Shown: positions 1-42,108 of the stretch, piece by piece | Layout: each line of letters opens with the position of its first letter | Position numbering within the stretch: position 1 is the first letter of the stretch | NCBI GenBank assembly: GCA_903847485.1 | Contig: CAINDV010001020.1 | Location: 1-42,108, forward strand | Reading direction: 5' to 3' | Source of the DNA: an uncultured Verrucomicrobiota bacterium | Lineage (GTDB): Bacteria > Verrucomicrobiota > Verrucomicrobiia > Limisphaerales > JAJXZI01 | Length of the DNA: 42,108 bases | The notes under the pieces: generated by a model | Database searches by the model: none | The model's input: the letters and a program-made list of their open reading frames with translations, nothing else | What the model was told of the DNA's origin: nothing | Program-made: the position numbers and the translations under genes

Positions 1-2
1 CC

Positions 3-629
3 AGTGCCAGCAAGGTCGCCAACGCTAACGAACCGTTCCACCCGGCATATTCCGGCACCCGGCATACTGCTACCTATGCCGTTCCCGGCATAGGCGTCAA
101 ACCACTGCTTGAGTTCCTGGCGATCACGGTTGCCGTCCACGATGAGGTTTAGCTCAATGTTGTTGCCAGCATTGCCGAGGCCGAGGCCGCGCACGGTGAA
201 GTTGGAACTGCCAAGGATGGCGTCTTCCACCCCAGCGGTGGCGACGTGATACATCTTTCCGTGAAGGAGGTTGGATTGCTTGATGGTTTTGATGTCCGCC
301 TTGCGCTCGATCCAGTCAGCGCATTCCCTGGCGACGCGCTTCTGCTGAAGCTTATTGGCAAGTTCCAAGCCGTCGGAATCAATGATGAAGGCCTTCTTCT
401 CAGTTTTACTCGGGTCGAGCCGGTTGACGAAGGACGGCTCGCCGAAGAGAAAGTCGAGGTGTTCGATGCAGTCTAATTCCACCTTGAGCGCGTCATAGGC
501 ATAGATGGTGAAGTAGGCCGAGACGATGGAAAGCTTCGATCCGTTCTGCGTTTTCGCCCGGAGGAAGTCGGCGACCGTTCCTCTGGTATGGTTGTCGCGC
601 AGGCCGGAGGTGTTAGTTGGCGTGGGCAT
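3..629 (-). CDS. Phospholipase D-like nuclease domain of the type found N-terminal in SNF2-helicase defence proteins; runs off the window edge, possibly truncated or chimeric near position 95
   Basis: Not in the ORF track because it is open at the edge. Hand translation from ATG 629: MPTPTNTSGLRDNHTRGTVADFLR...LSIVSAYFTIYAY...LLHGKMYHV...AILGSSNFTVRGLG...NIELNL...LKQWFD. HxK plus GSSNFT is the PLD signature. The sequence after KQWFD no longer looks like the family. Confidence 0.75.
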   Translation of the reverse strand, partial: MPTPTNTSGLRDNHTRGTVADFLRAKTQNGSKLSIVSAYFTIYAYDALKVELDCIEHLDFLFGEPSFVNRLDPSKTEKKAFIIDSDGLELANKLQQKRVARECADWIERKADIKTIKQSNLLHGKMYHVATAGVEDAILGSSNFTVRGLGLGNAGNNIELNLIVDGNRDRQELKQWFDAYAGNGIGSSMPGAGICRVERFVSVGDLAGT

Positions 630-685
630 TTAGTTGAGAGAGAAGTTTCCAGTGTTATTCGATGCTTTGGTGCGGCGGAGGGCAG

Positions 686-778
686 TGTTCATGCGGTCGG
701 GTTCGCCGGGGATGGCGGTGGCACAATTCCAAAGACAGGTGCCGCAGTGGACGCATTTCTAGCGGGCGAAGGCCGGCA
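686..778 (-). repeat. Degenerate second copy of the ETF-QO 3' end (93 bp, matches 1632-1724)
   Basis: Manual alignment to 1632-1724 gives 86/93 identity. It reads PAFAR*KCVHCGTCLWNCATAIPGEPDRMN, with an in-frame TAG. Confidence 0.95.
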
Positions 779-798
779 TAGTGAATTGACAATAGAAC

Positions 799-1236
799 TC
801 AAAGCAAAACTCCTGGTTCAACATTGAAACGTCGGGCCAAGGTGCGAATGTGATCCACTGTCAGGCGGCGCTCTCCGCGCAGAAGTTTTGGGCCGAGCGA
901 ACGGTCGCTGCCCAATATCCGCGAAAGATCGGCGGCGGATAGTTCATGTTGTTCGAGTAAGAACTTGAGGGTGTCCAGCGGTGTGCTTTGGGGCCACTTT
1001 ACCTGCTTTCGGTCGTAGGCTTCAATGAAGGAGCTGACCGCTTCCAAATAGTCTGTTTGGTCGGGATTGAGGCGATCCTCGAAGCCTAGAAGGGATTCAA
1101 TGGCATTACAGGCGGCAGCGTAGTCCGAATCGTCATGGAGCGGGCGTGGGACATAGTGCTGGCAAAGCCCTGTGTAATCCTTCGGCAAAGTCACGAAGGA
1201 TTTGGGGCCGGCGTCGGTGCGAATGGTTGTTTTCAT
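799..1236 (-). CDS. higA: HigA-family antitoxin (XRE HTH)
   Basis: PRPLHDDSDY...LEAVSSFIEAYD...PLDTLKFLLEQHELSAADLSRILG...LRGERRLTVDHIRTLARRF is a typical HigA layout. Overlaps higB by 4 bp. Confidence 0.9.
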   Translation of the reverse strand: MKTTIRTDAGPKSFVTLPKDYTGLCQHYVPRPLHDDSDYAAACNAIESLLGFEDRLNPDQTDYLEAVSSFIEAYDRKQVKWPQSTPLDTLKFLLEQHELSAADLSRILGSDRSLGPKLLRGERRLTVDHIRTLARRFNVEPGVLL

Positions 1237-1541
1237 AATTCATTCTTCCAGGTGTCTTGGCTGTATTCGGCATGGGTAAGAAATCGCAGGGCAAAGACCA
1301 TTCCCGTATTGAAATGGACGGCACATAGCAGACGAAACTCATTGCCGCCCACGTTGAACACCGCCACTTTACGCGCGCTTCTTACCGTGGCTAGGTCAGC
1401 GGACGGAAAGGTTTGGCGCATGTCCGCGAAGGAACCCCAACGGACGGGGCGCACTACTTTGACCCATTGGCGCATAGAGGAAGCCGCTCGCGCATGGTCG
1501 TTGGCCCACTGGCGGATGGTGCCTTCGGCGATGATTCGCAT
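1233..1541 (-). CDS. higB: HigB-family mRNA interferase toxin
   Basis: MRIIA...W..FADMRQTFPSAD...VFNVGGNEFRLLCAVHF....RFLTHAEY motifs. Toxin lies upstream of the antitoxin. Confidence 0.92.
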   Translation of the reverse strand: MRIIAEGTIRQWANDHARAASSMRQWVKVVRPVRWGSFADMRQTFPSADLATVRSARKVAVFNVGGNEFRLLCAVHFNTGMVFALRFLTHAEYSQDTWKNEL

Positions 1542-1584
1542 GGGGACAAATTGTCTTCGGCCAGCCTGGCAGTCAATTTGAAAC

Positions 1585-3513
1585 TCAATTCTCCGCCGAG
1601 TGCAATCCGCCGGTGCCGGCGCGGAAGGCGATGTTCATGCGGTCAGGTTCGCCGGGGATGGCGGTAGCACAATTCCAAAGACAGGCACCGCAATGGACGC
1701 ATTTCTCGCGGTCGAAGGCCGGCACGGGGCCTTCGCCGGGAGTTATGGCTTGTCCGCTACAAGCCTCGATGCAAACCTTGGTGCCGCACTGTTTGCATAA
1801 CTCCGGGTGGAGAAAGACGACATGGTCCGCATAGCCCGGCGGTGCCTGGACCTTACCGCCCATGAGCAAGGCGTCTTGATGGGAGACGAGTAACTGTCCA
1901 TCATAGGGAATCGCCGGCCAGCCGACCTTGTCCATCAGGGCACCGTGGAGTGAGACGCTCTTGGCGCGACATTCCTCGCGGAGGCGGGCGATCTCGTCGG
2001 GTGATATGCGGTCGCGGTAGTAGTCTTCGAGACTCGGAATGCGCTGCCAAGGCGGCACTGGCTCACTGCTTAGGTTGAGACGGCCGTCTGTCAGGCCCGC
2101 CAGTGCCATGCCGATCATGCCGCGGACGACGCCGTGTTGGAAGCCATCGCGTGATTTCTCGGCGGCAATGGCTTCGGCTTCGACCCAACTGGCGCGACGG
2201 AGTTGCACGTAGGTTTCGTCGAGATTTTGCTTGGTGAAAGGTTTCTTCGCTTTGAGCAATTCCAGGACGGCTTGGGCCAATTGAGCGCCGGTGGTCCAGG
2301 CTTCGTCCACGCCAGAGCCGGTGAGGACGTTGGTGCTGCCGCTACATTCGCCGATGCGGGCGTAACCGTCGCCGGTAAGATGCGGTTCGCCGCGGCGGCC
2401 GGATTCGCCGAGGGTCTTGGCACCCCAGGAGCGGAGCTTGCCGCCCTGGAGATATTGCCAGAGGTAGGGATGAAGCATCCAGTGTTGGAGATAGCGATAG
2501 GCGGTGCGCGCGGGGTTGTCGAACCACGACGGCACAAAGATGCCGAGCGACGCGACACGATCGGGGTGGACGTAGAGGAAGCCGAATATCTCTGGTTCGG
2601 GATAGCCAAAGGTGTGCAGCACTGTGCCCGGCTTGAGAGTCGTGTCTGCGGGCAAGTCCACCACGAACTTCATGCCGATGGCCCAATCGCGGGTGTGATG
2701 GCCTTCGGGCATACCGAAGTGGGCGTCCAATTGCTGGCCGATGGCACCGACGGGGCCATCCCCGATAACCGTGAGGGCAGCGCGGATGTCCATGCCGGGC
2801 GTGAAACCGTCGCCGGGGCGGCCTTGTTTGTCCACGCCTTGATCGAGCAGGCGGACGCCGACGACCTTTCGGCCATTAGTGGCACAGGCATCTTGCCTGT
2901 GCGTTGTTTCTGTAACACACAGGCAAGATGCCTGTGCCACTTCCTCGATCAACACTTCCGACACCGGCGTGCCGGGCCAGATTTGCACGGTGCCGGTGCC
3001 TTGCACTTGCGCGCCGACCCATTGCATGAACTGCCCCATAGAAAACACCAGTCCGCCGGTCTTATGGAGGAAACCCGGGGTCCAAGGTAACTCGACCGCA
3101 CTTTGCGAGCAGGGCAGCGCCCATTGCAGCAGCTTGACCATTTCATCCGCCGCGCCGAGGGCCATCGAACGGCGGCTGGCACCCACCGGGTCGAGCAGAT
3201 AGAGCACCTTCTCCTCACCGACGGGCGCGGACATGGGAATGCCGGCGTGGTCAAGGTCGGGGAAAGTGGCGCGCAAGCCGCGGGCTTTGGTGACGACGCC
3301 GGAGACGCCGAAGCCGATGTCATCGGCGCGCTCGTAACAGAGCACTTGCGGTGGCAGGCCGGGCATGACGGCGCTTTCGACGGCGGGGGTGCCGTCGGGA
3401 TTGACGAGTTGCTGGGACAGCGTGGCGAGGAAGCCTGCCGTCGCCGGCCCGAAGCCGACGCAGACGATGTCCACATCCATGCGCTGACGTTCTACGATGG
3501 GTTCGGTGCTCAT
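1585..3513 (-). CDS. Electron-transfer flavoprotein:quinone oxidoreductase (FixC-like FAD domain plus C-terminal 4Fe-4S FixX-like domain)
   Basis: N-terminal DIVCVGFGPA FAD motif, GDGYARIGE...GSGVDEA, and C-terminal CxxCxxxxC...CVHCGACLWNC...GGLHSAEN. Confidence 0.9.
   Translation of the reverse strand: MSTEPIVERQRMDVDIVCVGFGPATAGFLATLSQQLVNPDGTPAVESAVMPGLPPQVLCYERADDIGFGVSGVVTKARGLRATFPDLDHAGIPMSAPVGEEKVLYLLDPVGASRRSMALGAADEMVKLLQWALPCSQSAVELPWTPGFLHKTGGLVFSMGQFMQWVGAQVQGTGTVQIWPGTPVSEVLIEEVAQASCLCVTETTHRQDACATNGRKVVGVRLLDQGVDKQGRPGDGFTPGMDIRAALTVIGDGPVGAIGQQLDAHFGMPEGHHTRDWAIGMKFVVDLPADTTLKPGTVLHTFGYPEPEIFGFLYVHPDRVASLGIFVPSWFDNPARTAYRYLQHWMLHPYLWQYLQGGKLRSWGAKTLGESGRRGEPHLTGDGYARIGECSGSTNVLTGSGVDEAWTTGAQLAQAVLELLKAKKPFTKQNLDETYVQLRRASWVEAEAIAAEKSRDGFQHGVVRGMIGMALAGLTDGRLNLSSEPVPPWQRIPSLEDYYRDRISPDEIARLREECRAKSVSLHGALMDKVGWPAIPYDGQLLVSHQDALLMGGKVQAPPGYADHVVFLHPELCKQCGTKVCIEACSGQAITPGEGPVPAFDREKCVHCGACLWNCATAIPGEPDRMNIAFRAGTGGLHSAEN
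2878..2941. repeat. REP-type palindrome (perfect 24-bp inverted repeat) inside the ETF-QO reading frame
   Basis: AGTGGCACAGGCATCTTGCCTGTG (2878-2901) and CACAGGCAAGATGCCTGTGCCACT (2918-2941). Translates as VAQASCLCVTETTHRQDACAT. Confidence 0.93.
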
Positions 3514-3582
3514 TGAAATAACTAGGTGTTGCGGTCAAAGGGCGGCGAATGATTGCGTCACCGACAGTGTCTTGGCAAGCGC

Positions 3583-4833
3583 CTACTCTGGCGTCTTGGG
3601 AAGCGGTGCCAGCAGCGGGTCCAACGAGTGCCGGTGGATGCCGAAGAAGTCTTTGAAGCGCAGAATGCGCTCCCGGGCCGCAGTGTCGCGGAAAGGTTCA
3701 CCGACTTTCACCGCCGCCAGCATGAGATTTTTGGGCGTGTGCTCGGAGGCGACGAACTCAATCAACTTCACCCGGTAGCCGGCCCATTCCAGGAACAGCG
3801 CCCGCAAGCCATCGGTCGCCCATTCCGCCATGCGCTCCGCCATGAGGCCGTGGCGCAAGACCTCAGCCAGCGGTTGCGGTTGGCCGAGTTGCGGCCGCAC
3901 TTCCTGGTGACAACACGGAGCCACCACCAGCAAGCGCGCCCGCGCCTCGACGCCGCGCCGGAGGGCGTCGTCGGTGGCGGTGTTGCAGGCGTGCAAAGCG
4001 ATGAGAGCGTCCAGCAGCGGCAGCTCGGCGGAAGCAATATCGCCAGTCACAAAGGTCAAGCCCGCCGCGCCGATGCGTACCGCCACGGAGTTGGCTCCGG
4101 CGGTCAGTTCCGGGCGCGTCTCTACTCCAAGGACGCAGACTGGTCGCTGCCACACGCGGTGGAACAAGTGCCACGCGCCGAAGGTCAGATAACCTTTGCC
4201 ACAACCCATGTCGGCGACAGTGAGGAGCGGCGCGTCTGCGACCGCCGGAGCGCCGGCCCAGCCGCAATCGGCGGCGAGGTGCGCGAGAATTTCTAAGTAA
4301 CGACTGATCTGGTGATGCTTGTCTGCCATCGCGGGACGGATCCTGCCACTGACGTCGGCGATGCCCAGGCCTTCCAGCCAGTCGCGGGCGGAGGCGTCGA
4401 GGAAGGAATGCTTCGCCTCGTCGTGCGAACGCGGTGGGGCAGTCTTGGTCCCCGGGCGGTGAGTAACGAGGTGGACCTCACCGCGAGCGGGGATTCCCAA
4501 TTGCCAGTCCCGCCGGGTAGTGGCTAGGTGGGCGTTGCGGAAAGTGACGCCGAGTTGCGCCCGCACCCAGGCCAGCCCCTCGGTCAGCGGCAGATTACGC
4601 GTCACATCGCGCTGAGGCTGCCGGAACGTGAGCGAGAGGTGCGGCACAGCTTTGAGATCAATCAGGCGGATTAGGATTTTGCCGACGCTGGCCAGTTCGC
4701 CGGTGGCGGGCGCGACCGGGCTGGAAAGCGTGACCCGGACCAGCGAATCATCTGCGCAACTGGCGGCGAGTTGCGCGAGGAAACGTTCAACGGCAGAGGG
4801 TGTGGCACTCAGTGGCGCGACGATTTCGTTCAT
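3583..4833 (-). CDS. Class I SAM-dependent methyltransferase (Methyltransf_32-like)
   Basis: VADMGCGKGYLTF, ALHACNTATDDAL, VAPCCHQE and EHTPKNLM motifs. Start placed at MNEIVAP (4833) rather than the ORF-track start. Confidence 0.88.
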   Translation of the reverse strand: MNEIVAPLSATPSAVERFLAQLAASCADDSLVRVTLSSPVAPATGELASVGKILIRLIDLKAVPHLSLTFRQPQRDVTRNLPLTEGLAWVRAQLGVTFRNAHLATTRRDWQLGIPARGEVHLVTHRPGTKTAPPRSHDEAKHSFLDASARDWLEGLGIADVSGRIRPAMADKHHQISRYLEILAHLAADCGWAGAPAVADAPLLTVADMGCGKGYLTFGAWHLFHRVWQRPVCVLGVETRPELTAGANSVAVRIGAAGLTFVTGDIASAELPLLDALIALHACNTATDDALRRGVEARARLLVVAPCCHQEVRPQLGQPQPLAEVLRHGLMAERMAEWATDGLRALFLEWAGYRVKLIEFVASEHTPKNLMLAAVKVGEPFRDTAARERILRFKDFFGIHRHSLDPLLAPLPKTPE

Positions 4834-5081
4834 GGCAATAGTTTCATCGCACCGGCTGGAAGCGGCAAGCGCCAAGTCGGGGAACCGGCGATTTTGTTGC
4901 CCTTCCGAACACTTGGACAAGTATCCGAACAGCAGGGAGGGATGTCCAGATAGTGAGCTGACCCGGAGGTTAGCCTACAGTTCCGCCAGCCAGGGCAATG
5001 GATCGTAAGTCTGTTCAAGGGAGGCTCGCGGTTGACCGGCGGATGGTCTGCGGGGACGGGCGGGAGTTCAGCATAGGGGAA

Positions 5082-6953
5082 CTAACGCCTCGGTGTTTTC
5101 GTGCTTTTCGTCAGACCGTGAAGGGCTTTCTTGACGGACCAATCATTTCGCTGCAACGCACCCTCCGCAAGCTGGCGTGCCACACCGGTCAATTCCTGCA
5201 CGATACGAATGGCGCGGTCGCACAACTTGGCATTCGTGGGCCGCACCTCCACCATCAGGTTTTCGACCACCTTTCCCAACTGCACCATAGACAAGGTCGT
5301 CAAGATATTGAGCAGGAGTTTCGTGGCGGTGCCCGCCTTCAGTCGGGTGGAACCGGTTAGTATCTCCGGTCCTATGGCCGGCGCGATGACGAGTGTTGGC
5401 CGGGTTCCGCGTTTGAACACAAGGTTGGGATTGAAGCAGATAAGAATCGTGGTGGCACCTAACTCGCGCGCCGCGTGCAGCGCGCCCCAGACGAACGGAG
5501 TGCGTCCACTGGCGGCGATGCCCACCACCACATCTTTCCGGCAAACACCGCGGCGGCGCAGGGCCTGTGCGCCGTCGGCGACGTCGTCTTCCGCATCCTC
5601 CTGCGCGCCGTGCCAAGCCTGATCGCCCCCGGCCACAATGGCTTGAGTCATCTCCGGCGAGACACTGAACGTGGGCGGGCATTCATAGGCATCCAGTGCT
5701 CCCAGACGACCGCTCGTCCCGGCCCCGACATAGAACAGTCGGCCGCCGCTACGAAAGGCACGAACCGTGAGTAGAACCGCCTGACTGATTTTCTTTTGCT
5801 CGCGCAGGAGCACCGCCGGAATGGTGGCATCCTCACTGAGCATGAGGCGGATGGCCGCAGCGACTGACATCTGATCTAGCTTGCGCGAGAGCGGATGGCG
5901 CTGCTCCGTGGGCGAGAGACCCCTAGACTGGGGAATCAAATCGGCCGCCGCAGTTGGACGCGGCGTCACCTCGCATTCAGGAACAGCACAAGGTTGTTTC
6001 GCTGACTGATAAGAGGGCGCTTCACTCTGTTGCTGCGCCAGTTGCACCGCTCCCCAGGCACCCTCGCGGGCCAGCAATTTCACCACCGCCCCGGGCCAGT
6101 CGGCCCTAAGCCGGTTCCCCACCTGGCGAGCGAAGCCGGGTTGCTTCTGGAGGACACTGCCGGTGAGCACAAACTCAACTGGGCGGCCCTTCTGCGATAG
6201 GCGGCGCGCGCAGGCGATGGCGTTATGCGAAATCATCTCTACGGACTCAGCCAGAATTTCCAGCGCAATTCTGTCGCGCTCCGCCGCAGCCGCAAATAGC
6301 TCGACGGTCAGAGCGGCCAGCGCGGCTTTATCCGCCTCGCTGGCCCAGGCAATAAGTTGGTTCGGCGATTCTAACTCCAGCACGCGGAGGCATCGCTGGC
6401 CCAGTGCGGGCCAAGTGCCGGTTTCATCAAACGTCCGAAAAACGGCCTGCAGCGTGCGCAGAGCGATGTCATAGCCGCTGCCCCGGTCACCGAGTAGGTG
6501 TCCCCAGCCGCCAGTCAGCACTTTCCCGCCCTGCGCGCTTTGTCCGTAGCACGAGGCCCCGGTGCCACTGATGACAATGACGCGCACTATCTTGGCGGCG
6601 CTCGACTTGTCGCTCGCGGCCGCGAGGGCCGTCTCCAGATCGTTGCCCGCCCAGCACGGGACCGCTGGCCAGATGTGGGTCGCCGCAGCCCGAATACGCT
6701 CCCGGTCTTTCTCGTCCAGCGCCCCCGCCATGCCAATACCGAGCGCTGTCGGGAGCGGCGTCTGACGAGCAATGTTCTGTAGCAGACCGAGCAATTGAGC
6801 TTCACTCAGCAGCCGTAGGTTAGCCGGGGCATTCTCTTCTATCCGCTGCCGGCACTGGCCGTTGGCATCAGCGAGAATAGCCACGCTCTTAGTCGCACCA
6901 GCATCAATTCCGAGAAACAGCGGGATGGGGCGCGGCGTGAGTTTCGATGTCAT
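5082..6953 (-). CDS. murQ: Fusion of a BadF/N-acetylglucosamine-kinase-like ATPase and N-acetylmuramic acid 6-phosphate etherase
   Basis: N-terminal LGIDAGATKS...ISGTGAS...GGWGHLLGDRGSGY. C-terminal TEQRHP...GAGTSGRLGALDAYECPPTF...EDAED...GPEILTGSTRLKAGTATK...NAKL.DRA. Confidence 0.92.
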   Translation of the reverse strand: MTSKLTPRPIPLFLGIDAGATKSVAILADANGQCRQRIEENAPANLRLLSEAQLLGLLQNIARQTPLPTALGIGMAGALDEKDRERIRAAATHIWPAVPCWAGNDLETALAAASDKSSAAKIVRVIVISGTGASCYGQSAQGGKVLTGGWGHLLGDRGSGYDIALRTLQAVFRTFDETGTWPALGQRCLRVLELESPNQLIAWASEADKAALAALTVELFAAAAERDRIALEILAESVEMISHNAIACARRLSQKGRPVEFVLTGSVLQKQPGFARQVGNRLRADWPGAVVKLLAREGAWGAVQLAQQQSEAPSYQSAKQPCAVPECEVTPRPTAAADLIPQSRGLSPTEQRHPLSRKLDQMSVAAAIRLMLSEDATIPAVLLREQKKISQAVLLTVRAFRSGGRLFYVGAGTSGRLGALDAYECPPTFSVSPEMTQAIVAGGDQAWHGAQEDAEDDVADGAQALRRRGVCRKDVVVGIAASGRTPFVWGALHAARELGATTILICFNPNLVFKRGTRPTLVIAPAIGPEILTGSTRLKAGTATKLLLNILTTLSMVQLGKVVENLMVEVRPTNAKLCDRAIRIVQELTGVARQLAEGALQRNDWSVKKALHGLTKSTKTPRR

Positions 6954-6997
6954 GCGGGCAATGACTAAAGGGTAAATGCTCTTGCGGTGGTCTGTTG

Positions 6998-9900
6998 CTA
7001 CTTAGTCTCGTCCACGATGAGTTCGACGATGTGGACGGAAGGATTGGCGCTGTTCTTGAGCAGGTTAATGCGGACGTAGCGGGCGTCTGTCTTTGGAAAC
7101 TTCCCGGAGTAACCATTGGCCGTCGCGCGAATTTGATTTTCGGAAAAATCCAGCACCTTGTTCCAGTGCTGGCCGTCCACAGAGACCTCGGCGTTCCATT
7201 GGTAGTAACGACCGCCGTCCCAGTAAGTGATAACGTTGATGAAATTGATTGGTTGGACCTTTTCCAAATCCACCTGTAGCCACTGCGGCGCGGGGCCTCC
7301 GTCCCAGTAACTCTCCGCATTGTCGGCTTGGCCGTCCACGGCGACCTTGGGAGCTTGGCCGTTCGTTGGATCCGGTGATGGCCCGACAGTAACTGGCTTG
7401 CCCGTGGCAAGGTTAGGCCGCGAGGGAATCTTGCTGCGAAACCAACTGCCCACGAGATAGCCTTGCTGTCCACCTTGGCTATCAAAAAGTCCGGCGCGCA
7501 AATACACCGTTTTGTCCACGGTGATGGCCCCGACATAAGTCTGCCAATGTTCGTTGGGCAGGCTGTTGTCGAGAGTATATTTTAACGTCAGCCCTGGACG
7601 ATTAGGACGGAGTGTCAAGGTGAGCGGTTCGGTGAAGGTGTTCTCGTCGCCGACAAACTTGCTCTGCGCCTGAATAGTGACGGTATGCACGAGCTTCTCG
7701 AGCAGGGCATCCGTGTGCGCGAGCCGCGCTTTGAACTCGGCTAAGGTGCCGCCAGCCTGCGGATTCCAGGCGCGTTCGGCCACCAGCGCGAGCCGGTCCC
7801 GCAGACTCTGAATCTCGATGTTCTCAGGGTTTTCCCACGAACAAAGCTGCGTGCCCATCAGCTTCGCGGAGTCAGTAAGGGTGGTGTAATCGGTGGCACC
7901 TTCCCGGCCGAATTTCGGCAGCGCCCAGTCGAACAGGAACTCCAGCGACTTCTTGTTGTCGCGCACGATGTAGAGGGGTGTCCAGGTGGCATTGGCGACC
8001 GCATAGCCGCTCTTCACGATATCGTTCGGGTTACGGCCCTGCGACCACACCATGACCAGCGCGTCCTTCGGAAGCGGATAGGCGCCGCCGGTATTCCAGG
8101 CTTCTTCCCAGACGATGGTCTTCTTGCCGCGTTTCGCGACGACCGCGTGCAGATCAACGATGAATTTGCAATAGAGATCGTGGACGCTCTTGATGCCGAA
8201 CTTCGCCTGAGCCTCCTTGTATTCCGCCGTCTGATCCAGCCCGCCGAGGCCCACTTCGTCCGCGCCTAAGTGGATGTAGGGAGTGCTTTGGAAGACATCC
8301 ATCACCTCGTTCATCAGTACGGTGAGTGCTGCGAGGGTCTTGGGACTGGCGATGTTGACCGTCGAGCCGTTGCCGGGAAGTCCGAAGATGTCCTGGGCAT
8401 CGGCGATAAGTCGGCCGGAATGGCCGGGCAGGTCTATCTCCGGCACGAGATAGACGCCGCGTTCCTGCGCGAACCGCTCCAGCGCTTTCATCTCACCAAG
8501 AGTATAGGGCGTGATGTGCGACTTAGATGCCGGTTCGAAGCGGGCGAACTCCTGGTTGCTCTTGCCGAGGTGCGGAAACTTCGTGGACGGAAACATGAAT
8601 AACTGGTCGTCCGTTAGATGAAGGTGAAGGTAACGAATCTTGTACAGGCGGCACAACTCAATCACCTGCTTGATGCCGCCCGGCGAATGATACTTGCGGG
8701 CAAGGTCAATCAGCGCCCCGCGAAACGGATACGCCGGCTCATCCGCAATGTTCACCAGGGGCACGGTCAGTATGTCGTTCGCGACGCGTAACGCTTGCAA
8801 CAGTGTCACCGTGCCCGAAGCGACACTCTGGTAGCTACCTCCTTTCACGGTAGCCAAATCCTTCACTTCCAAAGTGTAGGCCTCGCCCTTCACGTCTGGA
8901 TCGAGTTGGAGCACTAAATCGCCCGGCTCACCTTTGCCTGAGCCAGTGGCCAGTCGGACGCCGGTGGTAAGAAAGATGTCGTCGGCGAGAACTTTTGCCA
9001 GCGGTGCCAGTTCTGTGCTGGTGGCAAGAATGCGGCTGCCTTTGGTCAAGGTAAGTGATCCTTGGCCCAGTGTCAGTCTTCTGGGCCACGGAACCAACTG
9101 CGGACTTCCTTCCGTCAGGGTAGTCTCCGGAGCAGTGTCCAAGGCTTGCCACACTAAAGTCACAGTGTCCGCCACCTCCTTCACCGTCAGTTCTCTCTTA
9201 TTCCAGTCAATCCTGCCCAAGGCCGCGCGAGTCTCCTTGGCAATCGGCAGCTTCCACTCTCCGGCAAACACCTGGCTAAGATCCTTTTGCGCCGCCACAC
9301 TGGCGCACAACAACCAATACCAGCACTGGTGCAACGCCCCCTCCTTGGTGCCGGGGTTGGAGGTGGGACAAGCGGCTAACTCGTGGAAGAACCGCTTTAC
9401 CCAGGCATCTCCGCCATTCTCGCGACGTAGCCGCAGCATGGCGGAGGCGTAACGCACCGGCTGGTCGGACGGTTCGATTACCTGCCCGCTCCGATCCTTG
9501 ATGCGGCTCACCTTTTCTCCCACCCCAGTGCTCATGGTAAACAGATCGAGGAAGGTCAGCCCGCTCGTGGAAAACAGTGGCTCCACTCCCTCGATCACCT
9601 TCCGTGTTTGTGCATCCGTATCTTCGTATTTCAGCGTGTCCATGCAGACATAGCGCATAAACACTGCAACCCCGGTGATATAGCACGAATGGCGGTCGCC
9701 GAAGGTGTAAAAGTTCCGTCCCATTTCGTAAAACACGTAATGCGGCATGGCTTGGGGGTGGGTTTTGAGTTCGGGATAATTGTGGTCGTAGAACATCGCC
9801 AGTTCAATCCCCGTGGCCCCGACATAGCCACAACCCGCCCCACAGGTCAGCTCGTATCGAGGGACGGCCGCGATGGTGACTTTGCCCTCGAATTGTCGCA

Positions 9901-10282
9901 GGGGACTTGGCATCCGGCCGGTCAGGTCGGCATACAATTGCCAGCCGGCGTCGAGGCGGGAAACCCAGATCCCCATCAAGCTCGGATCTAGAGTGTCGTC
10001 CGTGGTCAGGAAAATAACATTCGCGCCCGTCCAAGGCGTCAGTTGCAGGCTCAGGCCTCGTTCTTCCCAGGACTTAGGCTGAAAGGCGTATTGGGAGTAG
10101 TCGAACCGTCCGCCAGGTTTCAAGGGGGTAACATCTGCGGCCCCCAGATGAGATACGACCAAGGTTAGTAAGAGCAGCAGGATGCGGCGGAATATCGCCA
10201 TGATGGATCCATTCAAGACGGCGCGGGCCGGTCCCGCTGCCGCACGCATTCCGATTGTCGTTATCATTACAGTTCTGTTCAT
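6998..10282 (-). CDS. Secreted GH20 beta-N-acetylhexosaminidase with an extra N-terminal domain, a chitobiase/Fn3-like domain and a C-terminal F5/8 (CBM32) domain
   Basis: FRGALIDLARKY, LHLHLTDDQ, PEIDLPGHS and catalytic HLGADE. YTLDNSLP marks the chitobiase C-terminal-like domain and NLATGKPV...AVDG...WLQVDL marks F5/8. Signal peptide present; the start may be 10201. Confidence 0.9.
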   Translation of the reverse strand: MNRTVMITTIGMRAAAGPARAVLNGSIMAIFRRILLLLLTLVVSHLGAADVTPLKPGGRFDYSQYAFQPKSWEERGLSLQLTPWTGANVIFLTTDDTLDPSLMGIWVSRLDAGWQLYADLTGRMPSPLRQFEGKVTIAAVPRYELTCGAGCGYVGATGIELAMFYDHNYPELKTHPQAMPHYVFYEMGRNFYTFGDRHSCYITGVAVFMRYVCMDTLKYEDTDAQTRKVIEGVEPLFSTSGLTFLDLFTMSTGVGEKVSRIKDRSGQVIEPSDQPVRYASAMLRLRRENGGDAWVKRFFHELAACPTSNPGTKEGALHQCWYWLLCASVAAQKDLSQVFAGEWKLPIAKETRAALGRIDWNKRELTVKEVADTVTLVWQALDTAPETTLTEGSPQLVPWPRRLTLGQGSLTLTKGSRILATSTELAPLAKVLADDIFLTTGVRLATGSGKGEPGDLVLQLDPDVKGEAYTLEVKDLATVKGGSYQSVASGTVTLLQALRVANDILTVPLVNIADEPAYPFRGALIDLARKYHSPGGIKQVIELCRLYKIRYLHLHLTDDQLFMFPSTKFPHLGKSNQEFARFEPASKSHITPYTLGEMKALERFAQERGVYLVPEIDLPGHSGRLIADAQDIFGLPGNGSTVNIASPKTLAALTVLMNEVMDVFQSTPYIHLGADEVGLGGLDQTAEYKEAQAKFGIKSVHDLYCKFIVDLHAVVAKRGKKTIVWEEAWNTGGAYPLPKDALVMVWSQGRNPNDIVKSGYAVANATWTPLYIVRDNKKSLEFLFDWALPKFGREGATDYTTLTDSAKLMGTQLCSWENPENIEIQSLRDRLALVAERAWNPQAGGTLAEFKARLAHTDALLEKLVHTVTIQAQSKFVGDENTFTEPLTLTLRPNRPGLTLKYTLDNSLPNEHWQTYVGAITVDKTVYLRAGLFDSQGGQQGYLVGSWFRSKIPSRPNLATGKPVTVGPSPDPTNGQAPKVAVDGQADNAESYWDGGPAPQWLQVDLEKVQPINFINVITYWDGGRYYQWNAEVSVDGQHWNKVLDFSENQIRATANGYSGKFPKTDARYVRINLLKNSANPSVHIVELIVDETK

Positions 10283-10362
10283 TATATTTCCGTTGGTTAT
10301 TGTTACCTGTCTTGACTCATTGAATCACATCCTGCACGCGATTGAATTCTTGGCGAGTTGTC

Positions 10363-13300
10363 TCACGGCGCGACGACGACCTTGCCCTTCCCATTAATCC
10401 ACTTTTCCGCAGCGGCGGTGTAGGTACCGGCGGGTTTCTTGACGTTGTTCACGCTGAGGGCCTTGACGGTCAACACACCGCTGTGGCCCTCGGCGCTATC
10501 GGTCTTGATAGTGGTGTTGCCTGCCATCACCAGCGCGGCCACGGTCTCGCTGCAGCCGTTGAGACTTAGGTAGGCCGCGCCGTTGTTTCCAGCGTTGATC
10601 AGCGTGATGGTGGCGGTGTCCTTGATCTGGTTGCTGTGAATCCAATGCAGGCAGTCGTTGAAACCTTGGCCGCCCACAACCACATCGCCGCTGATGGCAT
10701 CCACGCCGTCGGGCTTCTCCAACTGCACGCGCCCCTTGCGGGCGAGGAACTTGCCAGTGGTCGTGTTGGGATTGTCGCCGGCCAATCGTAACGGGGCGTC
10801 CTTGTAGCCGGTGTACGACGGGCCCATCAGCAGCACCACATCGCCCGTGCCAGAAATCGTTCCCAAGTAGCACAGCGGGTTGCCGTCGCCGCTGTCGAAG
10901 GTGATGGTGTGGCCGTTGCTAACCAGGTCAATGTCGCAGGTTCCCACACCGACCCAGAATTCGGTGTCGCCGGTCATATTGCCAATGTTACCCGAACCGA
11001 TCTGACCAGTGGGGTCACCGTAGCGTCCCTTGACGTTCACGCGCGGATCAATGGTCACGCTGCCGCTGCCCTCCAACCAAGGCTGCGGGGCCTTGTGGCT
11101 GCCGGTGGCGATCTTCTTGCCATAGACGATGAGTTGCTTTACGGCTAGGTGTCCGCCGCTGCCGGTGCGGATTTTGGCCTGGCCGTCAACCATTACCTTG
11201 GCCAGTGCGGCCTTGTGCCCCGCGAGGTCCAGAAAGCACGGCTGGGCCTTGCCATCCAGCGTGACAGTGGCGAAGGGCGCGATTTGTCCGTCGCCAGCCA
11301 ATATGACGGCATCGCCGGCGTTGGCGATGTCGCTGCCGCCCACAAATAAGTTGCCGGGGATGGCAATGACGCCCGCAGGCTTGTTGAGTTTCAGCACGCC
11401 GCGGGATAGAACGGTGTGGCCTTTGTAGGAACTGGTCGAGGGGCCAGTGATCTCCAGGGGCTGCCTAGAGGGGGCCTGTCCGCCCGCGGCAGCATCGAAT
11501 GTCACGGCACCGTTGCCCGTGATGAAGCCGCTGTACGAGGTGGGTTTGTCGCCTGGCGCACAGAAAGTCAGGCCAAACTCGCCCGTCATTACCGGGATGG
11601 CGCAGTCGCCGGTGGCCGGGCCGAAGGTCGTCGCCGCAGTCAGTACTGCGATGTTGTTTTCGCCGATAACCGTATTGGCATTGGTGATCACTCCGGCGGC
11701 GTTGACATACTTCACATTGCCCACCACTACGAAACCGCTGCCTACAATCCAGGTGTTAGCCGAGGTGTACACGCCCTTGGGCAAGCTCTTGCCGTCGATC
11801 GCCAGGGTGCCGACGGTCAGGATACCGCCAGCCTTCTGATCGTCGGTCACAATCTTGGTGTGCGGAGCCATCTTGAGGCTGGCGAAATTATCATTGCAGC
11901 CATTGAGGTTGAGGGTCGCTCCGCCCTTGGGCGAGTCGAGCAGTTCCACAACGGCCGCGTTGTTGAGCTGGTCACTGTTGGCCCAATAAAGGCAGTCGTT
12001 GTCGCCCTGGCCCCCAACGATGACTGTGCCGCCTACGGCGTCCACCCCCGCGTCCTTGGCGAGAGTCAACCGGCCGGACTTGACCAACCAGGTGCCCTGC
12101 ATCGTGTTAGGCTCCTTGCCGCCGAGAATCATCGGAGAGTTACGGAAGTTGCCGTCGGCCCCGCCCATGAAGACCTGCACCTTGCCGGTGCCAGAGATGG
12201 GACCGTTATAGCCCATCGCATTGCCGCCGCCGCTGTCGAAAGTGAGCGTAAATCCCTTGTTAATCACGGCATTCGGCCCGGCCGGGGGCGCCCACTGAAA
12301 GGCCGTATCACCTTTGAGCACCCCAATGTTGTCTTCGCCCAGAGTCTTGGCCGGTTCGGCAACAACGCCGGCAAGCTCGACCATCAGCCGGAGCTTGATT
12401 TCGCGGACAACCATCGGCTCGGCCTGTGGCAAACCGCACCACAGGCGCACGGCCTTGACATTGTTATCGCTTAGAACGGCCTGGGCGGTACCCTTGGCCA
12501 GCTTGGCAACGGCGACATACTTGGCTCCGTCAGCCGAGACCTGCAGTTCCGCGCCCTCCAGCAAGCCCTTGCCGTTGATGCCGGTTAGGACTTCGATGGC
12601 GTACACGAGCGCAGGCTTGGCGAGTTGGATGGTAAGATGATCGCCGGCCTGGGGGGCCGCGGCGGACTTGTAGAAAGTGGCGTCATTCCCGTCTAAGGCG
12701 AACACGGGCTGAAGCATGTCGCGTGTGCCGGCGGAGGCGGTGAAAGCGGCGTCCAGCCGGGCTTTGGGAGGCAGACCGATGAGCTTGCCAACGGCCGCGT
12801 CCTGTGCCTGGAAGCGCGCGGCGAAACCCTGTTCGGTCACGGTATTGTCGGGGCCCCAGGTGCGTTCCTGGCGGGCGGCGACGTTGCGGACCATGCCAGC
12901 TAACACTTCGACCGATTGCTCCCAAGCCACTAACGTGGCACCAATAACCGCGTCGCCCTTCCTAAGCGTGCTGCCGTTGCAGACATACATGCTCCACTGT
13001 TCCCAAGGAACGCCCAAGTTCCACGGACAGGTAATGGTGGCATAGCCCAGGGGAATGAGTTGGCTGGCTGTGTTATTGTTTCCGACCCACGTCATGACGA
13101 TGATGTCTTTGGCCGCCGTGTCGGCCAGGCCTTCCCACTTAATGGCCTTCTTGCCGCGCTTCTTGACCATCTCGTTGACGCGGGCGATGAAGTAGTTGGC
13201 CAGTTCGCCATCGTTCTTGAGGCCATGTTTATCCATGAAGGCCTGGTATCCGCTGTGAAGCGAGACCCGGCCCATAGACACTTCGTCGCTGCCAATGTGG

Positions 13301-14370
13301 AAGTAGGGGGACGATTTGAACACATCGCATATTTCACCGATGATCGCGTCCAAGCCAGGGTAGATTTCCTCGCTGGCCATGTTCATACAGCCCATGCCGA
13401 CAGGCTGTTTGGTTTCGGGATTGAGGGCATCAAAAATCTCGGGCAGCGAGCGCAGGGCGGCCCCGCTGTGGCCGGGCACTTCCAGCTCCGGCACGATCGC
13501 AATGCCGCGCGCGTCGGCATAGGCGACGAGGCTCTTAAGTTCCTCCATCGTGTACACCTTCGGAGCCAAGCCGCCATGGGTGCCATGGTTCTTGGATCCC
13601 AGTTGCGGATACTGGGTGGACGGGAAGCACCATCCCTGGTCGTCGGTCAGGTGCAGGTGCAGATAGCGCACTTTATACACGCGGCAGGTCTCGACCATCT
13701 TCTTGAGCCACTCCGTGGGCTGATACTGTCGGCCACAGTCAACCATCATCGCGCAGTAATCCGCGTGGGGCCAATCCTTGATGGCGAGCTTGGGCAACGC
13801 CACCTGGCCGCCCGACTGACTGATCGCCTGCAGCAGGGTCGTGCTCCCCTCGGCCACCGCGCGGTAGTCGAAGCCTTCCACCACGGCCTGATCACCGATG
13901 GTGACAGTGTGCGCGCCGTCGGTAGTGCGAACCAGTACCGGCGGGCGTGCCACCAGGATTTGCTCGTCGGCCTTGATGGCCTGGTTTATCTTGAGGACGA
14001 TGTCGCTGGCGCGGGGCGGGTCGGCGGCAACGGTGAGATTCAGTCCCGTCAGCAAGTTGATCTCATCAGAGAGGATGTCGGCGATCACCCTAAGTTTGTC
14101 GTCGCCGACGACAATGCGGCTGGCGGTGGTGAGTTTCATCTGTCCTTGTTTCACCTCAATCGCCTTGGGCCAGGGAATGAGGTTGAGGCCGGGATGGGTA
14201 TCTGCCGGGTCACCGCCGGCTGCGGCCCAAGAGGCCAGACTCGTTAGCAACGCGTACGGCAGTAACCAGCGCAAACCTCCTTGCCTATTACTGCCACAAA
14301 TTTGCCGTTGGGACCGCAACTGCGGAACTGACCGGTTGGCCGGGGCGAGAGGAAGCCTGGTCATGTTCAT
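10363..14370 (-). CDS. Secreted GH20 hexosaminidase plus F5/8-like domain plus three passenger-associated beta-strand repeat modules
   Basis: LIPWPK, MVDCGRQY, LHLHLTDDQGW, PELEVPGHS and HIGSDE. Repeated NGxTxTFDSGxGN...GxISGTGxV...NTxxG...GxLxLxK modules. Confidence 0.88.
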   Translation of the reverse strand: MNMTRLPLAPANRSVPQLRSQRQICGSNRQGGLRWLLPYALLTSLASWAAAGGDPADTHPGLNLIPWPKAIEVKQGQMKLTTASRIVVGDDKLRVIADILSDEINLLTGLNLTVAADPPRASDIVLKINQAIKADEQILVARPPVLVRTTDGAHTVTIGDQAVVEGFDYRAVAEGSTTLLQAISQSGGQVALPKLAIKDWPHADYCAMMVDCGRQYQPTEWLKKMVETCRVYKVRYLHLHLTDDQGWCFPSTQYPQLGSKNHGTHGGLAPKVYTMEELKSLVAYADARGIAIVPELEVPGHSGAALRSLPEIFDALNPETKQPVGMGCMNMASEEIYPGLDAIIGEICDVFKSSPYFHIGSDEVSMGRVSLHSGYQAFMDKHGLKNDGELANYFIARVNEMVKKRGKKAIKWEGLADTAAKDIIVMTWVGNNNTASQLIPLGYATITCPWNLGVPWEQWSMYVCNGSTLRKGDAVIGATLVAWEQSVEVLAGMVRNVAARQERTWGPDNTVTEQGFAARFQAQDAAVGKLIGLPPKARLDAAFTASAGTRDMLQPVFALDGNDATFYKSAAAPQAGDHLTIQLAKPALVYAIEVLTGINGKGLLEGAELQVSADGAKYVAVAKLAKGTAQAVLSDNNVKAVRLWCGLPQAEPMVVREIKLRLMVELAGVVAEPAKTLGEDNIGVLKGDTAFQWAPPAGPNAVINKGFTLTFDSGGGNAMGYNGPISGTGKVQVFMGGADGNFRNSPMILGGKEPNTMQGTWLVKSGRLTLAKDAGVDAVGGTVIVGGQGDNDCLYWANSDQLNNAAVVELLDSPKGGATLNLNGCNDNFASLKMAPHTKIVTDDQKAGGILTVGTLAIDGKSLPKGVYTSANTWIVGSGFVVVGNVKYVNAAGVITNANTVIGENNIAVLTAATTFGPATGDCAIPVMTGEFGLTFCAPGDKPTSYSGFITGNGAVTFDAAAGGQAPSRQPLEITGPSTSSYKGHTVLSRGVLKLNKPAGVIAIPGNLFVGGSDIANAGDAVILAGDGQIAPFATVTLDGKAQPCFLDLAGHKAALAKVMVDGQAKIRTGSGGHLAVKQLIVYGKKIATGSHKAPQPWLEGSGSVTIDPRVNVKGRYGDPTGQIGSGNIGNMTGDTEFWVGVGTCDIDLVSNGHTITFDSGDGNPLCYLGTISGTGDVVLLMGPSYTGYKDAPLRLAGDNPNTTTGKFLARKGRVQLEKPDGVDAISGDVVVGGQGFNDCLHWIHSNQIKDTATITLINAGNNGAAYLSLNGCSETVAALVMAGNTTIKTDSAEGHSGVLTVKALSVNNVKKPAGTYTAAAEKWINGKGKVVVAP

Positions 14371-14446
14371 TCGATCATATTTTCGGTTTAGTTTTCAGTT
14401 CAGGTTTCGGGCGGGACTAAACCCATAAGCGCCTGGGCGGTTGCTA

Positions 14447-16060
14447 TTACTGCTTCCCCAAGGCTCTGAAGATACCATCGCCGATCAGGTTGGCGAGCAA
14501 AATGTTACCTGGGCCGGTAGGGTGAACACCATCATAGGTGAGGAAGCCCGATGTCTTGATGTAGAGCGTCCCGTCCACGCGGAGTTGGGCATTGTGATTC
14601 TGGAGGTAAGCGACATAGGCCTTGCGGAGATCTACCAGGGTGGTGCCGGTGGCTTGCGTCACCTTGCGCGTGACTTCGGAATACGCCTCGATCTTGGGAT
14701 CGTCGCCGTTGTTCCCGTCGGACAACTCGCCATGCACGGTCATTGTGGCCAGCACCGGTACGGTCTTGTTAGCCTTCGCGGATGCGATGAGGTCGCTCAG
14801 GGCTTTCTCGAAGACCTCCGGGGTGGTGTTCCGCCACCAGACGTCGTTGATGCCGATGAACACCACGACCACATCCGCCTTGTCCGCGCTGATCATTTCG
14901 GCGAAAGGCTTCTGGGCACTGTTACCGGGAAAGGCACTGTTGGTTACCCCGTCACGGACCTGTAACACACCGCCGCCATTGATCCCGCGGTTGACCAGTT
15001 TGACACTCCTGCTCTGGGTGCCTTCGCCCGTCTTGATCGCCTGATTGATCACTCCAATGAAGCCGTCCTGCCAGGTAATGGAGTCCCCGAAGAAGTCGAT
15101 CGTCAGACCGTCCTTAAGGGGGCTTCCTTTGCCCGTGAGGCTGGCCAGACCTGGCACCTTGTAGAGTTTGGCGCGTGTAACCTCGGCCTTGGGCGAGACG
15201 TCGAACGGCGGGTTGATGGCCCTGACCAGCACGTCCGGGACCAACTGTCCGTCGCGCGTCATCTGGGCGGCATACAGACCCGCGGGCAGGCCCGCAGGCT
15301 TGTCGAACCCGATGCGGGCAATCTGTTCCTTGCTGAGACCTTTGCCGTCCTTGCCAAAGGTCAGTTTGTCCTTGCCAGGTTTGTAGCTGAGAATCGTCAT
15401 GGTCTTGGTGAGCTCCCACGGACAGGCGCTGCAATCGCCTATGGTTAGCATCGCGGGTTTGTCACCCATGTCTATCACAGAGTGAGAGCCTATCGTCAGT
15501 GAAGCGAATTTCTCGTCGTGGCCGCGGAGTTCCAGCCCACTTACGCCAGTGCCGCTCAACGTGACGCTCGCGGCGTCATTGATCTGGTGAGACTTGTTGA
15601 GTTGAACCATCGCGCTTTCCTTGGTGCCGATGATCAGGTCGCCGGGGATGGCGTCCAAGCCGGCGGGCTTATCCAAGTCGAGCACGCCTCGGGTCAGCGT
15701 GAAGGTGCCTCGGAAGGTGTTGGGCTTGTCTCCACTCAGGACCGAGGGTGCCACCTGGGGCACGCCGCCACCGCGCCACTCGAACGAACCTTGACCTGTG
15801 ATTGCGCCACTGAAGACTGTGTGGTTGCCCCCGCCGGTTTCCATCACGAACGCATGGCCGTTGAGGTCGATGTCGCCGGGCACCATGCCGGTCCGCCATC
15901 CGAACGTCGCGTCGCCGACCAGATTGTAACTGGCATCTTTGCCAAATTCTTCGTTGGGATTCTCGTGGTTCCCGGTGATGTCGGTGGCACGGGCCAGACC
16001 CGCCGCTGACGCTACGCACGCCGCCGCCAGAACGATAACTCGCTTCATAAGTGCTCTCAT
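14447..16060 (-). CDS. Secreted SGNH/GDSL hydrolase with an N-terminal passenger-repeat module
   Basis: FFGDSIT, NRGING, FIGINDV and DGVHP are SGNH blocks I, II, III and V. Signal peptide present. The N-terminal module resembles the repeats in 10363-14370. Confidence 0.88.
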   Translation of the reverse strand: MRALMKRVIVLAAACVASAAGLARATDITGNHENPNEEFGKDASYNLVGDATFGWRTGMVPGDIDLNGHAFVMETGGGNHTVFSGAITGQGSFEWRGGGVPQVAPSVLSGDKPNTFRGTFTLTRGVLDLDKPAGLDAIPGDLIIGTKESAMVQLNKSHQINDAASVTLSGTGVSGLELRGHDEKFASLTIGSHSVIDMGDKPAMLTIGDCSACPWELTKTMTILSYKPGKDKLTFGKDGKGLSKEQIARIGFDKPAGLPAGLYAAQMTRDGQLVPDVLVRAINPPFDVSPKAEVTRAKLYKVPGLASLTGKGSPLKDGLTIDFFGDSITWQDGFIGVINQAIKTGEGTQSRSVKLVNRGINGGGVLQVRDGVTNSAFPGNSAQKPFAEMISADKADVVVVFIGINDVWWRNTTPEVFEKALSDLIASAKANKTVPVLATMTVHGELSDGNNGDDPKIEAYSEVTRKVTQATGTTLVDLRKAYVAYLQNHNAQLRVDGTLYIKTSGFLTYDGVHPTGPGNILLANLIGDGIFRALGKQ

Positions 16061-16107
16061 GTTTCTTTCAAATAATCATTTCTATGTTCAGCCTGGCTCC
16101 GCGAGCT

Positions 16108-18666
16108 TCACGGCTGCACCGGAACCACGCCGGCATAGTCCCTGCCAATACGGATTTCGTCAATGACATAGCTCCCGCAGCCGTACGGTTGCATCCCGAT
16201 CGAGAGCGTGTCGGACTCGGGGTTGTCGAAGCTGCGTGTGATGACGTTGGCGTCCGTGTCACCAGGCTGTTTGCCGGGCGTAGGGTTGACCCACATGTGA
16301 ATCAGGTCGTTGCCTCTGTGGAAGGTGTAGCGCACGACAATGAGATAGGTTTGGTCGGCCAGCATTTTGCCGCCGCCGGAGGCGGTGTAGACCGAGAGCC
16401 CGTCACCCCAACCCTTGCCGACATTGGCATGCCCGATGTTCACCGCGATCTCGCCGATTTCGGGCTTTTGAGCGCGAATGAGATAACTCGTCCAGATTTG
16501 CGTGCCGTCTTGTCCATACGGGCTGGCCAGGTTGCGCTGGACTTTGACATGCGGTGGCCGCCGGCGATTAGTTTCGTCCGCGTCGGTGGACTCCACCTGC
16601 AGCGCGCGCCCGCTGGTCTTCAGGCCAGGGTAAGTTAGACCGGTGGTCGTGATGAGCAGCGGGGCATTGAATTCTTCAACCTTCCAAGCCGTTTTGAAAC
16701 CGGTGCCACCGTGGAGTGTGTCAAGCGCGGTCCCGGCGGGATAGTCGAAAGACTCGTATGCGATGGGAATCGTCACGCCTGCACCTGTCGAGCCTTTGGC
16801 GGGCTGGCCGAATTCCGATGCTCCTATCGGATTGATACTGCGCACCCAGTAGAAGTACGTATGCCCGGCATTGACCTTGTCGTCGCGGAAGGTGTTGAAT
16901 TGCGTTAGGAACGAGGCGGGGATCTTTCCCGAGATCGGCTGAGCTTTGGCTGAATCGGCCGTGTCCGCGCGATAGACCTGGTAGTATTCGGGATAGTTGT
17001 CGCTCTCCGCACACCAAACATCCACGGCGGCAGGCAGGCCGCCCTGGGTGGCAGTCACACACCCAGGCGGGCTGGAAGGACGGCGTTCGCGAATGAGGTG
17101 ATTGACCAGCGGCGAGACCTGCGCAAACGCGGCGGCGGCCTTCTCCCACGCGCCCTTGGGATAGGGCCAGGGCTGCAAATTCCAGATGTGCTCGGCAAAG
17201 AACGCAATACATGGAACAATCATCTCCAGGTGCCCTTCGCTCTGAGAGGGGTCGGCAAAATCCCACGTAGCCAACATGCTGCCGATGATGCCGTTCTGTA
17301 AGTGCGAGCAGTCGCGGGCTTTGATAGGCTCGCCGAAGGTTCCTTCGCCCCCAAAGCGGCTGAGGTGAAACTCGTCAAAGATCCACTTACCCTGATTCTG
17401 GGCCTTGCTACGACTGCCGGACAGCACGTAGAGTGGCGTCCAGGACACATTGCAAAGCTCGTAACCAGCCGCCAGCAATCCCTCCGGCGTTCCGCCCCAA
17501 GTGGCGCTGTAAAAGTCCACAACTATGTTCTTCTGGTGCGGGGTGAGATCGGGGTCCGCATCGCCGGGACCGTTCCAATACATCATCTTGATGTCGGGAT
17601 TCTTTTCCTTCAGGAAGCCCAGCATCCTGACGGCCTCTTGGCTGTTGCACCCGCCCTCTCCATAGACCGGGCCGATGTGGTAGTAAGGCAGTTTGCCGTC
17701 GGGCCAGCTCCTGGCGAACTGATCGTAGGACCGTTGGGTCACTACCTTGACAAAATTCCAGAAGCGCGGATCGTCCGCCAGATCACCCTTGATCTCGTAT
17801 TTGCCTTGGTGGTCAACTTCGTCCACATAGCAGGCAAACGTATCGTTCGTGTTGAAGTCCACAGTTAGCGCGGCCGGCCAAAACGGATCGTTGGGCCTCA
17901 TTTCATTGTGCGGCAGGAGGCCCACGCCTCGCTCTTTTGCATAGGCAATCACGTCCTCCATCTCCTGCTTGCTCCAGGCCGAATGCTCTTTGAGAAGCTG
18001 GGGATCTGCCCCATTGCTGGAGTCCATGACCGCCCCCACCCATAAGGCCTCCGTAGTGTGTAACTGGAGCACCCGGACCTTGTAGAACCGCATGAGTTCG
18101 ATGACCTTCTTGACCCACTGAGGTGAGTGATAGCCTCCGCGGATGGAGACTTGCAGCGCCCGAAACGCGCGGTCGGCGGCGTCCTCGACCGTCATGTGCG
18201 CGATCTTCAGTCCATCCCCATCCCTTTCGAGCGTCTGTAAGACCGTCATCATCCCGAAGGCGACGGCCTGGTAAGTTCCGCCCTCAATGGCTACCGTCTT
18301 GCCCACGGAGATGCGGTAGGCGTCGGGTCCCTTGAGTTTGGGGTTGTCCGCCACCAACCTCAATGCAATGTCTCCGGCCGCCGCTGGTGCCGACCCGGTG
18401 GGCAAGGTCACCCGATGCACCCGTTCAATGTCCGACGCAAACACCTTGGCCAAGGGCTCTAGGTCGGCCCCTTGGGCAACGATGCGGCTCCCCGCCCGGA
18501 GGGAAAGGCTGCCGTTTCCGAGGGTGATCACCTTCGGCTGAGGCAGGATGGCGGGGGCCGCGTTCAAAGGTTGGCGAGAGATCCCCAGGCAGAGAGTAAG
18601 CAGGGAGACAAAGACTAGCGCGATGACCGGCCACTTGTGGAAGAAAAGGGCAGGTTTGGCGCTCAT
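16108..18666 (-). CDS. Divergent GH20-like secreted protein with an Fn3-like domain and a C-terminal beta-sandwich
   Basis: ILPQPK...DAYRI GH20b-like domain, followed by a barrel region with altered motifs (FRALQVSIRGGY, QLHTTE, HIGPVYGE). YQVYR...F.D...YFYWVRSIN is Fn3-like. Start set at MSAKPAL, ahead of a signal peptide. Confidence 0.75.
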   Translation of the reverse strand: MSAKPALFFHKWPVIALVFVSLLTLCLGISRQPLNAAPAILPQPKVITLGNGSLSLRAGSRIVAQGADLEPLAKVFASDIERVHRVTLPTGSAPAAAGDIALRLVADNPKLKGPDAYRISVGKTVAIEGGTYQAVAFGMMTVLQTLERDGDGLKIAHMTVEDAADRAFRALQVSIRGGYHSPQWVKKVIELMRFYKVRVLQLHTTEALWVGAVMDSSNGADPQLLKEHSAWSKQEMEDVIAYAKERGVGLLPHNEMRPNDPFWPAALTVDFNTNDTFACYVDEVDHQGKYEIKGDLADDPRFWNFVKVVTQRSYDQFARSWPDGKLPYYHIGPVYGEGGCNSQEAVRMLGFLKEKNPDIKMMYWNGPGDADPDLTPHQKNIVVDFYSATWGGTPEGLLAAGYELCNVSWTPLYVLSGSRSKAQNQGKWIFDEFHLSRFGGEGTFGEPIKARDCSHLQNGIIGSMLATWDFADPSQSEGHLEMIVPCIAFFAEHIWNLQPWPYPKGAWEKAAAAFAQVSPLVNHLIRERRPSSPPGCVTATQGGLPAAVDVWCAESDNYPEYYQVYRADTADSAKAQPISGKIPASFLTQFNTFRDDKVNAGHTYFYWVRSINPIGASEFGQPAKGSTGAGVTIPIAYESFDYPAGTALDTLHGGTGFKTAWKVEEFNAPLLITTTGLTYPGLKTSGRALQVESTDADETNRRRPPHVKVQRNLASPYGQDGTQIWTSYLIRAQKPEIGEIAVNIGHANVGKGWGDGLSVYTASGGGKMLADQTYLIVVRYTFHRGNDLIHMWVNPTPGKQPGDTDANVITRSFDNPESDTLSIGMQPYGCGSYVIDEIRIGRDYAGVVPVQP

Positions 18667-18920
18667 CTTCGGGTTGTGGCACCAGGCTTTCTGCACAGTA
18701 TGACCGTCTTCAACAGTTCGCCCGTTCTGTCGCATACTAATCTTTGTGGAAACATTTACCAGCGCAGCGTGCAAAATATCGGGTGTAACGTCAAGAAACC
18801 AAACTGTTATCAGCTCCACTCCCAGCGGGTCAAACTCGATTCCCACGCCCGAAGATGGACGGCCGTAGGCCCCGATGTTGGCTTGGCTTCTGATCGGAGC
18901 AGACACAGAGAAGAGTCTCA

Positions 18921-19055
18921 GAGCATGTTTGAAAAGTCCCCCCAGTGGTAGGGCGAGGCTTCTGCCGAGCCTCAACGACAGCGGCAGTGCGACGTTACCG
19001 AACGGCTCGGCAGGAGCCTCGCCCTACACCGCTGGGCGACTTTTCAAACACACTC
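18921..19055. mobile_element. MITE-like element with IS5(IS1031)-like ends enclosing a GTAG-REP doublet
   Basis: Ends GAGCATGTTTGAAAAGTC and GACTTTTCAAACACACTC (16/18 inverted match), flanked by a TCA direct repeat (18918-20, 19056-58). Inner pair GTAGGGCGAGGCTTCTGCCGAGCC...GGCTCGGCAGGAGCCTCGCCCTAC. Confidence 0.75.
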
Positions 19056-19148
19056 TCAGAACTCCTGCCCCGTGGCCTTGGTGGGAAGAGGCACGTGGAA
19101 TGGGCGTGCCCCCCCCCCACCCCTTCCCTCCACTGCCGTTGACTTGAA

Positions 19149-19315
19149 GAATGACCGGATGCGCGCCGTTTAGTGCCAGCTCCGTAGGAGCGCCATGTTG
19201 ATAGCCACGTCCAGCCCAGAAATCTCCCCAGCCCCGGAGGGGCGAAATGTCTTGGCGGGGTACATGCATTCCGCCCCTCCGGGGCTGGCACTGAACGGCG
19301 CGCATCCGGTCATTC
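19149..19315. repeat. Nested palindrome with 32-bp arms around AGCCCCGGAGGGGCG-type REP units
   Basis: 19149-19180 and 19284-19315 are reverse complements at 31/32. Confidence 0.85.
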
Positions 19316-19319
19316 CTTA

Positions 19320-19449
19320 GAGCCTGTTTGAAAAGTCGTCAGCGGTAGGGGAGGCTCCTGCCGAGCCTCTACGGCAGCCGCCGCGCGCTGGTTCCAAAAG
19401 GCTCGGCAAGAGCCTTGCCCTACCGCAGCAGGCATTCTCAAACAGGCTC
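19320..19449. mobile_element. Second MITE-like element of the same family, with an internal GTAG-REP doublet
   Basis: GAGCCTGTTTGAAAA ... TTCTCAAACAGGCTC with TTA/TAA flanks. Inner GTAGGGGAGGCTCCTGCCGAGCC...GGCTCGGCAAGAGCCTTGCCCTAC. Confidence 0.72.
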
Positions 19450-19522
19450 TAAGGGCCATTTAGAACCGACTCCTTTACGAACAAAAACCGGGGACGTGAT
19501 CTCGCGCAGGGCAGGCAGGCGT

Positions 19523-19803
19523 TCAACACGTCCGGGCAGGGCGGCGGGGCGGCAGGCGCTTGACGATGAGCTTGCTCTCCGGCGGGGCCGGGGCCAGAAG
19601 TTGCCAGAGACTTCCAACCCGTAGGCGTGGGCCAGCCACTCCAAGGTGGACAGACGCAACTCCCGATTCCGACCGGCCTCGACAGCTTGGTAATACTTGT
19701 AGGAAATGCCGGAACGCTCCGCGAAGGCTTCCGGCGTCAGCCCGTGAGCCGCGCGCAGTTCCCAGAGCCGGGCCAGGAGGTGCGTCAGAGTGAACTTGGC
19801 CAC
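19523..19803 (-). pseudogene. Frameshifted XRE-family HTH regulator, divergent from the R-M gene
   Basis: LRAAHGLTPEAFAERSGISYKYYQAVEAGR...LSTLEWLAHAYGLEV. The expected continuation WQLLAP is in another frame after GTCTCTGG, consistent with an extra TC near 19606. Confidence 0.7.
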
Positions 19804-19879
19804 TCACGCTGGTGTCGGCGCTGTCCGCCTCCAGGTCCGCCTTGCTTTTTCTGCCACCGCCGTGCCACGCTATGCCGCG

Positions 19880-22723
19880 ATGCCTCTCTCGTGGAATGAA
19901 ATCAAGCACCGCGCCATCGCCTTTTCCAACAAGTGGAAAGACGAGACCCGCGAGTCCGCCGAACGCCAGTCCTTTTGGAATGACTTCTTCAACGTCTTCG
20001 GCGTAGAACGCCGCTGCGTCGCCAGCTACGAGGAGCCGGTGAAGAAGCTCTCCGGTGACTGGGCTTACATTGATCTGTTCTGGCCCCGCACCCTGCTCGC
20101 CGAACACAAAGGCGCGGGCAAAGACCTCGGCAAAGCGCACGCCCAAGGCATGGAATACATCCGAGCCCTCGCCGACAGTGGGCGCGGCCACGAAGTCCCC
20201 CGCTACCTCATCGTCTCCGACTTCCAGCGGATTGCCATTCACGACCTGGAGCCGGGGCCAGACCCCGACGCGCCCCTCTTCCAGCGCCTGCCGCCTTCCT
20301 TCGAGTTTCCCCTGGCTGACTTCCATAAGCACATCCGCCACTTCGCCTTCATGGCGGGCTACCAACAGCACCGGCTTGATCCCGAAGATCCCGCCAACGA
20401 AGACGCCACCCGGCTTATGTGCGCCTTGCACGATGCCTTGGAGGCCGGCGAATACGGCACCGACACCACCGGCCACGCGGGCCATGAGTTAAAGCAATTC
20501 CTTGTCCGCCTGCTCTTCTGCCTCTTCGCCGAAGACAACGGCATCTTCCCCAGCCGCGCCTTACAGTTCTATCTCCAAGACCACACCGCCGCCGATGGCT
20601 CCGACCTTGGCCCGAAGCTCGGCCAACTCTTCGCCGTGCTCAACACCCCCGAAGACCGCCGCCAGAAGAATCTCGACCCGGAGTTACTCCAGTTCGCCTA
20701 CATCAATGGCGATCTCTACCGCGAGCGCCTGGCCCTTCCCGCCTTCACCACGGCCATGCGGGAGCAACTCCTCGCCTGCGCCGCCTTCGATTGGTCCCGT
20801 ATCTCTCCCGCCGTCTTCGGCAGTCTCTTTCAGGCGGTAATGGATAAGAAGGAACGCCGCCAGATCGGTGCCCACTACACCGCCGAGCGCAACATCCTCA
20901 AAGTCATCCGCTCCCTGTTCCTCGATGACCTCCGCGCCGAATTCACCCGCGCCAAAGCAGCCAAGATCGGCCAACGCGAGCGCCTTATCGCCCTCCAGAA
21001 AAAGATCGCCACCTTGCGCTTCCTTGATCCCGCTTGCGGCTGCGGCAACTTCTTGGTTATCACCTACCGTGAGTTACGCGCCTTGGAACTGGAAATCCTC
21101 CTTGCCCTCCACAGCGGCCAGCAAGAAATGACTCTCGACGAGGTCAACAAACTCTCACTCCTCGACGTGGATCAGATGTTCGGGATTGAGCTGGAGGAAT
21201 TCCCCGCCCGCATTGCCGAAGTCGCCCTCTGGCTTACCGACCACCAGGCGAACATGGCGCTCAGCGTAGCCTTCACACAGCTCTACCGTCGCATCCCGCT
21301 GCGCAAAAGCCCGCACATCCACGTCGCCAACGCCCTCCGCACCGACTGGCGCACCATCCTGCCGCCGACGGAGTGCAGCTATGTGCTCGGCAATCCGCCG
21401 TTCGTCGGGAAGCATTTGCTCAACGCCGATCAGCAAATGGATATGGATGCCGTGTGGGGAGAATTGAACGGCGCTGGCTTTCTCGACTACGTGACCGCGT
21501 GGTATCGCAAAGCCGCCGAATACATCCACGGAACTCGCATCGTAGTCGGCTTTGTGTCCACGAACTCCATCTCACAAGGCGAGCAGGTCGGCATTCTCTG
21601 GACGGAACTTTTCAACCGCTTCCGCATCAAGATCCACTTCGCACACCGGACTTTCGCGTGGGTGAGTGAAGCGCGCGGAAAAGCACACGTCCATGTCGTC
21701 GTCATCGGCTTTGGATGCTTCGATGTTCCGCAGAAGCGCATTTACGATTACGACACTGACCCAGAAACACCGACAATCTCTCCCGCCGCGAACATCAGCC
21801 CCTATCTCATCGAAGGCTCTGACTCCGCCTTGCCCATTCGGCGGAAACCCATCTGCAATGTTCCGCCAATCGTGAACGGGAACAAGCCAGCCGACGGCGG
21901 ATTTCTTATCGTAGAGCAAGAGGATCGTGCGGACTTCGTCCGAGATAACCCCGGCGTCGCGCCGTATCTCAAGCCTATGCTCAGTGCCGACCAATACCTC
22001 AATGGCGAGGAACGCTGGGTTCTATGGCTTGTTGGTGCTCCGCCGCAACTTGTTCGCGACAATCCCGGATTGCGCGCCCGCGTTGAAGGCGTTCGTGAGT
22101 TTCGTTTGAAGAGCCCGAAGGCTTCCACGAAGCGCATGGCGGACAAGCCAACGCTGTTCGACCAAATCCGTCAGCCGACGCGGCCTTACATTGTCATTCC
22201 GCGACACTCCTCAGAGAACCGGCGCTACATCCCGTTTGGATACTTCGGCCCGGAGACAATTATCAGCGACAGTTGCACCGCCGTTGCTGATGCCGAAATA
22301 TTCCACTTTGGCGTTTTGTCTTCAGGAATGCACATGGCTTGGATGAAGCAAGTCTGCGGAAGATTGGAGAGCCGATTCCGCTACTCCAACAAGATCGTTT
22401 ACAACAACTACCCCTGGCCCATAACGCCGACGGCGGTTCAGCGTATGGCGGTGGAGAAGGCCGCCCAGCGGGTGCTCGACGCCCGCGCCGCCTACCCCGC
22501 CGCCACGCTGGCCGACTTATACGACCCGCTGGCCATGCCGCCCGCCCTAGCTGCCGCCCACACCGCGCTGGATAAGGCGGTGGATAAGTGCTACCGCAGC
22601 GACCCTTTCCCCAGCGACCGCGCCCGGGTGGAGCACCTCTTCGCCCTGTACGAGCAACTCACCGCCCCGCTTGCCCCCACCGCCCGCCCCAAAACCCGGC
22701 GGCGCAAGAGCAACTCTCCCTGA
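19880..22723 (+). CDS. MmeI-like type IIL restriction-modification enzyme (endonuclease, N6-adenine methyltransferase and target-recognition domain)
   Basis: MPLSWNEIK...FWNDFF, IDLFW...AEHK (PD-ExK), GAHYT, LDPACGCGNF (motif I), GNPPF (motif IV), VSTNSISQGEQ, GRLESRFRYS and TLADLYDP. Confidence 0.95.
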   Translation: MPLSWNEIKHRAIAFSNKWKDETRESAERQSFWNDFFNVFGVERRCVASYEEPVKKLSGDWAYIDLFWPRTLLAEHKGAGKDLGKAHAQGMEYIRALADSGRGHEVPRYLIVSDFQRIAIHDLEPGPDPDAPLFQRLPPSFEFPLADFHKHIRHFAFMAGYQQHRLDPEDPANEDATRLMCALHDALEAGEYGTDTTGHAGHELKQFLVRLLFCLFAEDNGIFPSRALQFYLQDHTAADGSDLGPKLGQLFAVLNTPEDRRQKNLDPELLQFAYINGDLYRERLALPAFTTAMREQLLACAAFDWSRISPAVFGSLFQAVMDKKERRQIGAHYTAERNILKVIRSLFLDDLRAEFTRAKAAKIGQRERLIALQKKIATLRFLDPACGCGNFLVITYRELRALELEILLALHSGQQEMTLDEVNKLSLLDVDQMFGIELEEFPARIAEVALWLTDHQANMALSVAFTQLYRRIPLRKSPHIHVANALRTDWRTILPPTECSYVLGNPPFVGKHLLNADQQMDMDAVWGELNGAGFLDYVTAWYRKAAEYIHGTRIVVGFVSTNSISQGEQVGILWTELFNRFRIKIHFAHRTFAWVSEARGKAHVHVVVIGFGCFDVPQKRIYDYDTDPETPTISPAANISPYLIEGSDSALPIRRKPICNVPPIVNGNKPADGGFLIVEQEDRADFVRDNPGVAPYLKPMLSADQYLNGEERWVLWLVGAPPQLVRDNPGLRARVEGVREFRLKSPKASTKRMADKPTLFDQIRQPTRPYIVIPRHSSENRRYIPFGYFGPETIISDSCTAVADAEIFHFGVLSSGMHMAWMKQVCGRLESRFRYSNKIVYNNYPWPITPTAVQRMAVEKAAQRVLDARAAYPAATLADLYDPLAMPPALAAAHTALDKAVDKCYRSDPFPSDRARVEHLFALYEQLTAPLAPTARPKTRRRKSNSP

Positions 22724-22792
22724 GCCGAAGAGCGCCAAAAGAACAATTGCCTGGCAGCTAAAACCGTTTATGTTTAAGCAGTTACAACCTAT

Positions 22793-23026
22793 ATGAGCGA
22801 ACTCAAGCAAGTTGATTGGCGGAAGGATGCTAAATTGACCGACTTCGGCCCGGACGACGAAGAGCTTGCACAGACTCCACAAGATGTGATTGACGTTCTG
22901 GGGTTTGACCCGAAAGAGTTATTCAGTGAACCTCATCCCGCCGCCAGCACCAACGGGCAACGGTTCTATCGGGCACGGGCGGTGGAGTTACGGCAACCGG
23001 GAGCGACTGACCCCTTTACGGCGTAG
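22793..23026 (+). CDS. Small acidic hypothetical protein
   Basis: ATG ORF after an AT-rich spacer. The protein-like acidic core DDEELAQTPQDVIDVLGFDPKELF looks real; the C-terminal third may be read-through. Confidence 0.5.
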   Translation: MSELKQVDWRKDAKLTDFGPDDEELAQTPQDVIDVLGFDPKELFSEPHPAASTNGQRFYRARAVELRQPGATDPFTA

Positions 23027-23238
23027 TCCGCCCCCTTCGCGCTTATTGGCCGGGACGCCTACGCCGGGGGCCTCCACGGCCCCCCCAGTGCCGGGCCGGC
23101 GTGGAAGGGTTCGCGGCGCATGGGAAAGATTGTCTTGGCTGGCGTTTTCAACGATTATTGGAACTCTTCGGCGGCGGTGCCATAACAAATCTTGCAGGTT
23201 CGCGGAAATCGCCTACAAACCCCTTGCGGCACAAGCGC

Positions 23239-23577
23239 AAGCGAGAGCCGACCCCGCCGAAAGGCATTGGTGGCAACTAGGTGGTGGTGGTGCCGTTCCA
23301 TTTCGCAATGCGGGCATCGGACGCCTGCCGCAAGGCATTGGTGACCTGGTGATCTCGTTCCCAAACTTTTTGAGTTTTTGAGTTTCGGCTTCGCTCCGCC
23401 GAAAGGCATTGGCGACAACACCGGAGTCAAGCGCACATTCGTCTGGCCATAATAGTTCCCGCCCCACCGCCGAAAGGCATTGGTGACTTGATGGAACATA
23501 AAGGGGTCAGTTCTTGGTATTGATAAGTGAGGCGGAGCGTAGCGGGCACCGGCCCGCCGCCGAAAGGCATTGGTGAC
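23239..23577 (+). CRISPR. Orphan CRISPR-like mini-array: 5 repeats (~36 nt, conserved 3' core CCGCCGAAAGGCATTGGTGAC) and 4 spacers (35, 35, 35, 54 nt)
   Basis: AAGGCATTGG recurs at 23261, 23332, 23403, 23474 and 23564 (period 71, 71, 71, 90) with unique sequence between. GCC-GAAA-GGC hairpin on the + strand. No cas genes in the window. Confidence 0.78.
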
Positions 23578-23652
23578 ACAAAAATTGGTTTTGACTTGGT
23601 TTGACCAGGTTTAACTAAATGGCAGTGGTCCGACGGGCGAGGGGCTGGCGAC

Positions 23653-23825
23653 TCCTCACCCTGCCCTCTCCTCGACCGAGGAGGAGAGGGTGGAGCGGCC
23701 ACGGATGGCGCGGGTGGCGCGGATGGCGGGCGGGGTTTGCAGCCGTAGCGGCGTCTCGGCAGAGCGCCGGATTCTTGGCCCGAGCAAGGGAAGTTGGCGG
23801 CGGTCTGCCGACGCGCCGCTACGCT
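23653..23825. repeat. REP cluster (CCCTCTCC...GGAGAGGG hairpin, 9-mer repeats, GTAG doublet)
   Basis: CCCTCTCCTC-GACC-GAGGAGGAGAGGG hairpin, and CGTAGCGGCGTCTCGGCAGA...TCTGCCGACGCGCCGCTACG inverted pair. Confidence 0.7.
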
Positions 23826-23924
23826 GGCAGGGGCGGGAAAAGCCGCCGGAATGGCGGTGGATGGGTTGGTTTGGGCGATTTGGGGCGTTTGGCGGTGGAA
23901 ATCGCGCAAGTTGTTGCAAATGAG

Positions 23925-24227
23925 GCATCTAGGCAGAAACACAAGGCTTCTAGGCAGCGGTACAAGGTTTCTAGGCTGCCAAATAAGCCTTCACGGCACG
24001 CCAACAGGACTTCACGGCTGGCGAACATGGTTTCCAGGCTGCGAAACAGCGTTCCACGATTGCCGGACATGGCTTCACGGAACCGGGACAGCATTCCACG
24101 GCTGCCGGATGGCGCTTCAAGGTTACGCCACGGGATTCCCAGGCAGCGGAACGCGGCTTCACGGTTGCGCCACGGGCCTTCACGGCTGAGAAACAGATTT
24201 CCAAGGCTGGTGGATCGCGCTTCGCGC
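23925..24227. repeat. Degenerate 21-bp tandem repeat, about 14 units
   Basis: Units such as GCTTCTAGGCAGCGGTACAAG, GCTTCACGGTTGCGCCACGGG and CCTTCACGGCTGAGAAACAGA follow at an exact 21-nt period. Confidence 0.9.
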
Positions 24228-24636
24228 TTTGGCGTGCTCTCCTCGCTGGGCACGAAGATCGTCCGATTCGAATCGGTCGCCGCGTTGTGGAACACCGCCC
24301 CCTCGGCCCGAAAGTTCACCATCGAGAAGTTCCTGGCCGCCCCCGGCGTGCTGGTGCTGGGTAATGATCCGGTGTTGCGCGACAGCATCTGGCCCATCAA
24401 CGCCCTGCTCCTCGAAGCGCTGACCCAAGAGATTCTGCGCCGGCGATTCTTTGTAGGAGCCGACGTAAGTAGGCTCTGATCGCTGGGAAGTTTGAGCCTC
24501 CTCACGTCGGCTCCTACAGGGTCGGATTGGTTTGTCCTGGATGAATTCCCCGCCATGGAGCGGGTGGATTGCATTCATGACCTGCTGCGGCGCGGTCGCT
24601 CCAAGGGCACCTCGGTGCTGCTGAGGATGCAGGGAG
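24228..24636 (+). pseudogene. Internal fragment of a TraD/TrwB-like type IV coupling ATPase, split by a REP doublet
   Basis: GVLSSLGTKI...VLVLGND...PINALLL...EIL, then after the palindrome WFVLDEFPAMERVDCIHDLLRRGRSKGTSVLLRMQ (Walker B/GRSKG pattern) following an in-frame stop. Confidence 0.7.
24452..24518. repeat. GTAG-type REP doublet (REPIN)
   Basis: TGTAGGAGCCGACGTAAGTAGGCTC and GAGCCTCCTCACGTCGGCTCCTACA. Confidence 0.9.
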
Positions 24637-24812
24637 GCATCCACTTCATTGTTGGCAACCCGCGCCGCAGTCCCGAAGCGGTCAATGAGGAGCAGGGTAT
24701 TGGCTGGCTCGTTGATTAGAACATTCGCTGCGGAAGCGGCGCGCGCGAACCATGCAATCGCTGCCGCGAAAACGGCTTGCGGCCACGGGGGATCGGCCGT
24801 CCGAACTCTCGG

Positions 24813-26258
24813 TCATGGGGCCGGCTGGCCACTCTTACCGGCGGGCGCTTCCTCCGGCGCGGTCTGCCAACCGCCGCCCAGAGTCTTGTAGAGTTGGATC
24901 ACAGCGATTAGTTCACTGGCTTGGACCTGGACCTGGGCGCGCTGCGTCGGGTAAAGCTCCTGCTGCGCTTGGAGCACTTCGTAGTAACTGGACTTCCCGT
25001 TGAGATAGCGCTGGGTGGCCAGCTCGACGGAGGAAGTCAGGGCCGCGACGGCTTGCTCGTCGAAGGTGCGGACCTCGGCGAGTTTCTGCCGGGTAATAAG
25101 GGCGTTGGAAACTTCCTGAAAGGCAGTGAGCACGGTCTGCTCGTAGCTGGCTTTCGCCTCGTCGAACTTAGCCTTGGCCGCACGATACTGGGCGCGGAGG
25201 GCACCGCCTTGGAAGAGCGGGCCAGCGAGCGTCGCCCCAACATTCCAGGCACTGGCCGAGCCGCCGGTGAAGGCGGATAACTCCGGGCTGACTTTGCCTA
25301 AGAAGGTGGTCAAGCCAAGCTGCGGGAAGAAGTTCGCGAGGCTCGCGCCGACGTTGGCATTGGCGGAGATAAGTGACTGCTCGCTGGCGAGCACGTCGGG
25401 CCGGCGCTGAAGCAGTTCGCTGGGCAGGCCGGCGGGAATCTCCGGCGGGAGTTGGGGCTGGCTAAGTGAACCGGTGCGCGCGATGGGGCCGGGGCTGCGG
25501 CCCAGCAGAACATTGAGTTGGTTCTCCGTGGTGGCAAGGTCTAACTCCAGTTGCGGAATCCCGGCAGCGGCATTGGCCAGCGCGGCGGAGGCACGGTCGG
25601 TTTCGAGCTTAGAGGCCACGCCTTTGGTGAGCCGGTCGTAGAATATCCGGTAACTGCCGGCGTAGGCATTAGTCGCGGCGCGCTGGATCTGGAGTTCCTG
25701 ATCTAAGTCGAGAAGCTGGAAGTAAGCCGTGGCGACATCACTTACTAGCGTGATCGTGATGCCCCGGCGAGCCTCATCGGTGGCGAGATACTCGGCGCGG
25801 GCGGCCTCACTCAGGCGGCGGATGCGGCCCCAGAGATCAATCTCCCACACGGCGTTAAGCGTCAGCGAGGCGGTGCTTTCGGTGGCACCGCCAAGCGCGG
25901 CAGGATTGTTGAAGGCCGCGTTCTTGCCGCGCCCCACGCCACCGTTGTAGCCGATCTGCGGAAAGAGCGGCGCGCGGGCGGCGACCGCCATATTGCGCGC
26001 CTGTTCGACGCGGGCGACGGCTTTCTTAAGGTCGTAGTTGTTAGTTAGCGCGGTGCGGATCAGTTCTTGCAACGTGGCATCTTTGAAGACTTCCCACCAC
26101 GGTAGGTCGCCCAGTGAGTTAGTGCCTTGGTCGGTGGCGAAGCGGTAACTGGTCGGTGTGTCCACGGCGGGACGTTGATACTTCGGTCCCATGGCGCAGC
26201 CGCCGAGCAGCGCCAAGCCGACGAGGAATCCGAGACAGTGACTAAGGCGTGAGTTCAT
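24813..26258 (-). CDS. Efflux outer-membrane lipoprotein (NodT/OprM family)
   Basis: Lipobox LLGGC-AMGPKYQRP, WWEVFKD..L..LI..AL.NN.DL, WEIDLWGRIRR, GLPSELLQRRPDV and LYKTLGGGW. Confidence 0.95.
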   Translation of the reverse strand: MNSRLSHCLGFLVGLALLGGCAMGPKYQRPAVDTPTSYRFATDQGTNSLGDLPWWEVFKDATLQELIRTALTNNYDLKKAVARVEQARNMAVAARAPLFPQIGYNGGVGRGKNAAFNNPAALGGATESTASLTLNAVWEIDLWGRIRRLSEAARAEYLATDEARRGITITLVSDVATAYFQLLDLDQELQIQRAATNAYAGSYRIFYDRLTKGVASKLETDRASAALANAAAGIPQLELDLATTENQLNVLLGRSPGPIARTGSLSQPQLPPEIPAGLPSELLQRRPDVLASEQSLISANANVGASLANFFPQLGLTTFLGKVSPELSAFTGGSASAWNVGATLAGPLFQGGALRAQYRAAKAKFDEAKASYEQTVLTAFQEVSNALITRQKLAEVRTFDEQAVAALTSSVELATQRYLNGKSSYYEVLQAQQELYPTQRAQVQVQASELIAVIQLYKTLGGGWQTAPEEAPAGKSGQPAP

Positions 26259-26301
26259 GATGTCAGTTTGCTTACAGTTAAAGGTTGGGGAAGACAGGGG
26301 G

Positions 26302-26850
26302 AAATGACGAATGACGAAGCCCGAAATCCGAAGCTGGCCCTTACAGAGCCGAGTTGCTGGCAGAAAAATGGCGGGTAAAAATGGCGAGATTCTGGCCCAA
26401 AACCAGTGCGGTAGGGCGACGCTTTAGCGGAGCCGCAACCAGAGCGGAGCGCCGACATTCTTGTCGGCGAGACCTTGGACGGTACAGGTTCAGAACTCCT
26501 GACCCGTGGCTTTGGTTGGAAGGGGCGGCTGGAATTAGTGTGGAACTCCCCACCCCCTTCCCTCTCCCCATCGGATGGGAAGAGGGTGCCCGCCAGGGCG
26601 GGTAAGGGGCTTTCGGCGGGCTCACTTGCTTGCCACGGCTCAGGGTTTCTGGGACTGGCCGACAAGAATGTCGGCGCTCCGTCTGGGCAGAAGCTCCGCC
26701 GGAGCGTCGCCCTACCGGCAAGGGGTTTGGGTAAGAGCCTATCCATTTTTACCCGCCATTTTTCTGCCAGTAACTCGGCTCTGTCAGGGCCAGCTTCGGA
26801 TTTCGGGCTTCGTCATTCATTCGTCATTTGTCATTTGTCATTCGTCATTC
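26302..26850. repeat. ~550-bp nested palindromic REP complex
   Basis: Outer arms of ~80 bp (26302-26384 and 26743-26829) enclose a GTAGGGCGACGCT/AGCGTCGCCCTAC pair, a GCCGACATTCTTGTCGGC/GCCGACAAGAATGTCGGC pair and a central CCCTCTCCCC hairpin. Confidence 0.88.
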
Positions 26851-26867
26851 CAAGTGTGGTCGGCAGT

Positions 26868-27632
26868 TCAAGGTTTCGCTTGGGGCACCGCGCCTTCCTG
26901 GATGTATTTCACCAGGGACTTGGCGATGGCTGAACCCATAGCTTTGACATCCCGTTCCGTCTCGCCGCGGGAGATGACAAACTTAGCGGCCATGGCGTAG
27001 GGGTTCATCATGACCAGGCCGCCAGGCGTATGCTTCTGGCCATTGTCCGAACCTATGCAGAGGAATGGCTGGCGCGGGTTGTTCGCCAGATCGGACACGA
27101 TGACTTCGATGGAAACTTTGCCCGAACCGGCACCAAACCCGACGGTGGCCTCTTCGACGCGGTTGCCTTCCTGCACCCGCTCGAACCAGCCACCTAATAG
27201 CCAGCCATCCTTGGGCAAGGAAGCGTCGGCGGGGAAGAAATCCGGCCTTAGTCCGGTGACACTGGGACGGCGCTCGGCCTTATAGCCAGCTTTCTTCAAG
27301 TCGCTGGTAATCGTCTCGCCGAGTGTCTGGATAATCTTTTTCGCCTTGGACTCCGAGTCGTCGCCACGCATGGCTTGGGCGTCCTGCCGCAGGCGAGCCA
27401 GCGGGCCGCCGCCCAAGCCTGCCTTCTCCGGGAGCGTCGGCGAACGCTGGATCATGCCTAGCGGAAGATAGAAGTCGGTGACATAGATGATCTTCGGTGC
27501 GTTGGTGGCCGGGAGCGCCCCGACGGGGGTGTTATCCACCACGCTAGGTTTGCGGCTGGAACTTCCGGCGCAACCGCCGAGCAACGCCCCGGCTGCCAGC
27601 AGCGTAAGAGCGCTTTGGATTCTTAGTTTCAT
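26868..27632 (-). CDS. DUF4410-like lipoprotein
   Basis: Lipobox LLGGC, IYVTDF, G.F..VQEGNR....VGFGAG and NPYAMAAKFV. Confidence 0.75.
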   Translation of the reverse strand: MKLRIQSALTLLAAGALLGGCAGSSSRKPSVVDNTPVGALPATNAPKIIYVTDFYLPLGMIQRSPTLPEKAGLGGGPLARLRQDAQAMRGDDSESKAKKIIQTLGETITSDLKKAGYKAERRPSVTGLRPDFFPADASLPKDGWLLGGWFERVQEGNRVEEATVGFGAGSGKVSIEVIVSDLANNPRQPFLCIGSDNGQKHTPGGLVMMNPYAMAAKFVISRGETERDVKAMGSAIAKSLVKYIQEGAVPQAKP

Positions 27633-27752
27633 GTGTTCAAGCGGTTCAGTAATTCGGCCGGCCGCTGGCGCAACCGCGCCCGCACCCGCAACGACATATT
27701 GCCGTGCCCAAGCCCCGGCGTCCAGCGCGGCGAGTGGCCGAGTGACAGCGGT

Positions 27753-28310
27753 TCATGGCGGGACGTGCGGGCAGTTTGGTGGCTTGTTCGCAAGGAGGGG
27801 GGCCGGCACCGCCGCCAACGCATGTTTCTGCCGCTGCTGTTTGAGCAGTTGCATCTGTTGATCTTGAAACTCCTGCGCCAGCGCCAGCAGCACGGCCGTG
27901 GACCAGGCGAAGCCCAGCAGGCCCGCCGTGGCGATCATACCTTCGAGCAACCGCCAGTTCAGGGGCAGGTTAAACGAGCTTCCCACCGTCGTGTATTCGT
28001 TCAGAGCGAAGTATCCGGCGGTGCTGAAATTGACGAAGCAATGTTTCCACTGGAAAAAGCCCGCCCACATTATGATTTCGACGATGTGGACTAACATGAT
28101 CAGCCAGCTTGCCAGGATGAGCTTGAACATACCAGCGGCGAACGCCGGTTGGTGCGCAAACCTGGCCTTGAAGGCGTTGCTGAAACGCAAGGTCCAAAGC
28201 ATACCGAAGCTGTGGATGCCCAAGGTGAGGGCGACCAGCACGACTCCCCAGATGATCTCCTCTATCCCTGCTACGTATTGCAATTCGATGACGGGACTGT
28301 TAGTTGACAT
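27753..28310 (-). CDS. Small potassium-channel-like membrane protein (Ion_trans_2 type) with an atypical filter
   Basis: HIVEIIMWA...YFALNEYTTVGS....P..WRLLEG.....GLL.FAWST layout. Start set at MSTNSP. Confidence 0.75.
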   Translation of the reverse strand: MSTNSPVIELQYVAGIEEIIWGVVLVALTLGIHSFGMLWTLRFSNAFKARFAHQPAFAAGMFKLILASWLIMLVHIVEIIMWAGFFQWKHCFVNFSTAGYFALNEYTTVGSSFNLPLNWRLLEGMIATAGLLGFAWSTAVLLALAQEFQDQQMQLLKQQRQKHALAAVPAPLLANKPPNCPHVPP

Positions 28311-28329
28311 GGTAAAACTAACGGTTGGC

Positions 28330-30912
28330 TCACGAGCGTGGAGCAGCCGTCCCGCTGGCCTCATTCGTCGGTGAAGCCGGCTCCTTGGCGTCGCTCCGGG
28401 GAATCACTTGGACGGGGATCGGCTTATCAGCCGTGAGACGCATGTCGCGCTGGGGGAAGGGGATGGCGATGCCGTTTTCGGCAAACGCGCCGGCAATCAT
28501 GTGGCGCAGGTCGCTGGCGATCTGCGCGGCGTTGTGCTTCACGACATCCACCCAGTAACGTAACTCGAACGTCAGGGCGCTGTCGCCGAACTCCATGAAG
28601 AGCATTTGCGGCTTCGGCTCCTTATTCACCAAGCCGTGACGTTCGGCCACCTCGCCGAGCAGTTGCACCACGCGGCGCGTATCGGAGCCATAAGCTACGC
28701 CGACAGTGACCGTGAACCGCACGGTGCGGTTAGAGTAGGTCCAGTTAGTCAGGTTGTTCTCCAGTAAGGCGCTGTTGGGTATTAGTGTCTCGGTGCCATC
28801 CCAGCGCTGGATCACGCTCGAACGGAGGCCAATCCCAGTGACTGTGCCGCGCTGGCCAACGACATCCAACACGTCCCCGACCCGGAACGGGCGCTCGAAT
28901 AGGATGATAATGCCACTGATGAAGTTCTTGAGTAGGTTCTGGGTGCCGAACCCCACGCCGATGGCCAGGGCGCCGCCGGCAAAGGCGAAGACGGTCAGCG
29001 GAATCTTAACCGAGACTAGGCTGAACGCGATCAAGCAGAGTAGCAGCACCACCCGCACCCAGCGGCGGATCAGGCTCGCTTGGTTCGGCTCAATCTTAAG
29101 CCGCTTTACCGCCAGCGGCTCGACCAGGCGCGCGACCAGTCCAGTAAGCCAATAGCCCACGACGAGAATGAGCACGGCCAGGGTTATCTTGCCCACGGTG
29201 ACGGGGCGTTTGCCGTAGATGGACTGGCCGTCCACGATGATCGTGTCCTCGGCCACGAACAGTTCAAAACGCCACAGCTTGGAGACGAAGGTGGAAGTCT
29301 CGGCGAATAGATCCTTCACCCGCCCGGTGAAGGGCAGCGCCTGACGGTCAAAGTCGAGTGCCTCCCGCCAGCGCGAGACTACTTGCTCACGCTTCTCCAG
29401 GTTTTGCAGCGCGCGCTGGTACAAAGCCTCCCGCTGCTGGTAGGTCTCCAACCGTTCCCGCGTCAAGGCCGGGTCCGCCGCGGCGTCGCCCTGGTTTTGC
29501 AGGCGATTCTGCTGTTCGGTGACCTGGCTGGCCGCGAGCTCAATCTGCTGCCGGTAGTACGGTTTGGCCGCCTGGATAAGTCCGCTCACGCGGGTTAGTC
29601 GCTGGTAGGCCCGTTGTAACTCGGCGAGATCGCGGCTGCCGAACACGGCCAGCCGCATCTGCCACATCTGGAGCTCGCCGCCCAGACTCTCGAAGAGTTG
29701 TCGTAACACGGTCAACCGCTGGATACTGGTCTGCGCTTGGAGACCCCGCACCTCCACCACTTCCTGGAGGTGAAGCAGGACAGCCGCATTAGTAGTCCCG
29801 GCGAACTGCTCTTGCAGGGCGTGGCGCAGGTGTTCCCGGGCCTCAGTCAAGGCCCGCTGGCACGCCTCGATATTGGTGTCCGCTGCCTGAACCTCTTGGT
29901 CAAGTCGGCGTTGTTCTCTGGCTAAGTTGTCCAGGACTTTGTCGAGGTGCGCCTGAGTAAAGGTAACCTGCTGGGCGGCCACAGCCAGTTGTCGCTTGGT
30001 GGCGGTCAAGCGCTGACTAACCTCAACCATCTCTTCGGTGGCGATCTGGCGCTTCGTTTCTAAGGACGCGAGCGAGGCAGCCGCCGTGCGCTGCCGCGCT
30101 TGCTCCAGTTCCCGCTGCCAGGCCAGACGTGCGACGAGGGTGGGATCTTTGGTCCCTTCCGATTGCTCGGCGAAGCGGCGGAGCTTTTCGTCGGACTCCT
30201 TCAGGGCCGCTTGCGCGTCGGCCAGGAACTCTTCGATCACGGTGCGCGTGATCTCGGCGGCTCTGACTTTGGCATTGAGGGATTGGAGGGCGTTCCGTAA
30301 GTCGTCCACTAATAAGACCGAATACGGCGGCGGCTCCGCGAAACCGGTCCAGGAGTTGACGGTGCTCGCAAGATCCTGCTGCCGCTGCCGGGCGGCCTCC
30401 AACGCGGCCAGGTCCTCCAGGTGAAGCTGGCAGGTGCGGACTAATCGTTGCAGCACGGAACGGTAATCTATGGCTTCCGGCACCGTGGCACCGGCCGGGA
30501 GGTTGCTGGAAGTGTTCTGGGCCGCCTGGGCACGGCTCAAGTCAGCCTGGGCTTCCGCGAGTTTGGCCCGCAGGCTGGCGGCTAGTTCACCCACTCCTAA
30601 GCTGACGCCGTTGGTGGCCAGGCGCGGCGTTACGTCGCCCGCCAGCAATCCGCCAGCACTAAGCCGGGCCGATTGCGCCACTGCGTTGCTGGCCAAAACC
30701 AGACAGCAGAGGAGGACGATGAAAAACCCGAAATCCGAAATCCGAAATCCGAAATCCGAAATGGCTTCCTGCCGTTGGTCGAAAGCTGCTCTTTCTGGAA
30801 GGCGACTTAGACAAAGTGATTCGGATTTCGGATTTCGGATTTCCTTCGGATTTCGGATTTCGGATTTCGGATTTTCCCCCTCTCCCCCGCCATTGTAAAT
30901 TCCGGTTCTCAT
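28330..30912 (-). CDS. MscS/MscK-family mechanosensitive channel with a long periplasmic coiled coil
   Basis: GALAIGVGFGTQNLLKNFISGIIILFERPFRVGD, IPNS, NWT, VGVAYGSD, FGDSAL and IPFPQRD motifs. Confidence 0.93.
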   Translation of the reverse strand: MRTGIYNGGGEGENPKSEIRNPKEIRNPKSESLCLSRLPERAAFDQRQEAISDFGFRISDFGFFIVLLCCLVLASNAVAQSARLSAGGLLAGDVTPRLATNGVSLGVGELAASLRAKLAEAQADLSRAQAAQNTSSNLPAGATVPEAIDYRSVLQRLVRTCQLHLEDLAALEAARQRQQDLASTVNSWTGFAEPPPYSVLLVDDLRNALQSLNAKVRAAEITRTVIEEFLADAQAALKESDEKLRRFAEQSEGTKDPTLVARLAWQRELEQARQRTAAASLASLETKRQIATEEMVEVSQRLTATKRQLAVAAQQVTFTQAHLDKVLDNLAREQRRLDQEVQAADTNIEACQRALTEAREHLRHALQEQFAGTTNAAVLLHLQEVVEVRGLQAQTSIQRLTVLRQLFESLGGELQMWQMRLAVFGSRDLAELQRAYQRLTRVSGLIQAAKPYYRQQIELAASQVTEQQNRLQNQGDAAADPALTRERLETYQQREALYQRALQNLEKREQVVSRWREALDFDRQALPFTGRVKDLFAETSTFVSKLWRFELFVAEDTIIVDGQSIYGKRPVTVGKITLAVLILVVGYWLTGLVARLVEPLAVKRLKIEPNQASLIRRWVRVVLLLCLIAFSLVSVKIPLTVFAFAGGALAIGVGFGTQNLLKNFISGIIILFERPFRVGDVLDVVGQRGTVTGIGLRSSVIQRWDGTETLIPNSALLENNLTNWTYSNRTVRFTVTVGVAYGSDTRRVVQLLGEVAERHGLVNKEPKPQMLFMEFGDSALTFELRYWVDVVKHNAAQIASDLRHMIAGAFAENGIAIPFPQRDMRLTADKPIPVQVIPRSDAKEPASPTNEASGTAAPRS
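30728..30875. repeat. Inverted arrays of the heptamer CCGAAAT/ATTTCGG inside the 5' end of the mscS ORF
   Basis: (CCGAAAT)x5 at 30728-30762 and ATTTCGG runs at ~30819-30875. Confidence 0.92.
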
Positions 30913-30922
30913 TCGCCCGGCC

Positions 30923-31065
30923 TCACTTCATGCCCTGCCTGACATCAATCAACAGTTGGTCCGCATAGTCTATCCGGATGAGGCCCAGGCGGGGGAACTC
31001 CAGATCGAGAATGACATAGATAGTAAGCGACATGATGAAGGCGAAGCCGAGGATGTGGAACCAAC
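30923..31065 (-). pseudogene. C-terminal remnant of a DUF4239-like membrane protein
   Basis: Hand translation: SWFHILGFAFIMSLTIYVILDLEFPRLGLIRIDYADQLLIDVRQGMK*. The 5' part is missing; the remnant begins at the 38-bp repeat. Confidence 0.7.
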
Positions 31066-31127
31066 TGAACTGCGGAGCGTCCAGAAAGCAAATTCCTATC
31101 AATAAAATTCAAATCGCTAAATGCTTG

Positions 31128-32171
31128 TCATATAAATTCGATTTCTTTACCCTGCCAGTAACTGGCGATACGTCCCATTTGGACGTAGGTTTCCATCCCC
31201 CCGCAGTGCACCCCGCGTGCCTCTATAAACTGCACGAGCGAACTGTCAGGCATACAAGTTCCTGAAGAATCAGATACAACCATTAAGGCTATCGGTGGTC
31301 TTCCGGCGGAAATGTCAGCATCAGCCATTGCCCGTAATGCCCCAAGAAGCGTAGCCTGATGTTCTATGCTTTCAGAGTATCTCGCTCCTAATACTCTTGG
31401 TCCTATATCCTCATAAAATGTTGGACTCCTTCCATTCACCTTCACATGTTCGACAAGAATAAGATATAAGATTTTCAGCCATTCGTTGGTGTCCTTATCG
31501 AAAGCATTCAAGCACACTTTAACGGTGGTTGAAGTCTCGGGATTTGAATCGGTTGGGTTGCGATTCTTATCAGAAGGTATTTCAAGATCACGAAGAGTTT
31601 CAATCTCGGATATTGAATATGATTTTCCACACCGGCAAATGGCGGCGTTTGATTTAAAATCAAAGTCATCAGATCTTATTCCGAGAGCATATTTTGATAA
31701 AAACGCTCTGTCCTCTGGAGACTGATAAGGTTGAATAGCAGAACGTGTATTCTTAAGATACAGTGTGCAATATGTCCTGCCACATTTGCATCTGAAGACG
31801 ACGTCCCTGCAATGCCTACAACGCACATACTCGCCAAGTGAAAAAGTCGCGGTAACATCCCATTCATGTCCATCCTTTTTGATCCCTCCGCAGAGACGAC
31901 ATATGCAGCCATTCCATTTGTGCCCTTCCTGACGAGTCTTGCCGCATTTCAAACATTTGCAACCTTCCCAAGAGTGAACAGCGGCCTGCATTTTGTCGCA
32001 TTTGGCGCACTTCTCGCAATCCTTGGAATAATCGTGGTTCTCGTCACGCGTCTTATTGCATATCCCACATTTGCAACCAGCCCACTCGTGGTCTTGATCG
32101 CGGTTCTTTCCACATACTGAACATTTGCAATCCGTCCATTTGTGGAATCCTAATTTGCATAACAGGCTCAT
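31128..32171 (-). CDS. Cys/His-rich protein with tandem HxWxxCKCxxC zinc-binding-like repeats
   Basis: MSLLCKLGFHKWTDCKCSVCGK, HEWAGCKCGIC, HSWEGCKCLKCGK and HKWNGCICRLCG. Low-GC codon usage. Confidence 0.8.
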   Translation of the reverse strand: MSLLCKLGFHKWTDCKCSVCGKNRDQDHEWAGCKCGICNKTRDENHDYSKDCEKCAKCDKMQAAVHSWEGCKCLKCGKTRQEGHKWNGCICRLCGGIKKDGHEWDVTATFSLGEYVRCRHCRDVVFRCKCGRTYCTLYLKNTRSAIQPYQSPEDRAFLSKYALGIRSDDFDFKSNAAICRCGKSYSISEIETLRDLEIPSDKNRNPTDSNPETSTTVKVCLNAFDKDTNEWLKILYLILVEHVKVNGRSPTFYEDIGPRVLGARYSESIEHQATLLGALRAMADADISAGRPPIALMVVSDSSGTCMPDSSLVQFIEARGVHCGGMETYVQMGRIASYWQGKEIEFI

Positions 32172-32192
32172 AGTTTTTTCCTTGTTTGTATA

Positions 32193-32306
32193 TTAATTCT
32201 CCACCGAGTGTATTCCACCTGTGCTGGCGCGGTTGGCGATGTTCATGTGTTCGGGATTGTTCGGATTAGCCTGCGAACAATTCATCAGGCACGCGCCACA
32301 GCGGGA
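32193..32306 (-). pseudogene. Diverged third copy of the ETF-QO C-terminal tail, including its stop codon
   Basis: RCGACLMNCSQANPNNPEHMNIANRASTGGIHSVEN* versus the intact gene's HCGACLWNCATAIPGEPDRMNIAFRAGTGGLHSAEN*. Confidence 0.88.
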
Positions 32307-32373
32307 AGTTGATTTAGACATTGCCGGATTTGGGTTTGTTTGCTGCTTTTTCGTATTCACGCAAAGTTTTTTC

Positions 32374-32487
32374 CTATTCCGCGATGCGTTCCTCGATTTG
32401 CCTGCGGTCGGCGAGGTGTTCGTCCATTTCCATTTTCGGAAACATGGACTCCGCGTAATACGGCAGATGGCCGGAGGTTTTATACAT
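32374..32487 (-). pseudogene. Short internal fragment resembling threonyl-tRNA synthetase
   Basis: MYKTSGHLPYYAESMFPKMEMDEH... matches the ThrRS L(W/Y)xTSGHxxxYxxxMF motif. Ends at TAG after 37 codons. Confidence 0.65.
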
Positions 32488-32545
32488 TTTGTCTTGGGCT
32501 GGTTTCTGGCGTTGAACTGAGGAGCATCCAGAAAGCAAATTCCTA

Positions 32546-33475
32546 TCAATGCTCTTGCTGGGTAGCCTCCGGCTCGGTCGGCTTACCCTGCTTCTCCTTG
32601 GCGGCTAAGAGTTGCTGCCACTTTTTCTTCCCGATCTTCTTCTCTTCTTCCTTCTCCGCGTGATGGTATTGGCGCGTGATGGCCTTGAGGTCCACGGTCG
32701 GTTTCGGGAACTTCATGTCCATCGCTTGCATCGTTTCCGCGACAATCTTCGCCACCGCGAGATTGCGGAACCACTTATTGTCCGCGGGGATGATGAACCA
32801 CGGCGCGTGCTTAGTGCTAGTCTGGCGGAGAAGGTCTTCGTAAGCCTCGGTGTAATCATCCCAGAACTCCCGCTCCGTATAGTCAGTCTCGCTGATCTTC
32901 CAATGACGGGCCGGGTCGTCCAGCCGTTGCTTGAAACGCGCGAGCTGTTCCTCCGGACTGATGTGGAGGAAGAACTTGAGGATGCGCGTGCCATTCGCCA
33001 CCAACCCTTGCTCAAAGTCATTGATCATCGCGAAACGCTTTCCCCAGACCTTGTCGGGAACCAACTTATGCACGCGAGTTACCAGCACGTCTTCGTAATG
33101 CGAGCGGTTGAAGATCACAACCTCGCCCCGCTTTGGCACCTGTTCTTCTATCCGCCAGAGAAAGTCATGCGCGGCCTCTTCTTTCGACGGTGCCTTGAAG
33201 CCGTGGACCCGCGCGCCCTGCGGATTCATCGCGCCAAGCACATGGTTAATAGTGCCATCCTTGCCGGCGGCGTCGAGCGCCTGCAGGCAGATGAGCAATG
33301 ACTGCTTGCCCTCGGCATAGAGCAGATACTGCAAGGCGCGTATTTCCCGGTCGAGTTTCTCGACTTCCTTAGCCGCCGATTTTTTGCGGTCGTGGTCCCC
33401 AGTGAAGTTGGGGTCAATCTTCTTCAAGCGGACCCGGCTGCCGGGCTTTACTTTCAATAGTTTAGTGTATTTCAT
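32546..33475 (-). CDS. ppk2: Polyphosphate kinase 2 family (class III-like polyP:nucleotide phosphotransferase)
   Basis: QALDAAGKDGTI, NPQG, HDFLWR, FNRSHYEDVL, KFFLHIS and APWFIIPADNKW. Confidence 0.95.
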   Translation of the reverse strand: MKYTKLLKVKPGSRVRLKKIDPNFTGDHDRKKSAAKEVEKLDREIRALQYLLYAEGKQSLLICLQALDAAGKDGTINHVLGAMNPQGARVHGFKAPSKEEAAHDFLWRIEEQVPKRGEVVIFNRSHYEDVLVTRVHKLVPDKVWGKRFAMINDFEQGLVANGTRILKFFLHISPEEQLARFKQRLDDPARHWKISETDYTEREFWDDYTEAYEDLLRQTSTKHAPWFIIPADNKWFRNLAVAKIVAETMQAMDMKFPKPTVDLKAITRQYHHAEKEEEKKIGKKKWQQLLAAKEKQGKPTEPEATQQEH

Positions 33476-33582
33476 GGTTGTAGAGTAGGATAGCCGGTCG
33501 TTTTGACCAGCTTAATTTGTGGTTTGTCGGCGGGCGACCGGGAGCGAGACTCGACCAACACCAGACCGCCGCCGGAAGCAAC

Positions 33583-33620
33583 GATTCGTCATTCGGATTT
33601 CGGACTTCATTCGTCATTCG
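33583..33620. repeat. Short TTCGTCA/TTCGGA heptamer-type repeat patch
   Basis: GATTCGTCATTCGGATTTCGGACTTCATTCGTCATTCG in the intergenic spacer. Confidence 0.6.
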
Positions 33621-33651
33621 CCTAGGAGTTTGGGCTGAATAGTCGGTTAGT

Positions 33652-36600
33652 TTAGTGAGCCGGCGTGGCGGGCGGGTTAGCTTCAGCGGGCTTGGCCCCC
33701 TCGTGTTTGCCGCCGCCCAGTTTCTCCACCACATAGAACGTGACCGGGATAAGGAAGATCGCTATGGCGCTGGCCGCCAACATACCGCCAATGACGGTGA
33801 AACCCATGACTTGCCGCGAGAGAGCGCCGGCCCCGCTCGCCTTGGCCAGCGGCACGCAACCCAGGATGAAGGCGAAGCTGGTCATCAAGATCGGACGCAA
33901 CCGCAGCCGGGCACCCTCCAGCGTGGCGTCCAACAGCGGTTTGCCTTGCTCATAACTCATCTTACAAAACTCAACGATGAGAATGGCGTTCTTAGCCGCC
34001 AGGCCGATGAGCATGACTAAGCCGATCTGGGCGTAGATGTTGTTCTCGTAGTGGCCGACCATGAGGGCGGCGAACGCGCCGAACACGGCGATAGGCGTGC
34101 CCAGCAGCACGCTGAACGGCAGGCTCCAGCTCTCGTATTGCGCCGCCAGGATCAGGAACACACACAGTAGCGAGAAGCCGAAGATAACCATCGGGGAGAT
34201 GCCTTCCTGCGCCTTCTTCTCCTGGTAACTCATGCCCATGTAGTCGTAACCCATTCCGTCCGGCATGGTCTGGGCGAAGACCTCTTCCAGCGCCTTCATG
34301 GCCTGCGCCGAGCTGTATCCGGGCCGAGCCGAAGCGTTGATCTGGGCGGACTCGTGGAGGTTGTAGCGCAGGGTAAACTCCGGGCCGATGGTGTTAGTGA
34401 CGCTGGTGACGGCGGCCAGCGGCACCATGTTACTGGCGTTGTTGAGGACATAGAACTGGCCCAGGTTCTGGGCGTCGTTGCGGTAATCGCCCTCGGCCTG
34501 CACATACACCTGCCACTGGCGACCGAAGCGGTTGAAGTAGTTCACAAACGCGCCGCCCATGAAGCATTGCATCGTCTGGTAGACGTCCTGAAGCCGCACG
34601 CCTTGCTGCAAGACTTGGTCGCGGTCCACGTCCACATACACCTGCGGCACCGACAGGAGCGCGGTGGTGAACACGCCGGCTAACTCGGGCCGCTTCTGCG
34701 CCGCCGCGATGAACTTAGTTAGATTAGGCACCAGAAACTCAACGCCCTTGCCCGAACGGTCTTCGAGGATGAAAGTCACGCCACCGGACGCGCCGACGCC
34801 GGGAATGGCCGGCGGCGGAAAGGCGAAACCCACCGCGCCGGGCAGCTTGCCGAACTCCCGGTTCAGATGCTCCTTGATGGCGATGTATTGTTCCTCGGGC
34901 TTCTTGCGCTCGTCCCACTTATCCAGTGTGATGAAGAAGAAGGCGCTGTAAGTGTTGTTGACGCCGCTTAACATGCTGAAACCAATGACTGAGGTGTAAT
35001 ACTTGATGCCCGGCGTCTGCTTGAGAATCTCCTCAGCCTGCCTTACCACCTCATCGGTGCGTTGGAGGGAGGCGGCATTGGGCAACTGCACGCCGGCAAA
35101 GACGTAGCCTTGGTCCTCATCCGGCAGGAAGCTCGCCGGCACTCTCTTTCCGAAGAACCCCGCCAGCACGGTCAACCCGACGAGCAGCAGCAGCGCGATG
35201 GCGCTCTTGTGGATCAGCACGCGACACAGGCCGACGTAACCGTCGGTGGCTTTGCCGAAGAGTTGGTTGAAGCCGTCATAGAACTTCTGGAGCAGCCCGG
35301 TGCCCTTGGCCTTGGGCCGGAGGAGCAGGGCGCACAGCGCAGGCGACAGGGTAAGGGCGTTGAACGCGGAGATCACGACGGACACCGCGATGGTCACCAC
35401 GAACTGTTGATAGAGTCGCCCAGTGATGCCGGGAATGAAGGCCGTGGGGACAAACACGGCCGCCAGAATGATAGCGATAGCCATGACCGGGCCGGAGACT
35501 TCCTGCATGGCCTTAAGCGTCGCGTCCTTGGGTGACAAGCCTCTCTCGATGTGATGCTCGACTGCTTCCACCACCACGATGGCGTCGTCCACCACTAACC
35601 CGATGGCGAGCACTAAGCCGAAGAGTGACAGCGTATTGATGGAGAAGCCGAACAGGGGGAATAGCGCGAAGGTGCCGATAAGTGACACCGGCACAGCGAG
35701 CAGCGGGATGAGTGTCGCCCGCCAGCCTTGGAGGAAGATGAAGACCACGATGATAACTAGCGCCAGCGCCTCCACGAGTGTCTTCTGGATTTCCTTCATG
35801 CCCTCCGTCACCGCCAGCGTGGTGTCCAGCGAGACTACATAGTCCATGTCCGGCGGGAAGCTCGCCTTAAGTTTCGCCATGAGCGCCTTGGCGTCGGCCG
35901 CAGCCTGGACGGCGTTGGAATCGGGAAGCTGGTAAAGCGCGACGAGTGCCGAAGACTTGCCGTTGAGCCGCGCCTTCATGCTGTAATTCTGCGCGCCCAG
36001 TTCGATGCGGGCCACGTCCTTCACCCGCACGATGGCCCCGCCCGGCGCGGCGCGCAGCACGATTTCGCCGAACTGTTCCGCCGTTTCCAGGCGGCCTTGC
36101 GCCCGCACCGCATAAGTGAATTCCTGCCCGCTGGGCACCGGCTCGCCACCTATCTGGCCGGCGGGGTTCACGTTGTTCTGGGCCTGGAGGGCGTTGATGA
36201 TTTCCGGCACCGTGATGCCCATTTGCGCCAACCTATCGGGCCGGACCCAGAGGCGGATGGCGTATTGCCCGGCACCGAAGACTTGGACGCTGGCGATGCC
36301 CGGCACGCGGGTCATCTGGTCGTTAATGTTGATGTAGGAATAGTTGGCTAGAAAGATACCGTCGTAGGTGTTGCTCGGCGAATAGAGCGCGAACATGATA
36401 AGTGGCGCGGCGGTGGACTTCTGGACGGTGACGCCTTGGTCAGTCACGGCGGAGGGTAGTTGCGAGTTAGCCTGGCTCTGCCGCATCTGCGCGAGGATCT
36501 GATCGGTGTTCGCGTCGGTCTTGACGTTGAAATCCACCACCAGCTTCATCGAGCCATTGTTGGCGTTCAGGGAATACATGTATTCCATGTTATCCACGCC

Positions 36601-36810
36601 GGACATCTGCTGCTCAATAGGCGTGGCCACCGACTGGTCCACGGTGACGGCGTCGGCACCGGGATAGCTGGCCTGCACCTGGATCTGCGGGTCGGCGATG
36701 TTAGGGAACTGTGCGATGGGCAGGCTGGACATCGCGACCAGGCCGATGATGACCATCAGGATGGCGATGACCATCGCGACGATGGGGCGGTTGATGAAGA
36801 ATTTGGCCAT
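33652..36810 (-). CDS. RND efflux permease (HAE1, AcrB/MexF-like)
   Basis: MAKFFINRPIVA, GLVLAIGLVVDDAIVVVE, GLAAKNAILIVE and RLRPILMTS. Confidence 0.97.
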   Translation of the reverse strand: MAKFFINRPIVAMVIAILMVIIGLVAMSSLPIAQFPNIADPQIQVQASYPGADAVTVDQSVATPIEQQMSGVDNMEYMYSLNANNGSMKLVVDFNVKTDANTDQILAQMRQSQANSQLPSAVTDQGVTVQKSTAAPLIMFALYSPSNTYDGIFLANYSYININDQMTRVPGIASVQVFGAGQYAIRLWVRPDRLAQMGITVPEIINALQAQNNVNPAGQIGGEPVPSGQEFTYAVRAQGRLETAEQFGEIVLRAAPGGAIVRVKDVARIELGAQNYSMKARLNGKSSALVALYQLPDSNAVQAAADAKALMAKLKASFPPDMDYVVSLDTTLAVTEGMKEIQKTLVEALALVIIVVFIFLQGWRATLIPLLAVPVSLIGTFALFPLFGFSINTLSLFGLVLAIGLVVDDAIVVVEAVEHHIERGLSPKDATLKAMQEVSGPVMAIAIILAAVFVPTAFIPGITGRLYQQFVVTIAVSVVISAFNALTLSPALCALLLRPKAKGTGLLQKFYDGFNQLFGKATDGYVGLCRVLIHKSAIALLLLVGLTVLAGFFGKRVPASFLPDEDQGYVFAGVQLPNAASLQRTDEVVRQAEEILKQTPGIKYYTSVIGFSMLSGVNNTYSAFFFITLDKWDERKKPEEQYIAIKEHLNREFGKLPGAVGFAFPPPAIPGVGASGGVTFILEDRSGKGVEFLVPNLTKFIAAAQKRPELAGVFTTALLSVPQVYVDVDRDQVLQQGVRLQDVYQTMQCFMGGAFVNYFNRFGRQWQVYVQAEGDYRNDAQNLGQFYVLNNASNMVPLAAVTSVTNTIGPEFTLRYNLHESAQINASARPGYSSAQAMKALEEVFAQTMPDGMGYDYMGMSYQEKKAQEGISPMVIFGFSLLCVFLILAAQYESWSLPFSVLLGTPIAVFGAFAALMVGHYENNIYAQIGLVMLIGLAAKNAILIVEFCKMSYEQGKPLLDATLEGARLRLRPILMTSFAFILGCVPLAKASGAGALSRQVMGFTVIGGMLAASAIAIFLIPVTFYVVEKLGGGKHEGAKPAEANPPATPAH

Positions 36811-36828
36811 AGGTCAGAGGGGTTGAGT

Positions 36829-36949
36829 AAATCCGAAACCCGAAATCCGAAATCCGAAAGCAGCCCGAAGCCCGAAGTCCGAAGCGGTGCCGGGTGTCAG
36901 GGCGGGTTGGGTTTCGTACTTCGGATTTCGAATTTCGAATTTCGGATTT
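36829..36949. repeat. Inverted CCGAAAT/ATTTCG heptamer arrays
   Basis: AAATCCGAAACCCGAAATCCGAAATCCGAAAG ... TTCGGATTTCGAATTTCGAATTTCGGATTT. Confidence 0.85.
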
Positions 36950-36956
36950 GTACCGG

Positions 36957-38039
36957 TCATGGCTTTGTTCCCTTCGCCTTCGTGGCCGGGGCCGCCAGTT
37001 GGTAGAACTCGTGCAGCTTCTGTTGGAGCAGCTTCTTGTCCGGTAGGACGGCTTGGTATTCAGCGACGAGCGCCGGAGAAACCGCCCGGCTCAGGGCGTA
37101 TTCGACGACTTCGTTGTCCTTAGTGGCGCAGAGCAACGCGCCGATGGACGGGCGCTCGTGGGGCTTGCGGACATCGCGGTCGAGGGCTTCGAGATAGAAC
37201 TCCATCTTACCCAAGTGCTCCGGCTCGAACTCCCCGACCTTTAAGTCAAAAGCCACCAGCGACTGGAGCGCCCGGTGGTAGAAAACGAGGTCAACGCGAA
37301 AGTCCCGGCCCCCAACTTGCAGGAGGTATTGCTCGCCGACGAAACAGAAATCGCGACCGAGTTCGACGAGGAACTTCTTAAGGTTGGCCACTAACCCCGC
37401 GTGTAAGTCGGCTTCGGAATGGACTTCCGGTAGGTTGAGAAAATCGAGGAGGTAAGTGTCTTTGAAGACGGTTTCGGCGACGGGGTGCAATTCTCTCACC
37501 ACTGGTGAGAGTTTTGGCGGAGATAGGATGGTGCGCTCGAACAGGGCGCCGTTAAGCTGGCGTTCGAGTTCGCGCTTACCCCATTTTTCTCGAATGACTA
37601 GGCGAAGGTAAAACTCCCGTTCTTCTGCGCGTTTGCTCTTGGAAAGGATTAACAAGTTATGCGTCCAAGACAATTGTCGCACCAGTGGTGCGACTTTCTT
37701 GTCGGCCCGGTAAGTTTCGTAGAACTGCCGCATCCGAAACAGACTGGCGCGGGTGAAGCCCTTGATGTCCGGATGATGTCGAGCGATGAAACCAGCCAAC
37801 CGGTCCACCACCCCTTCACCCCAGAAGGCGACTGACAGCTTGCGGCTGATGATCTCCCCGACGCGCCAATACAGGTCTATCAACTCCGTATTAACCGCCT
37901 GCAACGCCCTGGCCCGCGCCGACTGGATCAAACCCACCACTTCCCCGAACGCCTGCGCCTCGCGGCCCGCCGCCGGCGGCCGACTGGCTTTCGCCGGTGC
38001 CTTGACGGGGAGCCGCTTAGTTGACGGTTTCCTCTGCAC
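36957..38039 (-). CDS. YhcG/DUF1016-family PD-(D/E)xK nuclease domain protein
   Basis: AVNTELIDLYWRVG, WGEGVV..LA, MRQFY, LSWTH, FKDTYLLDFL, FLVELG..F.FVG.Q, DLVFYHR.L, GKMEFYL and VVEYAL. Confidence 0.93.
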   Translation of the reverse strand: MQRKPSTKRLPVKAPAKASRPPAAGREAQAFGEVVGLIQSARARALQAVNTELIDLYWRVGEIISRKLSVAFWGEGVVDRLAGFIARHHPDIKGFTRASLFRMRQFYETYRADKKVAPLVRQLSWTHNLLILSKSKRAEEREFYLRLVIREKWGKRELERQLNGALFERTILSPPKLSPVVRELHPVAETVFKDTYLLDFLNLPEVHSEADLHAGLVANLKKFLVELGRDFCFVGEQYLLQVGGRDFRVDLVFYHRALQSLVAFDLKVGEFEPEHLGKMEFYLEALDRDVRKPHERPSIGALLCATKDNEVVEYALSRAVSPALVAEYQAVLPDKKLLQQKLHEFYQLAAPATKAKGTKP

Positions 38040-38084
38040 GTCGTTGTTAAAGGCTGGCCTGACTTGTTACTTGGCGGAAGTTCC

Positions 38085-39281
38085 TTACTTACCCTTCGCC
38101 TTCGCCGCCGGGGCCACGGCCTTCTCGCCCGCCTTCTCCACAAACGGCACCGGGTTCACCACCGCGCCGTCGCGCACCTTCTGGATACCTTCCGCCACCA
38201 CGCGGTCGCCGGCCTTCACACTGCCTTGGATGAGGCCTTGGATGACCCACTCCTGCCCGACAGGCTCGCCGACACTTACCGGCCGCATACTTACCTTGTT
38301 ATCAGTGCCCACGACCGCGACTAACGAGCGGCCTTGCACGTCCGTCACCGCCCGCTGCGGCACGAGGAGGGCATCCTTCTGGGTGTCGAGCAGCGCCCGG
38401 ACGCGGACGAACATACCCGGTACCAGCAGTTTATTGGAATTAGTGAACTCACCCACGACCGTGATGGTGCCGGTCTTCACATCCACCTGGTTGTTGGCGA
38501 ACCGCACGCGCCCCGGCTCGGAATAGACCGTGCCAGTCGCCAGGACCAGTTCCAGTTCCGGGCCTGCGTCGGCGCGCGCCGCCTTGCCTTCGGCCAAACG
38601 ACGCTCCAGCATTTTGGTCACCAACTGCTGGGACACCGAGAAATACACGCGGATCGGATCCATCTGCACCACGGTGGTCAACAGGCCGGTGCCGGGGCCG
38701 ACGAGATCGCCAACCTGGGCCTTGGCCAGGCCGGCGGACCCGGTCACCGGGGCGCGGATGGTGGTGAAGTTGAGATTCAACTCGGCCTCCTTCACCACCG
38801 CTTGGGCGCTGGCCACCTGGCCGTCCGCCGCCTTATCCGCCTGCACGGCGTCGTCCAGTTCCTGCTTGCTGATGGCTTGGGATGCGGCCAGCGGCGTGTA
38901 ACGTTCCACGTCGAGGGCGGTCTTCCCCTTCTGGGCTTGTGCCTCCATGAGTTGCGCCTTGGCCTTGGCCAAAGTAGCCGCAAACGTGGCCGGCTCGATT
39001 CGGAATAGCACCTGCCCGTTAGTCACATCGCTACCTTCCGAGTAGTCCCGACTAATTAGGTAACCACTCACCTGAGCGGAGATCGTGGCATTGACCTCGC
39101 CTTCCAGTGTGCCCACCGCGTCGCGATAAATCGGCACATCCCGCTGCGTCACGGCGACCACCGCGACGTCCGGTGCGGCCAGGGGTTGGGCGGCTTCCTT
39201 CTCCTTGCAACCGGGCAGCCAAACTAACCAAGCCAGCAGCCCAACCGGCGCTGCCATTTTCCGCATCAAATGTCGTGTCAT
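38085..39281 (-). CDS. RND efflux membrane-fusion (periplasmic adaptor) lipoprotein
   Basis: LPGC lipobox-like, AQVSGYL, LNLNFTTIRAPVTG, VDVKTGTI, LVPGMFVRV and LLVPQRAV. Confidence 0.95.
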   Translation of the reverse strand: MTRHLMRKMAAPVGLLAWLVWLPGCKEKEAAQPLAAPDVAVVAVTQRDVPIYRDAVGTLEGEVNATISAQVSGYLISRDYSEGSDVTNGQVLFRIEPATFAATLAKAKAQLMEAQAQKGKTALDVERYTPLAASQAISKQELDDAVQADKAADGQVASAQAVVKEAELNLNFTTIRAPVTGSAGLAKAQVGDLVGPGTGLLTTVVQMDPIRVYFSVSQQLVTKMLERRLAEGKAARADAGPELELVLATGTVYSEPGRVRFANNQVDVKTGTITVVGEFTNSNKLLVPGMFVRVRALLDTQKDALLVPQRAVTDVQGRSLVAVVGTDNKVSMRPVSVGEPVGQEWVIQGLIQGSVKAGDRVVAEGIQKVRDGAVVNPVPFVEKAGEKAVAPAAKAKGK

Positions 39282-39417
39282 AGCGTAATTACGTTCCAAC
39301 TAGAGCCCAGACTAGTGCAACGGCGCGCTGGCGGAAAGCAGAAATGCCACGGCCGCGGTTCCAGCTTCCTCCAGTGCTGCTTTCCTCTTTCCGCTTTTCG
39401 AGCAAACTACCCCGCGC

Positions 39418-39861
39418 CTAGAATCCGCCCCATTCGCCCCAGCCAGTCCCGGTTCCCCAGCCCGGCGTGTCGTAACCGCTGGTGACGTCAACCTGCTGAT
39501 TCACGAGCGCCTCACCCCGCGAATCCCGGGCCGCCTGCGCATCTTCCGCCGCCAGTCGCAGACCGTCGAGAGTGTTCTGGTAGGCTTGATACTGGGCCTG
39601 CTTACCCACATAGAGCACGTTCTGAGCGTGGTCCGGATAGACGTAGTAAGCGGTGCCGCTCCGGGTCACGACGGAAACCTTGCCCGCCGGCAGGGTCTTC
39701 ATCTGTTGCTGCTGATCCGGCGTGGTGGCCGGTATGATTTTGAAGCCGGACGAAGCCAGCAGACTGGGCGTGGAATACGCCTTCGACGTCGCGCAACCCG
39801 GCGTCATGGCCACCAGTGCGACCGCTCCCAACACCGCCAATAGGATGGTTTTGTTACTCAT
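39418..39861 (-). CDS. Hypothetical lipoprotein (paralog 2)
   Basis: MSNKTILL...TPGCAT lipobox, LLASSGFKIIPATTP...YVYPD....LYVG and a W/G-rich tail. Confidence 0.8.
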   Translation of the reverse strand: MSNKTILLAVLGAVALVAMTPGCATSKAYSTPSLLASSGFKIIPATTPDQQQQMKTLPAGKVSVVTRSGTAYYVYPDHAQNVLYVGKQAQYQAYQNTLDGLRLAAEDAQAARDSRGEALVNQQVDVTSGYDTPGWGTGTGWGEWGGF

Positions 39862-39948
39862 AAATGATCGTCTTCCGTTGTTGTCTGTATTACTGGTTTC
39901 CGTCGCGTAATGCTGGTAGTTTCGCAAGCCCGACCGTGCTGGTTGCCC

Positions 39949-40428
39949 CTACCACACGCCCCACGGCCCCCACACGCCCCAAGGCCCGCCCCACGCCGCT
40001 CCCCACACGGCGTCTTCGGCAGCATTCATAGCTTGCGACTGCAAGTTCGCTTCCGTGGCGACGCGATTATCGGTAGCGATTTGCCCGTAAACCTTCGCCT
40101 GCTGCTGGCCCAACAGGAGACTCTGATAGGTGTCATACTCAGCATTCCGACCAACGTAGAGTTGCTTGTTGGCGGGATCCGGGTAAACGAAAAAGACCTG
40201 CCCATTCCGCTTCACGAACGAAATCCGGCCCGTCGGGAGAGTCTGGAGATGCTGCTGCTGCTCGGGCGTCGTGGCCGGCATAATCTTGAAGCCGGACGCG
40301 GCCAGCAGGTTCGCGGTTCGGTTCGTCGTCGCACAGCCCGTCACCATGACCCCAAGCGCCACGGTCCCGACGACCAGCACTGCGATCACGGATAAGAGTT
40401 CAAGAATGGTATTTTGCTTCTCGCGCAT
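39949..40428 (-). CDS. Hypothetical lipoprotein (paralog 1)
   Basis: VTGCAT lipobox, LLAASGFKIMPATTP...FVYPD....LYVG and tail WGAAWGGPWGVWGPWGVW. Confidence 0.8.
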   Translation of the reverse strand: MREKQNTILELLSVIAVLVVGTVALGVMVTGCATTNRTANLLAASGFKIMPATTPEQQQHLQTLPTGRISFVKRNGQVFFVYPDPANKQLYVGRNAEYDTYQSLLLGQQQAKVYGQIATDNRVATEANLQSQAMNAAEDAVWGAAWGGPWGVWGPWGVW

Positions 40429-40525
40429 GGGCAAAGGCTACCGAAGCTTGACGGCGGTTGCAAGGCGGAAAACCGATAAAATTCTTATTCCGCAGGGCGG
40501 CCTCAAGCTCGGTATGGCCCAGGCC

Positions 40526-40760
40526 CAGAACTCCTGAGCCGTGAGCACCAATTCCAACTGGCAAGGAAACGAGGTGAATCCAAGCACGCCGGGTCAGGGG
40601 ACCCGGCCTACAGCAAGGGCGCGGTTCTGTAGGTCCGATGAGGACCCCGGGCCTGTAGAGTCGCGCCTTTGCTTGTAGGCCGGGTCCCCTGACCCGGCGC
40701 GCTGGGACGCATCCCGTTTCCTCGCCGGTTGGAATTGGTGCTCACGGCTCAGGAGTTTTG
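40526..40760. repeat. Nested palindrome around a GTAG-REP doublet
   Basis: CAGAACTCCTGAGCCGTGAGCACCAATTCCAAC...GTTGGAATTGGTGCTCACGGCTCAGGAGTTTTG. Inner CGCCGGGTCAGGGGACCCGGCCTACA / TGTAGGCCGGGTCCCCTGACCCGGCG. Confidence 0.88.
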
Positions 40761-41830
40761 AGTCTTCGGCGCGGCGGGCGGGGCCGGCTCGTTTTCCGCG
40801 ATCCAGTAGCGGGGCGTTTCGCCCAACTTGGCGCATAACTCGTTTACTTCGCGTTGGAGTTCAATCATCCGCCGTTCATGACCGACGGCGACCTGGTTGG
40901 ACCGTGTCAGGGCGTCATTGCGGACGCGAAGTTCCTCGGTCTGTTGCCGCAGCGCCGCTTCCGTGTGTCGGCGCTCGGTGATGTCGCGGTAGATATACTG
41001 GTAGTTACCGTCCTGCATCTTTTTGGAACGTATTTCTACTGGCACGGTGGTGCCATCGGGGCGAAGCAAGGTGCGCACATTGACGACGATGCACCCCATT
41101 CTTAGCCGGTTATAGTCCAGCGGTTGGGCGTTCAGTTTCTGGGGGTCAAATAGCTCGTGGACCCGGCGGAGGAGAACTCCCCCAAATTCCGGCCGGCCAG
41201 CTTCTGCATTTGCGAATTGGCGTGGGTTATCCTCCCATCAGGAGTGCCGAACAAGATTCCGTCCACGGCAAAATGAATGGCGTCCCAGTACTTGGTCCTG
41301 CTCTCCCGCAGCGCCGCCTCGGCCTGCTTGCGTTCGGTGATGTCGCTCAGCACGAGGCGACAGACGAGCGGGACGTCTTCGTCCTGCACTAAGTTGCCCT
41401 CCAGCCGCGCCCAGAAGGCGTGGCCGTCTTTCTTCACCATCCGCAACTCGCAGGCTGGCGGGGGACCGGCCGCCAAGAGTTGTTGGCGGAGCAGGTAATA
41501 AGTGTCCTGGTCCTCTTTGAGGATGAACTGGGAGAATGGCCGTTTGACCAGCGCACTCCGCACCACGCCCAGCAAGGTGGCGGCGGTGAGGTTAGTCTCC
41601 AGGATAACTCCCGGTTCACTGAGGGTGACATAGCCCACCAGGGCTAAGCCATAGAGATCGAAATAGCGGGCCTTGGTGGCGGTTAGTTCCGCCTGCGTCC
41701 GGCGCAGCTCCTCGTTTTGCATCTCCAGCTCGATCTGGTGGACCTGGAGTTTGTGGAGGGTCTCGGGGGTGGCCTCGGGCGCTGCGGGGCGGAGCTGGTG
41801 CGCCGCTTTGGCGCGCTGGCGGAGGGTGGG
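40749..41830 (-). pseudogene. Broken multi-PAS signalling protein
   Basis: LQVHQIELEMQNEELRR...RYFDLY...DITERKQAE (ORF 41132-42034) continues after a break at ~41100-41190 as RPDGTTVPVEI...RDITERR...ERRMIELQREVNEL (ORF 40749-41099). Confidence 0.75.
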
Positions 41831-41854
41831 GGTGGTCGGACTGGTCGGACTGGT

Positions 41855-41969
41855 TGCGGAGACCCTTGCACTCGGGGCAGGCGGAGCAGCCCCAGAAGGG
41901 TTGGCCGGCATGGGTCCCGTGCTGGGCGGTGCGCTGGCGCATGGGCCGGCCGCAGAGTGGGCAGGCCAA
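41855..41969 (-). pseudogene. Topoisomerase-type C4 zinc-finger remnant (as in four-helix-bundle-suffix or restriction proteins)
   Basis: ACPLCGRPMRQRTAQHGTHAGQPFWGCSACPECKGLR, flanked by CAGTCCGAC/CAGTCAGAC 9-mer repeats. No upstream gene body. Confidence 0.72.
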
Positions 41970-42108
41970 GGTGGCTGGCTGGTCAGACTTGTCTGACGGG
42001 TCTGACTGGCCAAGTCTAAGGACATATAGGTCACTTGAGGACTCTGATAGCCTCGGGTATTTCTCGTATCGATGTCAGCTCCGTTCCGGCTCCGCTCCGC
42101 TCCGCCTC

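Follow-up and report, generated by a model that had tools for sequence, protein, structure and literature searches.

The question raised by this locus is why the 3' end of one housekeeping gene, which encodes ETF-QO, recurs along a single contig with a different accessory gene behind each copy. The window, that is, the whole 42,108-nt stretch of DNA analyzed here (contig C1020), starts in a multi-copy repeat and belongs to a genome of ~9 Mb in 1379 contigs that is 75.65% complete with 5.08% contamination (G000). The initial annotation had described three copies of the ETF-QO 3' end, and all three are present, with the genes read on the minus strand. Two of them lie near the start of the window, among the following features.

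3..629, minus strand: PLD-like nuclease ORF, 209 aa seen (Pfam PLDc_2 and RE_NgoFVII)
630..667, minus strand: non-ETF-QO sequence that extends the frame of copy ii
668..778, minus strand: tail copy ii, an orphan after higBA and before the PLD-like gene (blastn and alignment)
686..1631, minus strand: 946-bp unit (tail, s1, higB, higA, s2), the two ends of which are joined in contigs of other samples
779..798, minus strand: spacer s2, from the higA stop to copy ii, a junction common to other hosts
799..1236, minus strand: higA-like HTH antitoxin gene, 145 aa, overlapping higB by 4 nt
1233..1541, minus strand: higB toxin gene, 102 aa (Pfam HigB_toxin, E 5e-20, 71.9 bits)
1542..1584, minus strand: spacer s1, from the ETF-QO stop to the higB start, belonging to the unit
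1585..1724, minus strand: tail copy i, the functional 3' end of ETF-QO (blastn and alignment)
1585..3513, minus strand: ETF-QO gene, 642 aa (ORF; Pfam ETFQO_UQ-bd and Fer4 families)

The ETF-QO protein combines an FAD/UQ-binding body (Pfam ETFQO_UQ-bd, 42 bits against a cut-off of 27.7) with a C-terminal 4Fe-4S ferredoxin-like domain (Fer4_6/Fer4_2 at 597-618), shares 72-80% amino acid identity with orthologues among the 45 loci listed, and is the only full-length ETF-QO in the genome (tblastn, whole 9-Mb genome). Its C terminus, FRAG.GGLHSAEN followed by the stop codon, is conserved among 87 aligned ETF-QO tails. The part of this gene end at 1621-1724 is repeated in copy ii, and its last ~47 nt are repeated both in copy iii and on another contig, C769. 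Copy ii matches at 86 of 93 nt (778..686 against 1724..1632; blastn E 1.9e-30), in agreement with the identity first reported for it and with its position before the PLD-domain gene, and the match can be extended to 104 nt (675-778; 94/104, 90% identity to copy i). It differs from copy i by 11 nt and 6 aa, contains an in-frame TAG at 761..759 and loses homology ~33-47 nt short of the stop-codon position, with the last ~11 codons missing; copy ii is thus partly decayed. The sequence that extends its frame ends in a TAA (632..630) that abuts the ATG (629..627) of the PLD-like ORF, which runs into the repeat at the contig end and has weak PADLOC matches to ZacB and REase_II.

The two genes between copies i and ii are a predicted type II toxin-antitoxin pair, with a HigB-family toxin gene that precedes an HTH antitoxin gene and overlaps it. 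The higA-like product matches Pfam HTH_3 (19.2 bits) and HTH_26, each below cut-off, and its homologues (77-88% identical) always adjoin higB or a higB remnant. Tail, s1, higB and higA of the window are collinear with those of loci L110 and L046, and we suspect a promoter or operator role for s1.

The third copy lies 30 kb away in a small insert with a resident gene beside it.

31066..31103, minus strand: 38-bp direct repeat, downstream copy, 36/38 identical to the upstream copy
31128..32171, minus strand: Cys-repeat ORF, 347 aa, GC 0.45, the cargo behind copy iii
32193..32306, minus strand: tail copy iii, an orphan with its own TAA (tblastn, blastn)
32377..32486, minus strand: fragment of another foreign gene, inside the insert and upstream of copy iii
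32513..32550, minus strand: 38-bp direct repeat, upstream copy, overlapping the PPK2 stop codon
32546..33475, minus strand: PPK2 gene, resident neighbor of the insert (Pfam PPK2, E 1e-76)

Copy iii was recovered both in a tblastn search of the 9-Mb genome (E 9.5e-12, 55% over 47 aa) and by blastn (45/53 nt). It ends in MNIANRASTGGIHSVEN and a stop codon and, as the initial annotation had it, is a diverged copy with its own stop before the Cys-repeat gene, which starts 21 nt on. Because 9 of 25 conserved residues are altered, we regard it as decayed. Its nearest functional tail is that of L067 (84%, versus 71% to the window's own tail), and this, together with the low-GC stretch around it, identifies it as foreign, bearing out the earlier proposal that it derives from the ETF-QO of another lineage. 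The 38-bp direct repeats, members of a family with 21 matches in G000, bound a 1.45-kb low-GC insert that holds copy iii and the Cys-repeat ORF. The fragment upstream of copy iii shares 56% identity over 53 aa with an ORF of contig C607 and presumably corresponds to part of a class II aminoacyl-tRNA synthetase. The Cys-repeat protein matched no Pfam or PADLOC family, and all Atlas leads for it scored below 0.9; Rfam (gathering thresholds) and ARAGORN gave no match within the window.

A fourth tail copy, with the stop codon included, lies on C769 (10750..10704; 43/47 nt, blastn E 3.7e-10). No same-strand gene follows it; thiL converges on it. In the alignment, the homology break of copy ii overlaps the region where the C769 copy begins. 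One model took copy ii and the C769 copy for the attL and attR sites of a single island that originally had thiL beside it; this was dropped because no thiL was found within the fetched flanks of 91 ETF-QO loci. A chance origin of the tail copies is excluded by their E-values and by a scan of 301 genomes of the order, in which a degenerate tail motif occurs in 69 genomes and its reversed control in none (0/301).

The import of cassettes with tail copies recurs across a whole order of Verrucomicrobia. A second same-strand tail lies 0.5-4.5 kb downstream of ETF-QO in seven of the 80 related species loci for which flanks were surveyed; an opposite-strand match in L105 (E 0.008) is a generic ferredoxin motif and was left out of the count. 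Among the 69 motif-bearing genomes, 11 carry two to seven copies (seven in G194), which lie on one contig and one strand in 10 of the 11. Alternating arrays of the form tail-cargo-tail-cargo-tail are found in L078, G156, G194 and G215, and orphan tails away from the gene in G000 (C769), G075, G104 and G194; the stacking of tail-plus-cargo units and their carriage elsewhere had both been predicted from the window. The gene etfB is downstream of ETF-QO in 43 of the 80 loci, at ≤186 bp in 20 of them, which represent the empty site, and at 317-6968 bp in the other 23. Relatives therefore show both the partial tail copies and the variable cargo that the initial annotation had anticipated. One empty site, L063, has an ETF-QO body 88% identical to that of the unit-bearing L110; none was found for the window's own species. 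The etfBA genes of G000 itself sit on contig C1158 behind ilvC, and etfBA was accordingly rejected as the far side of the G000 array. The cassettes imported beside ETF-QO are mostly toxin-antitoxin pairs, and units of 725-947 bp contain only such a pair. The cargo ORFs that were scanned are toxin-antitoxin, HTH, metabolic or defence-like genes, with Y1_Tnp, a transposase in L078, as the sole mobility-related family.

This tail-higB-higA-tail unit, at 946-947 bp, is also present behind ETF-QO genes just 70-76% identical to the window's. The stretch from tail through s1, higB, higA and s2 to the second tail is collinear with L110 over 1118 nt (76%) and is also present in L153 (G151), L112 and L046; the unit period is 947 bp in L110 and L153. 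In the alignment, the junction of higA, s2 and orphan falls at the same place in five loci (window, L110, L112, L153 and L109). Between hosts with ETF-QO bodies 70-76% identical, higBA is 75-83% identical. L110 and L153 are just 82-88% identical in higBA and 93% in the ETF-QO body, and for this clade vertical inheritance with losses would fit as well as transfer. In L109 a 105-bp repeat, derived from the tail of another gene, lies on either side of the unit, which retains ETF-QO remnants at both ends.

The differences between orphan and gene-attached tails are mostly synonymous in seven of eight pairs (nucleotide/amino acid differences are 17/2 in L112, 17/2 in L068 and 14/1 in L056), with P≤0.011 in each of the seven in a simulation of random mutation. 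In L110, amino acid changes affect 3 of 33 conserved columns versus 8 of 15 variable columns (P=0.0017). Such synonymous-biased divergence means that the copies diverged as working genes in different genomes and that one of them was imported. Tail comparison identifies the attached tail as foreign and the orphan as resident-like in L044 and L064, and the reverse in L067, L068, L110, L112 and the window; either copy can thus be the foreign one, and a crossover at a variable position within the repeat would give both outcomes. For copy ii of the window, the nearest tail is copy i (90%) and no synonymous bias was detected (P=0.13), and it may be of imported or local origin. The two copies are 98% identical in L046 and in L078.

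From these comparisons, we hypothesize that cassettes are imported at a recombination hot spot behind ETF-QO, where the tail copies serve as anchors and remain as scars, and we consider it probable, with appreciable reservation, that each cassette brings a copy of the conserved gene end and integrates through it by homologous recombination. A cassette, here higBA, would carry the conserved final 50-350 nt of ETF-QO as copied from its previous host; in a new host this copy would pair with the resident tail, and homologous recombination would insert the cassette. The event might involve a circle that enters by one crossover, a fragment with tail copies at both ends that recombines ends-in or, in some cases, one homologous and one illegitimate end; both the pathway and the circular intermediate are conjectural. 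The product would be a gene tail followed by cargo and an orphan tail. Repeated events would stack cassettes, recombination between copies could release a unit again, and later rearrangements may have moved orphan tails and cargo elsewhere (copy iii, C769). Across seven loci the upstream end of the repeat varies from -50 to -302 relative to the stop codon, while its other end falls within 0 to +5 nt of the stop in five; this is expected if similarity stops where coding conservation stops. The idea that a core-gene tail acts as a homology anchor, put forward in the initial annotation, is supported by the recurrence, the arrays and the foreign copies, with every check suggested there turning out in its favor, whereas integration by homology alone, as opposed to an unseen recombinase, is the part that we infer.

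Such a recombinase would act in trans if the cassettes were integrase-less satellites accreting site-specifically, with the last ~50 nt of ETF-QO as attB, an attP that carries the gene end and tandem pile-up as at the 3' ends of tRNA and housekeeping genes. We consider this unlikely, although several observations fit it: the repeats stop at the stop codon, ~10 short orphans start within -47 to -69 of it, the L078 edge is sharp at -50 at 98% identity, and the break of copy ii roughly coincides with the C769 copy start. The short-orphan cluster and this overlap could mark a preferred crossover site. An attP copy that became the working tail would also be under selection, so synonymous bias fits as well, and tyrosine recombinases are plentiful elsewhere in these genomes. 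However, repeats are 51-353 bp long and start at many different points upstream, 725-947 bp units hold nothing but the toxin-antitoxin pair, and the pattern extends to other anchors (the etfB head, the tail of a Y1-transposase-like gene and other gene ends of G000). The tyrosine recombinase profile PF00589 has no match on C1020 or C769 (42 elsewhere in G000), nor on the six array contigs of G194, G156, G151, G085 and G130 (68 elsewhere in these five genomes). The serine recombinase profile PF00239 has six matches in G000, G194, G156, G151 and G085, none of them on C1020, C769 or the five array contigs of the latter four genomes, and none anywhere in G151 and G085, each 95% complete. The earlier statement that no integrase is in view thus holds for C1020 under both profiles.

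Local origin of both repeats would require that foreign DNA was captured at a break behind the stop codon, that 50-350 nt of the resident target were copied during repair or replication, and that the downstream copy then decayed. This matches the description of restriction-modification genes in the part of PMC2853133 drawn on here and is compatible with copy ii, which is nearest to copy i and has a nonsense codon and replacement changes, with the 98% identical copies of L046 and L078, and with L109, where a new 105-bp duplication, made of the tail of an unrelated gene, surrounds the unit. Neutral decay of a local copy does not, however, give the synonymous bias of seven of the eight pairs, nor does it place a foreign tail on the gene as in L044 and L064 or a common downstream junction in different hosts, and we regard this explanation as quite improbable. 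Collapse or chimeric joining of strain variants in a fragmented MAG is improbable in the extreme, even given the completeness, contamination and contig number of G000 and the repeat at the start of the window: graph collapse does not yield a duplication with unique sequence between the copies. In contigs from other samples, the higA/copy-ii junction is covered by X2 record 2, X3 record 9, X5 record 16 and X6 record 24, and contigs of three other samples cross it; the architecture is shared by at least 16 other genome assemblies and two metagenome contigs from different projects. An assembly artefact, a possibility that the initial annotation had raised, is therefore unlikely.

Runs X5 and X6, which yielded Logan contigs (k=31, depth about 5), come from a study independent of the probable source. 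X6 record 24 contains a head-to-tail joint of the unit (1631->686) with 175 and 704 nt on either side, and X5 record 16 is a contig of 976 nt, or 946+30 (946 plus k-1). Of the excised 946-bp circle suggested earlier, the joint was thus recovered in another study's contigs; such a joint is no proof of a free circle and can reflect a circle, a tandem array or duplication, or a graph cycle through exact repeats. A joint in X3 (1661->741, with 25 other letters between and a side of 38) was not counted because its most plausible source is the ETF-QO tail of a different organism, aligned in part to each copy. X5 and X6 barely cover window positions 1-668 and are uninformative on the presence or absence of the PLD gene.

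The arrangement is best read as a variant of two known processes, insertion with long target duplication and orphan-array displacement. The former was reportedly described for restriction-modification genes by Nobusato et al. in 2000. In such insertions, long (46-423 bp), variable and imperfect direct repeats flank restriction-modification genes with no mobility gene, the empty site has a single repeat copy, the repeats in some cases extend over a gene's 3' end, and a cycle has been proposed in which the module invades, is amplified by way of its repeats and is released (Furuta et al. 2010, PMC2853133). The small module, long variable repeats and lack of a mobility gene are common to both, as far as the portion of that paper used here describes them. 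By the definition of an insert <20 kb between direct repeats >30 bp with no mobility gene inside, the window qualifies with a 946-bp unit, 93-104 bp repeats and higBA only, and the 20 etfB loci with short spacing behind one tail supply the empty site; derivation of both repeat copies from the resident target is contradicted by the synonymous bias in seven of the eight tail pairs and by the foreign attached tails of L044 and L064. In contrast to the published cases, again within that portion, the cargo here comprises toxin-antitoxin pairs and other genes, a single conserved core-gene end is a recurrent target across an order, the copies, at least one of them imported, diverged under purifying selection, and the downstream junction is common to hosts.

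Homology-facilitated illegitimate recombination has been given as the explanation for C-terminal displacement and orphan arrays at Rhs, CDI and T6SS effector-immunity loci (PMC5361080). As far as the excerpted account goes, a conserved upstream stretch there also anchors incoming DNA, the older module is pushed downstream, and arrays grow by successive events with no integrase known (PMC5361080). L044 and L064 correspond to this outcome, with the donor anchor joined to the gene and the resident fragment displaced; L067, L068, L110, L112 and the window show the opposite arrangement. By the same partial account, the variability there lies in the 3' tip of the anchored gene itself, and toxin tips with their immunity genes make up the orphans, whereas here the anchored housekeeping enzyme is unchanged and the cargo is unrelated to ETF-QO.

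Some integrative elements target the 3' ends of tRNA or housekeeping genes and accrete in tandem, integrase-less derivatives among them; the cis-mobilisable elements of streptococci are one example. Tycheposons are another (preprint 10.1101/2020.12.28.424599). Such elements resemble the present arrays in that direct repeats hold the target-gene end, the element restores the gene end and partial target copies lie between cargo blocks. They need a tyrosine recombinase and a fixed att core, whereas here the recombinase searches of C1020, C769 and the array contigs found none linked and repeat lengths span a seven-fold range, yet with the short orphans clustered. The arrays are also like integrons in that promoterless or self-contained cassettes are stacked behind a fixed point, but they appear to lack intI and an attC-type imperfect palindrome: no tyrosine recombinase is encoded on C1020, and the repeats that bound the cassettes are coding gene ends. 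A non-exhaustive keyword search of open-access main texts found no prior description for ETF-QO or Verrucomicrobia.

Many hot spots of horizontal transfer contain no mobile-element genes, and to our knowledge it has never been established how toxin-antitoxin pairs pass from genome to genome. A concrete, testable route is suggested by this locus: a conserved core-gene end would be copied with its cargo and then act as the homology arm when the cargo next integrates. The locus also supplies a sequence signature, orphan gene ends that differ from the working end mainly at synonymous sites, by which events could be found and dated in any genome, and an order-wide natural series, from empty site through one cassette to arrays of up to seven tails, on which the route can be tested. 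A bolder possibility, which we put forward tentatively and with more doubt than conviction, is a recombinase-free cassette system in which the core-gene end is a portable homology arm, units leave as circles when their two tail copies recombine and re-enter, by a RecA-dependent crossover, any genome with the gene, and integron-like arrays of toxin-antitoxin, defence and metabolic cassettes form behind ETF-QO, at etfB heads and at other gene ends. If so, loss of a cassette by repeat recombination would leave the ETF-QO end broken once the displaced tail had decayed, and the cassette would hold the working tail hostage, as the TAG at 761..759 and the 11 lost codons of the window would illustrate.

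Some joints may have other origins. Array joints in genus g26 resemble microhomology-mediated tandem duplication and look like a different route to stacking, and one joint between an etfB head and an ETF-QO tail (L151) contains a 7-nt microhomology, TCGCCGG. Short-range direct repeats are not all of the tail-copy type: the 101 filtered pairs of G000 include many repeat proteins or paralogues, and three of the pairs lie on either side of Y1_Tnp genes.

The window takes up the whole of contig C1020. Its ETF-QO gene and the copies of that gene's 3' end (tail copies) are read, like all genes of this finding, from the minus strand; full-length ETF-QO is single copy in the genome (G000; 9.0 Mb in 1379 contigs, completeness 75.65%, contamination 5.08%). 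The features are as follows:

3513..1585, minus strand: ETF-QO (Pfam ETFQO_UQ-bd and 4Fe-4S domains)
between ETF-QO and higB, minus strand: spacer s1, 43 nt
1541..1233, minus strand: higB (Pfam HigB_toxin, E 5e-20)
1236..799, minus strand: higA (HTH match, under its cut-off)
between higA and copy ii, minus strand: spacer s2, 20 nt
778..~668, minus strand: tail copy ii (blastn/alignment to copy i, the functional tail)
629..3, minus strand: PLD-like ORF, after copy ii in reading order
32306..32193, minus strand: tail copy iii, 38 codons plus stop (tblastn E 9.5e-12; blastn 45/53 nt)

Copy ii is identical to 1724..1632 at 86 of 93 nt (E 1.9e-30), or at 94 of 104 nt in a longer match; it contains an in-frame TAG at 761..759, and its homology to ETF-QO stops 33–47 nt short of the stop position. 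No tRNA genes or Rfam families were found in the window. The contig begins within a multi-copy repeat (1-128) whose summed contig depth in sample run X2 is 222, versus 2–17 across the rest of the 5-kb stretch examined, and 11 other contigs carry matches, at 60–100%, to the final ~40 residues of the PLD-like ORF as read here. ETF-QO itself carries an in-frame, palindromic, REP-like insert of ~93 nt (2866-2958, residues 192–215) that relatives lack in their orthologues, where matches jump over residues 191–216; it is swapped for 24 other letters in one X2 contig, and peptide-level repeats resembling it lie on many G000 contigs.

Using the 60 C-terminal residues of ETF-QO as query, we scanned species genomes and kept 80 loci, 7 of which have a second same-strand tail 0.5–4.5 kb downstream of the gene; an eighth match (L105) was dropped as a generic ferredoxin motif on the opposite strand. 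The repeat pairs of the seven loci span 51–353 bp at 80–98% identity, with one end at 0 to +5 nt from the stop codon in five loci and a variable upstream end (-50 to -302). A degenerate GGLHSAEN-stop pattern (at most one mismatch), run on 301 genomes of the order, matched 69 (reversed control, 0/301) and occurred two to seven times in 11 of these, on a single contig and strand in 10 of the 11, a count that misses diverged copies such as copy iii and a copy on contig C769. The two samples overlap, because two of these genomes are the records of L046 and L068. Arrays with at least three tails were found in L078, G156, G194, and G215, and orphan tails, detached from the full-length gene, lie on separate contigs in G075, G104, and G194. 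In G004, an extra short tail copy stands immediately before etfB, and two additional etfB-head fragments lie around a Phd-like/PIN pair. Downstream of ETF-QO, etfB is present in 43 of the 80 loci and begins at most 186 bp past the stop in 20 of them and 317–6968 bp past it in 23, which marks the ETF-QO/etfB junction as a frequently used site of insertion. The initial annotation had anticipated variable cargo behind ETF-QO and partial tail copies in relatives. Both are present: spacing to etfB and cargo vary among loci, and partial tails occur in the 7 loci and in the 11 genomes. One relative's contig (G025:C47, locus L022) stops within the last ETF-QO codons, so assembly breaks at the hot spot. 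Two orphans (L150:12743-12949 in G194 and L158:5505-5690 in G215) have insertions of ~60 nt that resemble each other and occupy the same position, immediately past the CxxC codons.

The small inserts are toxin–antitoxin pairs (higBA; DUF2281 and PIN; DUF433 and DUF5615; Phd-like and PIN_3; PIN alone). Larger inserts encode an XRE-type HTH gene, a Y1 transposase-like gene, a PPDK-like enzyme, an LRR protein, SIS and PfkB kinases, an acyltransferase, a desaturase fusion, and a PLD/ZacB-like protein.

The same higBA unit is found in different hosts. A metagenome contig (L110) shares the order tail, s1, higB, higA, s2, tail with window 1788..675, the two being collinear across 1118 nt at 76%, and G151 (L153) contains the tail-higBA-tail unit as in the window with a period of 947 bp. 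In L112 a different, broken toxin–antitoxin pair comes first, followed by the retained higA, s2, and tail, and in L046 higBA is followed by a DUF2281/PIN pair that is also present in L068 (84% nucleotide identity). The junction between the higA stop and the start of the orphan, s2 included, has the same position to within ~9 nt in the window, L110, L112, L153, and L109. The L109 unit has lost higB; one of its flanks still holds ~30 nt from the end of ETF-QO and the opposite flank 24 nt from the start of the tail, and the unit is nested between 105-bp repeats of the tail of a Y1-transposase-like gene. Between hosts, higBA identity is 75–83% with ETF-QO bodies at 70–76%; between L110 and L153 it is only 82–88% with bodies at 93%, and two close L110 relatives (L059 and L052, about 93%) are without higBA. 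Transfer fits this identity pattern and these absences better than co-divergence, and inheritance with losses may be an alternative to transfer for the L110/L153 clade.

Orphan and gene-attached tails differ mainly by synonymous changes in seven of eight pairs: 17 nt and 2 amino acid differences in both L112 and L068, 14 and 1 in L056, 17 and 5 in L153, 40 and 14 in L064, 24 and 11 in L110, and 3 and 0 in L046. Random mutation of the same tails gave so few amino acid changes at P<=0.011 for each of the seven. Given this bias, both copies diverged while serving as functional gene ends, hence in different genomes, and sequence comparison shows one tail copy in each of the seven pairs to be an import. 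The window is the exception: copy ii is closest to copy i (90%), with 11 nt and 6 amino acid differences including the stop (P=0.13), and may be a recent local copy or else an import from a near relative that has since decayed. Assigning the foreign copy by comparison with the nearest relatives of each ETF-QO body, we found it to be the gene-attached tail in L044 and L064; the window, L067, L068, L110, and L112 instead have a resident-like tail on the gene and a more diverged orphan. Both outcomes are given by a single crossover at a variable point in the repeat, whereas pure local duplication or pure one-sided displacement yields one outcome only.

We consider it probable that cassettes integrate homologously via the copy of the conserved gene end that they carry, with later release, decay, and scattering of orphans. 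The incoming form would be a circle or an ends-in fragment bearing the conserved ETF-QO end, release would occur by recombination between tail copies, and the orphans would afterwards decay and scatter. The main rival, a recombinase that acts in trans close to -50, is in our estimation unlikely, and it draws on the clustering of short orphans at -47 to -69 and on the overlapping breakpoints of copy ii and the C769 copy. We found no recombinase in cis on the contigs searched: PF00589 had no match on the window contig (C1020) or C769 and 42 elsewhere in G000, and none of its 68 matches in G194, G156, G151, G085, and G130 fell on array contigs; PF00239 had six matches in G000, G194, G156, G151, and G085, none on C1020, C769, or array contigs, and none anywhere in the genomes of G151 and G085. 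Local long target duplication, which would give the single outcome noted for the tails, ranks after the trans recombinase as a distinctly improbable reading. Arrays may also arise by tandem duplication of the whole tail-to-head slot, as suggested by genus g26 (L150-L152, L155; G194, G156, G104), because its short tail orphans are fused straight to etfB-head fragments in head-to-tail joints, the reverse of native order and repeated within and between genomes, one of them with the microhomology TCGCCGG.

An artefact ranks last, and we give it hardly any credence. We examined four sample runs, all as Logan contigs (k=31). Contigs of X2 and X3, two runs belonging to the probable source's study, span the integrated-form junctions. 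In X6, from another study, an 881-nt contig (record 24, depth 5.3) runs from 1457-1631 into 686-1389, so that copy ii begins where tail i ends and higB comes round again. In X5, record 16 measures 976 nt, or 946 + 30, the length of a 946-bp cycle at k=31. The ETF-QO body contig stops at 1623. Such a head-to-tail joint would come from a circle or a tandem array, and also from a cycle in the assembly graph that passes through exact repeats and has lost its flanks to pruning. The excised 946-bp circle suggested by the initial annotation would fit the X6 joint, which does not separate a circle from a tandem array or graph cycle.

The ETF-QO architecture matches the "insertion with long target duplication" of restriction–modification genes, which are described as having long, variable, imperfect repeats that overlap gene 3' ends and no mobility gene, and for which a cycle running from invasion through amplification to release has been proposed (PMC2853133). 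Its anchor-and-displace logic is like that of the homology-facilitated illegitimate recombination model for T6SS and Rhs orphan arrays (PMC5361080; PMC2884548). New here are the housekeeping gene as anchor, the cargo of toxin–antitoxin and mixed genes, the recurrence across a whole order, and anchors that the tail comparisons show to be imported. A non-exhaustive keyword search of the open-access literature found no prior account of ETF-QO cassettes.

Copy iii lies thirty kilobases from ETF-QO, and an ORF of 347 residues with Cys repeats, belonging to no known family, begins 21 nt beyond it. The 1.45-kb insert that contains both, in which GC drops to 0.45, is a separate event. A 38-bp direct repeat bounds it, with copies at 32513-32550 and 31066-31103 (36/38 identical), and the upstream copy overlaps the PPK2 stop codon. 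A gene fragment upstream of copy iii within the insert is 56% identical over 53 residues to an ORF on C607. Copy iii has lost 9 of 25 conserved residues, and it is 84% identical to the functional tail of L067 versus 71% to the window's own, which upholds its suspected origin in another lineage's ETF-QO locus. It reads as a scar: the Cys-repeat gene would formerly have stood behind that ETF-QO and taken part of it along when it moved. The fourth tail copy, on C769, matches at 43/47 nt, stop included, and thiL converges on it.

The 38-bp repeat belongs to a family (28–38 nt motif TGATAGGAAATTGCTTTCTGGACGCTCC..., window 31074-31101 and 32521-32548) with 21 matches in G000. Two same-strand copies lie 0.7–2.6 kb apart on five contigs, and in four of the five pairs the downstream copy alone bears a further conserved extension; the G000 contigs with the motif include C336, C495, C840, C970, and others.

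Elsewhere in G000, C1332:56-5309 (L114) contains four copies of a ~110–167 bp gene end, 88–95% identical and followed by different genes (DUF4062, Schlafen/AlbA_2-type ATPase, PDC-S26/PDDEXK_4 nuclease, and others); this is the tail-plus-cargo pattern of ETF-QO in a defence-island setting. Gene-head copies flank small inserts at C1324:3099-5364, C155:6941-9691, C234:621-1862, and C173:15145-16678, among them three copies of the head of a Pnkp-like kinase and heads of TIR-like proteins; this group also contains a PIN gene between 95-bp direct repeats. Three Y1_Tnp (IS200-like) genes each lie between 66–90 bp direct repeats (C346:17089-18712; C1227:920-1817; C392:9490-10163). The inserts behind ETF-QO in G004 and L078 likewise contain Y1-transposase-like genes, and a gene of this kind supplies the outer repeat of L109.

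Follow-up and report, generated by a model that had tools for sequence, protein, structure and literature searches.

A locally orphan CRISPR array with asymmetrically conserved repeats in a Verrucomicrobiota genome, and its two sister arrays, one of them beside Cmr genes

The array and its sister loci

What is a row of five short, regularly spaced units, constant only over their 3′ part, in a region devoid of cas genes? The question arises at positions 23239-23577 of the window, that is, of the whole 42,108-nucleotide stretch of Verrucomicrobiota DNA that we analysed. The window belongs to a metagenome bin, G000 (9.0 Mb in 1379 contigs, 75.65% complete, 5.08% contamination). An initial annotation, made from the letters alone, described the units as an orphan CRISPR-like array whose hairpin resembled the Cas6-processed repeats of myxobacterial and cyanobacterial type I systems. 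Our analysis leads to a different assignment: the locus, 23001-23613, is probably a genuine satellite CRISPR locus, a leader and five units, of the genome's type III-B (Cmr) system.

A repeat search recovers the five units with the 71/71/71/90 spacing first described: a 24-nt family, with copies starting at 23254, 23325, 23396, 23467 and 23557, 71, 71, 71 and 90 nt apart. Their common part is a 20-nt core, CGCCGAAAGGCATTGGTGAC, matched at 19/20, 18/20, 19/20, 20/20 and 20/20 positions in repeats 1 to 5 and able to fold into a GCC-GAAA-GGC mini-hairpin. The 16 nt upstream of these cores agree with the canonical 5′ half at 4/16, 13/16, 5/16, 7/16 and 15/16 positions, respectively; the background, over 200,000 random genome 16-mers, has a mean of 4.7/16. 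The constrained 3′ part of about 21 nt and the divergent 5′ part noted in the initial annotation are both evident in these values (cores 18-20/20, 5′ halves 4-15/16), and so is the motif GCGGGCAYCGG common to repeats 2 and 5.

All features lie on the forward strand. The leader (23001-23253), delimited by MAFFT alignments with the sister loci on contigs C233 and C136, is fused directly to repeat 1 (23254-23274, CCGCCGAAAGGCATTGGTGGC), a core whose 5′-half place is occupied by leader sequence. Spacer 1 (23275-23309, 35 nt) gives only low-complexity matches through a GGT run, none of them informative. Repeat 2 (23310-23345) is a full 36-nt repeat, slightly diverged. It is followed by inter-core stretch 2 (23346-23395), 50 nt that comprise spacer 2 and the place of the next 5′ half, with a tandem of TTTTTGAG inside. 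Repeat 3 (23396-23416) and repeat 4 (23467-23487) are cores only. Between them lies inter-core stretch 3 (23417-23466), 50 nt long and antisense, over at least 23433-23467, to an RCC1-repeat gene motif; the 16 nt preceding core 4 are therefore RCC1-like. The last spacing of 90 nt is explained by spacer 4 (23488-23541), which is 54 nt long and includes one of the copies of an intergenic element dispersed in the genome. Repeat 5 (23542-23577) is fully canonical and folds into two hairpins, GCGGGC-ACCG-GCCCGC and one within the core. What follows (23578-23613) is either a trailer or a final guide that no repeat follows: no further core occurs up to 23800. A candidate sixth, degenerate repeat, sought up- and downstream, scored at best 12/21, the background level.

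Regular direct repeats separated by unique sequences, here five cores with unrelated inter-core stretches, are what defines a CRISPR array in the generic sense. Pfam gives no match in the ORFs overlapping the array, and no single ORF spans it. Rfam has no match in the window at the gathering threshold, and its CRISPR-DR families have none at E ≤ 1 on either array searched; the sole Rfam result at E ≤ 1, RNaseP-T on C136, is a sub-threshold chance match.

With up to 3 mismatches, the 21-mer core has 16 matches in the whole 9.0-Mb genome, against 5 for a reversed control pattern. Fifteen of the 16 fall, at 71-76 nt spacing, in three arrays: the one in the window, one of 8 units and a partial ninth on C136 (period 71-76), and one of 2 units on C233. 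The sixteenth is a single 3-mismatch site on C141. On C136, the full repeat is 36 nt long and consists of GCGGGCATCGGCCCGC followed by CGCCGAAAGGCATTGGTGAC. The C233 array is broken after its second unit by the end of a multi-copy, IS-like element, 27-29 nt of which recur nearly identically on 7 other contigs (six/seven copies exact), in five cases near the contig end.

The three loci have a leader in common (MAFFT): that of the window agrees with the C233 leader over about 240 nt and with the C136 leader over about 180 nt; the similarity begins near 23001 against C233 and near 23068 against the cas-adjacent leader of C136. Their flanking genes are unrelated: a restriction-modification gene at the window, SufB at C233 and cmr2 at C136. 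In the window and on C233 the leader joins the core of repeat 1 directly, and a 15-nt gap relative to C136 removes the 5′ half.

The C136 array abuts a complete cmr2-3-4-5-6-1 operon, encoded divergently from it. Its Cmr2 (Cmr2_N 2.9e-29, palm2 1.1e-21) has an intact GGDD motif and no internal stop; the other products are recognised as Cmr3 (2e-31), a Cmr4-type RAMP (1e-26), Cmr5 (5.3e-11), Cmr6 (TIGR01898, 9.8e-31) and Cmr1 (TIGR01894, 1.7e-8). A DUF6036 nucleotidyltransferase and two small ORFs sit between cmr3 and cmr4.

Within the 42-kb window we found no cas gene, in agreement with the initial annotation, and the restriction-modification gene that it saw upstream of the array is of the MmeI type. 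The word orphan fits the locality but not the genome, where the array has two sisters, one of them adjoining the Cmr operon. It was the genome-wide core search, proposed in that annotation as a way to the cognate cas locus, that revealed them; the lack of related arrays and effector genes that it named as a counter-argument did not materialise, given the C136 and C233 arrays and the cmr genes. By its sequence, the array appears to be a satellite of the genome's type III-B system, orphan only locally. That C136, C233 and a third contig discussed below (C228) come from the same cell as the window follows from binning, in a bin with 5.08% contamination, and from the shared leader.

A repeat family that accompanies Cmr genes

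With up to 2 mismatches, the core pattern is present in 5/61 genomes (G000 and 60 relatives). Two of the same order, G017 and G025, have large arrays of 184 and 113 cores; two other relatives have single matches, outside arrays. The repeats of the large-array relatives have the same 3′ 20 nt and differing 5′ halves, GTCGGAACCCCACAAAC and GGGGCGAACGCCCCTCA, and the Cmr2 orthologues of these genomes are 61% and 41% identical. In G025 the array, cas2, cas1, CARF/HEPN genes and cmr1-6 all lie on one contig. Repeats of this family are thus found beside cas genes both in G000, next to cmr2 on C136, and on the single contig of G025.

An exact-pattern scan with one genome per species gives at least 127 stretches with the core; among the matches listed, the record titles are mostly those of Verrucomicrobiota MAGs. 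The same listed matches include 67 loci of 5 units or more, 1609 units in all, which combine 48 distinct 5′-half consensus sequences with one constant core, and Cmr2_N is present in 10/10 genomes tested among them, several times on the array's own contig. When 9 neighbourhoods were compared, cmr2, 3, 6 and 1 occurred in 9/9, cmr4 clusters in 7 and cmr5 in 5; these neighbourhoods also hold a NE0113-family CARF protein in 6 genomes, a cas1-like gene in 5 and cas2 in 4. Of 49 family repeat variants folded, 29 have a 5′ half that forms a hairpin with a stem of 4 bp or more. At one locus, L132, two different 5′ halves are interleaved on one core.

The core repeat family goes with type III-B (Cmr), not with type I. 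The type I affinity suggested at the outset finds no counterpart in G000, where the type I loci have other repeats: a type I-E locus lies on C158, with an I-E-type array on C595, and an I-U/I-G-like locus with a Cas4-Cas1 fusion on C696, with arrays on C696 and C560. A Cas9 (type II) locus on C420 likewise has a repeat different from the core family. No cognate cas1 or cas2 for the core-family arrays was found in the 75.65%-complete assembly.

Units that keep only the core

Across all 15 cores of G000, 10 of 300 positions are mismatched. Where a 5′ half can be recognised (8 units), it has mismatches at 21/128 positions, versus 5/160 for the core of these units (Fisher p 1e-4). Scores of the 5′ halves are distributed bimodally: 8/15 units score 10-16/16, and the other 7/15 score 4-7/16, which is background. 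These core-only units make up 3/5 of the window array and 7/15 of the units in the genome. Two of the seven are leader-fused first repeats; in the others, sequence from the spacer source fills the place of the 5′ half.

A case in the window is repeat 4. An RCC1-repeat gene on C434 (PF13540 RCC1_2, E 2.5e-53) has two sites that agree with 23444-23468 at 23/25 positions. A profile made from 72 RCC1-like units, none of them from the window contig, matches 23433-23467 (E 4.5e-7) and stops at the start of core 4; the encoded motif is WG-N-YGQTNV, in antisense orientation. The first 16 nt of stretch 3 agree with RCC1 units at 11/16 with a 6-nt shift (a loop shorter by 2 codons), a value that the null reached in 9/300 trials. 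A codon-degenerate metagenome pattern for the source of this stretch had one match, a chance one in a ribosomal-protein region. The source gene went unfound in the metagenome scan, so that a 35-nt and a 50-nt protospacer are not directly distinguishable.

On C136, two core-only stretches, 11134-11185 and 11206-11258, are antisense to the FGE-sulfatase motif GYGLYDM-G-VW and about 80% alike (86% over the first 37 nt). Their similarity to a dozen genomic genes, confirmed as PF03781 for four, spans inter-core positions 7 to 52, up to the core. Judging from these alignments, essentially the whole 50-53 nt between the cores of core-only units appears to be a single piece of a gene, with units still 71-73 nt long. 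In the canonical units with spacers 3 and 6 of C136, the source similarity ends at the canonical spacer end or at most 3 nt from it.

Simple neutral decay of the 5′ half is ruled out for repeat 4 by the 23/25 identity to the RCC1 gene and the profile match, and for repeats 5 and 6 of C136 by the FGE-sulfatase similarity that reaches the core. The partial ninth repeat of C136 decays oppositely, keeping its 5′ half and losing its core; hence mutation is not generally biased against 5′ halves. The initial annotation had attributed the asymmetric conservation to selection rather than random decay. This stands insofar as the asymmetry is real and not simple decay; it needs amending in that the 5′ parts are not merely relaxed but bimodal, and derived from the spacer source at least in repeat 4.

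Healthy arrays elsewhere very rarely contain core-only units: the counts for stretches of G017 and G025 are 0/30, 0/87 and 0/20, plus two decayed trailer repeats among 54. Among the listed loci, 15/1609 units were flagged, ten of them through N-masking, a second repeat variant or indel artefacts; about 5 remain, among them one inside L148 and the terminal repeat of L171, at normal spacing. CRISPR arrays generally degenerate from the trailer side, most often in the 3′ part of their final repeat. Some window repeats are off consensus too, and the partial ninth of C136 behaves classically, but the aberrant units are internal or leader-proximal, keep the 3′ part, have the 5′ part replaced and leave the unit length unchanged. 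In a non-exhaustive search of the literature, with subscription literature outside its scope, we found no description of core-only units with a spacer-source 5′ part.

How could such units arise? One candidate is the insertion of a long prespacer of about 50 nt with duplication of the core alone. It fits the order full, core-only, core-only, full seen in repeats 2 to 5 of the window and 4 to 7 of C136, but leaves the constant unit length as a coincidence. The equal-length replacement of a spacer end and the adjoining 5′ half, for instance by one-sided conversion from the source gene, accounts for the constant length but requires a donor absent from the assembly. A third candidate is segment replacement through aberrant integration. 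A shifted-register model, in which the integrase duplicates the core and the next 16 nt, was rejected: the identical 16-mers that it predicts after successive cores are absent in the window. The only hint of such a register comes from C233, where the sequences that follow the two cores agree at 9 of their first 11 nt, an observation confounded by the IS-like end.

Out-of-place integration by Cas1-Cas2 counts among the candidate origins of core-only units. To our knowledge, reported ectopic integration events still duplicate the whole repeat, whereas here only the 20-21 nt core flanks an insert of about 50 nt. An example of ectopic spacer acquisition is that in Streptococcus thermophilus (PMC7999890).

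Guides, their processing and the competing readings

The two spacer searches recommended in the initial annotation had opposite outcomes. No match to phage or plasmid collections was obtained with distant blastn of 23239-23620, while the host genome yielded imperfect matches to its own gene families, for example RCC1 and transposase. All traceable spacers are antisense to coding strands: window stretch 3 to RCC1 genes (4/4 ORFs examined, 19 nt exact), the C136 core-only units to FGE-sulfatase genes (4/4 ORFs), C136 spacer 6 to a DDE transposase (28-30 nt, 1-2 mismatches) and C136 spacer 3 to a DruA-like ORF. This is the orientation needed by an RNA-targeting type III guide, in a set biased towards sources with paralogues in the assembly, the only ones that are recognisable. 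The assembly contains no exact full-length self-target of the spacers. The dispersed element in spacer 4 lies at 23494-23547; a profile search listed 15 genome copies, 5 of them on C352, and the copies are intergenic, just upstream of ordinary genes.

Part of the stretch is contained in 12 sequencing runs, of which 4 were compared and those with a small share (X7-X10, X12) left out; gaps in the coverage by the RNA runs were given no weight. A DNA contig from a second sample (X2) of what is probably the source study is identical to 23236-23848, and one from sediment in another study (X4) equals 23135-23415 minus one 8-nt TTTTTGAG copy (gap at 23367). Apart from this 8-nt indel, no turnover of the window array was seen between these samples. 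A contig from a metatranscriptome library is identical to 23123-23274 and so runs from the leader to the final base of repeat 1, with DNA carry-over possible. Another RNA library, whose contigs may include DNA, contains a C233-type leader-repeat-spacer and C136 from spacer 2 to repeat 3. In an RNA-library contig (X11) the canonical repeat is flanked by a spacer absent from G000, so other spacers exist in the population. A scan for sigma-70 promoters and terminators called nothing on the + strand. By eye only, a promoter-like pair, TTGCAG-16 nt-TACAAA, can be seen near 23191-23218; it is not among the calls of the sigma-70 scan.

Type III crRNAs carry a repeat-derived 5′ tag and are trimmed at the 3′ end. 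Applied to the window array, this suggests the following route. Transcription would start within the conserved leader, and the pre-crRNA would be cut inside the 3′ 20-nt module of each repeat, which comprises the GCC-GAAA-GGC mini-hairpin and then AUUGGUGAC. Each guide would thus begin with a 5′ tag from the 3′ module and be loaded in trans into the Cmr complex; its 3′ end, including the 5′ half of the next repeat, would be removed by trimming, as happens in other type III systems. Under this mechanism guides need only the 3′ module, which would account for its constancy in the 15 units and in dozens of genomes, and for a 5′ half that may vary or be lost. Supplying guides in trans, a role already proposed in the initial annotation, would be the likeliest function of the array, considering the leader and repeat that it shares with the cmr-abutting C136 array.

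Which nuclease might make the cut? PF01881 (Cas6) has no match in G000, and the sole match of PF10040 lies inside a Cas6-RT-Cas1 fusion on C228. This 3.2-kb contig has a 1059-codon open frame with Cas6 at 231-334, RT at 442-642 and Cas1 at 663-940; the frame probably starts at residue 98, as its first ~100 codons match a repeated element. Homologues of the Cas6 domain occur in 6/300 other genomes of the order, always in fusions of about 900 to 1100 residues. Seven regions around such homologues were fetched: 5 have an adjacent array, always of another repeat family, and the core is present in 0/7. The fusion-linked repeats are mostly GTCACAAC..., or on the opposite strand mostly end in ...GTTGTGAC; G000 has no assembled array of that family. 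It may be speculated that this non-cognate Cas6-RT-Cas1 acts on the core-family arrays, which would fit the absence of cognate cas1/cas2 from the assembly. In the 12 genomes with large core-family arrays, PF10040 and PF01881 match in none, and no conserved Cas6-sized gene of unassigned family lies beside the cmr genes of the core-family genomes examined. A 235-aa ORF beside cmr2 of G025, tried as a Cas6 candidate, is a duplicate of the Cmr2 N-terminus. NCBIfam gave nothing in 16/19 ORFs scanned, including all unknown neighbouring ORFs.

Comparable systems are known in two directions. Satellite arrays are described in a study assigning orphan arrays to Cas6 enzymes in Anabaena (bioRxiv 10.1101/2020.04.14.041012) and in one on crosstalk between type III and type I in Thermus thermophilus (PMC12102369). 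As there, the window array has its own leader, lies far from cas genes and has the repeat of a cas-adjacent array, with loading in trans presumed; unlike there, 3/5 of its units (7/15 in the genome) are without the 5′ half, and no Cas6 is assignable.

The other parallel, and the nearest precedent for the processing step, is CRISPR3 of Synechocystis sp. PCC 6803, of subtype III-Bv, with Cmr but without Cas6. According to PMC12464536, where Behler et al. 2018 is cited, its crRNAs mature through RNase E (with RNase J); the 5′ part of the repeat forms a hairpin, and RNase E cuts downstream of it, leaving 13-14 nt handles. The core family resembles III-Bv, as presented there, in having Cmr with no recognisable cas6 (0/12 genomes) and a repeat of about 36-37 nt with a 5′-half hairpin in 29/49 variants, and the 3′ part of its repeat would give the handle. 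It differs in that this 3′ part has its own GNRA-type mini-hairpin, with a sequence conserved across many genomes, and in that cas1 and cas2 accompany several loci; we do not claim membership in III-Bv. By analogy, and since 29/49 variants form the hairpin, the 5′ half may matter for processing as in Synechocystis, and core-only units might be cut poorly.

Could the locus be a decaying relic, a formerly normal array no longer used, with cores still alike owing to the recency of the decay or to gene conversion among the three loci, and core-only units as scars? The array has only 5 units and no turnover between samples, its leader is fused into repeat 1, 7/15 units of the genome are aberrant, an IS-like multi-copy element interrupts the C233 array and cognate adaptation genes are missing from the assembly, all of which a relic would explain. 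The mismatch counts of 21/128 and 5/160, and intact cores beside replaced 5′ halves, are nevertheless hard to obtain without selection on the core. Moreover, conservation of the leader extends over 180-240 nt although the three loci have unrelated surroundings; the Cmr operon, free of internal stops and with its GGDD motif, is intact; and the terminal repeat of C136 decays the other way, by losing its core. We therefore hold a relic to be unlikely. The notion that the locus is no CRISPR array, and instead a dispersed repeat of the REP kind, a protein-coding tandem repeat or a product of chance, draws on nothing but the small size and the degenerate 5′ parts. Its probability is negligible: instead of being scattered without fixed spacing, as the initial annotation had considered for a REP, 15/16 matches lie in three regular arrays (5 matches for the control), one of which adjoins cas genes; related genomes have hundreds of units, and no ORF spans the array, the overlapping ones having no Pfam match.

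A regulatory or self-directed array, with guides retained for pairing with host RCC1, FGE-sulfatase and transposase mRNAs so as to tune or silence them, seems very improbable to us. Every traceable spacer does match a host gene family, in antisense and with imperfect identity, and the array is stable across samples. The matches are however subject to detection bias, and the spacers could in truth stem from copies of such genes on mobile elements; the assembly holds no exact full-length self-target, and nothing ties the array to a regulated phenotype. A satellite array of the type III-B system, its spacers serving as guides for Cmr, is the reading that we retain as probable.

As a satellite type III array, the element is of a known and ordinary kind; its modular repeat and its discrete core-only units are unusual. 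A family with a constant 20-nt 3′ module, free 5′ halves and Cmr without a recognisable Cas6 points to an uncharacterised route of crRNA maturation, which may be comparable to the RNase E route of III-Bv. CRISPR finders that demand identity over whole repeats would split or miss such arrays.

A further proposition, tentative and in our estimate rather doubtful, is that the 3′ 20-nt module is the only part of the repeat needed by this Cmr-linked family, and that the arrays record the installation of guides by duplication or retention of this module alone. Were it true, gene fragments of about 50 nt set between bare cores, at unchanged unit length, would be natural 'minimal-repeat' CRISPR units, made by half-site or out-of-register integration (possibly by the non-cognate Cas6-RT-Cas1 of C228) or by a one-sided conversion with the source gene as donor, and the processing nuclease would read a module conserved across many genomes. 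Core-only units, in which sequence from the spacer source can replace the 5′ half while the unit keeps its length, bear on how the integrase measures the repeat and on what a minimal functional repeat is.

Genes and repeats around the array

The MmeI-family type IIL restriction-modification gene of the window (19441-22723) is complete, with 5/5 MmeI Pfam domains, and its start is overlapped on the opposite strand by a small HTH (Cro/C1-type) ORF. A fragment of a PLD-type (NgoFVII-like) nuclease lies at 3-629. The roughly 2 kb that contain the array, 22724-24812, are devoid of family-assignable genes; within them, tandem repeats occur at 23923-23976 (21 nt, 2.6 copies) and 24093-24188 (42 nt, 2.3 copies). 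Two further places carry runs of 7-nt tandem repeats in opposite orientations, sited at MscS-like and AcrB-like gene ends: 30724-30874 (AAATCCG x5.6, then TTCGGAT x8.3) and 36829-36949 (AAATCCG x4.4, AGCCCGA x3.4, TTTCGAA x5.4).

Downstream of the array, an inverted repeat at 23744-23823 has 26-nt arms, 88% complementary and separated by 28 nt. In metagenomes, the summed contig depth of its left arm region (23744-23776) reaches 86-99, versus ~2-16 in most neighbouring bins; the copy number is very high and the flanks of the copies are many and differing. The inverted repeat looks like a REP-like palindromic element.

A dispersed element inside the array

Part of the array, 23494-23547, is a copy of a dispersed element of ~50 nt, found at 14 further sites of the source genome G000 (a 9.0-Mb metagenome bin), 5 of them on contig C352. 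Its pattern is TAAAGGGGTCAGTTCTTG.TATTG..AACTGAGGCGGAGCG, with a TCAGTT/AACTGA inverted repeat inside; additional copies of TAAAGGGGTCA often precede it. The copies are intergenic, in either orientation, and lie immediately upstream of ordinary genes. The start of the element also recurs, inverted, within the CRISPR leader (23006-23018). The element is possibly a promoter or an operator motif.

A Cas6-RT-Cas1 fusion in the same genome

Contig C228 of G000 (3.2 kb; locus L025:3-3179) encodes a Cas6-RT-Cas1 fusion, whose RT is of the group II intron type. The G000 assembly contains no cognate array for it. Among 300 other genomes of the order, 6 encode homologues of it in the form of comparable fusions. 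Seven regions around these were compared, and in five of them an array adjoins the fusion, each time with repeats of a family other than that of the window array (predominantly GTCACAAC...).

Insertions and possible exchange among related arrays

Two sister arrays of G000 share the leader and repeat of the window array. C136 bears one of them together with the Cmr operon, in which cmr3 and cmr4 are separated by an insertion (L017:4890-6206) that comprises a gene for a DUF6036 nucleotidyltransferase plus two short unassigned ORFs; the 8 other neighbourhoods compared show no such insertion. On C233, the second spacer of the two-unit array (C233:1-102, locus L018) passes into one terminus of a multi-copy element; 27-29 nt of it are near-identical on 7 other contigs (6 of the 7 copies being exact), close to the contig end in five. 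It is probably an IS inserted into the array, which would be why the contig breaks there.

In another genome with the same repeat family, a single array (L132; record title: Verrucomicrobiaceae MAG) intermixes the 5' halves GGGCCGAATGGCCTCAC and GTGCCGCCTAGGCACTC upstream of one 3' core. This mixture suggests that arrays have recombined through the common core.
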